NCBI GenBank assembly: GCA_001179505.1
Contig: CDMY01001036.1
Span: 155,740 to 219,739 of the forward strand
Origin: Vitrella brassicaformis CCMP3155
Lineage: Eukaryota; Protista; Chromerida
Direction of reading: 5' to 3'
Length of the DNA stretch: 64,000 bases
Part shown: one piece after another, positions 1 to 64,000 of the stretch
How positions within the stretch are numbered: position 1 is the first letter of the stretch
Layout: each line of letters begins with the position of its first letter
Position numbers and translations under genes: made by a program
The notes under the pieces: generated by a model
Told to the model about the DNA's origin: nothing
Seen by the model: the letters and a program-made list of their open reading frames with translations, nothing else
Database searches by the model: none

Positions 1-1048
1 GCTCGGTGTCCATCCCGAACTTGCTCCTGGCCAGCCGGACGAAGCGGGCGTCGCTCTTCCACCGCCGCTCCATGCCCAGCAGCACCACACACCGGGGGTT
101 GGCGCGAAAGAAGGCGCTCACGGTCGTCAGCAGCGGCTCGTACAGCCGCGGCCAATACACGAGGTCGCTGCCCAGCAGCACGTCCACGTCGCCGAACGCC
201 GACACGTCGGTGTCGCCCCACTCGCACGCCCTCGCCTCGATGTGCCCGCCTCGGTGCTGTATGAGCGACCGGTTGGCCTCGACAGTGGGCGAAGTGATGG
301 CATCCACCACAGACGCGAGGTCCGTCACGCACACCGATGTGGCGCCGCTGATGGCTGCCGCCACGCCCACAAGACCGCACCCGCAGCCGAGCTCGACAAT
401 CCTCTTGTTCTGGACCAGAGTGCTGCGGACGGGATCTGACGAGATGAAGCGGATCAGGGCGTTGGACGCTCGCGGCCACAGGCGATAGCCGATACCGAGC
501 GCTGGATTGGTCAAGAGCCGCACCCACACGCCGCCCCTCTCTGGCGCAGTGCAAGGTTGATCGTCGCCATCTCGCTGCTCCTCACGGACGAACCGCTGAG
601 GCGAGGTGTTGGATGCTGGTGGGGAGGGAGGGGGCATTCCCGTGTGGCCGTTCGTATGCCCGTTGACCACCGGCCGCCCCCGATGGTCATTCAGATAGCG
701 TGGCCGAGATGCGGGCTGCCTCCAGCCGTCGTCAGCAGAGTCCGGCAGCTGGAGCCTCACGTCGACAACCTCGTAGGCTCCCTCCTTGCCCGGCCATCTC
801 ATGTCCAACTCGGGAACAACAGGCACTGCCGCATCGCGCCTCAGCTCCTGCTCGCTGTCTGACGAATCAGAGAACCAATCATGCCTATCTTGCGGCGCTG
901 TCGGCGCTTCAGGAGCGTCAGAGGGCAGCTCTTGTGTGGCCGCTTGAGGAGGGACGCAGGGGCATGCTGGAAGCCGACTCGGAGGTGACCCGCTGCAGCC
1001 ATCGCTGTCGGAAGAGTCGCACGTCAGCCCGATGGAAGCGAACATCAT
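1..1048 (-). CDS. SAM-dependent protein-lysine methyltransferase, METTL21/FAM86/EFM (Methyltransf_16) family; 3' end runs off the window
   Basis: Manual minus-strand translation, missed by the ORF track because there is no stop in the window: GIGYRLWPRAS, motif I RIVELGCGCGLVG, post-I VTDL, ACEWGD, motif II LLGSDLVYW. Long low-complexity N-terminus. Start is ATG 1048 or in-frame ATG 1144. Confidence 0.85.
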   Translation of the reverse strand, partial: MMFASIGLTCDSSDSDGCSGSPPSRLPACPCVPPQAATQELPSDAPEAPTAPQDRHDWFSDSSDSEQELRRDAAVPVVPELDMRWPGKEGAYEVVDVRLQLPDSADDGWRQPASRPRYLNDHRGRPVVNGHTNGHTGMPPPSPPASNTSPQRFVREEQRDGDDQPCTAPERGGVWVRLLTNPALGIGYRLWPRASNALIRFISSDPVRSTLVQNKRIVELGCGCGLVGVAAAISGATSVCVTDLASVVDAITSPTVEANRSLIQHRGGHIEARACEWGDTDVSAFGDVDVLLGSDLVYWPRLYEPLLTTVSAFFRANPRCVVLLGMERRWKSDARFVRLARSKFGMDTE

Positions 1049-1388
1049 GACACCATCTGAAGCCGATAAATGGCTGCACCTTTCGCCCGTTGCTTGGCGG
1101 ACGCGCCTGCGACTTCTTCTTTCTTCCCCCCCTCCTCGGAACATTGCGAGCTGGAAGGCGATCGGAGGCGGAAGCTCCCCAAATTGCGCCATCGTACCAT
1201 TCTCCAATCGTACGGTTGACAGAGAGCGCATGGGTAGATCAGCGAAAGAAAATGGAGAAAGATCCATGGAATTAAAGGTATGCAGGGCCTGACTTACGGA
1301 TGTGCGTCCGTGTACACACGTACAAGTTCGGTTCTCTGCTCATCCAAGAGACTTCTATACCCTTTGTTTGTAGCGTGCTCCCGGTTCG

Positions 1389-4300
1389 ATGACGAGTTGC
1401 ATTGTTTGGCTCCTCCTAGTCGGCCTGGTCCTGCAGCTGCGGCCGTGGAGCATCTGCAATGCCGCTCACGTCGAATGGGATTCCCACCTGATTCAGCAGC
1501 TTCACAGCAACGACACCCAGCAGCAGCTGAGTGCGCTGAGATCTATCGGCAACGACATTGCCCAGAGCAGCAACCGGAACGCCACTGCTGCTCGGTATGC
1601 CGGAGATGTCCTACGGGCAATTCTTCGTCGGCTGGCGGGAGAGCCCGGGGACAGTTCGGTGCAGCGTCAAGCAGCGACTCTGCTGGAGACACTTATGACA
1701 CATGGAGGCATCCGTCTCATCGACGGAGATGCCGTGCTGCTCGTCGTGCGGCTGCTGGACCACGAAAACCTGAGGGCAGAGCGAATTGCGACATCCATCC
1801 TAGCGGGGCAATGGGACTTGGGGAGGATGGGGCTCAACGTGATGGAGGCCTTGGCGAATTCTGGCGCAGTGGGGAAGCTCTCTCCTCTGCTCAGATCTGC
1901 CGACACAGAAGTCCGCAGCGATGCGGCCGACGCTCTGCGTGTTGTACTGACTGCTGTCAAAAGACTTGGTGGTGAGTGGGTCTCCAAAGACAGGACAGAA
2001 AAGCGGGCCCGCTGTTGGTCGTCTGTGCTGTTTGTCAGACAAGCGGGCCGACACATTACCTGCCAGTCTCGCAAGCTTCGTCGATGCGGGTTTGCTGCCG
2101 AACGCCATGGCAGCTCACCAAAACTGCAGCGTCAAGAAGCCAGATGCAGGGCCCCTGATGCTCGCTTCGTTCACTTGTGTCCTGCTCGTGTACACCGAAG
2201 ACGTCGACAACGGCTATGTATGAGAATGGGGAGGGCGCTCTCAGCCATCAGTCTGTCTGTCTGTCTGTCTCCTTGTTTGTATGCATTGATTGTGCGTGCG
2301 TCAGTATGCCCACACTGTCGAACATGGATGTGTGGAGCTGAATTGTGAGGCTGTGGAGCACTCTCAGGGTGCACGACGCGGCACGGTCCTGATGAGTGCA
2401 CTGATGTACTTTACGTGGATCCTTAGGTGAACAGGGAGATAACAATCTGCTTCGAACGAATGGCTTTGGTCCGTCTGTTTGTGTGTGTGGGCTTGGTGTA
2501 ATGGCCGGTCAGAAGGAGTAGCCCTGCCTTGAGCAGGCGGGCCGCCAATATCCTCATGGCCAACGTGCGTATGAGGGTGCACAAACGCTCACCGACACAT
2601 CATTGCTGTCCACTTTCTCTTGTTTCTGGCTGCAGGCCGGCTGTTTGGACGCCATCCGGCGGCTCAGAAAGCCGCCGCTCAACCGGGGTGATGACACTCA
2701 TCGCATCACCGCAGCAGCTAAGAGCATCGTGGCGGATTTGTCACTGCATGTACAAATGCCCCTCCAAACTCCGCTGGATGATATTGCATGCATGAATGAA
2801 TGCGGTGGCGAGTCTGTTGCCTTGTGTCCATCCATCAGGCCCGCGGCGTCTATAGTCTCCCCACGATCAACGACCTACGGAAGCTACAGGCCTACGGAAG
2901 CTACAGGATGCCTAGACGCCGTGAATTGGTACTGGGCGAGAACAGACGGTCACGGCAAGCAATTCCTTGGTGTCGTTGGTGTCTAATCCAGTTGTCGTCT
3001 CCCTGGGTGCCGCGCGTCGGTCTCTGTTTTGCCATCCTGCTGGGCCTCTTCGTGCTGTGGCAGCTGTTCCTCCAGCCATGGCGGCGGCGATGTGAGCGGC
3101 GGCTCGCAGAGCAGCATGGGAGAGACCTGCTGGCAGCAGAGGAGGCGGAGAAGAAGAGAGGGCGCAAGAAGGCAAGACAGCCCACTTCCTCCGCCCGCCG
3201 ACGGACTGTCGTTTCTCAGCCATCCTCTCCTGCTGCTGGTGGTCGTGATGGTGGCGGTGATGCTGATGACGACGACGACGACAACGACAAAAGGCCTCTG
3301 TCGACTGCCTGTCAGACACCCCGTGAGCCGCTGTCAGATCGATCGAGCGGCATGACTGATAATCAGGACGATCGGCGAGAGGGGACGATGAATGCTGATG
3401 ACGGCCAGTGGACAGCAGCAGCCCGCAGTCGGTCCAAGAAGGCCCGGAAGGGCGGTGCCCTCGGGCGCGGTCTATCGGCCGGCCAGACGCCGTGCGAGGC
3501 TCCATCAGTGGTGGCGACTACATGGAAGAGGTCCGCGGGCCGAGGACTGGTGCTGCCGCCGTCTGCATCGCCCCCTCCGCCCCGCTCGATGCAGCCCCTC
3601 ACCTCCACAGCACAGCAGTATACCCATATCAGCACAAAGCAGCGGTAAGCGAGACACAGACGGGAGGGCGCGAGGGGACATCATGAGCCGTTGTGTGACC
3701 TTTCATGTAGTGATGTGTGGTCCTCGTCGGCGAGACCGCACAGAGGCCCTCCACCACTCGTCAAGTGTACCAAGTGAGGCTGCAGTGCAGTGGACAGGCG
3801 GCTCATCCATACCATTGGCAAATGTGGTATCCTCTCCTCGCCCCTCAGGTCTGTTTCACTCGGTGGCTGCCACGTGAGCGCCCACCGTGTTTCGGCGACA
3901 GGTGAGGCATCGAGGCGACACCAATGAGATCACAAAAAGGTCCGTGACATTGTGTGTCTCTGGCGGTCATGTCAGTTCACCTCCTGCATGCCCGCCGTCC
4001 AGCAGCTACGACGGAGCAGGGCGTCACCGGCAGCATCTGCACCACACCGTCAGACAGCAGAGTACGCAGGAAGCCAACACCCGTCAGACCCACAGAATCC
4101 GCCGGATCATCATGCTTCGTGTGCTATCTCATTCTGTCCATTCAGGTTCGGTCCGTCTGCTAACAACCAGCGCGAGAAGCATGACCCGGCTCGCCCCTCA
4201 CCCTCACTCTCACCTCTGGCCGCCAACGCCAGCGCTGCCAGCAGCAGCAGTGTGGCCGTGGACTGTCTCATCTGTTTCGGCGAGCACGGCCCTGCGTCCG

Positions 4301-4572
4301 TGATGTACATCCCCTGCAGACACATGCACATCTGCACCAAGTGCTACGCCGACCGCAGGACCGCATGGCAGCAGAGCCTCCCCCGCATCAGGGCGGCGAA
4401 TGCGAGGCGCGCCGAGGAGAACAAGGAGCGCATCAAGGAGGCCAGGGAGCCGCTGCCGATGCGGCCCGAGGAGTACCTGTGTGAGCAGTGCAAGACAGAG
4501 GTGGTGTTTGCGGGGTCGGTGGATGAGGTGGCCCGCTGGGCCGCCACCCCGTTTGTGGGACAGCCTGGCTGA
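1389..4572 (+). CDS. Multi-exon signal peptide + ARM/HEAT repeats + single TM + low-complexity tail + C3HC4 RING (putative membrane E3 ligase)
   Basis: Signal-like MTSCIVWLLLVGLVLQL; ARM-like helices (QQQLSALRSIGN, LANSGAVGKLSPLLRSADTEVRSDAADALRVV, AGCLDAIRRL); TM VGLCFAILLGLFVLWQLF followed by basic RRR..KKRGRKK; last exon CLIC..PCRHMHICTKC..CEQC. In-phase GT-AG joins at 1972/2038, 2218/2637 and ~2752/2839; joins at 3.65-4.15 kb unresolved. Confidence 0.65.
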
Positions 4573-5044
4573 TGCATACATACGTAGCAGAGAGGGATTG
4601 ATGTGATGGCTGGGGAGACGTAGGTGTGCATACTGGCTCTTAGTGTACAGCAAGTGGGGGCATGGGTATTGATGTGTGCCGGACGGACGATGGGAGGGCG
4701 GAGAGACGTCGCAAAGCCTCGTTCAGTGTTCATGACGCCTCCCTCGTGTGTCTTTGTCCAATACTCACTCGAACACACACAAATAAGTACGCCTCCCTCC
4801 CTCCCTCCCTTGCCGAATCATATATAACACCAGGCAGGCGTCCATCCATCCATCCACAAAACGAGTTACGCAAAGTCGTGATGGTGCACATGTTATGCAT
4901 CCACACACACAAAACCACACCCTCCCTACACAGTGAGTGGCTAATTAATTAAGCCCACCTCCTCCCCTATCTGTCGGCTACCCTGCTACGCTACATGAAT
5001 GCTACGCTGCTACGTTGCCCTCTCGGCCCCCTCGGCCATGTCAC

Positions 5045-5997
5045 TCACGGTGTGATGCTGACGGATGCCGTCGTCGATATGGGTGACGTGTCCGCGGCCG
5101 GCGACAGGGACGGCCACTCGCTCATGCTGGTGGCCAGCTCAAAGGGCGACCTGAATAGACAGACACGCACATGACATGTACGGCCACCTTGCCATTCCCT
5201 CCCTCCCTGCTGTCGACTTACTGGTATTGGTTCTGCTTCATGGCGCTGCTCTCGTGCTCCCAACCCTCGTTGGGCATCTCGGGTGTGGTTTCCGGTTTCT
5301 GGAACATGTTCCACACCTCCTCCAGCTCGCTGAACGACTCGCCAACGGGCGGCGGGGGGAATGCGGGTGGTGGAGGGACGGAGGCCGGGGGGAAGGAGGG
5401 TGGGGGGAAGGAGGGTGGGGGGAAGGGCGGTGGACACAGCGATGGGTCTGCCGCTGCCACAACAGGGGCAGCCGCCACCACCGCCGCACGGCTGATGTTG
5501 TCGCCCTTCGGCTGCTTGCGACGTCTGGCTGCCGCAACCGCCGCAGGTTGGCCGATCGGCTGGACAAGTGCAGACGGGCCAGCACCACCAGCCTTCGTCG
5601 TGCCCTCTTGCTGCTGACAGGCCGACGCAGCAGCACCATCAGTGGAGGAGCTGGCTGCAGTGGGACTCTTGCCATCGCCGCCGTGGTGAGTCTTCTTGTG
5701 TCGTCCGCGTGACACGACCGTCCACTCGCCGGGGTCATCCTCGATCTCAGCTCCTGTCTGGTTGATGATGGCCTGTGTGGCCGTGTCGGGCTGCTTCTTC
5801 ATCTTCCTGCCCTTCTTCTTTTTGCCGCTGCTGCTGTTGTTATTGCTGGTGGTGTTGTTGGTCTCTGTCCGCTCGACTGGCTGACGCGTGTCCTTGTTGT
5901 CAGCAAGCTGCTGGGACGTCTTGCAGAGACGGCGGAGGAGGGCAAGCAAGGCGACGATGGCGAAACAGGCGCAGGAGAGCCCCACAACCACCGTCAT
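5045..5997 (-). CDS. Small N-terminally anchored membrane protein with Lys-rich and Pro-rich (SFPPP repeat) tail
   Basis: ORF 5218-6072: hydrophobic VVVGLSCACFAIVALLALL then RRLCK, GKKKKGRKMKK and a 15-nt tandem repeat encoding PPPSF. Probable last exon 5045-5150. Confidence 0.5.
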
Positions 5998-6450
5998 TGT
6001 TTTCTGCGGAATCAGATCAGGGGGAAGGATGAGTGTATTGTGTGTGCATGGGTGTGTCTGCTGTCCTTGCACGGCTTACTGGGTACGTGTTTGGACCGTC
6101 GCTGAGGATCTTTGGCATTCGGTGCAAAAATAGCAAGATGCACGTCACATGCATAGGATGGATCTTCGAAGATCCTGGCGGTGTGCACTGATGACTGCAC
6201 TCTCGTACCTGCAGACTGTCCTCCTCCTCCTTCTTTCCTTGTCCACGTCACACATGCGAGCTCTCTCACCCCCTAGGGTGCTCCCTGAAACCGCTGCTTC
6301 TTGAAGCCGAGTGAATTAGATCTACGGGATCTGCTGCACGATGTGAGCCAAAGCCTGAATACAGGTATGGCCTACAGAGCCGTACGTACAGATCGTCAGA
6401 CCATCTCTGCGTGCCACTCGGGTTGTTGACGTGTTGCTGCTGCGGCAGAC

Positions 6451-9400
6451 ATGGGCATTCGCGGCTTGTCGAAGGCGGTGCTGGCGAAAGCTGGTGTGTA
6501 CGACGAGGTGGACCTGGTGGAGGAGGCCAAGAGGCGGCCACACGGCATCCTGCTGCTCGTCGACTTTTACGCACTCGTCAGCTTCATTCGTGAGACCGAC
6601 CGGCACACTCACACAGCATACACACGGGCATGCACTCGCTTTATGGCTCTTGAGTTGATCCTTCTGTGTGCCCTGCCCTGCCCTGCTCGGTTAGATGAGC
6701 GCGTGGCGTCGCGCCAGTCGTCAGCCCACTCGCCCATGTCGCACCCGGCATACGCAGAGGCCGCCCTGGCCACATCCCGCTTGGTCTCCCAGCTGCTGGC
6801 CAGCCGCATCTATGTCGAATGCGTTGCCGACGGTGCCAAGGGCAGCGACCTTGACACCTTGGTGCACAAGGAGGGCGAGTGGCGCGAGAGGTTCGCCGCG
6901 CAGCACCAGGTGCTGAGCCGCCTGAGGAGGGCGCATGCTGACGGGACGGACGAGAGGGACGACAGCAGCGGGCAGGAGGATGATAACAATTGTGGCGCTG
7001 ATGGTGGCGGTGGTGGTGACAAGATCATCGACTGGCTGGCTCGTCTGGGGCTGAAGCCGCCGCCCACCACCACCACCACCAGCAGCAGAATAATGGAGAA
7101 TGGTCACGGCTTCCCTCAGCCATTCAGGCAGCCGTCGCCCGCCCCCCCTCGCTCTCACAGATCGTCAAAGTGGTCGGGTCTTCCGCTGCCGTGTCTGTTC
7201 TCCACGCAAGTGGAGGAGACCCTCAGGCAAGGAGAGGAGTCTATACTATAGTTACAGGCCTTCACTGACTGACGGACTCATTGGTCCCCAGCACACATAC
7301 GGTATATCCACTCCACGTGTGTGTCCAGGCGGCTGGGCATACCGATCTTCGTGGTGCCTGGGGAGGCGGACAGGTCAGCACACAACATAACATCCCAAAA
7401 CCTCCCACGGATGTGATGAGTGACGGTACTCTCCGTCTGCCCGTGTGTAGGTACCTGGGTGAGCGTCTGCGTGTTGAGCGCCAGCCGTTGGTGGACTACC
7501 ACATCAGCCCCAGCGAGAGCAAGTCTGCCAAGGGGCGGCCCTTCACCTACGGCATTCTGGGCAACGACAGCGACTTCCTTGCGATGCGCGGCGGGGTCCT
7601 CCTGCCTTTTGACGAATTCGATGTCCGAGGGAACCTCCAAATCAACAAACAGGTACCTTCATGGCTGGGTGCAAGGGCAAATTTGATGTGCACGTGAGCT
7701 GCGTGTCAGGTTGGCCTTGGTTCTTCCGCCCATCGTTTGTCGCCTCTGAAGCGGCTGGTGGTTCACGTGTACCGCTCTGAGAGGGTGGCCCAGTACTTCC
7801 ACCTGCAGCCAAGCGACCTCCCAGAACTCGCAATCATGCTCGGAAACGACTTCACCAAGTGACAACAGACCCACGCACAGACACAGCACTGTCCATCCAA
7901 TGGCATATGGACACACACATCATGTGTGTGCAGGTCGTTTGTCGACTCCCACAAGCGTCGGGACGTCCCCTTTGCCGACGGCTCGCCCCACAAGATCGCC
8001 ACCTTCCTCTCATCCATCCCGCGCGATGCGGACAGGCGTTGTCTCATCGAGGGTCACCCCGTCATCGAGCGGCTCCTCCACAACGACCCGCCCTTCCACG
8101 ACGCTGTCCTCTACTCGAGGTACTTCTACGGCTGGGGGGACATCCCGCCCGTCATGAGCGGCCGCCAACGCCAGCGTCCGAGAGAGGAGACCGAGACCAA
8201 GGGCAGGAAGAGCAAGAGAAAGGCAGGGAGGAGATCGGCAAGGAGGGCGCGGAGAGAAGCGGAGAGAGGAAAGGAGAACGGTCCTGTCACCGTGCCGTCA
8301 TCTCCCGCTGCCACAACGAGCCCAGCCAGCCGCCCGCTCGACCGTTGTCGCGAGCTGCTGCTGGTGCGGCGATCGCAGCTGCTCCGCGCTCTCGACTCCC
8401 CATCCCTGCTGACGGCTGTGTCGCTCGTCCGTCTGCCCTCCACCGCCCCCTTGCACCTGCGGGCGCTGTCGTCTGCACTGCGTGCGTCGAGTGAGTATGC
8501 GCGGCGTCGTGGCGGGGCGCGTTGTGTGGGCAGCGGACAGGAGGACGACGAGAGGGATGAGTTCAGCTGGGTGGGGCGGAAGGCGCATGAGGAGAAACTC
8601 GGGATCTACCTCGAATGGTGGGGGNNNNNNNNNNNNNNNNNNNNNNNNNNNNNNNNNNNNNNNNNNNNNNNNNNNNNNNNNNNNNNNNNNNNNNNNNNNN
8701 NNNNNNNNNNNNNNNNNNNNNNNNNNNNNNNNNNNNNNNNNNNNNNNNNNNNNNNNNNNNNNNNNNNNNNNNNNNNNNNNNNNNNNNNNNNNNNNNNNNN
8801 NNNNNNNNNNNNNNNNNNNNNNNNNNNNNNNNNNNNNNNNNNNNNNNNNNNNNNNNNNNNNNNNNNNNNNNNNNNNNNNNNNNNNNNNNNNNNNNNNNNN
8901 NNNNNNNNNNNNNNNNNNNNNNNNCATGTCACGGACGAATGGACAGACAGATCTCTGCTGTCGGCGTGTGCGTGCATCGACATCGATGCTGTCTGTGGTG
9001 TGTGTTGCGTCGCGTGTGTGTCAGGTTGAGTGTGCACGGTCGCATTCCGTCGTTTGCCGTTGCAGTGCACGAGTCGTGTGTGTTTTGGAAGTCGCCCACT
9101 CCGGCCGCTGACGGCGTCGCTGTCGAGGACATGCTCAAACGTGGGCCGGCTCACCAGAGGCAGGCAGGCAGCAGTTGGCTCTCTGTCCATGTGCGTGTCT
9201 GCTGTCAGCGCTTCGTCGGTTGTGGTATGCCCTCCTTTCGCCTCGCAAGGGCTATGTCATCGAGATGGGGGCCGCGGGAGACACGCCATTCGCCAAGACC
9301 AAGGTATGTTCGTTCGTATGCACTTGAGCTCACAGCCGAATTGAATTGGCGGACGGGACCACATCACATGCATTGGATTGGTATCTATGTGTGTGTGCAG

Positions 9401-12400
9401 GTGAGGATGTGTGGTCGTCCGTGTTCGGCTTCGTCTCCCCCCGAGCCGCGGCCCACCTGTCTGTATGACCTCCACAGCGCCGACAGCAACTGCGACAGGC
9501 TCGAAATGTTCCACAGGTAGGGGATGTCTGTAGGTGGTGGGCGGAGCACCGCACCCATCCACACGTAAGCCGGGCTGTGTGTTAAATATCAGGGTGGTGG
9601 ATTGCCTGCTGAATGAGTTCCGCTACCTCGAGTGCCGCATCGCCGCGCGAGGCCTCAAGACGGCCCCCGAGGAGACGCTCGGTGAGCCCACATCCCCGTC
9701 CTCACGCCAGTCGTCCCTCTCACTCACATGGCTGGCCAACAAACGACACAAACAACAAGACACCAGCACGCCCTCATCTGCTGCTGCTGCTGCTGCTGCC
9801 AACGGTGACGGTGTGTTGCGCTACCCCGAGAGGCAGGGGCGGCTGGACCTCTCGCCATTCGATGAGGACTTCGACAGCATCGACGGCGACGCGCTGCTGC
9901 GGTGGATCGGCAACTTCATCCCCATCATGGAGCCACCGGGCGGCGTGGCAGAAGACGGCGAACAAGAGGACGGTGAAGCACTGGCGAGCTCCGACTCATC
10001 GTCCAGCAGCGGCAGCTCGGATGACGAGAGAGGGCAGTCGTCCCCGCACCCTTCGCGGCTCAACGAGCACGACGGCACGCTCCCCGAGCACCTGGAGGAC
10101 ACTTATTGCCGCGTGGGGTACACGCGTGGCCAGCTGTCGTTCTACGACTATGCGTTGCGGCTGTTCCTGCAGCTGAACCTGACCCCCCATGTGCAGGGGA
10201 AGGAGCAGCCGAGGGCGGTTGAAAGGAGGGCGGCGGGGCAGATGCTGCTGTCGGTGCTGAGGGGGGACAGCGACGGCATGAGCGACGGGGGCGCGGGGGG
10301 GTCTGTCGGGGGGCCGATACAGATGCACGGTGCGTGGATGGGTGACTGAGGCGGATCGATGCATCAACCATCCCTTTCTGTGCGTGTTGTGTTGTGTTGT
10401 GTTGTCAGAGTTCGATTCGCTGTTGTTGACAGTGTTGGTGTCGCTGCGGATGGAGATGTTCGAACGCGAGCTCGAGGACCCTGCCGGCGACGCAGAAGAC
10501 GTGTACAACGGTATACACACACCACACCACACCACACCACACCAGACCAGACACACACTTAGCTGCCATGCCACCTGGATGGTATGTATTTCTGTGCATG
10601 GGATGCGCTTCAGCTCAGTGGGACTCGCGCCTCAGGACCCAGCGGGACCTCTGCCATTCCTCATCCCTCCCACTCGCACTCTCCCTCCTCTCGGCATCTC
10701 ACCAGCACCAGCACCAGACCAGCACTGCAGCAGCATCCGCATCATCGTCGTCATCACGGCCATCAGCAGCGTCCGACAGCCTGTCTTTGGGGTCTGAGGC
10801 GCGTGACGTCGAGGAGAGCTCTGTCGAGTGGACCAATGCGGCGGTGCAGCGGTGCGACCTCGCCACCCTGCCCTACCTGATGGTCTTCTGCCCCGATGGG
10901 GGCGAGGTGGTGGGTGGGAAGAAGAAATGGACGCGGCAGGAGCTCAAGGCGTTCAGGGACAAGAACAAGGCCGACCTGCGGCCCGACTTCCCCGCCCCCC
11001 CATTCAGGCCAGGGTATAGGTCGGTCGTCATCGCATCGTGGTTTCAGGTACCTGTGTGGTGTGTCCGGAGGACGCCCGTAGAATGTGTGTGGGAATATGT
11101 GTTGTGTGTTGTGTGTTGTGTTGTGTTGTGTGGTGTGGTGCAGGTGTGTGTGCGTTACGTGCATTGTACAGCGAGTTTATGCGGTTTATTTGAGCCCGAG
11201 CACGAGTTATCGCAGCGGATGTACCCCACCAGACGACTGGAGGAGGGGCAACAAACGTACGCGCGCACGTCAGCCAGCCAGCCAGCCATGGATGGATGGA
11301 TGGATGGATGCACCCATAGGGCCACAGCTGTCTGTATGCGACTGCTCGTTGTGCCTTGTTGCAGGTGTCGGTTTGCCCCTGAGCCAAGACAGGTCAGACT
11401 CGACCTACACACAAATGCGTACGGTGTGTATGGATGTCGACGTGTACCGCAGATGTTTGATGGCTCCATCTTCACTCTGTTCTTCACTGCCGGCGCACTC
11501 GAGGCCCACCGGCGGGGCGCCTTGCCCCCAGTGGCCGAGAGCCTGCCGGCCGGCATGACGCCGCACGACGAGAGCAGCCTGCAGCACTGGATCAAAATCA
11601 GGCGCAACTTCCTCAACATGCCAGAGGTACGTAGACCCGTCAACATACACACACCAGCGCCTGTGTCCGGTCCCATCTCGTCCCTCTTCCTGCGTGTGTC
11701 TTGTGTCTATCAGGTGCAGTCATTGCGTCGTCGGCTGCTGCGTGGCTTCCCCCCCGCCCTGTTTGGCGCCGCCGACCAAGAGGCCGTCAACACCATCATA
11801 CACGCACACCAGCATCCGGACCAAGACACATGGTCGGCGGCAGCAGCCGGCGACGACGGCACTGACGACGATGCAGATGACAGGAGGGTCGTGAGTGGGT
11901 ACGAGCAGGCTTTGGGCAGCTGGCAGGCGTATCAGCAGAAGAAGGAGCTCGAGGAGGGCAGCAGCCCAAGACACCACCTCAACGACACCGCACACAGACG
12001 CAAGAACGAGCACATCAAGGAGGGAGTGCCGTCAACGTCGTCGCGAGACGAGGGGGAGCAGGACATTATCGACACGCCAAACAGCAACGGCCGACAAGAG
12101 GAGTCCCCCAGTGTCTTCACATCTCTGGCCAGCCCCTCCCCGCCCCGGCCCCCAGTGGCCTCGTCCGTGCAGAGCAGCGCCACTGTGATCCGTTTGACGT
12201 CCGACAACAACAATATGATTGGCAATTCGGTGTCGTCCCTGCGCGAGAGCCCTGCCATGGCCCGCGGCGGCCGTGTCAATGTCGATGAGGCGGGAGGTGG
12301 TGATGACGAGGATAGGGACTGTCACGTGTTGTGTGTGCATGGGTTCGACCGGGAGTGGGTGACGGGGCCAATGATGCCCTCCGCCATCAAAGACGCCATC

Positions 12401-12717
12401 GGACGGCACAATGTCAAGAAGGTACGTACGTATCCACTCTGCTGGTTCGTTTGCCTGAACGTGCATGTGTTTGCTCCTTCCTTCGCTAGGTTGTGTCGTT
12501 GCGTGGCATGAGCGTGCCGCCCTTCCCGCCGACCTACTCGTGTCGCGTGGTGCTGCACCCACACGCATCGGACATGGCCGCCCATCTGCTCTCTCGGGGC
12601 GACCTGTGTCTGCGTGTCATGAGCGGGCTCAACAACGCACTGCCGCACGGCGACCTCTCGGAGGAGAAGGAAATGCGGGTGCGCGTGTCAGGTCCGGCCA
12701 GTGAGCCTGGCGGATGA
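6451..12717 (+). CDS. Asteroid/FAM120-like PIN (XPG/FEN1-superfamily) domain protein with C-terminal RRM-like domain
   Basis: Spliced motifs in canonical order: MGIRGL, LLVDFY, VADGAK, LGIPIFVVPGEAD, GILGNDSDF, H3TH-like LPELAIMLGNDF, and C-terminal MFDGSIF (FAM120/ASTE1 FDGKLF-like). Final exons HVLCVHGFDREW..CRVVLHP..MRVRVSGP are RRM-like. Contains the 8625-8924 gap. Confidence 0.85.
8625..8924. other. Assembly gap, 300 N
   Basis: N run. Confidence 1.
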
Positions 12718-12854
12718 GTGTGTGCATGCGTGTGTCGTGATCTCTGACATCGGTTTGGTTTACCTGCTGTTTGCATGGCGTGGGGCGGCTGGGAAGCCGT
12801 GGGTGTGTACGGGGAGACACTTGACATGAATGGTGAATGAGAATGTGGCAACTC

Positions 12855-13085
12855 ACAGGTGCTGTATGGCTGATGGCACATGTGGCCAGTACGTTGTGTT
12901 CGGATGTCGGCGTGGGGCGGATATGATTGAGTGGTGAGAGCTCAGGTTTTTCTGTGCGTGAGGGCGGGTGTGGTGTGCGATAGACGAGACTTCAATCGAT
13001 CAGTGCCGCACTTACTTCAACGCACATGGCAAATGGACTGAAGTCATCGCATGGCCAACATCAATCAATCGCAACACAAGTTAGT
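12855..13085 (+). repeat. Dispersed non-coding repeat, copy 1 (homologous to 38575-38833 and, inverted, 33708-33839)
   Basis: Shared blocks caggtgctgtatggctgatg, gagtggtgagagctcaggtttttctgtgcgtg, gggcgggtgtggtgtgcgatagacgagacttcaa, atggactgaagtcatcgcatg. Confidence 0.85.
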
Positions 13086-13213
13086 TAATGTACAGAAAAA
13101 ATCGAAGCGCACTGTTCAATTCAGACTCGCTCCCTCCCTCCCCCCAACCCGTTCCTTCTCCCCTTCTCCCCCTCCCTCCCCCTCTCCCCCGGGAAGCAAT
13201 GCGGGCAGCACCA

Positions 13214-14699
13214 TCACGAGATGAAGACCCCACCCCACGGGGGCAGCGGGGCATTCGGGTTGTTTGGGCCTTGGCAGATGGGGCAGACGGCCTGATGGGG
13301 AGCGCAGCCCTGGCACATGCACACGTGGCCCTGCACACACACACACACACAGTTAAAACATTGGTTAAGTCAGGAACAACTGCAGGTACATTCAGTGGCT
13401 AGTGTCTGTCACTGCTTACGCATGGCCGGGTGACGGTGTCCCTCGGGGCGGCGAAACAGATCACGCATCGCGTGGCCTGGTCCCAGCCCTGGGCGATGCC
13501 CTGCTGGAGCCCTTGCGCCAGGCCCGTCTGGAAGCCCTGGGCCTGCCCTTGCTGCAGCCCTGCGGCCCGCCCTTCCTCCCTGCCCTGCAGCAGCCCTGCG
13601 GCCCGCCCTTCCTCCCTCCCCTGCAGCAGCCCCGCCTCCCGCCCTTCCTCCCGCCCTTCCTCCCTGCCCTGCTGGCGGCTCTCTGCTCGGATCTCGGCCT
13701 CCCGCTGCTGCTGCTCCTCCGCCCGCAGACGCAGCTCCCTGTCGTGGGCGTCTGCCAGTAGCTGGGCGAAGGCGGCGTCCTCGGCCCGGCGCTGGGCGAT
13801 GATGGCGTGCACCCGCCCTCCGAAGGCCGCCGACTGCTCCGCGGTGTTGAGGGTGGCGATTTCGGTCCGGAGGCTGAAAAAAAAGTGCACACGCAGAAGC
13901 AACAAGTTGAGCAATGCAGTCAAGAGATACAGCAGCGTTGACCCACCTGGGCAGGGTGGTGTCGTGGGCGCTGCTCTTGTCGCCCTGCACGTCCTCGGGC
14001 TGCAGGCCGACGTCGACCGCCGGTCTGCACGCATCAGCACATTGTCATCTGTTGAGTTGCCGACAGTCTATGCAGCTGACCTGGGCGGGTGGGTCTGTGG
14101 GACTGGCTGCGGCTGTGGGTGTCGTTGTGGGGCGGGGGGCCGAGGCCGAGCGGCCGGTTGCTGCATAAATGGATTCATAAGATAGCAATAGACCTGACGA
14201 GGATGGCCAGATAAGGCCCTTTCATTCCCTCGTGTCTGCGCACCTGTCCGCCAGCTGCGACAGTGGTCACATGCGAATGCCAACACACACAACAATGTTT
14301 GCCCACTCACGTCTAGTACTCTTGAGACCTCCTACCGCCGCGTGCTGGATGAAGGGCGGCCGACCTGGGGGAGCTGCGGCTGCACCGACCAACAGCAATG
14401 CATGTGAGCAGTGCCTGCAATGGTGTGTGACATACCGTCTGGAAGGACGCCGCGCGGCCGCAGTGCCAAATGCGCCGCCGGTGCCGGGAGTACCGCGTGT
14501 GGCGGATACGCCGGTGCCGGCACGTACAGCGGCGGACGTCCAGCAGCTGAGGGGATGAACAGACACTCATGGACCATGGACAGAGAAAGATCTGGTCATC
14601 AGTGGACTTACCGAGGTGCGCGACGAGATGAGGGGGTGGACGGACCCCTCTTGCGACAAATGGGGGTGGTCTTCCCCGCGGGTGCATCTGGTAGTTCAT
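13214..14699 (-). CDS. Pro-rich + GxxxG-repeat helical protein with C-terminal IAP-type C3HC4 RING
   Basis: Spliced product MHPRGRPPP..AAGRPPLYVPAPAY..HDTTLPSLRTEIATL..(QGREEGRAAGLL)n..WDQATR CVICFAAPRDTVTRPC|GHVCMCQGCAPHQAVCPICQGP..FIS*. An intron splits C|GH. All eight Zn ligands present. Confidence 0.8.
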
Positions 14700-14814
14700 C
14701 TCTACCAGACGGCTGGATGGATGGCTGGCTGGATGGATGGATCACGTAGGCCGTCGCGACCCGCGCAGGAAAAGCTCGCATGAGATTCAAGTAAGATCTC
14801 TCAAGTTCTCCAAG

Positions 14815-16886
14815 ATGAGCATCAGATATTCTCCACCGGTGAGCTCTGCAGCTCCCCTGAGGTCTGAGGACGTTGGCCTGACAGATTCCGGTGTGCTTTG
14901 TTTCAGAAGGATCTCTCCGAGGAGCAGCGCGTCCCCCTGGCGCACCTCTTTTTGGTGAGCCCTTCCATCGCACAGCGCTTTGGATGACACTGGTCAGCAC
15001 TGCTCATCACCGCAGGATCATGTGAGTCACGCCTCCAAGGGACGCTTCGTGAGGGCAACACACCGGGACGGCACCCCGACGGATCTCCATTGGGGCTTCC
15101 ACGGCTTCACCACGAGCCTTTGGGACCTTCAAGATCAGACAATTGTCGTGCTAAAGGTCCCGTTCAAGTATGAGGAGGAACGCGAGCCGGTCAGTCAGTT
15201 GACCATGCCGCCATTACGAGTCGTGCAATGCTTTCCTGTCTGCCCGTCTGCCCGTCTGTCTGTCTGTCTGCCTGTCTGTCTGTCTGTCGTGCGGCAGGAT
15301 GCGTATGGGTTCCCCCGCAATGGCATGGACGTCTCTCTGGAGGGCGAGGTGGACCATCCGGCCATTGTCAAGGTCGTTGGCATCTACCGCCTCACCGGGC
15401 TGCCGGGATGTGACGCTACCTGCGGCCTCAAGGGCTACATCATGAAGGCGTGCATCGGTCGGTGGCGGTGGCGCCACACACCCGACCCGACACACATTGG
15501 TGCCGTTGAGTGTGTGTGTGTGTGTGTGCAGGGGGGGATCTCATGGACTTGCCGCGGTGGACAGAGGTCAGTGAGGCGCTCGTCATGCCGATTCTGAAGG
15601 ACGTCCTCGACGGCTTGAAGTTCCTCCACGACATCGGCGTCGCACACGGCGATGTCATCGTATGCAACACAGTCCACATGCGCAAATCCATCTCTCTCTC
15701 TCTCTCTGTGTTGTGTGTGTCTGTGTGTGTGTGTGTGTGCAGCCTCAGAATGTGTGTTTGAGGCGTGGAGCGGATTGGTGCGCGCATGGGTGTCTGGTCG
15801 ACATCGATCGACTGTTTCGCTTCAGGGACGACCCCCAATGGGTACGCCACCCCAGCACCAACATCCTCCACCACCCACACCTGCCTGGCCATGGATGTCA
15901 GGGGGTGTGGATATGGAACGTGTGCAGGCAGACCAGCCCCGCAAGGACCTGCATCGACTGGGCAACACCATTCAGCAACATGTGCTCAAGGACAAAGAAG
16001 TGGTCTCTATCACACACACACACACAAACTGATGGCTGAATGGATCTGTTTGGAAGTGTGGCATGCTGCATGTGCGTCATGTAGAGCCCCGAGGCGCACC
16101 GGCTCTTCGACCACCTGCAGGGCTCCACCGACCACGCCCCGCCTGGCGTCGAAGGGGTAACACACACACATACCAATGGGCGGATGGATGGATGGATGCC
16201 CTTCTGTCAGGCGTTGGACCTCTTTGACAAATGGGCGGCGGTGCACGGGCCGGGGGTGCGGGCCAGGCTAACAGGCAACGAGCGGCCGCCGCAGCACCTG
16301 GTCAACGCCTACCAGGCCGGGTGGCAATGGCGGCACCAACAGGTGGGCAGAGGGAGAGCGAGCGAGGGAGGGAGAAGGACACTCATGCACACATGCGCAG
16401 ACACACACACAGAGAGAGAGAGGCTCCCATTGTCTGTTTCAGGTTCGCGCCATCCATCCAATGTCACCCCAGGCGGCACCAGCACCAGCTGTCCAGCCCA
16501 ATGTCGCCAATGCGTCTCACCAGTCGCCCCACAATCGCCACCCTCATGCACCCTCTCTGCCTCCGACGGACCCATTGCTGCTTCAGAAGGCCCTGAGCAA
16601 TCCCTGCCCCCAGAAGGCCCTTGTGGTTCGCGGCGTGTTTCCGGGTGGCGAGTCCACCTGGCGGTGGAACTATTCGTTGAGGCAGTGGGAGTGGTGGGAG
16701 TGGGAGGCCCCCACTGGCTTGTGGCTGGTGAGGACCAGCACGCAGGACACGGGCATGTGGTTCAAGAGCGTCGGCGACTGCCTCAAGAGCTGGTTCTGTT
16801 GCCGCTGTTGCTCTCGACGTGACGTCGGCCGGCCCGGTTTGCCCGGTCTCCATGCAGAGGCTGCTGCTGCTGTTGCTGCTGCATGA
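14815..16886 (+). CDS. Highly divergent protein kinase-like protein (possible pseudokinase) with Trp-rich and Cys-cluster C-terminus
   Basis: Kinase subdomains in order across exons: IVVLKVP, HPAIVKVVG, GYIMKAC-GGDL, ILKDVLDGLKFLHDIGVAHGDVI|PQNVCL, CLVDID. Start MSIRYSPP at 14815 splices in phase 0. Confidence 0.75.
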
Positions 16887-18254
16887 GCAGCACCGGCCAG
16901 CGAGGCTTGATAGAAGGACTGGTTCAGGGAGAGAGGGAGGGAGGGAGGACGGGAGTGCGACAGCTGAAGTGTACAATGGACAAGGTATGTTTTTCAGCGG
17001 CTTGTGTATGCCGCGATGGAGATGAATGGGTAGTTTAAAGGCTGCAGCGACTGCAGCTGACTCGTCAACCACTCATTGCACATTGCATCTTGCGTTAAGT
17101 TGTCTGGGTTGGTCTCTGCCCCCCCACCCATTGCCGGTTAGTCGACCGATCAAGTAGAGGAAAACACGTGTAGACCCACACACCCACATAAACACACGTG
17201 CACCCCAAATTCACAGATACACGAAAGAGTCCTCACGCGCACGCCTTCCTGCCGGTTAGCCAGCTGCCTGCCTCTTACTGCCATCAACACATCCACACAC
17301 ACACATACACACATATGAACGCACACACACGGATGCACAGATGTGTAGTAACTGCGATTGGTAGGGATGCAAGCAAGTATACTTCCGGTGTTGTGTTATT
17401 TTCCACAGACAGATCTCAACAAAACAGAAGAGAAAGGCCAAACACATGTGGTGTGGCGTATGCAATGTGCGATCTCTCTCACACGGTGGGTATGCAGGGG
17501 TGGATGGTGTCAGCAGCCCAGTGGTGTTATGCATGTCGGGTGTCTCTCGGCGTGTAAGACGAGATAGAGACCCATTGAGGATGAAGTCATCATGTCCATC
17601 GCATCTCAGCAGCAGAAACACGCACAGAAGACCAACAGAAGCTCCCCCTTATCCCTCCCCCAGCTCATCCCACTGCGACTGTCCCAACAAGACGAAAAAA
17701 GCCACACATGAACCTTCTTCAGTAATGTGTGTTGTGCTACCCTCCCCGCTGGCTGGCTGGCCGGCTGATCCATCAGAAAAACTCCCTTGCCGCACGCACA
17801 CACATGGATGGATCTAGGCAACTCACCTCCACGCATGGCACATGCAGGATGAGAAAGCGGCCAGCGAATGCAATGAGCCACCCATCTACTCTACCGGACC
17901 AGGACCGCTGTCTCTCCCCGGACATGCGTATCTCACGTAGCATGGCCCCGTCGAATTTAGCCGCCCACATGTGTTCTTGTGGGTGGCCATATCCGATGGG
18001 GTCACAACACGACGGACACGCACTCGGGATGAGGGGGACCCGCGGCAACACAAATATGTCAGTCGAACGAAGGGAAAGAGGTGAGGACGCGTCCGTGTTG
18101 TGTCTGTGAAACAGGTGTGAAATAAACAAACGAAAAAAGACAGGTGCGGGTGTGAAAGAAAGAGTGGGCCATCGATGCATCCCTCCCTCCCTCCCTCTCT
18201 GCCGATCAGGGCCCCATTGCGGTGTGTGTGGTGTGGTTCGGTTGCCACATGACA

Positions 18255-19500
18255 TCACCACTGGGCTGTGGGTGTGTCGCCCGGCTCCACAGAAAACACC
18301 TGCACACAGCCACACAAACACACACATAAACAGGCAACACGTGGGTGTCTGTATGTGTGTGCGTCCATGTGTGTACCTCTCTGAGTATGGGTTCGTATTG
18401 GGTCTCGCCGCCCCGCAGACTGCGCCGCTGCACACACCGCATCACGTCGCGGAAACGGGGGTCTCGCGTGCTGCTGATGCCCTGATGCACCCACACACCA
18501 CACACACACATGCTCATAAGCTTCCTGTGTGTTCTGTGCTGTGGTGTGTTCCCACCAGGTCTGTGAGCATCTCCCGGAGCGTCTTGAGCGCCTGCATGGA
18601 GAGGTTGTGTCCGCTCTGCAGGCTGACGATCTTGCGGAACTCCAGGAACGCCGCCACACTCGGATCCTCATCAGCACCGAACACCTGAATGTCGAACAAC
18701 AGCCACCCACAATGCGTCATATGTGCACCAACTATGTCTGCGGTGGTGTGTGTGGCGTGATGCGACCTACCTTGATGTTCATTTCCTCCGTTTCCGGGAA
18801 GTTGATGTATCCGAAGTCCACGTGCGACTGGGCCACGTAGTCGGATGACGGCACCAACGTGGAGGGGGAACTGGCGGGGTCCTCCGAATACTGCACACAC
18901 ATACACACATACAAACACAAATGCGGACGAGTGTGCGTGTCTGCGTACCCGCTCGTGTCGCGGGATGACGATCGGCCGCATCGCAGATGGCGTCACAACC
19001 GAGGGAGTGACGGGGCTGCGCACACACACGCATGCAAATGCAGAGGAGACGAGATCACCACCCATACACGTGTTGGCGTGCGTGTCGTGTGTGTGTGTGT
19101 GGGTCACCTGGTGGTCTCGCTCCGTGCCCGCTGCGGGAGTGTGGGTCCGAACGTCTCCACGCCAAACGACGAGAAGTCATCCAGGTAGTGGTGCTGCTGA
19201 GAACGGGCACGCTTCAACTCCTGGGCAAACAGCGGGTCGTGCGGCGACAGAATGCCTGACAAGACAACACATCAGGCCATGGCAGGCACACGAAGCGTCT
19301 CCCCGGCTCTCTCTCGCCCACCTTGGTTTTTGAGTTTGTCCGCCAGCCGCTGCGCCTCGAGGGGCGTCAGCCGCTCGCCCAGAGCCTGCACACACCACAC
19401 ACATGCGACCGTACACCTCCGACGTGCCTGTCCTCGCCATCGCACCTACCTTCTCGAGAGGCTCTCTGATGGTGAAGGGGTCGTACTCCGTCAGATACAT
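18255..19500 (-). CDS. Hypothetical protein, about 240 aa, 8 exons
   Basis: Continuous GT-AG reconstruction MYLTEYDPFTIREPLEK|ALGERLTP..|GILSPHDPLF..|SPVTPS..|YSEDPASS..YINFPETEEMNIK|VFGADEDP..|GISSTRDPRF..|VFSVEPGDTPTAQW*. No family recognised. Confidence 0.6.
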
Positions 19501-19698
19501 AATGACAAAACCGTCAGGAGGGGACTACAATGCGATATAAGGCTGTCAACAGCTTGGAAGAGGCTTCTCAAAAAGGTTGAGCTCGCCAATTTCACAGCTA
19601 AGCTCGCAGACGAAGGAAGGAGGAGAGGAAAGGAGGTGTGACGATTGCAAGGCGAGTCCATCCATTTGCTTGGATCTTGGCTTTTCATCTGTTCACCG

Positions 19699-19911
19699 AT
19701 GAGTGAGGCCCGGACGACGGTGTCGTGTGTGGTGTGGGTGCCCCGTGGGGTGGCCAAGGCAGTGCCCAGACAATATGAAATGACAGATGAAGAGGTACAG
19801 ACGTGGAAGACGACGGCATTCATCTGCATCTGTTGTGACTGATTGTCTGTCTGTCTGTCGGTGCAGGAGGCCCAGCTCAAGACCTTGATGGAGGAGAGGG
19901 GCAAGAAGTAC

Positions 19912-19945
<34 letters not shown>

Positions 19946-22459
19946 ATGAATGCTCCCTCTCTCTCTCTCTCTCTCTCTCTCCGTGTGGTCAGGGCTGCCC
20001 CCAGTCGTTCCAACGACATCGATGTGGACAACGACGAGGGCAATGAGTGGGAGGATGTCAACGACGACGACGATGATGATGATGCGATGATGGACACAGA
20101 GGAGACTAACACGGCGGTCAGCAAGAAGGCCACACAGCGGGTGTCTACCAGCAGCAGCATCACCAAGAAGGCCAAGGCCAAAGCCAAGGCGGCTGCAGCG
20201 GCCGCACGACTCACCGGTACGGAAAGCTGGATTTGGATGGATGGATGGATGGATGGATGGATGTGTGCAGGTCGTGCGACCGGAGCTGACGACGAGTTTG
20301 ACATGGAGCATTATGAGGATGAGGAAGACGACGACGACCAATACGGTCGGCGCGCAGACCAACACAGACAGACGGGGACGGACGGTATCTCTACGTTGTG
20401 TGTGCGTATGTGTTAGGGAAGAATTTCTTCAGCGTGTTGGACTCCGATCTGCCCCTTGCACAAAACGATCCAAACATCAGAGACGAGGTACTGATGGCTG
20501 GATCACACATGTGTGTGTGCGTGTGTCCTTACTGCACCATGTGTGGTCTGAGGCCGACAGGAGGACAGCGATGCGGACGAGGACGTGGCCATCCGGCCCA
20601 ACCAAGACCTCATCCTCGTTGCCGCATCGGCGGTGGGTGCATACACACACACGAGTGGATTGGAGGCAGCGCTATGTATGTATCTACTGATGTGGTCATG
20701 TGTGCGGATGTCGTCAGGAGCGTGACTTCTCGGTGCTGGAGGTGTACGTGTACGACCCCGACGCACTCGGCTTCTTCGTCCACCACGACATCATGGTGTG
20801 TGTCCAGCACACACACAAACATGCACCCACACGCATGCTCTCATCGTTTGATGGCATGTGTCTGCCTGCAGGTGGGTTCTTATCCGCTGTGCCTCGAGTG
20901 GCTGAGCCAGGCGCCCACCAAGGCAGCAGCATCAACCGATGGCGCACAAACAAGTAGGCATCCAGGCCCGTCAACACCGACCCCTACCAATGTTCTGTGA
21001 CGCATGAATGCCTTGGCTGCAGGCAGCAATTTGGTGGCAGTGGGGTCCTTTGAGCCGCAAATTGAGATATGGTATGTGGTGCACAAACGATACATCCACA
21101 TGTACAATCGCATTATCTGTCGCTGTCTGTGGCTGATGTGCCGTGTCCACTAGGGATCTGGATGTGTTGAACGCGATGGAGCCACTGGCAGTGTTGGGTG
21201 GTGGGGCTACCAAGAAGAAGAAGGGCGGCGGGGCGGGGAAGGGCCACAAGGGGGCCATCATGTGCCTCAACGCCAACAAAATGCAGAGGTGGGTTGAAGG
21301 GGCATGATAGGCGTCCGTCGATTTGTGCAAGTATGTGTGGCGTGTACGTGTGGTCACCAGGCACATCATGTGCAGTGGAAGTACCGACGAGACTGTCAAG
21401 GTGTGGGACATCGAAAAAGCGGCATGCGTGCACACATACACCCACCACACTGACAAGGTAGGTGCCCCCCTCCCCCTACACACGCGTTTCCACACGTACT
21501 CACATGCGCAAATGTGTGTGTCTGGTCAGGTCCAGTGCGTCCGTTGGCACCCGATAGAGCAGCCCGTCCTGCTGAGTGCCGCATACGACAAGTCGGTGGC
21601 CGTGCTGGACGTCCGTGTGGACCAGAGCGGCACCAAGGGCGGACAGGGCATCGTGCGCGCCCCCCTGTCAGCCGACAGCGAGTGTGCCGTGTGGGACAGG
21701 CACCACCCGACCGTGTGCATGGTACACAACCCACCCACCACACAGGCATACGTCCACCGCTATGCGGGGGTGTTGCGCAGGTCTCGACCGAGGACGGCTT
21801 CGTGACAGCCTATGACATTCGGCAGCTCAAGAGCGACCCCATCGCAACGCAGACCACCAAGAAAGGCAGGAAGGCCGCATCTGGCGCGGGCAGTGAGCCT
21901 CTTTGGCGACTGCATGCCCATCACCAGGCCGCCTCGGGCATCACCGACGCCGCAAGTGAGTAACAACTAAGGACACACGCAATGCAAGAGCGGCCGTCCA
22001 GTGATGTCTCTGTCTTTTCTTGTGTGTCTGATTGTTGTGTGTAGTTGCTGACATGTTGGTGACGTGCTCCGTCGACGGCGCCGCGAAAGTGTGGAATAGA
22101 GCAGGTAGGTATCCGTGCTGGCTGGCTGCGTGTATGTGTACACTGACTGAGAGTGAATGGATAGATTTGTGTGTTGTCCTAACACAGATCCCCAGAGCGA
22201 CGGCAGCCCCTCCCTCGTGTTCGAGAAGGACCTCAAAGCGGTGCGTGATGAAGACGTACAATGCAGCCGTCCCCTGATGTGTGTGTCGACGTGTGTGTCC
22301 ATCGCATCGCGCCTCCTCCTATTTTGTCAGGGGAAGCTTTTCTGCTGCAGTGCCAACAGCGACGTGCCGTCAGTGGTGTCCTTCGGCGGCTCGGTGCCCG
22401 TCGTGTGGGACGTCAGCACAGAACAGGCAATACGAGAGGCCTTTCACATACCAGAATGA
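19699..22459 (+). CDS. PWP1: Periodic tryptophan protein 1 (WD40; ribosome biogenesis/chromatin factor)
   Basis: N-terminal VSCVVWVPRGVAK, acidic DEFDMEHYED, DLILVAA, VLEVYVYD..FVHHDIM, YPLCLEW, NLVAVGSFEPQIEIWDLDV, GHKGAIMCL, SGSTDETVKVWD, VRWHP..LLSAAYDK. Splice phases checked for most joins. Confidence 0.93.
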
Positions 22460-22989
22460 CACACACCGTGACTGAATGAGCATGCCGCTCATCCCATGCA
22501 GACAGCCAGGCAGACAATGTCATGCAGACAACCAACTGGTTTAGCCTTTCGAGACGACTTGAGTTAGTTTTGGTTGTGAGAGTGGATGTCGTGGTGTGTG
22601 ATGGGACTTGTGTTTGAGACCTTACTCAATATGGTGGAAAGCAGTCACAGAAATGATCTGAAGCTGCTATGCAGCCAAGCTGTGGGGCAGACATGAGGCC
22701 AGAACTACATAGCGAAGCTCTGTCCCTGCACTCAGTGGCCAGGTCAGCAAAACGCCTCTGCTCATCAGGAGATTTACACGTCGAGATTTTGACGAGACGC
22801 GACGTCTTTTTCTTTTTTCCTTTTCGCCTTCCGCAGCGTTTTCTTTCATTCGTATTTCCCAAGCTGTTCCCCTTCTCCGCCTTCCGCTCTCGTGCTTCGT
22901 GTGGATTTTGAGGGCTACTGCAGTTTCTCATGCTTAGTTGCAAGACGTAAGCGAGTGACGCGTACAGCGATGGATACACCAAGTGTCAC

Positions 22990-25350
22990 TTTGTGTGTGG
23001 TTTCTGCATAGACAACTTGACTGCACAAGCCTCTCTTGCCAATCCGCGCGATTCCTAGGTGTAGACCTGGAAGAGAAGAGGACGATGCCGTCAGCACTCC
23101 GAGTCAGCGTCAAGTTCTTGGATGCAGCCCTCGACGACATTCGTAAGCTTACTGCAGCACCTTGATCATGTGTGTCAACTCGGGGATGAATACGCTTTTG
23201 GTGCACTTTCTCCTCTTGTGCAGTCCACCCCACGGTGCAGACGGAGAGGGAGGCCGCTAAGCTCAGGGCGTTTCATGCGTTCCTGAGCTTGACGCCACCC
23301 GAGCAGCCGCAGTTCCCCGTCGTGACGAAACCCAAGCTTGGCGCACAGACGGTCGATGACGGCCACACAGCTGACGACGACCACGGCCAGACGGCCAAGG
23401 ACGAGGTTGAGGGCGGGTCTAACTTATCGGGATGAGGTAGTTCGTTGCCGGGGGCGTTGTCATCATGGACGAAAAAACGCATAGGCCTCCGCGCGAGTGC
23501 GCGACCTTCTCACGCCCAGAGAGGCCCCAGCTCCGATTCGTCTTTCTTCGTGAGGGCTCCGGTATCGCAGAGTTCACAGCCCCCGTGGCCCGCCTGAGTT
23601 TCAGGTTTGACCCGCGGTGTTACGTGAGTGCATTCATGGTGCAGTGGCAGCGAGAGGAGGTGCTTCATGACAAAGCTGTGTTGATTAGTGGAGACATCGG
23701 GCTGTTTCGTCGGTTGGAAGCGCACCTGGTGTACGGAGAACCGCTCAACGAGGGCGACACACGAATTCTCCGCGATGAGCAGATGTTCCCCAACTTCATC
23801 GTATTCTCCAATACAGGTGAGGAAGGGCAAGGTGGGCAGAGAGGCTGGAGGGATTGACGCACGGATGCAGATGCCTTTCTGTCATTCAGGATGTGCCAGC
23901 GTAGATCATGGCGTAGATGCGGGCTCCGCAGGAGATGGCGGCGCACAAGCAGCAGCAGGCGCCTCAGACGAGGCCCCGGTGGGTCACCGTGTTTGGTTTG
24001 AATACTGTGATTGTGCACAAATGGAGGAAATGGAGGCGTTGTCGTGTGTTTCAGGGTAACGCCGGCGCGGCGAGCGGCTCGAGGGAGCGTGGCGGAGAGG
24101 TGTGTGGCACGAATGGCAACGCTGGTGCGCCGCCGCCCGCGCCGGCCTTCCCCCAGAGTCACCCACCCGCTTCCCCTTCCCTGAGTCAACAACCCACCGA
24201 CATGGATGACGGTAGCCAGCCTGACGCCCCTCTGGCCCTGCCGGACGCCCCTCTGGCCCTGCCGCCCTTTCCCTTCCCCCATCTGGCCCTGCCGCCCTTT
24301 CCCTTCCCCCATCTGGCCCTGCCGTCGCGATCGGCCGCGCCCCCGCCGTCCCGTCGCCCCCCCGCCCTCAACTTGAGGGACAAGCAAGAGACCGGCCAGC
24401 CGGCAGCGGCAGCGGCGGCGGCAGCGGCTGTCCCGCCGCCTGCCTTTGAGCCGATCGTTCATGTGAAGAGGGAGGACGAGAGCGAGATGGGCCAGGAGGA
24501 CGCATACAGCATGCACGCAGAGGCGGCGGCCGGCATGCAGGAGGGGTATGAGGGCTATGGGGACCACGGAGGGATGGGAGAGGGGGAGGGGGAGGAGTGG
24601 GCTGTTGCATGTGGCGAGGGCGGTGACGTCGGTGTTGGAGTTGACGGATTGGGTGAGGGTGCGGTTGAGGGCGGGGGCGTGTGTCCCTGCTCAGTGGCCA
24701 GGTCAGCGAAAAAAAAACTCGCTTCGTCGTGGAAGTTTACACGTCGAGATTACTTTCCTGAGAGACGGCGACTGTTTTTTCTTTTTTTCCTTTTCACCTT
24801 CCAGTGCGTTTGTGGTTTCCCAAGGTGTTTCTCTTCTCCGCTTTGTCCGCCCTCGTCGATGAGTGTTTGTTCATCCCCTCAGCTGCTGGACGTCCGCCGC
24901 TGTACGTGCCGGCACCGGCGTATCCGCCACACCCGGCACCGGCGGCGCATTTGGCACTGCGGCCGCGCGGCATCCTTCCAGAAGGTACGTCACACACCAT
25001 TGCAGGCACTGCTCACATGCATTGCTGCTGGTCGGTGCAGGCGCAGCTCCCCCAAGTCGGCTGGCTTCATCCAGCACGCGGCGGTAGGAGATCTCAAGAG
25101 TACTAGACGTGAGTGGGCAAACATTGTTGTGTGTATTGTGACATTCGCAGGTGACCACTGTCGCAGCTGGTGGACAGGTGAGCAGACACAAGGGCAGGAA
25201 AGGGTCTTAGTCAGGTCTATTGCTATCTTATGAATCCATTTTTGCAGCAACCGGCCGCTCGGCCTCGGCCCCCCGCGCCACAACCACACCCACAACCGCA
25301 GCCACTTCCACAGACCCACCCGCCCAGGTCAGCTGCATAGGCTCAACCAC
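22990..25350 (+). CDS. Hypothetical low-complexity protein (Pro-rich repeats, VKRED motif), fused at its 3' end to exons duplicated from the 13.2-14.7 kb RING gene
   Basis: In-phase exons ..KFLDAALDDI|LHPTVQTEREAAKL..|PPRECATF..FSNT|GCASVDHG..|GNAGAASG..IVHVKREDESEMGQED. Internal tandem repeats at 24225-24325. Start and end uncertain. Confidence 0.45.
24850..25350 (+). repeat. Inverted segmental duplicate of 14080-14570 (5' exons of the RING gene)
   Basis: Near-identical reverse complement including introns, e.g. ccctcagctgctggacgtccgccgctgtacgtgccggcaccggcg..aagagtactagacgtgagtgggcaaac..cccacccgcccaggtcagctgcatag. Confidence 0.9.
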
Positions 25351-25756
25351 TTTGCCTACCAGGTCATTACCTGCACCACGGCAGAAAGAGAGCCGTCATA
25401 ATGATGCACACACACATATCCTGGTTGCAGCAACTGCTTCTCGAGTCGATTGCGATTGTAGTTGCGCCGAAGCGGGTTGGTTTCTTCATGCTGACTGGCA
25501 TGCCCAGCGACTGGATCAATTGGACTGGATTCCACAACCACGACGACCGCAAGCAGCCCCTCTACAGAGGTCCCTGATGTAGATTGATTGTTTGAGAGGA
25601 AGTGATATGTGTGTGTGTGTCTTCACTTCTTCTCAGAAATTGAAAGAAGGATGATCACCACAACGAGTGTGTCCGTTGAAGTCCAAGATTGGCGTGACTG
25701 ACTGGCTCCCCTCGTCTCTTTGTAGCCTGCCTGGTCGCATGTTTGTATTGATCGAC

Positions 25757-26580
25757 AAGATGCACGCAGCACTCGGGTAATTGGTGGAGAGAGGAATACG
25801 GGTGCTTGGATGCATCACCATACTCTCTGCGTGGGCCATTCATGTGCAGGATGAGAAAGGTCGGTTGCTGCGCGATGTGGACAAGTCGACGCCCTTTCAA
25901 CCGAATGCGCCGCTCTTAAGGAGGAAGTCGACAAGTGAGAACAAATCACAGGACCCAAATCGCACATCGTACATACGGAGGTGCAGGTCTCGTGAGCGTG
26001 AGGCGGCCATCAGTGAGCTGCAGGCCGCTGTGGCCGAGAAGGACACGCAGATGGTGGAGATGAAGGAACAATTCGTACGAAAGACAAGACAGACACACAC
26101 GAGATGCGTCGATGTCTCCGGCCATTCATGAATGCTGCTGCTTGCCCTCAGGACCTCCTACAAGTCCATTACAATGACTACGTCATGCTCGCCCGTCGTC
26201 AACAAGACAAAATCCAGGTGAGACAAGGAAGCGTCAACGGTATACGGGACTGGTCGATGTCTACGTGTCTGTCTGTCTGTCTGTCTGTCTGTCTCGATAA
26301 GGGCATCGAGACAGAGAACCGGGCGTTAAAGGAGCGCCTCGTATGCAGGAAGAGACACACATTCACATGATGCCTTTGACTTTTTTCGGGCTGCTTTGCG
26401 CTGCAGGACATGCTGCAAGGGCACTACAATGAATTGCTCATCTGCATCGGAGCCCCACTGCTTTGTGCTCCAACGCCCACCACGCCCGCCTCCCCACTTC
26501 CGCCATCCCCTCCGCAGCAAGAGCAGCAGCGAGCCCGTTACGCCGCATGTCTTCTTTTGCTGTCTGTTGTCTCAAGCAGA
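25757..26580 (+). pseudogene. Coiled-coil gene fragment, duplicate of 32555-33285
   Basis: Exons VDALSTECAALKEEVDK|SREREAAISELQAAVAEKDTQMVEMKEQF|DLLQVHYNDY..|GIETENRALKERL. Phase inconsistency in the first exon and an early stop at about 26580. Confidence 0.55.
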
Positions 26581-26696
26581 TAATTTTGGTGCTGACGCGT
26601 TGCCCAGGATGCCATCGACACTCAGACGGTGAGCCGTGGCGCATCCAACCGGCCGCGTGTGCTCTTCTGCATTGCCTTCGGTGTGTCTCTGTCAGG

Positions 26697-29600
26697 AGAG
26701 CATTGGTGAGACGTTGAGGAAGGTGCGGGGCCTTGTCAACCAGTTTGCAGGGTTCCAGGCACAGGTCAGACGCACACCAGATAGCATCACCTGGACTTCT
26801 CTCTCACTTGCTTTGCGTGTCCAGGCGCCAGAGTTGTTGGGTTTTCTGACTTCTAAGGTGCGCATCACACCCACTCGGCCCCCAAAGTCCGTGCATTCAT
26901 GTTTTGCTCCACGGACTTCAGGGTTTCAGGGTTTCAGGGAAGGACGCCCTTCCCAAATTTACGCATCAAGGGAGACCGCCAGAGGTAAGCCCCACGCAGG
27001 CAGCTCTCAAGGCTCAATGAGGCCCATGGAAGGAGGGAGAAAGAGCCCTAAGCGCAGCAAGACACATGAGGACAGGTGGGAACGATGTCATGCATCTGTA
27101 GTGATGCCATGTCAGATCTCCTTTCTTCTTTGATGTTTTCTGTGGGTTCTCAGTGTGAGGATGCGTCTGAACGACGCCAAGGCGTTCCCGAGCCTGTTTT
27201 CATCGGCCAGTGGCGCCACCACTCGCAACAGCAGCAGCGAGGATATCGACTTGCAGCCCGCCCGTATTGCCCAGGCCGCTCACGCGATGCTGTGCTCCAT
27301 CGACATCGCAGACGCAAACACAGCTGGTGATGGTGCCGGTGATGGGAGGGGGAGTGACTGGGCAGGGGGTAGCGGTGGGCAGAGGGCGGAAGAGTGTGCG
27401 GCCCAGGCTGGCGCCGACATGGATGCGGACATGGAGGGACCATCCAAGGGCGCCGACCAACACCAGAAGCTCAAACATCGCAAAAGAAAGGTGCACAGCC
27501 ACCATGCCAGCCAACCCCATTGTATTTGTCGCTGTATGTGGATGTGCTGCGGGATCAGGCCAAGGACACCTCAGCTTCATCCAAGATACCCGCACTCGTC
27601 AAGCTCTGCCTAGACAAAAGATATGTGTCTACATGTGTGCCATCTATCCACATACCCTCTCTCTCTGTATGTGTGTGCCTTGGTTTAGCTGTCGCGCCAA
27701 TTTGAGGAGATCCTCGAGCCCCCAGCTCCCAAGAAGCCACGCCAGAAGAAGGCCCCCCACACAGACCACTCGGAGGTCGGACCGACTCCCCACCCCCCCT
27801 CCCCCTACACACACACACATACAGACGAAGAAATCAACCCCACTCGGTTTGCCCCCTCTCTCTCTCTCTGTGTCTGTGTGTGTGTGTGTGTGTGTGGCAT
27901 GGACAGGGGACAAGACCGTCATTGTCAGAGATAGACCACACACACACGCACTCAAGGACGTTCGTGACTCTCTCTCTCTCTCTGTATGTGTGTGTGTGCG
28001 TGTCTGCACAGAGAAAGTACCATCAGCTCAAGGGCGAGGCTAACGGCACACGGTCCTTTGAGGACCAGCTGACCGCCCTCCACCAGGAACTGGCAGCGTC
28101 TCGCGAGCTGACCGAGACCAAACAGAAGCAGGTGCGNNNNNNNNNNNNNNNNNNNNNNNNNNNNNNNNNNNNNNNNNNNNNNNNNNNNNNNNNNNNNNNN
28201 NNNNNNNNNNNNNNNNNNNNNNNNNNNNNNNNNNNNNNNNNNNNNNNNNNNNNNNNNNNNNNNNNNNNNNNNNNNNNNNNNNNNNNNNNNNNNNNNNNNN
28301 NNNNNNNNNNNNNNNNNNNNNNNNNNNNNNNNNNNNNNNNNNNNNNNNNNNNNNNNNNNNNNNNNNNNNNNNNNNNNNNNNNNNNNNNNNNNNNNNNNNN
28401 NNNNNNNNNNNNNNNNNNNNNNNNNNNNNNNNNNNNGGGGGGGGGGTGAGAGAGGAGAGTGAGGTAGCTGGTAGATAGCTAGCACCTCTTCACCAATTTC
28501 TCGAGGCGCAGACAGACGTTGAGCGGGCCCCTGTCTTGCCGATAGGGGCTGCCTTGCACACGCCCCTGTCGGATGTTCATGAGGGTCACACCCAGACAGA
28601 GAGACAGACAGACAGACAGGACAGGACAGGACAGGCGGCCATGCTTGCTGCAGGGATGCATCTCCCCTTATTCATCTGTGTCATTGTGCTCATCTACCTC
28701 TGTCTCTCTGTGCCTGATGTGTCTGATGTGTGTGTGTGTCTGTACCGTGGCCATACAGCCGCGCAGGACACGATGACGAAGCAGCTGATGCAGAAGGAGG
28801 CGCAAGTCAAGTGAGACCATCCAGACACTGCATCCCAACCACCCATGTATGTTCCCACACCTGTCTGCATGTCTGTCTGTGTTGTGTTTGTCAATTGTCT
28901 GACCGCCAGCAGGAGGAGCCACGGTGCTCAGCCACCCGCGTGTGTCATATTAGTTGCTCTGTGCGGCGTGTGGCTGCCCTCCGGAAGCCATAGGCCACTC
29001 CCCGACGCAGCTACCTCGGCCAAGCATCGCTGCCTACACTTTATATCCTGTTGTCCTGTCGTCGTTGTGTCTGTAGCCATTTCATGCAGGAGCAGCGCCC
29101 CCAGTGGGCCGATATCTCTCTGTCCCTCAGCGAGTTGGACGTCAGTCAAAGTTGAGGTCAAGGAGAACGAGATTCGGTGACCGGGTACATAAAAGAAATA
29201 TGCTCAATAACAAACAGACGTGAGTGACCACCGCACACATATACACACGTGTCCGTGAATTTGTCGTCTCGTTCTATGTCCGTGTCCACACAGGCAGATT
29301 GATGCCTTGCAAGGCTGCTGACGAGCAGGCCGCCAGGCTGAATGACATCAACGCCCAGCTCAAGAAACTCACCGAGAACTCGCAGGTAGACGAGCAGGGT
29401 GACACCACAGACAGTCGCGTGTTGATGTGCGGATATAATTTGATGTGTGGATGGATGGCCATGGGTGTGTGCAGGAGTTGAACGGCCAGACCAACGAGTT
29501 GACCAAGGATGCTAGAGGACAACTGCAGGTGAGTGAGCGACACACATCCACAACCCCCCATCAACACACAGATTGATGTCATTCACCGCTTTGTTGAGTT

Positions 29601-30825
29601 TGCCGATCCGGCCACACATGACGAGGACGACAAGGCGTATCGGGAGTGCCTGAAGAATCGCGCGGGCTCGCTGTTTGTCGTTTCGGGGGAATCCAGCCAG
29701 CCGTAGGCTTCAACAGTCATCTTGCCTACGGTCCTCGTGTTTGTTTCCAAGAAGAAGGCCAAAGCAGACTGGACCCATCTGAGGCCTGTGTTGCCTATTC
29801 TCATGGAGCTCTTTCAAAGATCCTTTGCCAGCTGGAGACGCTCGTGATTGCGGTAAGGAGGGCGGGGGGCGGGGGAAGGGAGCGCAGGCTAACTTCATGA
29901 ATCCGATCTCATGATTGTTATGATGCATGTGTATGTCCCTGGATGGACGATTTGTCGCAGTTCAAGACGGCCTGTAAGGCTGGAGATATGCTGGAAGCCT
30001 TCAAGATCTACACGCAGATCAAGGAGCAGCTGGTGGGTGTATACGTGGCTGTCTGTCCGTCTGTTTGTCTGTCTGTCTGTCTGTCTATGTGCACGGATAC
30101 ATATCGACAAGCTCAGACACATCCATCTATTGTCCTTCTTCTCTCTGTGTGTGCCCTTTTGCAGGCCATCGTGTTCCGTCTCAAGACGCTGCAAACCTCT
30201 TGGGGCCATCACGTAAGGACTGAAAGACAGAGCAAGCACCCATGCACATTCTGTCTGTCCGTCTGTTTGTCTGTCTGTCTATGTGCACACACCTTCAGTC
30301 TCACGCCGTGCTTCAAGATCTCATCGACAGACTTGAGAGCATGCGCAACTCCTTGTTGTTGTGGGAAGAGAGATGGAAAAAAGCGGTGAAATTGATGAAT
30401 CGCGACCAAAAACTTATGCTTGCACGTCAGGTGAGACGATAAGATGACGAGCAGATGGCGCAGTGTAACTTTCTCTTCTCCAGATGGGCATGGCGCAAGG
30501 CCTCCAGCAGGGCATCGCCCAGGGGTGGGACCAGGCCACGCGATGCGTGGTCTGTTTCGCCGCCCCGAGGGACACCGTCACCCGACCATGCGTAAGCAGT
30601 GACAGACACTAGCCACTGGATGTACTCAGAAGTTGTTCCTCACTTGACCAATGTTTTCACTGTGTGTGTGTGTGCAGGGCCACATGTGCATGCGCCAGGG
30701 CTGCGCTGCCCATATTGCTCTCTGGCCCCATCTGCCAAGGCCCAAACAACCCGAATGCCCCGCTGCCCTCAAACGCCCCGACCTTCCTCTCGTGATAGTG
30801 CTGCCCGTGTTGCTTCCTGGGGGTG
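26697..30825 (+). CDS. Multi-exon coiled-coil protein ending in a captured, frameshifted RING module (may be pseudogenic)
   Basis: Exons ESIGETLRKV.., QRKYHQLKGEANG..QELAASRELTETKQKQ, ..NDINAQLKKLTENSQ, ..LIDRLESMRNSLLLWEERWKK.., then MGMAQGLQQGIAQGWDQATRCVVCFAAPRDTVTRPC|GHMCMRQGC followed by a +1 frameshift. Contains the 28137-28436 gap. Confidence 0.55.
28137..28436. other. Assembly gap, 300 N
   Basis: N run. Confidence 1.
30479..30825 (+). repeat. Inverted segmental duplicate of about 13190-13532 (RING exons, intron and 3' UTR start)
   Basis: Reverse-complement match, e.g. cagggcatcgcccaggg..tttcgccgccccgagggacaccgtcacccg..gtaagcagtgacagacactagccactg..ccaaggcccaaacaacccgaatgccccgctgccc. 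Confidence 0.9.
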
Positions 30826-30877
30826 TATTCTCACGACTTATATCATCTTCGAACGCTGAGCGAGAGCGACACAGAAA

Positions 30878-33476
30878 ATGTCGCAGCGGCCAGCGTCTCA
30901 TCCTCGGCTTCATCTGGGGCAGACTGACCACCAGCAAAGGTGAGTACATGTAGAGAGAGCAATCAAGAGAGTCAGAGACGCCCAAACAAGACAGCTGCAG
31001 CGGCCGCAAGGGCAAGAAGATCACTCCATCAGTCAAACCTTCCCTCCCCTCGGTGTCTGCATCCACCATGTTGTCATCTGCAGAGCCTCGAGACCGAATA
31101 CCAGGAGAATGGCTACTGTTCGTCAGCTGCAAGAGGCGCTGCGTGCCAAGGACGGCGAGATACAGGTGCTCAAGAGAGTGGATGTGGACAGGTGAGAAGT
31201 GGTGGAGCGGTAATGAATGTATGACTTTGAGGGTCTTCCTGTCTATCTGTCTTTGCCAGGAGAAAACCGCACGCAGAAGGAACGACTCGTAGGAAAGAAC
31301 AAGAGACACTACACACACACACACACACCAACCCCACTCGTCCATCCATCCATCCATCCGTCTATCTGTCTGTCTGTCTGTCTGTCTGTGTGTCAGGACC
31401 ATCTCGAGTCTTGAGCGTTCGACGAGAGGCATTTTGGCGATGACCTGCAGGCCAAGGACCAGTGCATCAAGCTGGCGGACAACGGCCCTCGAGCAGCCAC
31501 CCCACCGCCCCCTGTCAACATGCACATGAGCCTGTCCCTGATCGGCAAGGCCCTTCTGGCCGAAGCGCAACGGCTTTCCTTGTTGGTGGCTGGGGTTGAG
31601 AAGAAGCAGAAAAGCCTGAGACAGAAGCGCACGGTGGGCAACGCGCGAAGTACACAGATGTGGGCGGGGGAGACACACTGTGATGCATGTGCGACAGGAG
31701 GAGATCTTCCAGCTGCGCCATGACCTCGCAATGGCGGACCACCCTCTTCGGCAGACAGCGCACCCGCGACACGTTGTTGGAGTCCTCATGTAATGGCCCG
31801 TGTTTCTTCCCTCTCTGTTTGTGTCTCAGCAGAAAGAGTTGTCCGAGTCAACCAACAACTGCATTCGTCTGCAAGAGGAGAACAAGCGCATTCGGCTGGA
31901 CCTCGAGAGGACGCACCACGACCTCGGCACCAGCCACGAGAAGATGGCCACACGGGTTGAGACTATCGACAAGATGCACGCAGCGCTCGTGGTCAGAGAG
32001 TCAGGGAGGGAGGGAGGGAGGGAGAGAGGACCATGCTTGGGTGGATTGCCATGTTCTGCCTGCGTGTGCAGGAGGACAACGGTCGGTTGCTGGGTGAGGT
32101 GGACAAGACCGCACCTCGACAAGCCGCCAAAGCATGGCCACACGGGTCGAGAACGTCGACAAGATGCACAAGTGAGAAAACCAACATATGCACTCAACGA
32201 TGAGATGGTGTCCGTGCACGCAGGAATGACGGCAAGAGCCCGCAGTCAATTGAGGGGCGTGATTGGTTAGTAGGAGGTCCCCGGGACGTCGCAGTCGCGA
32301 TGCCTGGGGACCTCCTAGCGACCTTCACGGTGATGGCAGACATCAACACTGGGGAGGGAGGGCATCGAGACATGTGCCCTACTCGTCGGTCAAGTAGACG
32401 ACAAGACATCCCCTAAAGGTAAGCGAGTCTGTCGGGAGGGATGTTCATCCCTCTGTGTATGTGTATCTGTGTGTATGTGGCTGCCTGTAGTGGTGAAGAT
32501 CACCCATCTGCTGTTCCCCGGGCAGCGCGGCACCGCCAACACATGTGGTGAGGCTAGATGCACACAGCACTCGTGTTGACTGATGCAGGGAGGAATACAG
32601 GTGCCTGGATGCATCACCATACTCTCTGCGTGGGCCATTCCTGTGCAGAAGTCGACGCCCTTTCAACCGAATGCGCCGCTCTCAAGGAGGAATGCGACAA
32701 GTGAGAACAAATCACAGGACCCAAATCGCACATCGTACATACGGAGGTGCAGGTCTCGTGAGCGTGAGGCGGCCATCAGTGAGCTGCAGGCCGCTGTGGC
32801 CGAGAAGGACACGCAGATGGTGGAGATGAAGGAACAATTCGTACGAAAGACAAGACAGACACACACGAGATGCGTCGATGTCTCCGGCCATTCATGAGTG
32901 CTACTGCTTGCCCTCAGGACCTTCTGCAGCTTCACTACAACGACTACGTCATGCTCGCCCGTCGTCAACAACATAGAATCCAGGCGAAACAAGGAAGCAT
33001 CAACGGTATACGGGACTGGTCGATGTACACGTGTCTGTCTGTCTGTCTGTCTGTCTGTCAATCTCGATAAGGGCATCGAGACAGAGAACCGGGCGTTAAA
33101 GGAGCGCCTCGTATGCAGGAAGAGACACACACTCATATGATACCTTTGACTTTTTTCGGGCTGCTTTGCGCTGCAGGACATGCTGCAAGGGCACTACAAT
33201 CAATTGGTGATCGCCATCGGAGCCCCACTCCTGTCTGGCCCAGCCCCCACCACGCCCGCTTCCCCAACCTCCCCCACCCCCTCCCCGCGATCGGCCGTGA
33301 CCCCAAGCACTTTCAAGCTCATTTGCGTCACCCTCTGTGCGACCCGCGCCAACGACCGACGTCACCCACACACATCAAGGGATGCCTGGCGGGACTCCAC
33401 CGAGGAAGCTGCAGGGCATGCAGCAGCAACAGGCATTGCTGCATATCTAGAGGACGCGAAGCAGGGCCTCGGGTGA
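30878..33476 (+). pseudogene. Decaying coiled-coil gene with internal duplications
   Basis: Coiled-coil exons (MATVRQLQEALRAKDGEIQ; QKELSESTNNCIRLQEENKRIRLDLERT), an in-frame TGA near 31407, repeated atggccacacggg..gacaagatgcac units and out-of-frame joins. Confidence 0.5.
32555..33285 (+). repeat. Direct segmental duplicate of 25757-26510
   Basis: Near-identical exons and introns. Lacks 33 nt present in the 25.8 kb copy. Confidence 0.9.
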
Positions 33477-33707
33477 GACACCAGCAATTGCTTCACGAAT
33501 TTCAAACAACGGTGTCGTGTCAGCAGTTGGCGGCAGACCATCATCATGACGGCGGGAGGATGTGGGTGAGGAATTGTTGCCTACATTTTATATGTGTCGG
33601 CAGTTTTCCATCGGCGCAGACGTCACCACAACTGACAGTGCTGCCCGCGCTGCTTCCTGGGGGTGGACACATAGACGAGTGAGTCGCTGGATTAAAAAGT
33701 GTGTGGG

Positions 33708-33839
33708 TGAAAAGTGTGTTTCGGTCTTTTATGTTGTCCATTGTGTTGCGATTAATGCACATGCGATGACTTCAGTCCATTGTGTGGCATTGCAATGCGT
33801 TGAAGTCTCGTCTGTCGCACACCACACCCGCCCCCGGGC
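33708..33839 (-). repeat. 132-bp inverted repeat, left arm (partner 38702-38833)
   Basis: Manual comparison with the reverse complement of 38702-38833 shows 2 mismatches. Confidence 0.9.
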
Positions 33840-34151
33840 ATCTTCTCGCCCGTGAGTCGATGTATTATTTGCCCTCTTAATTGCATCTAATCTATCCAGG
33901 CACTGCTGTACACCTAATTAATCCATCCATCCACACAGTGACGTGTGCACTCACGCACAGACGTCCATGCATCAATGAGTCAATCACACACTCCCCCTCC
34001 CCCTCCCTCCCCCCACAGCCCTTTTCTCTATCTGTCCAATCAATAGGTCCATATGTCTGTCTGTCTACCGATATCGATATATCGCCCCACCTCTCAATAG
34101 CTTTCTTATGTCTACTTAATTTCTGCGTGCCGGGCCCCTGCTGTCTTTCTC

Positions 34152-35108
34152 TCAGAGGATGGTCTGGGAGTGCCGGGGGCGGCTGGCGGGCGGCGGGAAG
34201 GTCGTTCCCGGCCGGAAGGTCACCTGCTTACTCAAACGGCTGTCGTCCTGGGGGGGTTTGCCCATCTGCGAAGGGGGCGGGATCGACGAGAAGTACGCCG
34301 ACGGCCCGGGGGGCTGCTGCTGCTGCTGCTGGGATGCGCGGGCGTTGGTGCCGATGAGAATGCGGCGGACCTCCTCCTCCTCTCGGTTGTCGGCTTTGTT
34401 GACGTATATCATGGCAATGGCGAAGATGAATATGAGGACAAAGACCACCAGCAGCACAGTCACTGCCTGGGAGGGGAGGGACAGGGCGCTGGTGAAGTCG
34501 GCCGAGTGGAAGAAGCAGACGACCGCCCAGAGCACCAGCAGCACGCCGAACACCTTCTGCAGTGTGGACATGGGGATGGGTGTGTGGCCGTCTGCGGGAT
34601 CCCTGCCGGCCTTGATGGCCCACATGGTCGCCAGGAACAGCGGGATGAAGACCACCAACACCAGGGCAGTCATGAACCCGGAGGGCGAGATGGGCGGCTT
34701 CCAACCGAGGAACATCCTGTCGTAGTAGTAATCTCTGCAGTTAGTTAACACACACGCACATCCATCCATCCATCCATCCGCACACCGCCCCTGTGTCTGT
34801 GTGGTCATTGCAAACGTCTGTCCTTACATGGTGCCAGCGGGCTCTTCAGCTGCCTTTTCCAACTTGCTGGACTCCTTATCGGGCTGCGGCTGCCGGTGGT
34901 GCATTTGCTGCATCTGCCCTGCCGCCATGCTGTCAGCCTGCAGGTGGCCGTGTTGGCCCTGATGATACGAGCGGAACTTCGTCGCAGCAGCAGCAGCGGT
35001 TTGGTGGACTCGAGATGCGACAGGGGGCGGCGCCACCCTCACTGCAGCGGTGTCATAGAGGTGCAGGAGGGAGAGGATGAGGACTGATAGGACTGTCGGC
35101 ATGATCAT
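34152..35108 (-). CDS. Orphan membrane protein: signal peptide + 3 TM helices + Pro/Gln-rich tail (2 exons)
   Basis: Signal MIMPTVLSVLILSLLHL. Intron (gtaagg..ctgcag) joins in phase, AT|A GAT TAC. Three hydrophobic segments in exon 2. Confidence 0.75.
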
Positions 35109-35335
35109 GATACTGGCAGTGGTCTGGTGGTGGGCTTTGGGCGGTGGGTGGTCAGATGAGGAGATCTTTCCACTGCTGCTGATGAGCCATTTCCTCCTTA
35201 TCTCCTTATTTCTCAACGCTTATCAGCTGCTGCTGCCTTTGAACTTCCACAAGGCCACCAGATGCTATCTCCGATGGTTCGTTTCTCTGGAATCCTGGCC
35301 TCAAAATGCGAGCTTAGATGCGGCAGATCTCCGCC

Positions 35336-38242
35336 ATGGTCTTGCGTCTGGTCCTGCTATGGTTGGTGGTGTGTGCATTGGGCTCTGTGGAGGAACATCG
35401 GGTGAAGAGCCTGCCAGGTATGGACACACAGATCTATACACCCTGAGTCCGAGCTCATCAATCCGCCTGTCTGGTCTGCAGGCTGGAAGGGACCTTTGCC
35501 GTCCAGGATGTATTCAGGTTCGTGCCCGTGGATGAATCAACGCTGCCATCAGCCTCATGAACGACTGACATCGGTCACGTGTGTGCTTCTGTTGCTTGTG
35601 CAGGTTACTTCAACGTGGCGAATGAGTCGAGTACCTCCTCTTCTCAGCGTTGGCTGATGCACTACTGGTTCATCGAGAGCGAGAGGGACCCCTCCGCCGA
35701 CCCAGTGCTGCTCTGGATGCAGGTGCGCACACAGAACACATAGAAATACACACAGAGCCTTTGTGTGTGTGAATTGATTGGTGTGTGTGGCCACGGTGTG
35801 GCACAGGGTGGTCCAGGTGCGTCGGGGCTGTCAGGTTTATTGCAGGAGAACGGCCCACTGGCCGTCAACGACAACTCGTTCGGGCATGGCGATGAGCTCA
35901 TAGTCTTCTACAACCAGTACACATGGACAGAGGTCGGTGAGCGCATGATGAGTGATCCCCTCCCCCCCCACACCCACATACAGAGAGAGATGTTGTGCCT
36001 TTGTTGTGTCGTGTGGCAGTTGTCGAGTGTCTTGTTTATCGAGTCGCCGTGTGGTGTGGGCTACTCTCTGTGTGAGGACCCGCCGGAGTGCCCGGTGTGG
36101 GATGATGACGTCACCGCGCAGATGAATTTCAGGTATATGATATACTGGACTCACGATCACACACGTTCAGTACGATTGGTCTGTGTGTCTATGTCATACA
36201 GGCTGCTGAAGCAGTTCTACACGGTACTTTGACCCGGATGCAAATGCGCTCAACACACACACCCATACACAGACTTGCCTCTGTGTGTGTGTGTGTGTGT
36301 GCAGCACTACCCCGAGTATCAGACCAACGACTTCTACATCGTCGGAGAGGCACGTATACACACACACACACACACACACACCGCACCTATTCTCTGACCT
36401 GTCCACCACTGTTCGTTGCTTTCTCGTTCAGAGTTACGGCGGCATCTACGCCCCAATGCTCGCGCACGAGATTCTCCAAGACAACACGTACACTCACACA
36501 ACCGACCAGAAGACCAACACTCATTCAAATGGCCGCAACGTGTGTGTGCATGTCCGCAGGTCGCCGTCCATCCCGTTGGCAGGTGTGGCTGTGGGTGATG
36601 GGTGCACCGGCATGGAGGCAGAGGGCGGATGCTCACCCGACTACATGCACTGGGTAAGTGGGTGTAGCTGTCAGCCAAGAGACCTCCCTCCCTCGCACAC
36701 ACCCATTTCTTTGTCTGTGTGTGATGGATGGATGGATGGATCAGTATGTGGAGTTCCTCTTCGGCCACGGTCAGTTCTCGCCCCAGACGTACGGGCAGGT
36801 CCAGCGGGTGTGCGGCGAGGAGCTGAGGACAGGCACGTGGACCACCAACCAGCCATGCCGACGGGCCATCAAACAAATGGGCAGCGAACTCGGTGTGTGA
36901 GCCAGTCAGCCAGCACATATGAATGGGCGCGGTGCGGTGTCATATCATGTTGGCTATCGTGTGTGTGTCCATGTGTGCAGGAGGGTTCTATGTGTACGAT
37001 CTGTATGACGAGTGCATCGGCCGCCATGACCTGAGGCGGCTGTCTCGGGGCCGCAGCGACAACAACGGCACATCGCAGCTTATCGGTCGGTGTTTACAGC
37101 ATACCTACACTCATTGTCTGTGTACGCAACACATGTGCGTGCATCTGCATAGGTGGGGCGCTCAACGATTACGTGTGTGGTGGCGAGAGGGCAACCATTG
37201 CATGGCTCAACGACGACCGAGTCAGTTACACAAACACACACATACACACACACATATGGAAGCCCTTCTACGTACCCATCTCATCCCTGTGTGTCTGTCT
37301 TTGTCTGTGTGGTCAGGTCAAGGCGGCATTGAACGTCCGTCTGAACGTCACATGGCAGGAGCATGACGGATGGGGCGGTCAGCGCGCTCAGCACAACACA
37401 CAGACAACCCACCCACCCACTCAGCGCCCATTGGTAAGAGTGTACACGTGTGTGTGTGTTCAGACCACTACAGGTCGACCGAGACGGATGTGCGCCCCTA
37501 CTACCACGAGATGCTCAGCAAAGGCAGGCGCCTACACACACCCGAAATGCACACACACACATAGGCATCGCATGTGTGTATCCATGCTATAGGCGTGCGT
37601 GTGCTGATATACTACGGTGATGTCGACACGGACGTGCCGGTAAGGTAATTGGTGCACACGCAAGACACTCACACAGCACATGGATAGTCAGTCGGATGCA
37701 CGTGTGTGTATGTATTTGTGAGGGTGTTTCAGTATAATGGCGGCGAGTACTGGACAAGGCGGATGGGCTACCTCGTCAAGGAGCACTGGAAGCCGTGGAC
37801 CACCGACGGCAAACAACAAACAGCCGGGTCGGTGGGGCCGGGTAGCCAAGCAAAAAACACACAGGCAAAACAGACAGACAGACAGACAGACATTCATGTG
37901 TGCGTCTGATACCTGCCTGCCTGCCTGCCTGCCTGACTGCAGCCATGTGGTTCGTTACGATGCCCCGTCTGCATTCGACTACCTGACCGTCAGAGGGTCC
38001 GGACACATGGTATGGTGGGTCCGTCGGCCTCTTTCCTACACGGACAACACCCGAGTGCATGTGTGAGTGTGTGATTCTACCAGGTGCCTCAGTTCCAGCC
38101 GGTGTCGGCATTTGTGATGCTGCGTCAGTGGCTAGCCGACCAGCCATGGCCGCCATACACCGGCAAGGCGCCCAAACCACTGCTGTCCTCACACGGCCAT
38201 GCTGATGACGAACAAGATGAACAAGACCTCGCCGACAGGTAG
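35336..38242 (+). CDS. Secreted/lysosomal serine carboxypeptidase, family S10 (cathepsin A-like)
   Basis: Signal [74 protein letters not shown], nucleophile GE|SYGG, Asp motif YGDVDTDVP, His motif TVRGSGHMVP. Confidence 0.95.
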
Positions 38243-38574
38243 GTACTCATGAGTGTGTTGATGTGTGTGTATGTGTTGTGTGTGGTGTGCTGGTTCAGTC
38301 TGGGCATCGGTGTGTGCACGGGGTGCTACGGCAGAGTGCGCAGCAGAAGGAAGCCTCTCAGGCAGACAAACCAACAGGTCGGTGACCGCTCAGCAACCGA
38401 GGCGCATGTGTGAGCGCTTGTGTATGCGAGTGTGTGTGTGTGCAGCCACCAGCCCCCCCGTCACGGGCTGCAGTATTGTCTGCGTCGGCTCTCCAATCTT
38501 CTCTTGACGCGGCCCTGGCACGCATCAGAGAGCTGGAGGAACAGCTGAGACATTGCAATAGCAACAAGAGCGAC

Positions 38575-38833
38575 AGCTCACAGGTGCTGTATGGCTGATG
38601 ACGCGTGCACCCATGCCATGGATGGTGCTCATGTGGCCAGTACGTTCTTATGTCGGCGTGGGGCGGATTGAGTGGTGAGAGCTCAGGTTTTTCTGTGCGT
38701 GGCCCGGGGGCGGGTGTGGTGTGCGATAGACGAGACTTCAACGCATTGCAATGGCACACAATGGACTGAAGTCATCGCATGTGCATTAATCGCAACACAA
38801 TGGACAACATAAAAGACCGAAACACACTTTTCA
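38575..38833 (+). repeat. Dispersed repeat copy; 38702-38833 is the right arm of the 132-bp inverted repeat
   Basis: Direct similarity to 12855-13085 and inverted near-identity to 33708-33839. Confidence 0.9.
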
Positions 38834-39348
38834 TTTTCACTACTAGCGACTCACTCGTCTCCTCGCCCACACGGTGGCATACCTCTCTGAGCCGTGTGGG
38901 TCATCTCTCCGCATGGCGCTTGAACCCTCCGCGGCACTCCTCCCTCACCTCTGTAGTCTGCTTGTCGAGCTTCAGTCGTCCTCTCCCCATGCATCCCGTG
39001 TCACTCGGAGGGCTGTGCTGCCACGGACGTGAGATGATCTGTGTGTCGGGGCTGGGTCTCAATCAAGAGATCCCATATATTTTCCGGCAAGACACAGGCC
39101 TCTCAGGCCGGGCGAGGCTAGCTGCTCGCAGGAGATCGGCCTAACGCATGGCACGCCGCTGCGACGCTGCGTGTGTGTGTGGAAGTGCGCCTCCGCCTGA
39201 GATCATTCAGATCCATCAATTTGCATGGTCCCTCGGCTCCGCTTTCTCACCTGGATGAGTCCAATCGTGCAATCCGATGCTTTGGGTTTCGAGAGGGGGT
39301 TCAAACCCAAACCCTTTTGGCAGGCAGGACCATGAGAGTGTGTGTGTC

Positions 39349-41903
39349 ATGAGTGAGCCGGCACCGAAGCGGCAGAGGTTGGCGGCCGAGGGAGAGGAGG
39401 ATGATTCGAATGACGGACACCACGAGGCCGTGATGGACACCGACGGCGAACAGCAGCAGCAGCAGCAGGCCACAGCATCGCACGCGACACACAGCATAGA
39501 TCTGGAGGCCTTCGCACAGTCCTTCAGCCAAATCGTAAGCTGCAGCAAACGAAACCACTGGCAAACACACACATCCTCATTGCCTCCTCTCTCTCTGTCT
39601 GTGTGGTGTGTTGTCCACTCAGCCGGTTGTTGTTGCCTACGTCTTTTCGTTCGTGTCGCTTCATTTGGTGGCGGCGCTGCCCCAGCGGCTGTGGCGCCAC
39701 GTCGGCTGCCAGATCACCCGGCTGGTCATGGACACCTACGACACGGCCGAGCGGCGCTTCTGGTGCGGCCTCTCATTCGCCGACGCCTTCGAGTGGGGCC
39801 GGCGGCTCACACGGCTCAGGTCCATCGTGGTCAAATATCCGATAGAGCTTGCCGTCCCGAGCGATTTTGACTTCTTCACTCTGTCGCCGGTGATCGAGAA
39901 GATCGTCACGGCATTGGTGGAGGGCCACAGCGACGGGCGGAGAGGCGCAGCGGCCACAGCAACCGGGCTGCAGGGGCCAACCACATTGGAGTCCATCGAC
40001 ATAAGCAAGGGCGAATCGACCATCATCGTCGACGAGGCCGAGGGCCGCCATATCCTAGCTGCGACAGAGCCGTCGGCGGCCTTCCCCCCGCCCCTCAACC
40101 CGCCCCTCAACCCGCCCCCCACCCTCACATCCCTNNNNNNNNNNNNNNNNNNNNNNNNNNNNNNNNNNNNNNNNNNNNNNNNNNNNNNNNNNNNNNNNNN
40201 NNNNNNNNNNNNNNNNNNNNNNNNNNNNNNNNNNNNNNNNNNNNNNNNNNNNNNNNNNNNNNNNNNNNNNNNNNNNNNNNNNNNNNNNNNNNNNNNNNNN
40301 NNNNNNNNNNNNNNNNNNNNNNNNNNNNNNNNNNNNNNNNNNNNNNNNNNNNNNNNNNNNNNNNNNNNNNNNNNNNNNNNNNNNNNNNNNNNNNNNNNNN
40401 NNNNNNNNNNNNNNNNNNNNNNNNNNNNNNNNNNCCCTCACATCCCTCACGTCCATTATGATCCCGGGATATGAGCTCTCCTATCCCGGCCGCGGGCGCC
40501 AGTGGCAGCTGCCGTCAATCGAGACAGTCCAGGTGCGGAAGACGGTGTATCCGGAGATCGTGGGGGAGCTGGTGGCCACGTCACGGCGCCTCAAGGAGCT
40601 GCAGGTGGAGTGCCATCCTGACGCCATGGCGGACTCGCTGCGGCGCATCCCCACGGCCACGGCCGGCCAGCCGGGGCCGCTGTCACAGCTCGAGGACATC
40701 GGGACGCTCAACGTGAGAAATGGCGCAGTGCGTCTGGAGGGCCTTCAGGTATGCGACGAACCACATAAGCTACACAAAATCAGACAGGGAAGGCGAGAGT
40801 CTGTTTGTAATGTGCGTGTGTCTGTGTGCAGGCTGTCCTCGTCGACCGTGGCTGCCGCTCCATCAAGAAGCTCAGCATCAAGCTCGAGGACTACTCCATC
40901 AACAGCAGCATCTTCGCGACCCTCGCGGCCATCGAGGCCTTTACACTTGCCGTCTGTGTGAGGCCCGATATCCCCGTCGACATCAAGACCGGGGCCTCCT
41001 TCTTCGACCTGTCCCTCCTCTGCGACACTCCCATCCGCCCCGCGCCCTCATTCTTCGTGCAGAGGCACATCCAGCAGATGGCCGCCAAAGCCCTTGATGG
41101 CTTCGCCATCCGCCCTCACCATCTCACCACCGCTCTCGACACGCCCAGCCCCGCTGCCATCGCCGTCGCACGATCCCTGACATTCCCCAGTGCGACGACC
41201 GTGACAGTGTCGGACCAGGACGATTGGGACCCTGCCGATGATGCCGACCAGCCCGACCCGATTGTGCTCGACAGCATGCCTCACAACGCATTCCCCGCTG
41301 TATGGCGTCTCCGGTGCTACAGCGGCAAGGGGCTCGCGAGTGGGCGCAGGCTGGTGACCAAGATGCCGGCTGTCAAACGCATTACACTGTGGAAACCGAA
41401 AGAGGGGCACGCAGTGGGGATGTTGCAGGCGGTGGGTGGGGAGAGGGAGTTGGAGCGTTTTGAGGCCGGCTATGTGACGGATGTGGGTGAGGGGGGGCTG
41501 ACGTGGGGGGACATGGCAGACCAGCTGCGGACCATCAAACGGCTGGATGTTCGTGTAGAGGGTGAGCAGCAACCAATCGCCTCCATTCGCATGCACGCCA
41601 ATTGTGTCTTGTATGTGCCCGTCTGTCTGTCTGTCTGTCTGCGTCATTGTTGCAGTGCCTGAGGATTTGGGCGATGGCGATGCCGCCGGTGAGTTCGGCA
41701 TTGCGTGCGTCAAGTCGCTGCTCAAGATCCGAGGCATCGAGGAGCTCAAGTTCGCGCTGTTGCGGCCTGGAGGGCAGAGCTTCAAGCGGTTGGTGGAGGA
41801 GCGGACGCACGGCGACACCATCGAGGGGCTGGAGGGGCGGTACAGCATCGGGTGGCGGGGATATCGGGGAGATTTCCTCACTCTCAAACCACTCGACACC
41901 TGA
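39349..41903 (+). CDS. Lineage-expanded F-box-like/degenerate-LRR family, copy A (4 exons)
   Basis: MSEPAPKRQR (NLS-like), polyQ, FSQI|PVVVAYVFSFVSLHLVAALPQRLW (F-box-like), AERRFWCGLSFADAFEWGRRL and recurring LxxLxxI/LxV units. Introns in phase. The internal gap flanks overlap. Confidence 0.75.
40135..40434. other. Assembly gap, 300 N (true length probably about zero)
   Basis: Both flanks contain ccctcacatccct, which is contiguous in copy B. Confidence 0.9.
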
Positions 41904-43345
41904 CGAAAATTCGATAGGTACGGTTTGGCTACCTGGTATGGGCGCGCTTGTCCACTGCCGGTCGTGTGTGTTTTGGGCTGTGTGTTTGCCTGTCAGGTCG
42001 GGCCATCAGTTGCTGATGCGTAGAATAGAATGAGGTGCAGAGGGAGGTGGGGGTGCCATGCTTGAGGGATGCTCTCATGCGTGGCCGCTGTGGGGTGGAC
42101 TAAGTAAGCTGCATCGCTCGTCGATGAATGCGTGCTGGTGTTGTCCATGCATGTGAGAACCGAACGTTGAGCACCAGACTAATTGCTCATATTGCCCAAA
42201 GCACTGCCGTTTTCGTCACACACACATGCCTCCGTCTACCAGTATGTCCGTCCCTACGTGTGTGTCTGTGTGCATGGGGCCACCATGCCCCCGACAGACC
42301 GACAGCCAGCAAGACAGCCAGACAGACAGCCATTCGTTGACAAGTGTAAGTCAGTCAAGTCGGTACGACAGAAAGTGTGACGGTCGTTTTGTCGCATGCA
42401 GCCACTCACAAGCACACACATCCAGCCCACCAACATGTGTTGCAATCAATCTCTCCGAGAAATGATGTGTGGGTGCGTCGAGTGGCCAACCGCCTGTAGG
42501 TAGGTCAGCCAGCCAGCCAGTTGCATGACGGAGGGCGGTAAGTGTTGTCTCTCTATCTGGCTCTGCTTTTCCTCTCTCCCTCAGCGAGGTGGGTCTGCTC
42601 ATCCCAGAGAGAATGTTGTTTGTGACGCACCTCACACAGGCTCACTGACGGACGCACACAGGGATGTGTGTGCGTGTGTGTGTGCACAGGGCTGCACGTG
42701 TGTGTGTGTGTGATCGAGCCCATCGTTTTGGTCACTTTATACACACATGCACACAGCAATTTATTGTCTATCTCAGCAAACGGATATATCATCCAGTGTA
42801 TGTATTATCAGTCCGAAGGCGGCGCACTCGACATCCGCTCTCTGGCTGCCCCTCTCTATCCGTGTCTCTCTCTGCCTACCAGAGGTACCTATCGTACCAT
42901 TCACTCATTCACGAACAGTGGCAGTCCATCGTCCGTCCGTCCGTCCGTCTGTCTGTCTGTCTGTCTGTCTGCGTGTCCGTGTGGTGCTATTCATTCATTC
43001 ATTCGTCAAGCACTCCATATTATCTACCAGAGACGAGTGTTACGTACGGTTGGTGCGAGTTGTCTCTCTGTATACCAGTATACGTGTGTGCGTAAGGCCA
43101 CCATGCCTCAGCCACACATCCAGACATCCATATACTCGACAACGCAATTGGAAGAAAGCACCGGCGAGTTGTAGGTGAGCGAGACACAGCCTGGCCGAAT
43201 GAGTATGATCCTCTGTCTGTCAGATCGTCTGCTTCATACTGAGTTGCCCACTCGTCTGCCTTTCCAAGTCGCGTGCGACCTGTCATAGGGTGCTTGTGGA
43301 TGCGTCGCAATGGGGACGTTCCATGACCCTGAGGGTAGGGGCTCA

Positions 43346-43357
43346 GGGTTCAAACCC
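43346..43357 (+). promoter_or_regulatory. Conserved upstream motif GGG(T/C)TCAAACCC (B-box/telo-box-like) of the F-box-like family
   Basis: Also at 39297-39308, 47609-47620 and (minus) 60993-61004, upstream of copies A, C and D. Confidence 0.4.
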
Positions 43358-43496
43358 AAAACCCGCAAAACCCTGTGGTTGTGAATCACACTCTGACGTC
43401 TTCCAGTTTTTCGTACCACGACAGACCCTCAGGCTGCATGCCGTTGCGCTATGAGTTAATGTATTTCACACGCCCCGTTTGGTGGATGATTGAGGG

Positions 43497-45863
43497 ATGA
43501 GTGAGTCGGCATCGAAGCGGCAGAGGCGGTCGGCGGAGAGAGAAGAGGATGACTCGAATGACGGACACCAGGAGGCCGTGATGGACACCGACGGCCAGCA
43601 GCAGCAGCAGCAGCAGCAGCCGGCGGCCACAGCATCGCACACCACACACAGCATAGACCTGGAGGCCTTCGCACAGCAATTCAGCCAAATCGTAAGATGC
43701 ACCGAAGGAAACACTGGCAAACACATCCTCACTGTCTGCTCTCTCTGTGTCTGTGTGGTGTGTGTTGTCCGCTCAGCCGGTTGTCGTCGCCAACGTCTTT
43801 TCTTTCGTGTCGCTTCATTTGGTGGCGGCGCTGCCCCAGCGGCTGTGGTGCCACGTCGGCTGCCAGATCACCCAGCTGGTCATGGACACCCACGACACGG
43901 CCGAGCGGCGCTTCTGGTGCGGCCTCTCATTCGCTGACGCCTTCGAGTGGGGCCGGCGGCTCACACGGCTCAGGTCCATTGTCGTCAAGTACCCCTGGAC
44001 CTTGACGCTCCCTGGTCGGCAGCGACACACTTATGAGTACCGCAATCTGTCGCCGGTGATCGAGAAGCTCGTCACGGCATTGGTGGAGGGGCACAGTGAG
44101 GGGCGGAGAGGCGCAGCGGCCACAGCAGCCGGGCAGCCGGCGCCAACCACCTTGGAGTCCATCGACATCAGCGAGGGATCGATCATAACCGGCGACAAGG
44201 CCGAGGGCCGCGATATCCGAGCTGCGACAGAGCCGTCGGCGGCTCTCTCCCCGCCCCTCAACCCGCCCCCCACCCTCACATCCCTCACGTCCATTATGAT
44301 CCCGGGATATGGGCCCTCCTGTCCCGGCCACGGGCGCCACTGGCAGCTGCCGTCGCTTGAGACAGTCCAGGTGGTGCGAGGGACGGTGTATCCGGAGATG
44401 TTGGGGGGGCTGGTGGCCACGTCACGGTGCCTCAAGGAGCTGCACGTGGAATGCAGTACTTACGCCATGGCGGACTCGCTGCGGCGCATCCCCACGGCCA
44501 CGGCCGGCCAGCCGGGGCCGCTGTCACAGCTGGAGGACATCGGGACCCTCAGGATGTCTAGCGCTGATAGTCTGGAGGGTCTTCAGGTATGCGACGAACG
44601 AAACAAGATTCACAAAATCAGAGAGAGTGGGCGAGAGCTTCTTTGTGATGTGCGTGTCTATGTGTAGGCCGTCCTCGTCGACCGTGGCTGCCGCTCCATC
44701 AAGAAGCTCAGCGTCAAGCTCGAGGGCTCCTACATCACAAGCAGCATCTTCGCGACCCTCTCGGCCATCGAGAGCTTCGCCCGTGCCGTCTGTGTGAGCC
44801 CCGACATCGTCGACATCAAGAGGGCAGATGACTTCGACCTGTCCCTCCTCTGCGACGTCCCCACCCGCCCGGAGCCCTCACTCTTCGTGCAGAAGCACAT
44901 CCAGCAGCTGGCAGCCGGCGCAGCCTGTGTGGCCTTCGACGTCGACCCCCAGCACTTCGCCACCCCTCTCGACACGCCCAGCCCCGCTGCCATCGTCCTC
45001 GCACAGTGCCTGACCTTCCCCAACGTGAAGGATGTGGCGGTGGTGGACCAGGACGATTGGGAGCCTGACGATGACGGCGAACTCGACGTTTACGCCGGCG
45101 ACGAGCTCGACGATGACGCCGGACAGCCCGACCCACTTGTGCTGGACAGCATACCCGACAATGCATTCCCGGACGCATCAGGTCTCCGGTGCCACAGCCG
45201 CAAGGGGCTCGCGATTGGCCGCAGGCTGCTGACCAAGATGCCGGCGGTCAAACGCATTACACTGGGGAGGTCGACAGAGGAGCAAGCGGTGGGGATGCTG
45301 CAGGCGGTGGGTGGGGAGAGGGACCTCGAGTGTTTTGAGGCCACAAGCGTGACTGGCGTGGGTGAGGGGGGACTGACGTGGGGCGACATGGCCGACCAGC
45401 TGCCGACCATCAAACGGCTGGATCTTCGTGTAGAAGGTGAGCTGCCACCTATCGCCTCCATTCACATGCACGCCCATTGTGTCTTGTATGTGCCCGTCTG
45501 TCTGCCCATTGGATGTCATGTCTGCCTTCCTGTCTGTGTGCAGTGCCTGAGGATTTGGGCGATGGCGATGCCGCTGGCGAGTTCGGCATTGCCTGCGTCA
45601 AGTCGCTGCTCAAGATCCGCGGCATCGAGGAGCTCAAGTTCGCGGTGCGGCCAGCCGATACCTTCAAGCGGCTGGTGGAGGAACGAACCAATGGCGACAC
45701 CATCGAGGGGCTGGAGGGGCGGTTCGACATCGAGTGGGGCTGGACGGATGTACATGATGAGCGGAGTGATGGCGATGCCATTGAGGGGCTGGAGGCCCGG
45801 TATGGCATCCGCTGGGAGGGAGATGAGGAAGATGCGCTCACTCTTAAACCACTCGGCACCTGA
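43497..45863 (+). CDS. F-box-like/degenerate-LRR family, copy B (intact, duplicated C-terminal module)
   Basis: Same 4-exon structure, all joins in frame. The last exon has ER..GD.IEGLE.R..I.W twice. Confidence 0.8.
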
Positions 45864-46855
45864 CGACAATTCTACAGGTACGGTTTGGCTGTCTTGTATA
45901 CGCGCGCGTGTCCACTGCCGGTGGTGTCTGTTGGGCTGTATGTTTGCCTGTCAGGTCGGCCCATGTCAGCTGATGCGTAGAATAGAATGAGGTGCAGAGG
46001 GAGGGATGTGGGGGTGCCATGATGGCGGGATGCTCTCATGCGTGGCCGCTGTGGGGTGGACTAAGTAAGCTGCATCGCTCGTCGATGAATGCGTGCTGGT
46101 GTTGTCCATGCATGTGAGAACCGAACGTTGAGCTGCTTGCTGATCGAACTGATTGCTCATATTGCCCAAAGCACTGCCGTTTTCGTCACACACACACATG
46201 CCTCCGTCTACCAGTATGTCCGTCCCTACGTGTGTGTCTGTGTGCATGGGGCCACCATGCCCCGTCAGACCGACAGCCAGCCAGACAGACAGACAGCCAT
46301 TCGTTGACAAGTGTAAGTCTGTCCAGTCGGTACGACAGAAAGTGTGACGGTCGTTTTGTCGCAGGCAGCCACTCACAAGCACACACATCCAGCCCACCAA
46401 CATGTGTTGCAATCAATCTCTCCGAGAAATGATGTGTGGGTGCGTCGAGTGGCCAACCGCCTGTAGGTAGGTCAGCCAGCCAGTTGCACGACGGAGGGCG
46501 GTGGGTGTTGTCTCTCTATCTGGCTCTGCTTTTCCTCTCTCCCTCAGCGAGGTGGGTCTGCTCATCCCAGAGAGAATGTTGTTTGTGACGCACCTCACAC
46601 AGGCTCACTGACGGACGCACACAGGGATGTGTGTGCGTGTGTGTGTGCACAGGGCTGCACGTGTGTGTGTGTGTGATCGAGCCCATCGTTTTGGTCACTT
46701 TATACACACATGCACACAGCAATTAATTGTCTATCTCAGCAAACGGATATATCATCCAGTGTATGTATTATCAGTCCGAAGGCGGCGCACTCGACATCCG
46801 CTCTCTGGCTGCCCCTCTCTATCCGTGTCTCTCTCTGCCTACCAGAGGTACCTAT

Positions 46856-47155
46856 NNNNNNNNNNNNNNNNNNNNNNNNNNNNNNNNNNNNNNNNNNNNN
46901 NNNNNNNNNNNNNNNNNNNNNNNNNNNNNNNNNNNNNNNNNNNNNNNNNNNNNNNNNNNNNNNNNNNNNNNNNNNNNNNNNNNNNNNNNNNNNNNNNNNN
47001 NNNNNNNNNNNNNNNNNNNNNNNNNNNNNNNNNNNNNNNNNNNNNNNNNNNNNNNNNNNNNNNNNNNNNNNNNNNNNNNNNNNNNNNNNNNNNNNNNNNN
47101 NNNNNNNNNNNNNNNNNNNNNNNNNNNNNNNNNNNNNNNNNNNNNNNNNNNNNNN
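46856..47155. other. Assembly gap, 300 N (true length about 30 bp by comparison with the A-B spacer)
   Basis: Flanks ..ggtacctat and agtccatcg are about 30 nt apart at 42887-42925. Confidence 0.9.
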
Positions 47156-47191
47156 AGTCCATCGTCCGTCTGTCTGTCCGTCTGTCTGTCC

Positions 47192-47223
<32 letters not shown>

Positions 47224-47770
47224 GCGTGTCCGTGTGGTGCCATTCATTAATTCATTCATTCGGTCAAGCACTCCATATTACCTACCAGCACCACGGGGAC
47301 AGAGACGGACACAGAGACGAGTGTTACGTACGGTTGGTGCGAGTTGTCTCTCTGTATACCAGTATACGTGTGTGCGTAAGGCCACCATGCCTCAGCCACA
47401 CATGCAGACATCCAGATACTCGACAACGCAATTGGAAGAAAGCACCGGCGAGTTGTAGGTGCGAGCGAGACACAGCCTGGCCGAATGAGTATGATCCTCT
47501 GTCTGTCAGATCGTCTGCTTCATACTGAGTTGTCAACTCGTCTGCCTTTCCGAGTCGCATACGTGGATGCGTCGCAATGCGGACGTTCCACGGCAGGGTA
47601 GGGGCTCAGGGTTCAAACCCAAAACCCACAAAACCCTTGGTTGTGAATCACACTCTGGGTTTAGACGTCTTCGAGTTTTTCATGCCACGACAGACAAGAC
47701 CCTCAGGCTTCCTGCCGTTGCGCTATGAGTTAATGTATTTCACACGCCCCGTTTGGTGGAGAATTGAGCG

Positions 47771-50010
47771 ATGAGTGAGTCGGCATCGAAGCGGCAGAGG
47801 CAGACGGCGGAGGGAGAGGAGGATGACTCGAATGACAGAGACCACGAGGCCGTGATGGACACCGACGGCCAGCAGCAGCAGCAGCAGCAGCAGCAGGCCA
47901 CGGCATCGCACGCCACACACACCATAGATTTGGAGGCCTTTGCTCATCGCTTCAGCCAAATCGTAAGATGCACCGAAGGAAACACAGGCAGACATCCTCA
48001 TTGTCTCCTCTCTCTGTGTCTGTGTGGTGTGTGTTGTCCACTCAGCCTGTCGTCGTCGGCTACGTCTTCTCGTTCGTATCGCTTCACTTGGTGGCGGCGC
48101 TGCCCCAGCGGCTGTGGCGCCACGTCGGCTGCCAGATCACCCAGCTGGTCATGGACACCTACGACACGGCCGAGCGGCGCTTCTGGTGCGGCCTCTCATT
48201 CAGTGACGCCTTCGAGTGGGGCCGGCGGCTCACACGGCTCAGGTCCATCGTCGCCAAGTACCCGAAGAACCTCAACATCCTAAGAGAAACCCGAAGTGGG
48301 CACGTTTATCATCACGTTCACTCTCTGTCGCCGGTGATCGGGAAGTTCGTCACGGCATTGGTGGAGGGCCACAGTGAGGGGCGGAGAGGCGCATTGGCCA
48401 CAGCAACCGGGCAGCAGGCGCCAACCACCTTGGAGTCCATCGACATAAGCGAGGGATCGATCATATCCGCCGACGAGGCCGAGGGCCGCGAGATCAAAGC
48501 GGCCGACCAGCGGTTGGTGGCTCTCTCCCCGCCCCTCGACCCGCCCCCGGCCCTCACATCCATCAGCTCCATTATCATCCCGGGATATGGGCCTTCCTGT
48601 CCCGGCCGCGGGCGCCAGTGGCAGCTGTCGTCGCTTGAGACAGTCCAGGTGCGGGGGACGGTGTATCCGGAGATGTTGGGGGGGCTGGTGGCCACGTCGC
48701 GACGCCTCAAGGAGCTGCACGTGGAATGCACTCTTAACACCATGGCAGGGTCGCTGGCGCAGATCCCTGTGGCAGCCGCGGGCCAGCCGGGCCCCCTGTC
48801 ACAGCTGGAGGACATCGGAACCCTCAGTGTGAGCACGAGCGCTGAGGGTCTGGAGCCCCTTCAGGTATGCGACGAACGAAACAAGATTCACAAAATCAGA
48901 GAGAGTTGGCGAGAGCTTGCTTGTGAATTGCGTGTGTCTTTGTGCAGGCTGTCCTTGTCGATCGTGGCTGCCGCTCCATCAAGAAGCTCAGCGTCAAGAT
49001 CGAGGAAACCCACATCGACAGCGGCATCTTCGCGACCCTCGTGGCCATCGAGGCCTTCGCCCGTGCCGTGTGTGTACGGCGTGACATCCCCGTCGACATC
49101 AAGACTGGGGCAATATATTGGACCAGGGCCTGCTTCTTTGACCTGTCGCTCCTCTGTGACACTCCCACGAGCCCCGCCTCCTCATTCTTCGTGCAAAGGC
49201 ACATCCAGCAGCTGGCCGCCGCATTAGAGGCAGCCCTCTTCACCATCCGCCCCCACCATCTCACCACCCCTCTCGACACGCCCAGCCCCGCTGCCATCGC
49301 CCTCGCACAATGCCTGACATTCCCCAACGTGAAGGATGTGGGAATGGAGACATCACACAACTGGGAGCCTGACGATGATGCCGACCAGCCCGACCCACTT
49401 GTGCTCGACAGCATACCCGACAATGCATTCCCGGCCGCATCGCGTCTCCGGTGCCACAGCCGTAAGGGGCTCGCGATTGGCCGCAGGCTGCTGACCAAGA
49501 TGCCGGCGGCCAAACGCATTGACCTGCGGAACCCGACAGAGGAGCAAGCGGTGGGGATGCTGCAGGCGGTGGGCGGGGGGAAGTCGTTGGGGTATTTCAA
49601 TGCCGATTGGGTGACGGATGTGGGCGAGGGGGGGCTGACGTGGGGCGACATGGCGGACCAGCTGCCGACCATCACACGGCTGTTTATTACCATAGAAGGT
49701 GAGCAGCAACCAATCGGCAGCTCTCGCACGCCAGCCCATTGGACGTTATGTATGCCTTCTTGTGTGTGCAGTGCCTGAGGATGTGGGTGACGGCGATGCC
49801 GCCGGTGAGTTCGGCATTGCGTGCGTCAAGTCGCTGCTCAAGATCCGCGGCATCAAGGAGCTTCTGTTCGAGCTGCGGCGAGGTGGAGGGCAGCACTTCA
49901 GGCGGCTGGTGGAGGAACGGACACATGGCGATACCATTGAAGGGCTGGAGGGGCGGTACGACATCGGCTGGGGGGGATATATGCTCATTCTCCAACAACT
50001 GGACACCTGA
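47771..50010 (+). CDS. F-box-like/degenerate-LRR family, copy C (intact)
   Basis: ORFs 47771, 47968, 48942 and 49699 splice in the same 4-exon pattern. Confidence 0.8.
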
Positions 50011-50929
50011 CTCATCCGTGGCTGCTGTGGGGGAGACTAACTTAAGCTGCATGTTTCATGAGTGTCTGCGTGCTGGACTTGTAAAGACACACACGAGAAT
50101 CAAAGAGTGGTTGAACCTTCGTCTACCAGTATGTCCGTCCCTACGTGTGTGTCCGTGTGCACGGGGCCACCATGCCCCCGACAGACAGACAGACAGACAG
50201 GCAGGCAGCCACCCACACACACATCCAGCCCACCAACATGTGTGGCAATCTCTCCGAGAAATGATGTGTCCGTGCGTGGAGTGGCCAACCGCCTGTAGAT
50301 AGGTCAGCCAGCCAGCCAGTTGCACGACAACAAACTAGCCCAGACAGACAGACATCTATACGAGAAAACCGGATCGATCGCTGTTGGTACGTTGATACAA
50401 GGAAATGGGGCAAGGTCACTGGTTGATGTGATGGATCGACACACGGCCTATACGCAGGACAGTCGGCAACTCGGCAACGCACACAGGCAGGCAAGCAGGA
50501 AATACTCAGTCTTGCGCCACACACATACACCCACACATACACCCACACACACACACGCAGGGGAAGAAGAGATGTCCACATCAGCCACCACACGGAATTC
50601 CGGTCAGTGCGTCGCACTCACTGCATTCATTGCCTCATGTCCCATCCCACAAACCAAAGCCCCTCGCCCAACAAGCCGAGGAAACCAATCGCCAATGCAC
50701 ACAGACGACCGGACGGGACGACTGCCAACAGAAAAAGAGAGACAACACAGCCAAACGAGCTGACAGACACGCGAAGGAACGAACACCCAATAACTACAAA
50801 ACGGCCTTGCTTCGCTTCAACCCACCCCCACCACGTGTATGTGTGTCGGACAACACGTGTGTGGTCCTCCTCCCTTGGTTGATGGGCTGTCTGTTCTGTC
50901 CAGCTGGAGTCAGCCCCTTCCTCAGTCAG

Positions 50930-53900
50930 TCAGTCGAGTTTTGGGATGCATTTGTGGTAGATGTCTACGAGCGTGTTGGGGTGGATGGAGTAGAAGGTGT
51001 CCCACTCCTCCTTGTCGCTCTTGAACTCATAGAACTCCGCGTCCTCAGCCTTGTAGACAAACACACAAACACACACGCAGGCAGGCAGACACATACAGAC
51101 GCTGACGCCCCTGCCTGTGTGTGCGCGAGGCGCATCTCCTTCTCTCTGTCAGACTTACGATTGCGTCCTTGACGACTTGTTCCTTGCACTTGACCACCAA
51201 CTTGTCCACCTCCAGCTGATCATCAGGATGGACGGATGGATGGACCCACACACATCGTGTCGTGTGCGATGCCGTGTGGATCGGCTCACCTCGGCGTGGT
51301 GGTTGCGCTTCGAGAACTGGCCGGCATAGGTCTTGTGCAGCCACTGCAGCAGCTCCACCACCTGGACACAACCACAACCACAACCACACCACACCAGACC
51401 GAGTCCACACATCCGTGTATCCTGTCAGGCGTGCCTCAGACTCGTACCATTTGTCTGAACTCTGGTTTCTTGATGCCTGAGATGAAGTGCTCGACGGTGA
51501 GCTCGAAGTTGAGCTCGCCCTCGGTCATCGACAGCACCGCCTCGTGGCTCACCCTGCACCCATCGGTCCATCCACCCACACCCAGACGTACACATCGACC
51601 GACATATGGTATGCTCGTGTGCATGTGCAACCTCCCTCCCTCTCCACACGCACTTTCTGGATCCGCATTTCGGTTCGATCTTCATGTCGGCCACGAGGTG
51701 CCACACATTGCGGTAGAAGTCGGCGGGCACACTGACACACACACACAGAGAGCCATGCACGCACACATGGTGCAGCTATGGATGTGTGTGTGTGTGTGTG
51801 TGTGGTGCCGTCCTTGAAGGCCGCCCACCGGCTGATGACGCCGTTGAGCTCCCGCAGTATGCCGAATTTGGGGTCGAATCTGACACAGACGCCCCATGCA
51901 ATGCGATGTCATCATGCCACCCACGGTGGGGTATGTGTGTGTGGTGTACGTGAGTTCAGGTCCGGTTTGCTCTGTCCACGCAGCCACGAAGAAATCGCCC
52001 GTCTTGTCCTTGCTGAGCAGCTCCTGCACACACAACACAACACAGCGAGCGGCCTCCCCCTCTTAGATGGATGTCTGTGTTGATCCATCCATCCATCCAT
52101 CCATCCACTAATCCATCGATGTGTGTGTGTCTGACCGTGAGAGCCTGCTGCACTTCGTATGGCTGCAGTCCGAACAGCACCGTGGCCTCCAACGCATCGC
52201 TCTTCATGCCACGCAACGACCACTGCACACACAAGAAGGTGCGTATCCTCCGTGTGTGTGTGTGTGTGTTCGTGTCCTTGGTTGGTCGTAGGTGCGTACC
52301 GTCCGTCGTGCGGGTGCCTTGTCGACGCTCATGATGGGCTCGCCCACCTTGCCACCCAGCGTAGGCGGCAGCATACCCACAGCGGCCTTCACAACCGGCG
52401 ACGGCATGTTCTCCGCCTCCTATTGGTCAATCCATCCAGGCATCCATCCATCCATCCATTGATCTGAGTGTCTGTGTGTGCACAGTACAGGTGACCCACC
52501 TTGACGAGGAGTCTGAGCAGCAGGTTTATCTCGAGTCTGTGGACGTTGGTGATGAGGTCGGTCTTGCGGGCGAGGCGGGCGACGTGGTAGAGCAGCTCCT
52601 GCACCAGGATGCACTCCTGCCAGTTGCCCTCGCACCGCTCCAGGATCATATCCGCCACTCGGTGGGAGTTTCCCAACTCGGGGGTCATCACCACCCTAAA
52701 CACACACACAGACACACAGGCAGACATGACAAGCGTGAGTGTTGCGGGTGGGTAAAGGGCTGGGCGTGGGTGTGGGTGTACCAGATGGTGTCATTCCTGC
52801 TGTTGGGGTCGTTGCAGTCGTGCAGCAACACGGTGATGCCGTTCTCAACCAACAAACATGACACCGCCCAACTCAGCTGCAACACCCCAAAAACACACAC
52901 ACACACACATGGCCACCCCGAACCCAACAAAAGCCTGTCCACCCATCCATCCACTCACCCTGTCGAATTTAAGGTTGAGCAGAGCTGCGGCCTTTCTGGC
53001 CACTCGCCAGTTGTCGCCCCTCCCGGCTCTCTCCAGCACCTCATAGACGAGCTTCCGCACCGTGGGCGAGCCGGTCTGTCCGCTGAACCCCGTGTTGGTG
53101 GAGTCGAGCCCCTGGGCCTTGACCACCTGCTGCAGCACGTCCAGCTGCTCCTCCAGGGGGGAGACCTCGGGCAGCATGTCGAGCTTGGTCTGGAAAGGGA
53201 CAAATGGTGTTTTGGCGAGGTGTTTTGGTGTTTTCGCGAGGTGTTTAGAGCAGACTCATGGCACCTTGGTGTTTTGGCGCTGCCACGGGCAGGTCTGGGA
53301 CTCGGTGGGACACGACGGGATGTAGTACATCGGCATCTCCGGCGTGTCCTCTGTTGATAGAGGGAAGCCGAGCAGACACAACAAGATGTCGAGGAGGGTG
53401 GTGGGTGTGATTGTGTGTCTGTGTCTGTGTGTGTGTTGTAGTGGGGTCGCAGACCGATTCCTGGCCCGTGGAAGTGGAACTCCTTACGGACATAGCCCAC
53501 ATTGACGGTCTCTGTGTTTGGGGGGGAGGGGGGCACACACAAACACAAAGGGGCACATGGCAGGGAGACCCACTAAAGTCACAGTGACTGACTGACCGGT
53601 GTGTTTCATGCTGACGAGGTCGTCGATCGAGAGGAGTCGGACGCGCACGAAGGCCTTGGAGTGAGCCGGCACCTCCGGCAAATCAGCAGCAGAGGGGTGA
53701 GGCTGCTGTCCACGGTGCTGACACACACACACACACACAAACACACGTCTTTGATAAATTAGTGTGCGAGTGACTGAGTGGCTGAGTGGCTGAGTGGCCG
53801 ATTGGTTGTGGTGTGTCTGCACCTGAGGCGACGTCGGCGCGGTCAGCTTCGTCTCTCCGCCGTCCTTTTTGTGCTGTGGCGAAGTCACGTCGAATGTCAG

Positions 53901-56900
53901 CTCCTCACGGGGGGCACGCTGGACAGGCGCACACACACACATGCAGACAGACAGACAGACAGAGGTGTATGAGTGCTGCCATGGTGTCACTGACCCACCG
54001 CCCGACCGCCCGCCCGACTTACCTTGATGTGTGTGACTGAGGCGGGCCGTGCCCTGCCCAGCGGCAGGGCGTCGGGGGATGCCACCTCGTCGGGCCGATC
54101 GAAGGCCGACATCAGACGCTGCACCAATGAGGGGGGTCACCAAAGGCGTCAGTGGGCTCTAAGCGTGTGTGTGTGTGTGTGTGTGGCTGGTGCATACGAG
54201 CAGTTCGGTGTTGGCGAGCATGTCAGCGGTGAAGTATAGCAGCACGACGGGCAGCGCATTGCCGGTGTCCTGCACGCGCCAGTTCTCCGTTATGTACTTG
54301 AGCGTGTTGCGCACACTCTACACACACCACACACCAATCACACACGCACACAGAGTCTAGCAACCGTGAGCCTGTGCGTGTGTGTGTGTGCGCACTCGTG
54401 TGTAGAGGTGGGGGTCGTAGTTGAGCTGAGAAACAAGCATCAGCCAACAAACAAACAGGCAGGCCACCGTGCAGTGCAGGCATTTTGTTGACTTGGTGTG
54501 GTGTGTTGTGTTGTGTTGTGAGTACGTAGAAGTCCCGGTCGAGTATGTCGAGGGTCCAGCAGGTGAAGACACACAGCTTCCCGATCTCGCTCGCTATACT
54601 CGGCAGACTACACACACACTCAGCGATCGTTGGATGGATGGATGGATGGATGGGCTGTGCGTCTGTGCGTACCGGTAGACTCTGGACGTTGTGAGCGACC
54701 CGATGGGCCGCTTGGGGCGGCCACTCATACCCAGCTCATGACACTCGCCCACACCCTGATGTGCAAACACACACACAGAGACAGACAGATGAACACATAA
54801 AGGGGCTCTGAGCTGCTCATGTGTCATGTCATGTTATGTCATGTGTGTGTGACCTGGAAGAGTCTCTCGAGGTCGGCGTGTCTTCTGAAGTGGATGTTGT
54901 GCCTCTCGCGCGCCTCACTCGGGTACGTCACCACAAACCCATCACCTAGAAACAAACACATTCACCACACACACAGATATGTGCAGCCGTGCAGGGCGTC
55001 GTGTTCGTGTGTGCCTCCCTCCCTCCCTCCCTCCCTCCTTGTCTACCCATTCTAGCCTCGAGCTTCTCAGCGACGGATCTGTTCTCGGCGCACACGACCA
55101 CCTGGACGTACTCGCAGTAGTCGGGGCCGTCCAGGAGCTTCAAACGACGCTGCAGCGGGTCGATGTCCTGCACACACATCAGACACACATACACATACAC
55201 ACACATCCGTGATGTCTGTGTGTCTGATTGTGTGAGGGTGTGGTGGTGGATGCGTACGTCGAGGTCCATGATGCCGTCGTGGATCATCTCGCCGATGAGA
55301 AACAGCGACTGTGCCCATATCAATGGCACGTTGTCGTTCGGGCGACGGTGCTGACTGCAGAGGGCATGGACACACACAGACACACACACATCACGACACT
55401 CTCATTGACTGACTCGCGAGATGCCTTGTGTGTGTGTGTGTGTGACCTCTGTGGTTTTCGTTTCTCGTTGTCGATGTTGTGTCCTTCGACCCAGTAGACC
55501 TCGGGCAGCATCGGATAGCCGTCACGCCACTGCACACAGTTCTGCACTCACAACACACACCACACACCCACCACACACGCGATCACACCCACACACACAT
55601 GCGCCATTCTTGTGTCTGTCTGGTGTGTGTGTGGGATGAGTACGTTCATGATTTTCTCGCGGTAGTGCTCAGCCCGCTTGTCGTCATCTGTCCGTCGGAC
55701 ACACACTTGATGTGTGGGTGTGAGAGTCTCTGTGTGGCCAACCATGGAACAGAGCCTCCAGGTAGAGGTAAGTGAAGAACAGCGGCCACTCGCACTCGAT
55801 GTGCTCAAACTTCTTGAGCTCCCATATCTCGTAATGCAATCTCGAGTGGTCCTCGTTGGCGCACTGGTGGCCGTCCAGCAGGAAACGCTTGCACCCGTGG
55901 CGCCCCTCCAGCAGGCTGCTCAGGGCGTCGCGGGTCTTCTGCAGAGTCTCGCGCGACGACACCGCAAACCCGGGAAAGCCGATGATACTCAGCAACGCCG
56001 CATCCGTCTCCTGCACACATGTGCTGCTATATGTCAGTGTGTGTGTGTGTGTGTGTGTAGGTGGTGTGTGTGGTGACCTTTGAGAATGACTCTCTCGGTA
56101 GGCTTCTGGAGAGGTGCTTTCGGCAGCGGGCGATCTCGTCGGGGAAGCAGATGACTTTGCTGCCAGTGGCGTTGCGCGAGTGGAACAAGTCCAAGCCGTC
56201 GCTGGTCGACAGATGGCGAAACGGCACACACACACGCGCGCGCACTCAGTGATCCCCCCATGTGTGAATGGGTGTACACCACACACACAGAATATGTACG
56301 CGTACATGGCTTCCATGGCCGCCTTGGCCATGCCGATCGAGCTGCAGTTCAACTCTGGCTCGCCGTTGTTGATCTGAACAACGATTCACACACAGATGTG
56401 CAACAGGTGTGGGCGAGCCGGGCCGTGTTTGCCTGCCTTGTTGCCGCGCTCCCAGATGCCGAAATCCTGACAGAGACGCACACAGGTGTCCAGCCGTATG
56501 TTTCCTCCGCGGTCGCCTGGCTGGCTCACCGGTATCTTGTAGGCCTGCTCGATGTAGTAGACCAGGTTCTGCATGAAGTTGACCTCGTGGGCCGTGCAGA
56601 TGATGCGCAAACCGGATGCCGTCATGTTGGCCACCGCCAACACGAAGATCGACGTCGCGTCCACTTGCAGATGGCCCCACTGACACACACACACACAGGT
56701 GTGATGTCCGCCTTTATGTGAGGGTGTTTGTTGGTGCGTCGTTGTGTACTTTGTCGTCGCCGACGACCGTGTTGCCGCTGTTGGTGTCGTATTTGGCGTG
56801 GAGGCAGTCCATGTGGTGGGTGGTGTGCTTGAACTTCTCCACCTTGTGGGACTGCTTCATCATCGCTATAACACACACACACACCCCATTGCATCACGCC

Positions 56901-57515
56901 CATGCCCGTGTATGTGTATGTGTATGTGTATGGGTGTGTCATGGTTGCGTACAGTGCAGCAGGCCTCTCATGTTCCTGACGGCGGCGTTTTCGAGCTGGA
57001 AGGCCCTGTCGCCCGCAGGCACCTTCCGGTACACCAAACCCAGCGCCCACACAGCCAAGATGCTGTACACTGACCATCACAGCACCGATGGACCGATGGA
57101 TGGATGCCACCACAGTCGAACAGACAGACAGACACGCACAAGGAAAAGTCTTTCATTTGTCGGCTGCATGGCTGGCTGGCTGGCTGGGCTGTCCTGCCTT
57201 ATCCTCTCATGTGTTGGTCATGAATTGTCGGTCGTACCGTTGTCGCGCACCCAGGCATCGGTGTAGTTGCCGTGTGTGGTAATGGCAGTCGACGCGGGCA
57301 GGAGCCCTGCATAGATAGAATGACATGACAGGCAGGCACACGCAAGACAATCAGAGGGGACGTTCGGTTCTCGCCATGCATGCCTCTCTGTGTGTGCGTG
57401 TGTGTGGCCGTCAAGTCCCCTCACCTGTGTGGTGGTTTTGCTTCTGCAGGATGAGCCTGTCCACCAGCTGGTAGTGCTTGTCCAGCCTCTGAAGTATCTC
57501 TTCACGGCTCTGCAT
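50930..57515 (-). CDS. Phosphorylase kinase regulatory alpha/beta-like protein (GH15-fold)
   Basis: [24 protein letters not shown]|[47 protein letters not shown]|[108 protein letters not shown]. Confidence 0.92.
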
Positions 57516-57706
57516 GCCGGCAACGCGATGAAACACTCAGGGCCTCCTCTGAAAGAACCCGATGGAAAAGGCAAAGGCAGGGAGGGAAGGGAAAGCTCCG
57601 CAGCTAAGCTCGCAGACCTCCTCAAAAGCGAAACAGCCACGAAAGCAACGCATTGCCGGGAGGCAGGCCTGAAGGTGCTGCGAAGCATTGGACTGATTTG
57701 TGGGCA

Positions 57707-58448
57707 ATGGAGAGCAACGCATCTATCACGGCCTCGTCGCTGCTGGAGCCGCCGCAGCGGCCTGGGGAGACCACTGACAGGCACGTCATCCGGCGCAACA
57801 TCCAGGGCCTGCTGCGGGCCATCCAGCACGAGTATGTGGCGCCCTCCATCTACGTCGCCACTGGAGCTGTGCTCACTGCATGGGGCGCCCGGTGCCTTTT
57901 GCGGATGAATCGGTTCCTCTCTATGCGGTATGCGGACATCCCCTACCAGATCAGGCGGCCCGACAGCCTGGCGAACCGTGTGGCCGCCTTCAAGTGTCTG
58001 GTGCTGGGGGGATCTGTCGTGCCCATCTTCACCCTTGGCTTCGTCTATGTCATGAGGTATACACACACACGGACTGGGACAGCAGACACACAGTCGGAGC
58101 TTGCAAAGGAATGTTGGTCTCTCTCTCTCTCCATGTGTGTGTGTTAGAGTGCGTCCAGGTCCCGATGAGGCCGTGTTGATGCAGCCCGACTGGCAGTACC
58201 AGCTGTCCCGCGCAGGCAAGGTGGCCAAGTATAATGTGGGCGAGTGGCTCAAGCGGCTGGGCCTCACCACAGAGAGTGAGAACATGCGGTCGTGGGTGGC
58301 GATGGCCAAGAAGATGACCATGCACGAGTATTACCGCACCATGGGGCTCGACAAGGAGCTGCTGGCTCAGGCGAGGGAGAGGGACAAGAAGCGACTGGAG
58401 GGGATGGGCCAGCCCATGATTGAGAGCGGGGAAGACCTTGTCCGATAG
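57707..58448 (+). CDS. Hypothetical 2-TM membrane protein (2 exons)
   Basis: Hydrophobic IYVATGAVLTAWGA and LVLGGSVVPIFTLGFVYVM. Intron joins in phase, AG|A GTG CGT CCA. Confidence 0.65.
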
Positions 58449-58822
58449 CCAGACAGATTGTGAGACAGCCAGAATCACGGCATAAGTGGTGTGTGGACGC
58501 ATGTGTCGGTGATATGTTGAGGGGCTGATATGTCGGAAGCTCAAACGTCGTTCGGTCCTCATGCGTGTCGGTACAACTCCAACACGCACTCATTCATCCA
58601 CGAGCGATGCAGCTTACTTAGTCCACCCCACAGCGGCCACACATGAGAGCATCCCTCCAGCATGGCACCCCCACATCTCTCCCTCTGCACCTCATTCTAT
58701 TCTACACATCAGCTAATGATGGGCCGACCTGACAGGCAAACGTACAGCCCAAAACACACCGCCGGCAGTGGACAAGCACGCCCATACCAGGTAGCCAAAC
58801 CGTACGCACCTGTCGTCTTTCT

Positions 58823-60945
58823 CTAGGTGTTAAGCCGTTTGAGAGTGAGGAATCGTCCCAGATATCCCCTCCAGCTGATGTCATACCGCCCCTCCAGCCC
58901 CTCGATGGTGTCGCGATGCGTCCGCTCCTCCACCAGCCGCTTGAAGGCATCGTGGGGCACCGGCTGAAACTTGAGCTCCTTGACGCCTCGGATCTTGAGC
59001 AGCGACTTGACGCACACAATGCCGAACTCGCCGGCGGCATCGCCATCACCCAAATCCTCAGGCACTGCCGACAAGGACACATAAAGGGGGACAGCAGGGA
59101 GAGTCGATTGAGGCGATTGCTTGCAGCTCACCCTCTACACGAAGGTCCAGTACTGTGACGGTCGGCAGCTGATCCACGATGTCGCCCCACGTCAGCCCCC
59201 CCTCACCCACACCCGTCACCGGCCAGGCCTCGAAACACTCCAACTCCCTCTCCCCACCCACCGCCTGCAGCATCCCCACTGCGTGCCCCTCTTTCGACTT
59301 CCACAGTGCAATGCGTTTGACCACCGGCATCTTAGTCACCAGCCTGCGCCCACTCGCGAGCCCCTTGCCGCTGTAGCACCGGAGACGCCATACAGCGGGG
59401 AATGCGTTGTGAGGCATGCTGTCGAGCACAATCGGGTCGGGCTGCTCGTCGTCATCGTCAGGGTCCCAATCGTCCTGGTCCGACACTGTCACGGTCGTCG
59501 CACTGGGGAATGTCAGGGATCGTGCGAGGGCCATGGCAGCGGGGCTGGGCGCGTCGAGAGCGGTGGTGAGATGGTGAGGGCGAAGGACACTGTGTGGGCT
59601 TTGGCGGCCATCTGCTGGATGTGCCTCTGCACGAAGAATGAGGGCGCGGGGCGGATGGGGGTGTCGCAGAGGAGCGACAGGTCGAAGAAGGAGGCCCCGG
59701 TCTTGATGTCGACGATGTCGGAGCTCACACAGACGGCAAGTGTGAAGGCCTCGATGGCCGCGAGTGTCGCGAAGATGCTGCTGTTGATGGAGTAGTCCTC
59801 GAGCTCGACGCTGAGCTTCTTGATGGAGCGGCACCCACGGTCGACGAGGACGGCCTGCACACAGACACACGCAACTCACAAGGAAGCTCTCGCCCTCTCT
59901 CTCTGATTTTGTGTATCTTGTGTGGTTCGTCGCATACCTGAAGGCCCTCTAGATCCTCAGCGCTCGCGCTCACGCTGAGGGTCCCGATGTCCTCCAGCTG
60001 CGCCAGCGGCCCCGGCTGGCCCGGAGCTGCCGCCGGGATGCGCACCAGCGACCCAGCCATGGTGTCAGGGTGGCATTCCACGTGCAGCTCCTTGAGGCGC
60101 CGCGACGTGGCCACCAGCCCCCCCAACACCTCACAGTCATACACCCTCCACAGCCTCCCCTCCACCTGCACCCTCTCGAGCGACGGCAGCTGCCAGTGGC
60201 GCCCGCGGCCGGGGTAGGAGAGCTCATCTTCTGGGATGATAATGGACGTGAGGGATGTGAGGGTCAGGGGCGGGTCGAGGGGAGCCGTCGACGGCTCTCT
60301 CGCAGCTCGGATATCGCGGCCCTCGGCCTCGTCGACGATGATGGTCGACTCGCACTCGCTTATGTCGATGGACTCGAGTGTGCTCCGCCCCTGCCGCCCC
60401 ACTGCTGTGGCCGCTGCGGCTCTCCGCCCGTCGCTGTGGCCCTCCACCAATGCCGTGACGATCTTGTCGATCACCGGCGACAGAGTGCGGTGGTTATACG
60501 CGTATGGCCGCCGACCAGGAGTTTCACTTAGGATCCGAAGGCTCTTCGGGTACTTAGAGACGATGGACTTGAGCTGTTTGAGCCGCCGGCCCCACTCGAA
60601 GGCGTCAGCGAATGACAGGCCGCACCAGAAGCGCCGCTCGGCCGTGTGGTGGGTGTCCATGACCAGCTGGGTGATCTGGCAGCCGACGTGGCGCCACAGC
60701 CGCTGGGGCAGCGCCGCCACCAAATGAAGCGACACGAACGAGAAGACGTAGGCAACGACAACAGGCTGAGTGGACAACACACACCACACAGACACAGAGA
60801 GAGCAGACAATGAGGATGTGTGTGTCTGCCAGTGGATTCGTTTGCTGCATCTTACGACTTGGCTGAATTGCTGTGCGAAGGCCTCCAGATCTATGCTGTG
60901 TGTGGCCTGCTGCTGCTGCTGCTGCTGCTGGCCGTCGGTGTCCAT
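58823..60945 (-). pseudogene. F-box-like/LRR family, copy D (lost N-terminal NLS segment; frameshift in exon 3)
   Basis: 14 nt instead of 18 nt between AAAGCC and CGCCCTCAC at about 59583-59596 shifts the frame. The MSE..KRQR start is replaced by unrelated sequence. Confidence 0.7.
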
Positions 60946-61830
60946 CACGGCCTCCTCGTCTCTGCGGGCGGTGGTGATAACGCGGAATTCTAGGGTTTGA
61001 GCCCTAACCCTCAGGCTGTTGAATCGAAAGGGGAAATGGTGGGCGTGGTGGGCGGCGCCGCTGGAAGACACGCCAGGCGGGCGCTGAGGATGGTGCTGGC
61101 ATGTTTGTCGCATGATTGAGGGTTGGCCGATGTTGACGCAGTTCATTTCATGAGAGACCGACTGACTCGGCCTGCCGTTGCGCTATGAGTTAACGTATGT
61201 CACACACACTTTCATCCCCAAAGCCATGCCTAGCAGGCCGGCAGGCAGGCAGGCCCCTGTCTTTCCTCTCCTCCCTCCCTCTCGTCATATGAGGCATCAT
61301 CACCGGATTTGGTGCACACGTGGCCATGACAGAATGAATCGGCCAGCCAACACGCAAGAATGCAACACTAGCTATCACCCAGCAGTGAGAAAGTGTATAT
61401 CACGCAGCCAACTAAAGATCGTGAAATGAATGAATGGATGGATGGATGGATGGAGACAACACACCAACGTGACAGACACACACGTATGACAAACCGTGAC
61501 CCCCCTCAGCCCACAGCGCCTCTAGCCGCTGACGGGCAGTGTCTCTCAAGCGAAAAGCAGCGACCGGCACATGCTGCCAGCGGCCACAATGAAACAAAAC
61601 CTATGAGCTACAAGTCAGCAGCGGCCCGTCACCTCCCACCTCCACCTCCCTGGCCGTTGCTCTGTTGGCACGGCGTGAGCCCCCCCCCACCCACCGCCAT
61701 GTAGGTGGGCCGACGCACACAAGGCGGGCGACCCGACAGACATACATGGAACCAACATGACACACATCGCTAACACTGTGGGAGTCCACCCATACAGCAT
61801 ACCAAACTGCACCTCCTCTGTGGTCTTCTG

Positions 61831-63720
61831 TTAGGTGTCCAGGGGTTTCAGGATGAGCATGTTCTCCTGAAATCCCCGCAGTGCTTGGAGAGTGAGGAAA
61901 TTTCTCCAAAATCCCCTCCACTCGGTGAGAAACCACCCCTCCGGCTTTTCAATGGCGTCGCCATCAGTCCGCTCATCCACCAGCCGCCTGAAGGCTTCGT
62001 TGGGGATCAGCTGGAACTTGAGCTCCTTGATGCCGCGGATCTTGAGCAGCGACTTGACGCACACAATGCCGAACTCACCGGCGGCATCGCCAACACCCAA
62101 ATCATGAGGGACTGCACATAGACAGACAGACAGACGGGCACATCCAGGACACAATGGGCTGCCATCTGAATGGAGGCGATTGGTTGCTGCTCACCTTTCA
62201 CACTAACATCCAGCCGTTCGATGGTCGGCAGCTGATCCGCCATGTCCCCCAACGTCAGCCCCCCCTCGCCCACACCAGTCACCTTCCTGGCCTCGAAATA
62301 CTCCAATGACCTATCCCCGCCCACCGCCTGCAGCATCCCCACTGCTTGCTCCTCGGTTGGGTGCATCCACAGTTCAATGCGTTTGACCGCTGGCATCTTG
62401 GTCACCAGCCTGCGGCCAATCGCGAGACCCTTGCTGTGGACGGACAGCGACGATATGGCCGGGAATGCATTATCGGGTATGCTGTCCAGCACAAGTGGGT
62501 CGGGCTGGTCGGCGTCATCGTCGAGCTCGTCGCCGGCGTAAACGTCGAGCTCGCCGTCATCGTCAGGCTCCCAATCATCCCACATGTCCACCACCCCCAC
62601 ATCCTTCACGTTGGGGAATGTCAGGGACTGCGCGAGGGCGATGGCAGCGGGGCTGGGCGTGTCGAGAGGGGTGGTGAGGTGGTGGGGGCGGATGAGGAAG
62701 CGCGCTCCGGAGGCTTCGACCGCCAGCTGCTGTATGTGCCTCTGGACGAAGGGGGAGGGCTCCGGGCTCGTGGGAGTGTCGCAGAGGAGGGACAGGTCGA
62801 AGTGCCCGTCGATCTCGATGTCGACAGGAATGTCGGGGCTCACACACACGGTGCGGCTGAAGGCCTCGATGGCCGACAGGTGAGCGAAGATGCTGCTGTC
62901 GGTCCAGTATTCCTCGAATGTGACCTTGAGCTTCTTGATGGAGCGGCAGCCACGGTCGACGAGGACGGCCTACACATAGACACACGCACATCACAAGAAA
63001 GCTCTCACCCTCCCTCTCTGATCTTATGGAGTTCATCGCTCACCTGAAGGCGGTGAAAACCCTCCCTCAAATCCTTGTCCAAAAGGTCCCCCCGCGAAAT
63101 CTGGAATGTGCCGACATCCTCGAGCTGCGACAGTGGGCCCGACTGGCCGGCCGCTGCCACTGGGATCTGCGCCAGCGACTTGGCCATGACGTCAGGGTGG
63201 CATTTCACGTGCAGCTCCTTGAGGCGCCGTAACGTGCCCACCAGCTCCCCCAACACCTCATCCTTCCACACGATCTCTCGCACCTCGACAGTCTCGAGTG
63301 ACCTGGAAACCTGGACAGTCTCGAGTGACGGCAGCTGCCAGTGGCGCCCGTGGCCGGGGCAGGAGAGCTCATATCCCGCGGGGATGCCTGTGATGGATCT
63401 GAGGGATGTGAGGGTGGGGGGCGGGTCGAGGCGCGGGGGGAGACTCGGATCCGTCGACTGCTCCGTCGCAGCTAGGATAACGCGCCCCTCGGCCTCGTCG
63501 ATGATGATGGGCGATTCGCCGTCGCTTATGTCGATGGACTCCAAGGTGGTTGGCGCCTGCCGCCCCGCTGCTGTGGCCGCTGCGGCTCTCCGCCCGTCGC
63601 TGTGGCCCTCCACCAATGCCGTGATGATCTTCTTAATCACCAGCCGCGACAGAGGCATGTAGTCATAAGTGCGCCCTGGGATGCCTCTCGGGATGTATAG
63701 GCCAGGGGGAGACTTGAAGA
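61831..63720 (-). pseudogene. F-box-like/LRR family, copy E (5'-truncated: no exon 1 or F-box-like part)
   Basis: Homology starts at FKSP (about VKYP in the other copies) and downstream exons are in frame. Upstream 63720-64000 is unrelated. Confidence 0.6.
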
Positions 63721-64000
63721 GGTGGGGGGGGGAAACTGTCATTAACCGTAACACTCGTCTGTCTGTCCGCGATACTCATACAAATACAGTCCCATCAGCA
63801 CGCAGAGTCAAACAGGCTCAAGGGGAGGAGGGATCAATCCCCGCCCCATCAGCACACCCCAGTCCCGCAAACCCTCCCCTCCCTCCCCCACGCAGACAGA
63901 AGCTAGTCGCACGCGCGAGGGCGATAGACAAGCGAGAGCGAATCCATCCAGACACATGACTGAATCCCCGACCCTTCCACCCCTCCTTCTCCAACAGCGC

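What the first reader, a model, noticed from the sequence alone, without database searches (positions are those of the whole stretch)
39349..63720. Five-copy cluster of an unnamed F-box-like + degenerate-LRR family, a candidate SCF substrate-receptor repertoire
Spliced proteins read NLS-polyQ-FSQIPVVVAYVFSFVSLHLVAALPQRLW, matching the F-box pattern F..LP....IFSFL....L.....W. About 12 LRR-like units follow (LTRLRSIVV, LESIDIS, LTSLTSIMI, LPSLETVQV, RRLKELHV, LSQLEDIG, RSIKKLSV, FPNVKDV, MPAVKRITL, LPTIKRLDL, IRGIEELKF). Known: rapidly evolving F-box/LRR expansions in nematodes and plants are linked to host-pathogen conflict. Inference: an innate-defence ubiquitin system in a chromerid, in the same neighbourhood as RING genes.
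Basis: partly seen in the sequence, partly recalled or inferred. Interest (0 to 1): 0.8.

Follow-up and report, generated by a model that had tools for sequence, protein, structure and literature searches.

The report
Vitrella-only F-box-like LRR gene family
Five neighbouring copies of a transcribed gene, part of a family of more than 140 found only in the alga Vitrella brassicaformis, encode a leucine-rich-repeat horseshoe behind a very divergent F-box-like head, so they are probably interchangeable target-recognition parts of a protein-tagging (SCF ubiquitin ligase) machine, though binding to Skp1 is only weakly predicted and a role in defence is untested.

Summary
Five paralogous four-exon genes lie at 39349-63760, three on + and two on -, at 77-92% nucleotide identity.

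- **Gaps:** both look like scaffolding artefacts. The flanks of the first overlap by 13 nt and keep the frame; the second is intergenic.
- **Copy state:** copies 2 and 3 are intact and copy 3 is transcribed and spliced. Copy 1 is probably intact. Copy 4 has a frame-breaking indel in exon 3. Copy 5 lacks the N-terminal head.
- **LRR:** Pfam sees no LRR, but AlphaFold gives an alpha/beta solenoid of about 16 units. Its best structural matches are all LRR proteins: COI1, TIR1, D3, FBXL17, RanGAP and ribonuclease inhibitor.
- **F-box:** Pfam sees none. The family-wide N-terminal profile matches Vitrella's own canonical F-boxes (hhalign P 1.8e-5; 0 of 200 shuffles). The window subfamily alone does not. 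The Skp1 complex prediction gives weak support (0.56 against 0.02).
- **Selection:** the head is under strong purifying selection, and the solenoid evolves fast and is a mosaic from gene conversion.
- **Family size:** at least 160 genomic matches and 142 protein clusters; 29 of 30 sampled clusters hold a named Vitrella record and none another organism.

The defence reading has no evidence. The scan had already noted a Skp1-fused relative of this family elsewhere in this genome.

The parts
39349..41903 (+). Copy 1 (public model P0012). Exons are 39349-39534, 39623-40134 then gap then 40435-40748, 40832-41561 and 41656-41903. Probably intact if the gap flanks are merged by their 13-nt overlap.
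40135..40434 (.). Assembly gap 1, inside exon 2 of copy 1. The flanks overlap by 13 nt, and joining them keeps the frame.
43497..45863 (+). Copy 2 (P0005), intact. Exons are 43497-43691, 43777-44586, 44668-45436 and 45544-45863.
46856..47155 (.). Assembly gap 2, in the intergenic spacer. The homologous spacer suggests only about 12-30 nt are missing.
47771..50010 (+). Copy 3 (P0004), intact, transcribed and spliced. Exons are 47771-47962, 48046-48864, 48948-49698 and 49772-50010.
48046..48240 (+). F-box-like head of copy 3 (PVVV... to ...EWGRRL). The I of the 'IP' motif is the last codon of exon 1. Equivalent segments are 39623-39817 (copy 1), 43777-43971 (copy 2) and 60765-60571 (copy 4). The first 60 codons have dN/dS 0.06-0.4.
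58823..61146 (-). Copy 4 (P0001). It has a different 5' exon. Exon 3 carries a length difference that is not a multiple of 3 near 59590, which the public model bridges with an extra intron. It may be a pseudogene.
61831..63760 (-). Copy 5 (P0017, starts at 63742). It has the solenoid only, with no exon 1 and no F-box-like head. The contig ends at 64000.
41903..43496 (+). Spacer after copy 1. It is 94-100% identical to the spacer after copy 2 (45863-47770), far more alike than the gene bodies are.

Best explanation
The five genes belong to a large multigene family found so far only in Vitrella brassicaformis. Each intact copy (~667 aa) has three parts. The first is a disordered acidic/poly-Q N-terminus with a KRQR patch. 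The second is a ~65-residue helical head that is a strongly diverged F-box-like domain. The third is an irregular leucine-rich-repeat alpha/beta solenoid of about 16 units, of the ribonuclease-inhibitor/FBXL type.

The most likely mechanism is that of FBXL-type substrate receptors. The conserved head docks on Skp1, and through it on Cul1-Rbx1. The variable concave face of the solenoid picks the protein to be ubiquitinated.

The repertoire is diversified by tandem duplication and by gene conversion among paralogues.

Shown: copies, gene model, transcription, solenoid fold, selection pattern, mosaicism and restriction to Vitrella. Inferred: F-box identity of the window subfamily, Skp1 binding and ubiquitin-ligase function.
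For: **Fold.** The AF2 model of P0001 has mean pLDDT 72 and alternating strand/helix from residue ~119 to 665. The Foldseek top hits are the F-box/LRR receptors COI1, TIR1 and D3/MAX2 (E 1e-7 to 1e-4), followed by NLRP, ribonuclease inhibitor and FBXL2. The VIA second look gives only LRR proteins at the top: Rna1p/RanGAP Z 11.7, FBXL17 Z 10.7 and ribonuclease inhibitor Z 10.3.

**Head.**
- The 43-sequence family profile has the consensus LPxxxLxxVxxFxxPxxLxxL.
- hhalign against 14 Pfam-positive F-boxes of the same genome gives probability 78%, P 1.8e-5 and score 27.3. Column-shuffled controls score 7.3 +/- 1.5 with a maximum of 14.5, so 0 of 200 reach the real score.
- The best PDB sequence hit of the profile is the FBXO4 F-box at its exact start, but E is 1.
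- AF2 of the head with this alignment reaches pLDDT 80.7, with helices at 24-31, 36-39 and 44-51.

**Skp1.** Vitrella has one Skp1 gene, product P0166. The predicted complex of P0166 with P0001:64-150 scored 0.56 against a best control of 0.02, verdict 'weak support'. The mark was reached by 51 of 78 solved complexes and 2 of 108 mismatched pairs. At 0.60 or under, however, it was reached by only 5 of those 78 solved complexes and by all 4 mismatches that passed. The runs agree in at least 70% of contacts, and the partner's pLDDT is at least 54.

**Other lines.**
- The ten best named ESM-Atlas neighbours are all F-box clusters, scoring 0.92-0.94.
- Three paralogues (P0075, P0088, P0169) are named as, or score as, Skp1_POZ-containing.
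- dN/dS is 0.06-0.4 over the first 60 codons of the head and 0.4-1.8 in the solenoid.
- Strand residues are the least conserved class: 0.59 against 0.73 for helices.
- Spliced RNA of copy 3 is present.
- Max-chi-squared breakpoints are significant in all four triplets, 0 of 500 permutations.
Against: - Pfam F-box, F-box-like and LRR models give nothing for the exons, for 17 close proteins or for 55 distant paralogues.
- The window subfamily's head alone is not significantly like canonical F-boxes. Its hhalign score is 14.3, inside the shuffle range of 8.7 +/- 2.0 with a maximum of 17.4. Its F-box status therefore rests on homology to paralogues that do match.
- The hhalign match covers only 23 columns: helix 1, the loop and the start of helix 2.
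- Fold searches with the isolated head are at noise level, with best Z 3.0 and F-box entries only at Z 2.3.
- The complex score is in the band where passes are 'more often wrong than right unless the guess was likely beforehand'.
- The Atlas hits share only 103-135 of 256 features.
- The Skp1_POZ fusions could be gene-model merges.
Confidence: 0.58

Rival explanations
1. These are LRR scaffold proteins whose conserved N-terminal helices are only a solenoid cap or another kind of docking module. They have no Skp1 binding and no link to ubiquitination. They would act as generic protein-protein adaptors, in the manner of RanGAP or ribonuclease inhibitor.
For: - No Pfam F-box match.
- The window subfamily alone is not F-box-like by hhalign.
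- The top VIA hits include Rna1p/RanGAP and ribonuclease inhibitor, which have no F-box.
- The head's fold search is inconclusive.
- The complex score counts only as weak support.
Against: - The family profile matches the genome's own F-boxes far above shuffles.
- The Foldseek top five are F-box/LRR receptors.
- The Atlas neighbours are all F-box clusters.
- The Skp1 score is 0.56 against 0.02 for controls.
- Paralogues carry Skp1_POZ.
Confidence: 0.28
2. The cluster is mostly decaying duplicated DNA. It would be a family of pseudogenes or selfishly amplified segments whose products have no cellular role.
For: - Copy 4 has a frame-breaking indel and copy 5 is headless.
- Overall dN/dS is high, at 0.5-0.75.
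- Several genomic matches contain stops.
Against: - Copies 2 and 3 have intact four-exon frames.
- Copy 3 is spliced in RNA.
- The first 60 codons of the head have dN/dS 0.06-0.4.
- Most genomic matches have no stop.
- The spacer is not a dispersed repeat.
Confidence: 0.07
3. The hydrophobic stretch PVVVAYVFSFVSLHLVAALP is a signal anchor or transmembrane helix, and the solenoid is a luminal or extracellular receptor domain.
For: The window subfamily has about 18 mostly hydrophobic residues between two prolines. The full-length AF2 model is unsure of this part.
Against: - The homologous segment in distant paralogues is polar and F-box-like, for example LSRDELANVFGHLQPWELT.
- With the family alignment it folds as short packed helices at pLDDT ~83.
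- The stretch contains S, S and H and is short for a membrane span.
- RI/FBXL-type LRRs are typically cytosolic or nuclear (general knowledge).
Confidence: 0.04

Closest known systems
FBXL-type F-box/LRR substrate receptors of SCF ligases (Skp2, FBXL2, FBXL17; plant TIR1, COI1, D3/MAX2, EBF1)
   Same: An N-terminal ~45-residue helical head is followed directly by an alpha/beta LRR solenoid. These proteins are the best full-length Foldseek matches and Atlas structure neighbours. The family head profile matches F-boxes. Docking on Skp1 gets weak support.
   Different: There is no Pfam F-box or LRR match. In the window subfamily helix 1 is one residue shorter and all-hydrophobic (VVVAYVFSF), and the V-C-K-x-W end reads LPQRLW. 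The repeats are irregular, about 25-45 residues. No orthologue was found outside Vitrella in the 30 clusters sampled.
Lineage-specific, rapidly evolving F-box expansions in plants and nematodes. The comparison rests on general knowledge and was not tested here.
   Same: The family is large and clustered in tandem arrays. The adaptor-binding head is conserved and the recognition domain evolves fast. Many copies are truncated or broken.
   Different: The recognition domain here is an RI/FBXL-like LRR, not FBA, Kelch or FTH. The organism is a free-living photosynthetic relative of Apicomplexa. Diversification by gene conversion is shown here. No link to pathogens is known.
Ribonuclease inhibitor / RanGAP (Rna1p) / NLR-type LRR domains
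   Same: They share the alpha/beta horseshoe with one strand and one helix per unit. VIA Z is 9-11.7.
   Different: Those proteins lack an F-box-like head. There is no sequence-level relationship.

Membership tests
F-box (Pfam PF00646 / PF12937) | Sequence match to the curated F-box or F-box-like profile | tested here: not met
   No hit at E<=10 for the exons or 17 close proteins, and none at E<=0.1 for 55 paralogues. The same model finds 15-18 other loci in this genome, none of them in this family.
F-box (Pfam PF00646 / PF12937) | Profile-profile similarity of the family's head to bona fide F-boxes | tested here: met
   hhalign of A4 against A5 gives probability 78%, P 1.8e-5 and score 27.3, against shuffles of 7.3 +/- 1.5 (0 of 200). 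Distant paralogues alone give probability 80%. Only 23 columns align.
F-box (Pfam PF00646 / PF12937) | The same similarity for the window's own subfamily taken alone | tested here: not met
   The score is 14.3, inside the shuffle range (maximum 17.4), and the register differs.
F-box (Pfam PF00646 / PF12937) | Three-helix fold of about 45 residues | tested here: inconclusive
   The AF2 head model has pLDDT 80.7 with helices at 24-31, 36-39 and 44-51. Fold searches are at noise level, with the FBXL2 F-box and a Skp1-F-box entry only at Z 2.3.
F-box (Pfam PF00646 / PF12937) | Binds Skp1 | tested here: inconclusive
   The predicted complex with Vitrella Skp1 scored 0.56 against a best control of 0.02, verdict 'weak support', with the calibration counts given in the For line. 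No experiment is possible with these tools.
Leucine-rich repeat (RI-like / FBXL-like class) | Sequence match to curated LRR profiles | tested here: not met
   There is no LRR family for the window copies. One paralogue hits LRR_At5g56370 at E 0.054. The U2A' LRR in the PDB search has E 1.2.
Leucine-rich repeat (RI-like / FBXL-like class) | Curved solenoid of repeated strand-turn-helix units with a parallel sheet | tested here: met
   The model has about 16-17 strand/helix units. All top Foldseek and VIA matches are LRR proteins, with E down to 1e-7 and Z up to 11.7.
Leucine-rich repeat (RI-like / FBXL-like class) | Regular LxxLxLxx motif with a 23-29 residue period | tested here: inconclusive
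Unit lengths are irregular, about 25-45 residues, with long loops.
SCF (Skp1-Cul1-F-box) substrate receptor | Assembles with Cul1/Rbx1 and delivers a substrate for ubiquitination | not testable with these tools
   There are only indirect hints: Skp1_POZ domains in paralogues P0075, P0088 and P0169.

The most novel reading that the evidence does not exclude
The family is a hypervariable, gene-conversion-diversified repertoire of SCF receptors. It would work as an innate recognition system (antiviral, antibacterial or self/non-self) in a free-living relative of Apicomplexa. The Skp1_POZ-fused members would be self-contained cullin adaptors.
Probability: 0.12. Interest if true: 0.8.

Novelty: new variant of a known kind. 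Interest (0 to 1): 0.45.

Why it matters
If the head is a working F-box, this family would enlarge the recognisable F-box repertoire of Vitrella about tenfold. Only 15-18 loci are Pfam-positive, against at least 142 clusters here.

It would also show a plant- or nematode-style receptor expansion in the closest photosynthetic relatives of apicomplexan parasites. Toxoplasma, by contrast, has only about 18 F-box proteins (PMC11570480).

The family is also a clear case of a large family that is invisible to Pfam, and of diversification by gene conversion in an alveolate. Practically, the public gene models for copies 1 and 4 are distorted by a false gap and by a frameshift.

Tried and rejected
- **Pfam on single exons, 17 close proteins and 55 paralogues:** nothing relevant.
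- **PDB sequence search with the full-length profile:** nothing significant. With the head profile, the FBXO4 F-box comes first but at E 1.
- **Fold search of the isolated head:** noise level in Foldseek and in VIA wide.
- **Transmembrane reading of the hydrophobic stretch:** rejected, because the homologous segment in paralogues is polar.
- **Dispersed repeat or transposon origin of the spacer:** rejected. Only the first ~270 nt recur, and then beside other family members.
- **The look-up of encoding contigs for P0004:** no record.
- **Pfam on six ORFs between copies 3 and 4:** nothing.
- **PDB search for 58101-58448:** nothing.
- **Two literature searches:** no description of this family.
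- **First complex-prediction run:** failed as busy; repeated unchanged.
- **Joined spliced proteins:** Searches used exon references or the database's own full-length records (P0001, P0004 and others), so the joined step was left out.
- none occurred. Read laying was given 2401 letters.


Full report
**What is there.** The window is the last 64 kb of contig C1036 of Vitrella brassicaformis CCMP3155. blastn of one copy against the window finds five paralogous units: three on the + strand (39349-41903, 43497-45863, 47771-50010) and two on the - strand (61146-58823, about 63760-61831).

Copy 3 gives a clean four-exon model with canonical GT..AG introns: 47771-47962, 48046-48864, 48948-49698 (phase 1) and 49772-50010. 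This model equals the public protein P0004.

Run X6 holds a contig that joins 49696 to 49770 with GT..AG ends, which is exactly intron 3. It has no or almost no depth over introns 1 and 2. Runs X3 and X5 cover the introns and look like DNA. Copy 3, or a paralogue at least 95% identical to it, is thus transcribed and spliced.

**The gaps.** Gap 1 (40135-40434) lies in exon 2 of copy 1. The sequence left of it ends, and the sequence right of it begins, with the same 13 nt. Merging the flanks puts both sides in one frame and matches copies 2 and 3 without loss. The 300 N are most likely a scaffolding artefact, and the public model P0012 wrongly drops this part. Continuity remains an inference.

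Gap 2 (46856-47155) lies in the spacer. Its flanks map 12-30 nt apart in the homologous spacer after copy 1.

**State of the copies.**
- Copies 2 and 3 are intact.
- Copy 1 is probably intact.
- Copy 4 has a different first exon. In exon 3 its length differs from copies 1 and 3 by 4 and 7 nt near 59590, which splits the tblastn match into two frames. P0001 bridges this with an extra intron.
- Copy 5 starts inside exon 2 at residue ~60. The 240 nt up to the contig end show no similarity to the head, and P0017 starts at 63742.

**Size and range of the family.** Exon 2 of copy 3 finds at least 160 matches in the genome on about 70 contigs. There are further clusters on C1036, C309 and C13, and most matches have no stop.

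A profile of 17 full-length proteins finds 142 clusters (at 50% identity) among 1.84 billion representatives. I looked up 30 of them. Twenty-nine hold a named Vitrella brassicaformis record and one holds only unnamed JGI records. None names another organism. Some have MMETSP transcripts.

**The solenoid.** Pfam reports no LRR. The AlphaFold2 model of P0001 (pLDDT 72) shows about 16-17 strand-helix units from residue ~119 to 665.
- Foldseek's best hits are COI1, TIR1 and D3/MAX2 (E 1e-7 to 1e-4), followed by NLRP proteins, ribonuclease inhibitor and FBXL2.
- The VIA second look lists only LRR proteins at the top: Rna1p/RanGAP Z 11.7, FBXL17 Z 10.7 and ribonuclease inhibitor Z 10.3.

TM-scores are low (0.2-0.27), as expected for long solenoids of different curvature. 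I take the LRR fold as established at the level of prediction.

**The head.** The window subfamily reads (I/V)P-VVVAYVFSFVSLHLVAALPQRLW. Distant paralogues read like an ordinary F-box start, for example LSRDELANVFGHLQPWELT, and the 43-sequence consensus is LPxxxLxxVxxFxxPxxLxxL.

I built a control alignment of 14 Pfam-positive F-boxes from the same genome. hhalign gives probability 78%, P 1.8e-5 and score 27.3 over 23 columns. Two hundred column shuffles give 7.3 +/- 1.5 with a maximum of 14.5, and the reversed profile gives 8.7.

The signal comes from the distant paralogues, which alone reach probability 80%. The window subfamily alone scores 14.3, inside the shuffle range. For the five copies the F-box reading therefore rests on homology with paralogues that match, plus the following lines:
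- The best PDB sequence hit is the FBXO4 F-box, aligned at its start, but with E 1.
- AF2 of the head with the family alignment reaches pLDDT 80.7 and places short helices at 24-31, 36-39 and 44-51.
- Fold searches of that small model are at noise level, with F-box entries only at Z 2.3.
- The ten best named ESM-Atlas neighbours of P0004 are all F-box clusters (0.92-0.94), but they share few features.

**Skp1.** Vitrella has one Skp1 gene on C278, with product P0166. The complex test of P0166 with P0001:64-150 scored 0.56, 0.56 and 0.57 against a best control of 0.02. The verdict was 'weak support'.

The mark was reached by 51 of 78 solved complexes and 2 of 108 mismatched pairs. At 0.60 or under, however, it was reached by only 5 of those 78 solved complexes and by all 4 mismatches that passed. 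The runs agree in at least 70% of contacts, and the partner's pLDDT is at least 54. Because solved Skp1-F-box complexes exist, a pass may reflect likeness rather than binding.

Three paralogues carry a Skp1_POZ domain or are named for one: P0075 (E 7.7e-12, with a family head at 187-269), P0088 and P0169. This links the family to cullin ligases if the gene models are right.

**Evolution.** Pairwise dN/dS is 0.5-0.75 overall. Over the first 60 codons of the head it is 0.06-0.4, and in the solenoid it is 0.4-1.8. In the model, strand residues are the least conserved class: 0.59, against 0.73 for helices and 0.67 for coil.

The spacers after copies 1 and 2 are 94-100% identical, while the gene bodies are 77-92% identical and dS is 0.19-0.3. 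The best-matching paralogue changes from segment to segment along every copy. Max-chi-squared breakpoints are significant in all four triplets tested, at 0 of 500 permutations. The gene bodies are thus mosaics made by gene conversion or recombination among paralogues, some of them on other contigs.

**Verdict.** The defence idea and the RING neighbourhood carry no evidence. The fast-evolving sheet and the gene conversion fit a recognition repertoire, but they say nothing about its targets.

I found no paper describing this family. PMC11570480 lists only about 18 F-box proteins in Toxoplasma and notes that cryptic F-boxes may exist.

Noticed in passing
window 41903-43496 versus 45863-47770: The intergenic spacers after copies 1 and 2 are 94-100% identical, while the adjacent gene bodies are only 77-92% identical and also diverge at synonymous sites. 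The unit is not a dispersed repeat. This points to recent homogenisation of the spacers, or to conversion of the gene bodies from other paralogues.
   Followed up: partly
window 55684-56352 (-): An exon-like ORF matches phosphorylase b kinase regulatory subunit alpha and beta (PDB 8jfk, E 7.9e-28 and 5.5e-20). An unrelated housekeeping gene therefore separates the three + copies from the two - copies.
   Followed up: partly
proteins P0075, P0088 and P0169 (other contigs of G000): These family members have an N-terminal Skp1_POZ-like domain. P0075 carries Skp1_POZ at residues 3-60, the F-box-like head at 187-269 and the LRR part at about 364-773. Whether these are true fusions or merged gene models was not checked.
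   Followed up: partly
proteins P0109, P0136 and P0139 (other contigs): Some distant family members carry a C-terminal TLDc domain. Five of the 55 scanned do; in P0109 it lies at residues 972-1070.
   Followed up: no
window 59540-59640 (-): Exon 3 of copy 4 is 7 nt shorter than in copy 3 and 4 nt shorter than in copy 1 at this point, which breaks the frame. The public model P0001 avoids the break with an extra small intron.
   Followed up: yes
window 43436-43471 versus 61170-61205: A 36-nt piece just upstream of copy 2's start codon recurs at 92% identity on the same strand, just beyond the 5' end of the inverted copy 4. It may be a remnant of the rearrangement that replaced copy 4's first exon.
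   Followed up: no
window 42664-43180, 46627-47530 and 50100-57300: There are long CT/CA-rich simple-sequence tracts, which translate as SVCLSVCL or HTHTHT. They surround the gene copies, and gap 2 lies within one of them.
   Followed up: no

What the first reader, a model, noticed from the sequence alone, without database searches (positions are those of the whole stretch)
40830..63000. Coding cassettes are mosaic while spacers stay near-identical: gene-conversion diversification
The A-B and B-C spacers are almost identical over hundreds of nt, yet the A and B coding exons differ extensively, and nearest relatives switch along the gene. A and inverted D share about 110 identical nt in exon 3 (DSMPHNAFPAVWRLRCYSGKGLASGRRL). 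B and E share the WEPDDDGELDVYAGDELDDDA insert (1 mismatch in 60 nt). A and B share AMADSLRRIPTATAGQPGPLSQ, B and C share GTVYPEMLGGLVATSR, and C and E share SLAQIPVAAAGQ. This resembles segmental conversion in VSG/var/NLR arrays.
Basis: partly seen in the sequence, partly recalled or inferred. Interest (0 to 1): 0.75.

Follow-up and report, generated by a model that had tools for sequence, protein, structure and literature searches.

The report
Mosaic LRR gene cluster in Vitrella
Five neighbouring copies of an uncharacterised leucine-rich-repeat gene family of the alga Vitrella brassicaformis are real patchworks of one another and of copies elsewhere in the genome. This is the ordinary signature of gene conversion and unequal crossing-over in a fast-diversifying receptor-like family, here seen in a relative of the malaria parasites.

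Summary
The window is a scaffold end of Vitrella brassicaformis CCMP3155. It carries three tandem copies (A, B, C) and two inverted copies (D, E) of a four-exon gene from an orphan family with at least 150 members.

- **Spacers versus genes.** The A-B and B-C spacers are 96-100% identical over about 1.1 kb. The genes are 68-95% identical, and silent sites are also far more diverged than the spacers.
- **Switching relatives.** Nearest relatives change along the gene, including to copies on other scaffolds.
- **Tests.** PHI gives p below 5e-4, also on silent sites alone. Site patterns are clustered (p=1e-4). Segment trees conflict with 90-100% support. AU tests reject five clades seen in other segments. 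A 42-nt insert is shared only by B and E among 26 copies.
- **Gaps.** The flagged gap lies in a spacer, with about 30 nt missing. A second gap inside copy A has flanks that overlap by 13 nt.
- **Protein.** Predicted structure shows an LRR solenoid, closest to F-box-LRR receptors. Amino-acid variation concentrates on the β-strands.

Best reading: a recent tandem duplication of a spacer-plus-gene unit, followed by many short ectopic conversions, as in NLR clusters. Nothing indicates programmed VSG-like switching. The short-read assembly may exaggerate spacer identity. The scan has noted conversion patches in other Vitrella families.

The parts
39349..41903 (+). Copy A. Four exons: 39349-39534, 39623-40748 (holds the N gap), 40832-41561, 41656-41903. 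Annotated protein P0012 (604 aa) skips the gap region.
40135..40434 (.). Assembly gap inside exon 2 of copy A. The flanks overlap by 13 nt, so probably no sequence is missing. A's 5' and 3' halves are linked only by scaffolding.
41904..43496 (+). Spacer S1 between A and B. It comprises a ~170-260 nt 3' flank shared with other family members, then sequence found only here and in S2, and B's upstream region.
43497..45863 (+). Copy B. Exons 43497-43691, 43777-44586, 44668-45436, 45544-45863. The intact 697-codon model equals annotated protein P0002.
45864..47770 (+). Spacer S2 between B and C. It is 96-100% identical to S1 over ~1.1 kb and 93-95% in the upstream region of the next gene.
46856..47155 (.). 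The flagged assembly gap, in spacer S2 next to a (GTCY)n microsatellite. About 30 nt are missing by collinearity with S1. It is non-coding.
47771..50010 (+). Copy C. Exons 47771-47962, 48046-48864, 48948-49698, 49772-50010. Equals annotated protein P0001 (666 aa).
58823..60985 (-). Copy D, inverted. It has a frameshift in exon 3 near 59590 and lacks the family's usual start. Annotated protein P0003 avoids both with an extra intron and a different N-terminus. Probably a pseudogene.
61831..63671 (-). Copy E, inverted. Homology to the family starts ~530 nt into the gene, so the conserved N-terminal motif is missing (annotated protein P0018, 584 aa). It lies 329 nt from the scaffold end, and no telomere repeat is present.
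40813..41455 (+). A side of the A-D exchange tract (D side 59238-59873). Identity is 95-96%, including 110 exact nt. A+D form a clade at 100/100 support in this segment only.
45055..45172 (+). B side of the B-E tract (E side 62459-62576). Identity is 96.6%. It contains the 42-nt insert found only in B and E among 26 copies.
49655..49775 (+). Patch of C that is 93-95% identical to a copy on another scaffold (L021 = C309 ~5.6 kb). The next best copy is 76-85% identical. C+L021 has 94/99 support here.
59000..59180 (-). Patch of D whose nearest relative is a copy on scaffold C138 (L007, 82-89%). Identity to A falls to 69-77% here. D+L007 has 90/97 support.
43804..43979 (+). Zone at the start of exon 2 that is near-identical across the family. 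In the other copies it lies at A 39606-39828, C 48017-48254 and D 60579-60825. Identity is 96-98.7% between almost all copies, including those on other scaffolds. It encodes the motif PVVVAYVFSFVSLHLVAALPQRLW.

Best explanation
This is a cluster of an orphan, Vitrella-restricted family of about 670-aa proteins. Each has a disordered N-terminus, a conserved helical motif that may be F-box-like, and an LRR solenoid. The cluster evolves by non-allelic homologous recombination.

Shown:
1. The copies are DNA-level mosaics.
2. The partners include copies on other scaffolds.
3. The signal is present at silent sites.
4. The spacer sequence exists only in this array.

Inferred history:
- The base relationship is ((A,D),(B,C)).
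- A unit made of 'spacer + gene' was recently duplicated in tandem, probably by unequal crossing-over near the 3' ends of neighbouring genes. This gave S1+B and S2+C.
- Short tracts of roughly 60-650 nt were then copied between family members, including the defective copies D and E.
- These tracts overwrote parts of the gene bodies. The spacers have no homologous donor elsewhere and kept their post-duplication identity.

Selection appears to favour variety on the LRR β-strand face and to keep the N-terminal motif constant. New combinations of binding-surface segments therefore persist, as in plant NLR and receptor-like-protein clusters.
For: **Organism and assembly.** Vitrella brassicaformis CCMP3155; the assembly is 72.7 Mb in 1064 scaffolds (PMC4501334).

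**Identity profiles.** Nearest neighbours switch along the gene.

**Recombination tests.**
- PHI is significant on A-E: 0.401 against 0.490 +/- 0.009.
- PHI on silent sites only gives p=2e-4.
- PHI on 18 family copies gives z=-11.9.
- Quartet site patterns are clustered, with AD|BC the majority at 80 of 141 sites.

**Segment trees.**
- D+L014 100/99
- (A,(B,C)) 95/97
- A+B 92 and C+D 92
- A+D 100/100
- D+L007 90/97 and C+L021 94/99
- C+L011 96

**AU tests on exon 3.** These reject D+L014, D+L007, C+D, A+B and C+L021.

**Shared indel.** The 42-nt insert is unique to B and E.

**Spacers.**
- The spacer is not a dispersed repeat. Only local copies exist, apart from a ~170-nt 3' flank.
- No Rfam family or tRNA lies in it.
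- Spacer identity is 96-100%, against dS of 0.14-0.33 and intron distances of 0.09-0.41 among A, B and C.

**Assembly check.** Exact matches of 74 nt or more, which a k=75 assembler needs to switch paths, are absent at most breakpoints.

**Fold.**
- The exon-3 domain model has pLDDT 90.7 with alternating strands and helices.
- All top 50 VIA matches are LRR proteins.
- The full-length model's best Foldseek matches are TIR1, COI1 and D3/MAX2, at E 2e-6 to 7e-5.

**Variability.** β-strand residues have pN/pS 0.91 against 0.58 elsewhere, p=1.3e-5.
Against: - The assembly is short-read only (velvet k=75, IMAGE gap filling, ICORN). No independent assembly or read data could be consulted.
- The 100% identical 300 nt next to a gap may be a collapsed repeat.
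- In the short segments the A+D clade is not formally rejected (p 0.11-0.28).
- The AU clades were chosen after seeing the trees.
- The best gene-body tracts between B and C (91-95%) are still less similar than the spacers. A single duplication plus a few large tracts is therefore not the whole story.
- dN/dS is below 1 for every structural class, so positive selection is not demonstrated.
- Direction, timing and reciprocity of the exchanges are not resolved.
Confidence: 0.7

Rival explanations
1. Assembly artefact. The mosaics and the near-identical spacers were created by the short-read assembler, through path switching between paralogues, bubble collapse and gap filling with reads from the wrong copy. 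They do not exist in the genome.
For: - The genome was assembled with velvet k=75, SSPACE, IMAGE and ICORN (PMC4501334).
- Two scaffolding gaps lie in the array.
- Copy A's halves are joined only by scaffolding, and the contig ends overlap.
- A 300-nt stretch at 100% identity between the spacers abuts a gap.
- Exact repeats of 74 nt or more exist in the conserved exon-2 zone, in the A-D tract and in the spacers.
Against: - Most switch points have no shared exact stretch of 74 nt or more, which a k=75 graph needs in order to jump.
- The shared tracts are 93-98% identical, not 100%, so they are distinct sequences.
- The same kind of mosaic involves copies on many other scaffolds.
- Reading frames of A, B and C stay intact across the junctions.
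- Most of the signals lie within single contigs (40435-46855 and 47156-64000).
Confidence: 0.1
2. No exchange at all. Uneven constraint and mutation rate along the gene, plus convergent selection on the protein, make different copies look closest in different windows.
For: - Conservation does vary strongly along the gene: mean pairwise identity ranges from 50% to 92% per 60-nt window.
- dN/dS differs between structural classes.
Against: - Rate variation cannot change which copy is nearest.
- PHI is significant on third positions and introns alone.
- Introns follow the same block structure.
- A 42-nt indel is shared only by B and E.
- AU tests reject alternative clades.
Confidence: 0.03
3. The spacers are near-identical because they are functionally constrained, for example as a shared promoter, regulatory RNA or hidden gene. 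Recent duplication is not the reason, and gene divergence is simply the neutral rate.
For: - The spacer includes the upstream regions of B and C.
- The first ~170-260 nt after the stop codon are conserved in several family members.
Against: - The 1.1-kb core is absent from all other family loci.
- It is rich in microsatellites.
- It has no Rfam or tRNA match.
- Selection rarely holds more than 1 kb of non-coding DNA at 96-100% while neighbouring silent sites differ by 14-33%.
Confidence: 0.05
4. Programmed or somatic cassette switching, as in VSG or var. Defective copies D and E would serve as a donor archive, and conversion would occur during clonal growth to vary an expressed copy.
For: - Defective copies take part in exchanges.
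- The array lies at a scaffold end.
- A constant 5' module is joined to variable LRR segments.
Against: - There is no telomere repeat at the scaffold end.
- Tracts are 2-7% diverged, so they are old rather than ongoing.
- The organism is a free-living, coral-associated alga with no known need for antigenic variation.
- No data exist on expression or on clonal lines.
Confidence: 0.03

Closest known systems
Plant NLR and receptor-like-protein resistance gene clusters (e.g. the RPP8 family, PMC6771003; reviewed in PMC3645687)
   Same: - Tandem and dispersed LRR paralogues.
- Sequence exchange between paralogues that produces mosaics.
- Pseudogene members.
- Amino-acid variability concentrated on LRR β-strand residues.
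- Birth-and-death turnover.
   Different: - No NB-ARC, TIR or kinase domain; no Pfam domain at all.
- The organism is a chromerid alga.
- No link to immunity is known.
- dN/dS on the β-face is about 0.9, not clearly above 1.
F-box-LRR substrate receptors of SCF ubiquitin ligases (TIR1, COI1, D3/MAX2, FBXL)
   Same: - Best structural matches of the full-length model.
- Architecture of a short N-terminal helical motif followed by a long LRR solenoid.
- The motif VFSFVSLHLVAALPQRLW resembles the F-box consensus (my reading of the sequence).
- F-box families are known to expand in a lineage-specific way.
   Different: - No F-box or LRR Pfam hit, even at E up to 10.
- No PDB sequence hit.
- The N-terminal helices are modelled at low confidence (pLDDT 47-63).
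- TM-scores are low (~0.2).
- Skp1 binding is untested.
Antigenic-variation archives (trypanosome VSG, Plasmodium var)
   Same: Segmental conversion between many paralogues, including defective ones, yielding mosaic genes.
   Different: - Those systems act somatically, with single-copy expression sites at telomeres.
- None of this is shown here.
- The tracts here are evolutionary relics.
Tandem gene arrays homogenised by concerted evolution (e.g. Trypanosoma brucei arrays, PMC1855330)
   Same: - Tandem duplicates with non-coding flanks and some coding segments kept near-identical by recombination.
- The 5' zone shared across the family behaves in this way.
   Different: Most of the coding sequence here is diversified rather than homogenised.

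Membership tests
Leucine-rich-repeat (LRR) solenoid proteins | Repeated β-strand/helix units that form a curved solenoid | tested here: met
   - The AF2 model of the exon-3 domain has pLDDT 90.7 and pTM 0.87, with 9 strand-helix units.
- All 50 best VIA-align matches are LRR proteins, though Z is only 5.0-6.5.
- The full-length model is a continuous β/α solenoid from residue ~95 to the end.
Leucine-rich-repeat (LRR) solenoid proteins | Recognisable LRR sequence motif (a match to a Pfam LRR model) | tested here: not met
   - No Pfam family for five exon translations at E up to 1.
- No LRR family among 14 full-length members at E up to 10.
- The repeats are irregular.
F-box proteins (SCF substrate receptors) | F-box motif of ~45 aa, detectable by sequence profile | tested here: not met
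   - No PF00646, PF12937 or related hit.
- A profile search of PDB sequences found no F-box protein.
F-box proteins (SCF substrate receptors) | Three-helix F-box fold placed N-terminal of the LRR domain | tested here: inconclusive
   - Short helices at residues 54-92 precede the solenoid, but pLDDT there is 47-63.
- The top 14 Foldseek matches are F-box-LRR receptors, but the output does not show whether the F-box itself is aligned.
F-box proteins (SCF substrate receptors) | Binding to Skp1 | not testable with these tools
   Needs a binding experiment.
Multigene clusters evolving by gene conversion or unequal crossing-over (NLR-type) | Clustered paralogues whose phylogeny is incongruent along the gene | tested here: met
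   Segment trees conflict at 90-100% support. AU tests reject five alternative clades in exon 3.
Multigene clusters evolving by gene conversion or unequal crossing-over (NLR-type) | A statistically significant recombination signal that does not depend on protein selection | tested here: met
   - PHI p below 5e-4 on all sites.
- PHI p=2e-4 on silent sites.
- z=-11.9 for 18 copies.
- Site-pattern clustering p=1e-4.
Multigene clusters evolving by gene conversion or unequal crossing-over (NLR-type) | Hypervariable solvent-exposed β-strand residues with dN/dS above 1 | tested here: inconclusive
   - Strand residues are significantly more variable: pN 0.36 against 0.18-0.22, p=1.3e-5.
- Class-level pN/pS is 0.91, not above 1.
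- No recombination-aware site model was run.
Programmed antigenic-variation systems (VSG/var type) | Telomeric expression site, single-copy expression, and somatic conversion between clonal lines | not testable with these tools
   - Only one indirect point could be checked: there is no telomere repeat at the scaffold end.
- Expression data and clonal-line data are not available here.

The most novel reading that the evidence does not exclude
Vitrella maintains a germline recognition repertoire of at least 150 orphan F-box-like LRR genes. A constant adaptor module at the 5' end is kept uniform by concerted evolution. The LRR binding-face segments are continually reshuffled by ectopic conversion, with defective copies serving as donors. 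This would be an immune-type or partner-recognition system, arisen independently in the sister lineage of Apicomplexa, and possibly still active during clonal growth.
Probability: 0.1. Interest if true: 0.75.

Novelty: new member of a known kind. Interest (0 to 1): 0.45.

Why it matters
Mosaic evolution of clustered LRR genes is textbook in plants and animals. I found no paper describing it for nuclear gene families of chromerids, the closest photosynthetic relatives of apicomplexan parasites.

Three features together suggest a ligand-recognition repertoire under diversifying pressure in a coral-associated alga:
- a large orphan family;
- an F-box-LRR-like fold with a hypervariable β-face;
- a constant N-terminal module.

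Such a repertoire could bear on how alveolates sense partners, prey, viruses or bacteria.

There are also practical consequences:
- The locus shows where the reference annotation is misled by gaps and frameshifts (copies A and D).
- Family trees for this family must be built segment by segment.

Tried and rejected
- **Spacer as a transposable element or dispersed repeat.** Rejected: only local copies exist.
- **Known RNA or tRNA in the spacer.** None found.
- **'TAG stops' in exon 3 of B and E.** These are the TAG acceptor of intron 2, not premature stops.
- **GENECONV-like longest exact runs.**
  - Significant for several pairs.
  - Too strict for old tracts.
  - Distorted in the five-copy run by E's non-homologous 5' end.
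  - I rely on PHI, site patterns and trees instead.
- **Pfam, PDB-sequence and Atlas searches.** No family assignment. The Atlas gave only weak LRR/FNIP leads.
- **Foldseek on the exon-3 domain alone.** Weak, with E at or above 0.02.
- **Pfam on long distant relatives.** Only occasional TLDc or MORN fusions; no F-box.
- **ORFs between C and D (50.3-58.7 kb).** No Pfam domain. The 367-aa ORF is not a family member.
- **Independent assemblies.** The protein search returned no hit from a read-based assembly source. The chimeric-assembly rival could therefore not be tested directly.
- **Earlier scan notes by sequence.** Nothing found.
- **Joined spliced model.**
  - Searches were made exon by exon, by reference.
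  - Full-length work used the database's own proteins (P0001 and others).
  - Exons were joined only inside a local script, to check the reading frame.

Full report
**What the locus is**

The window is the last 64 kb of scaffold C1036 of a 72.7-Mb, 1064-scaffold genome. The proteins it encodes are deposited as unnamed products of Vitrella brassicaformis CCMP3155. Size and scaffold number match the published assembly (PMC4501334).

The region holds five copies of one gene:
- three tandem copies on the + strand: A (39349-41903), B (43497-45863) and C (47771-50010);
- two copies on the - strand: D (58823-60985) and E (61831-63671).

The gene has four exons with GT-AG introns of about 65-110 nt. 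My model for B is 697 codons and equals the annotated protein P0002. C equals P0001, which is 666 aa.

**The gaps**

The window has four 300-N runs, and two of them lie in the array.

The flagged gap (46856-47155) is in the B-C spacer.
- Its left flank ends at the equivalent of 42887 in the A-B spacer, and its right flank resumes at the equivalent of 42918.
- About 30 nt are therefore missing, next to a (GTCY)n microsatellite.
- No reading frame is involved.

The second gap (40135-40434) was not flagged. It lies inside exon 2 of copy A.
- The same 13 nt end the left flank and start the right flank, and B has that stretch once.
- The two contigs abut or overlap, and the frame runs on.
- A's two halves are linked only by scaffolding, and the annotated A protein (P0012, 604 aa) wrongly splices around the gap.

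**Check of the observation**

Every quoted sharing is real.
- A-D: a 110-nt exact match within a 640-nt tract at 95-96% identity.
- B-E: a 42-nt insert within 118 nt at 96.6% identity. The insert is absent from the other 24 aligned copies.
- A-B: a 70-nt exact match.
- The B-C and C-E peptides are as quoted.

The spacers are 96% identical over 881 nt. In 100-nt windows they are 96-100% identical from 42060 to about 43200, and 93-95% identical through the upstream region of B and C.

The genes are much more diverged.
- They are 68-95% identical in windows.
- Among A, B and C, dS is 0.14-0.33 and intron distances are 0.09-0.41.

The gene DNA, not only the protein, is therefore much more diverged than the spacer DNA.

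**Is it a mosaic?**

Sliding-window comparison with 21 further family copies fetched from the same genome shows that each copy's nearest relative changes every 100-700 nt. The nearest relative is often a copy on another scaffold (C309, C633, C138).

Recombination tests:
- PHI on A-E is 0.401 against 0.490 +/- 0.009 in permutations, with 0 of 2000 permutations as low.
- On third codon positions plus introns alone, p=2e-4. With E's non-homologous part excluded, p=2e-4 to 8e-4.
- For 18 family copies, z=-11.9.
- In the quartet A, B, C, D, the pattern AD|BC dominates (80 of 141 sites). The AB|CD and AC|BD sites are clustered: 57 label changes against 81.6 +/- 5, p=1e-4.

Maximum-likelihood trees of six consecutive segments give strongly supported but conflicting partners:
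- D with L014 (100/99);
- (A,(B,C)) (95/97);
- A+B and C+D (92 each);
- A+D (100/100);
- D+L007 (90/97), C+L021 (94/99) and E+L005 (93);
- C+L011 (96) and A+L010 (93).

AU tests:
- On the 690-nt exon-3 segment, D+L014, D+L007, C+D, A+B and C+L021 are rejected (p from 6e-6 to 0.014).
- In the shorter segments, C+D or B+C are rejected.
- A+D is not formally rejected there (p 0.11-0.28). Power is low, and the clades were named after the trees were seen.

**Could the assembler have made it?**

The assembly used velvet with k=75, followed by scaffolding, IMAGE gap filling and ICORN correction. A path switch between paralogues needs a shared exact stretch of at least 74 nt. Among the 26 copies, such stretches exist in only three places:
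- the conserved start of exon 2;
- one place in the A-D tract;
- the spacers.

Most junctions lack them. The shared tracts differ by 2-7%, so they are distinct sequences. Frames of A, B and C stay open.

I therefore think the mosaic is real. The 100% identity over 300 nt of spacer beside a gap could be a collapsed repeat, so the degree of spacer identity is less certain.

**Why the spacers stay alike**

- The spacer is not a mobile element. Apart from the first ~170 nt after the stop codon, which other family members share, its sequence occurs only in S1, in S2 and as a 230-nt remnant after C.
- It holds no known RNA.
- The majority site pattern pairs B with C and A with D.

The simplest history is a recent tandem duplication of a unit 'spacer + gene', giving S1+B and S2+C, with breakpoints near the 3' ends of the genes. 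Many short conversions from other family members followed.
- Gene bodies have 25 or more potential donors, so they have been overwritten in patches.
- The spacer has no donor elsewhere, so it kept its identity.

This history is inference. Even the best B-C gene tracts (91-95%) are less alike than the spacers, so either many very short tracts or assembly collapse of the spacers contributes as well.

**What the protein is**

The family has no name.
- No Pfam family matched exon translations or 14 full-length members.
- No PDB sequence matched a family profile.
- A profile search of 1.84 billion representative proteins found only 147 relatives.
- The word search found only Vitrella proteins, plus one metagenomic protein at 41% identity.
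- Within the genome, exon 3 alone has more than 150 matches: about 30 at 50-72% identity and over 100 near 30%.

Structure prediction does give a fold.
- A 32-sequence alignment of the exon-3 domain gave a confident model, with pLDDT 90.7 and alternating strands and helices.
- All 50 best matches to that model in a full PDB scan are LRR proteins, at modest Z of 5-6.5.
- The full-length model (pLDDT 77.8) has a disordered first 52 residues, a few short low-confidence helices, and then a continuous solenoid.
- Its best matches are the F-box-LRR receptors TIR1, COI1 and D3/MAX2, at E 2e-6 to 7e-5.

The LRR fold is supported. F-box membership is not established.

**Diversification**

- Pairwise dN/dS is 0.4-0.8.
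- In 17 intact exon-3 sequences, β-strand residues have pN 0.36 and pN/pS 0.91. Helices and loops have pN 0.18-0.22 and pN/pS 0.58.
- 45% of strand positions are highly variable, against 7% of helix positions (Mann-Whitney p=1.3e-5).
- This is the pattern of LRR receptors with a variable binding face, but it falls short of proof of positive selection.

The first ~200 nt of exon 2 behave in the opposite way.
- They are 96-98.7% identical between nearly all copies, even those otherwise ~73% identical.
- dS there is 0.18, against 0.43-0.44 elsewhere.
- This suggests homogenisation of a constant module.

**State of the copies**

- A, B and C are intact.
- D has a frameshift in exon 3 near 59590 and lacks the usual start. 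The annotation hides this with an extra intron and a new N-terminus.
- E lacks the conserved N-terminal part.
- Both defective copies nevertheless share recent tracts with intact ones.

**Comparison and verdict**

The locus works like plant NLR or receptor-like-protein clusters: tandem and dispersed LRR paralogues, exchange between paralogues, pseudogene members and a variable β-face. It is not a member of those families, since it has no NB-ARC, TIR or kinase domain.

Nothing supports VSG/var-type programmed switching. There is no telomere repeat at the scaffold end, and the tracts are old.

No paper on gene conversion in Vitrella nuclear families was found. Other agents of this scan have noted conversion patches in other Vitrella gene families, so the process seems general in this genome.

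The finding is real. It is a new example of a well-known evolutionary mechanism, in an orphan family that deserves a functional look.

Noticed in passing
A 39606-39828, B 43804-43979, C 48017-48254, D 60579-60825: A stretch of about 200 nt at the start of exon 2 is 96-98.7% identical between almost all family copies, including copies on other scaffolds that are otherwise ~73% identical. Exact runs reach 121 nt. dS is 0.18 there against 0.43 in the rest of the gene. This suggests either concerted evolution of a constant N-terminal module or selection on the nucleotide sequence.
   Followed up: partly
window 59132-59854 (-), near 59590: Copy D has a frameshift in exon 3. The reference annotation (P0003) bridges it with an extra intron that removes ~15 conserved residues, and gives D a different N-terminus. 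D is probably a pseudogene annotated as a gene.
   Followed up: partly
window 40135-40434: The annotated protein of copy A (P0012, 604 aa) splices around the N gap and loses ~60 residues. The gap flanks overlap by 13 nt, so the true gene is probably uninterrupted.
   Followed up: yes
window 45740-45817 (B) and ~61850-61890 (E): B has a 78-nt in-frame insertion in exon 4, a diverged tandem copy of the preceding ERT.GD.IEGLE..Y.I.W motif. E has a 39-nt insertion just before the stop codon.
   Followed up: no
window 57218-58321 (-): A 367-aa ORF with no Pfam domain lies downstream of D. Its only other copy is a decayed one on scaffold C836 (13034-13660). That copy sits directly after a stretch matching the family's 3' flank (C836:12635-12810), so gene and neighbour were once duplicated together.
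   Followed up: partly
G000:C1036 at about 46.8 kb, 97-98 kb, 103 kb and 110 kb (outside the window); also clusters on C309 and C13: Further family copies lie upstream on the same scaffold, and in clusters of three to seven on scaffolds C309 and C13. Some have stops or frameshifts.
   Followed up: no
P0019 (JGI metagenome contig, 3302 nt): The only non-Vitrella relative in the word search is a 654-aa metagenomic protein at 41% identity. It has the same N-terminal motif but a different C-terminal third.
   Followed up: no
window 42923-43012 and 47156-47265: (GTCC/GTCT)n and (CATT)n microsatellites lie in both spacers. The S2 assembly gap abuts them.
   Followed up: no
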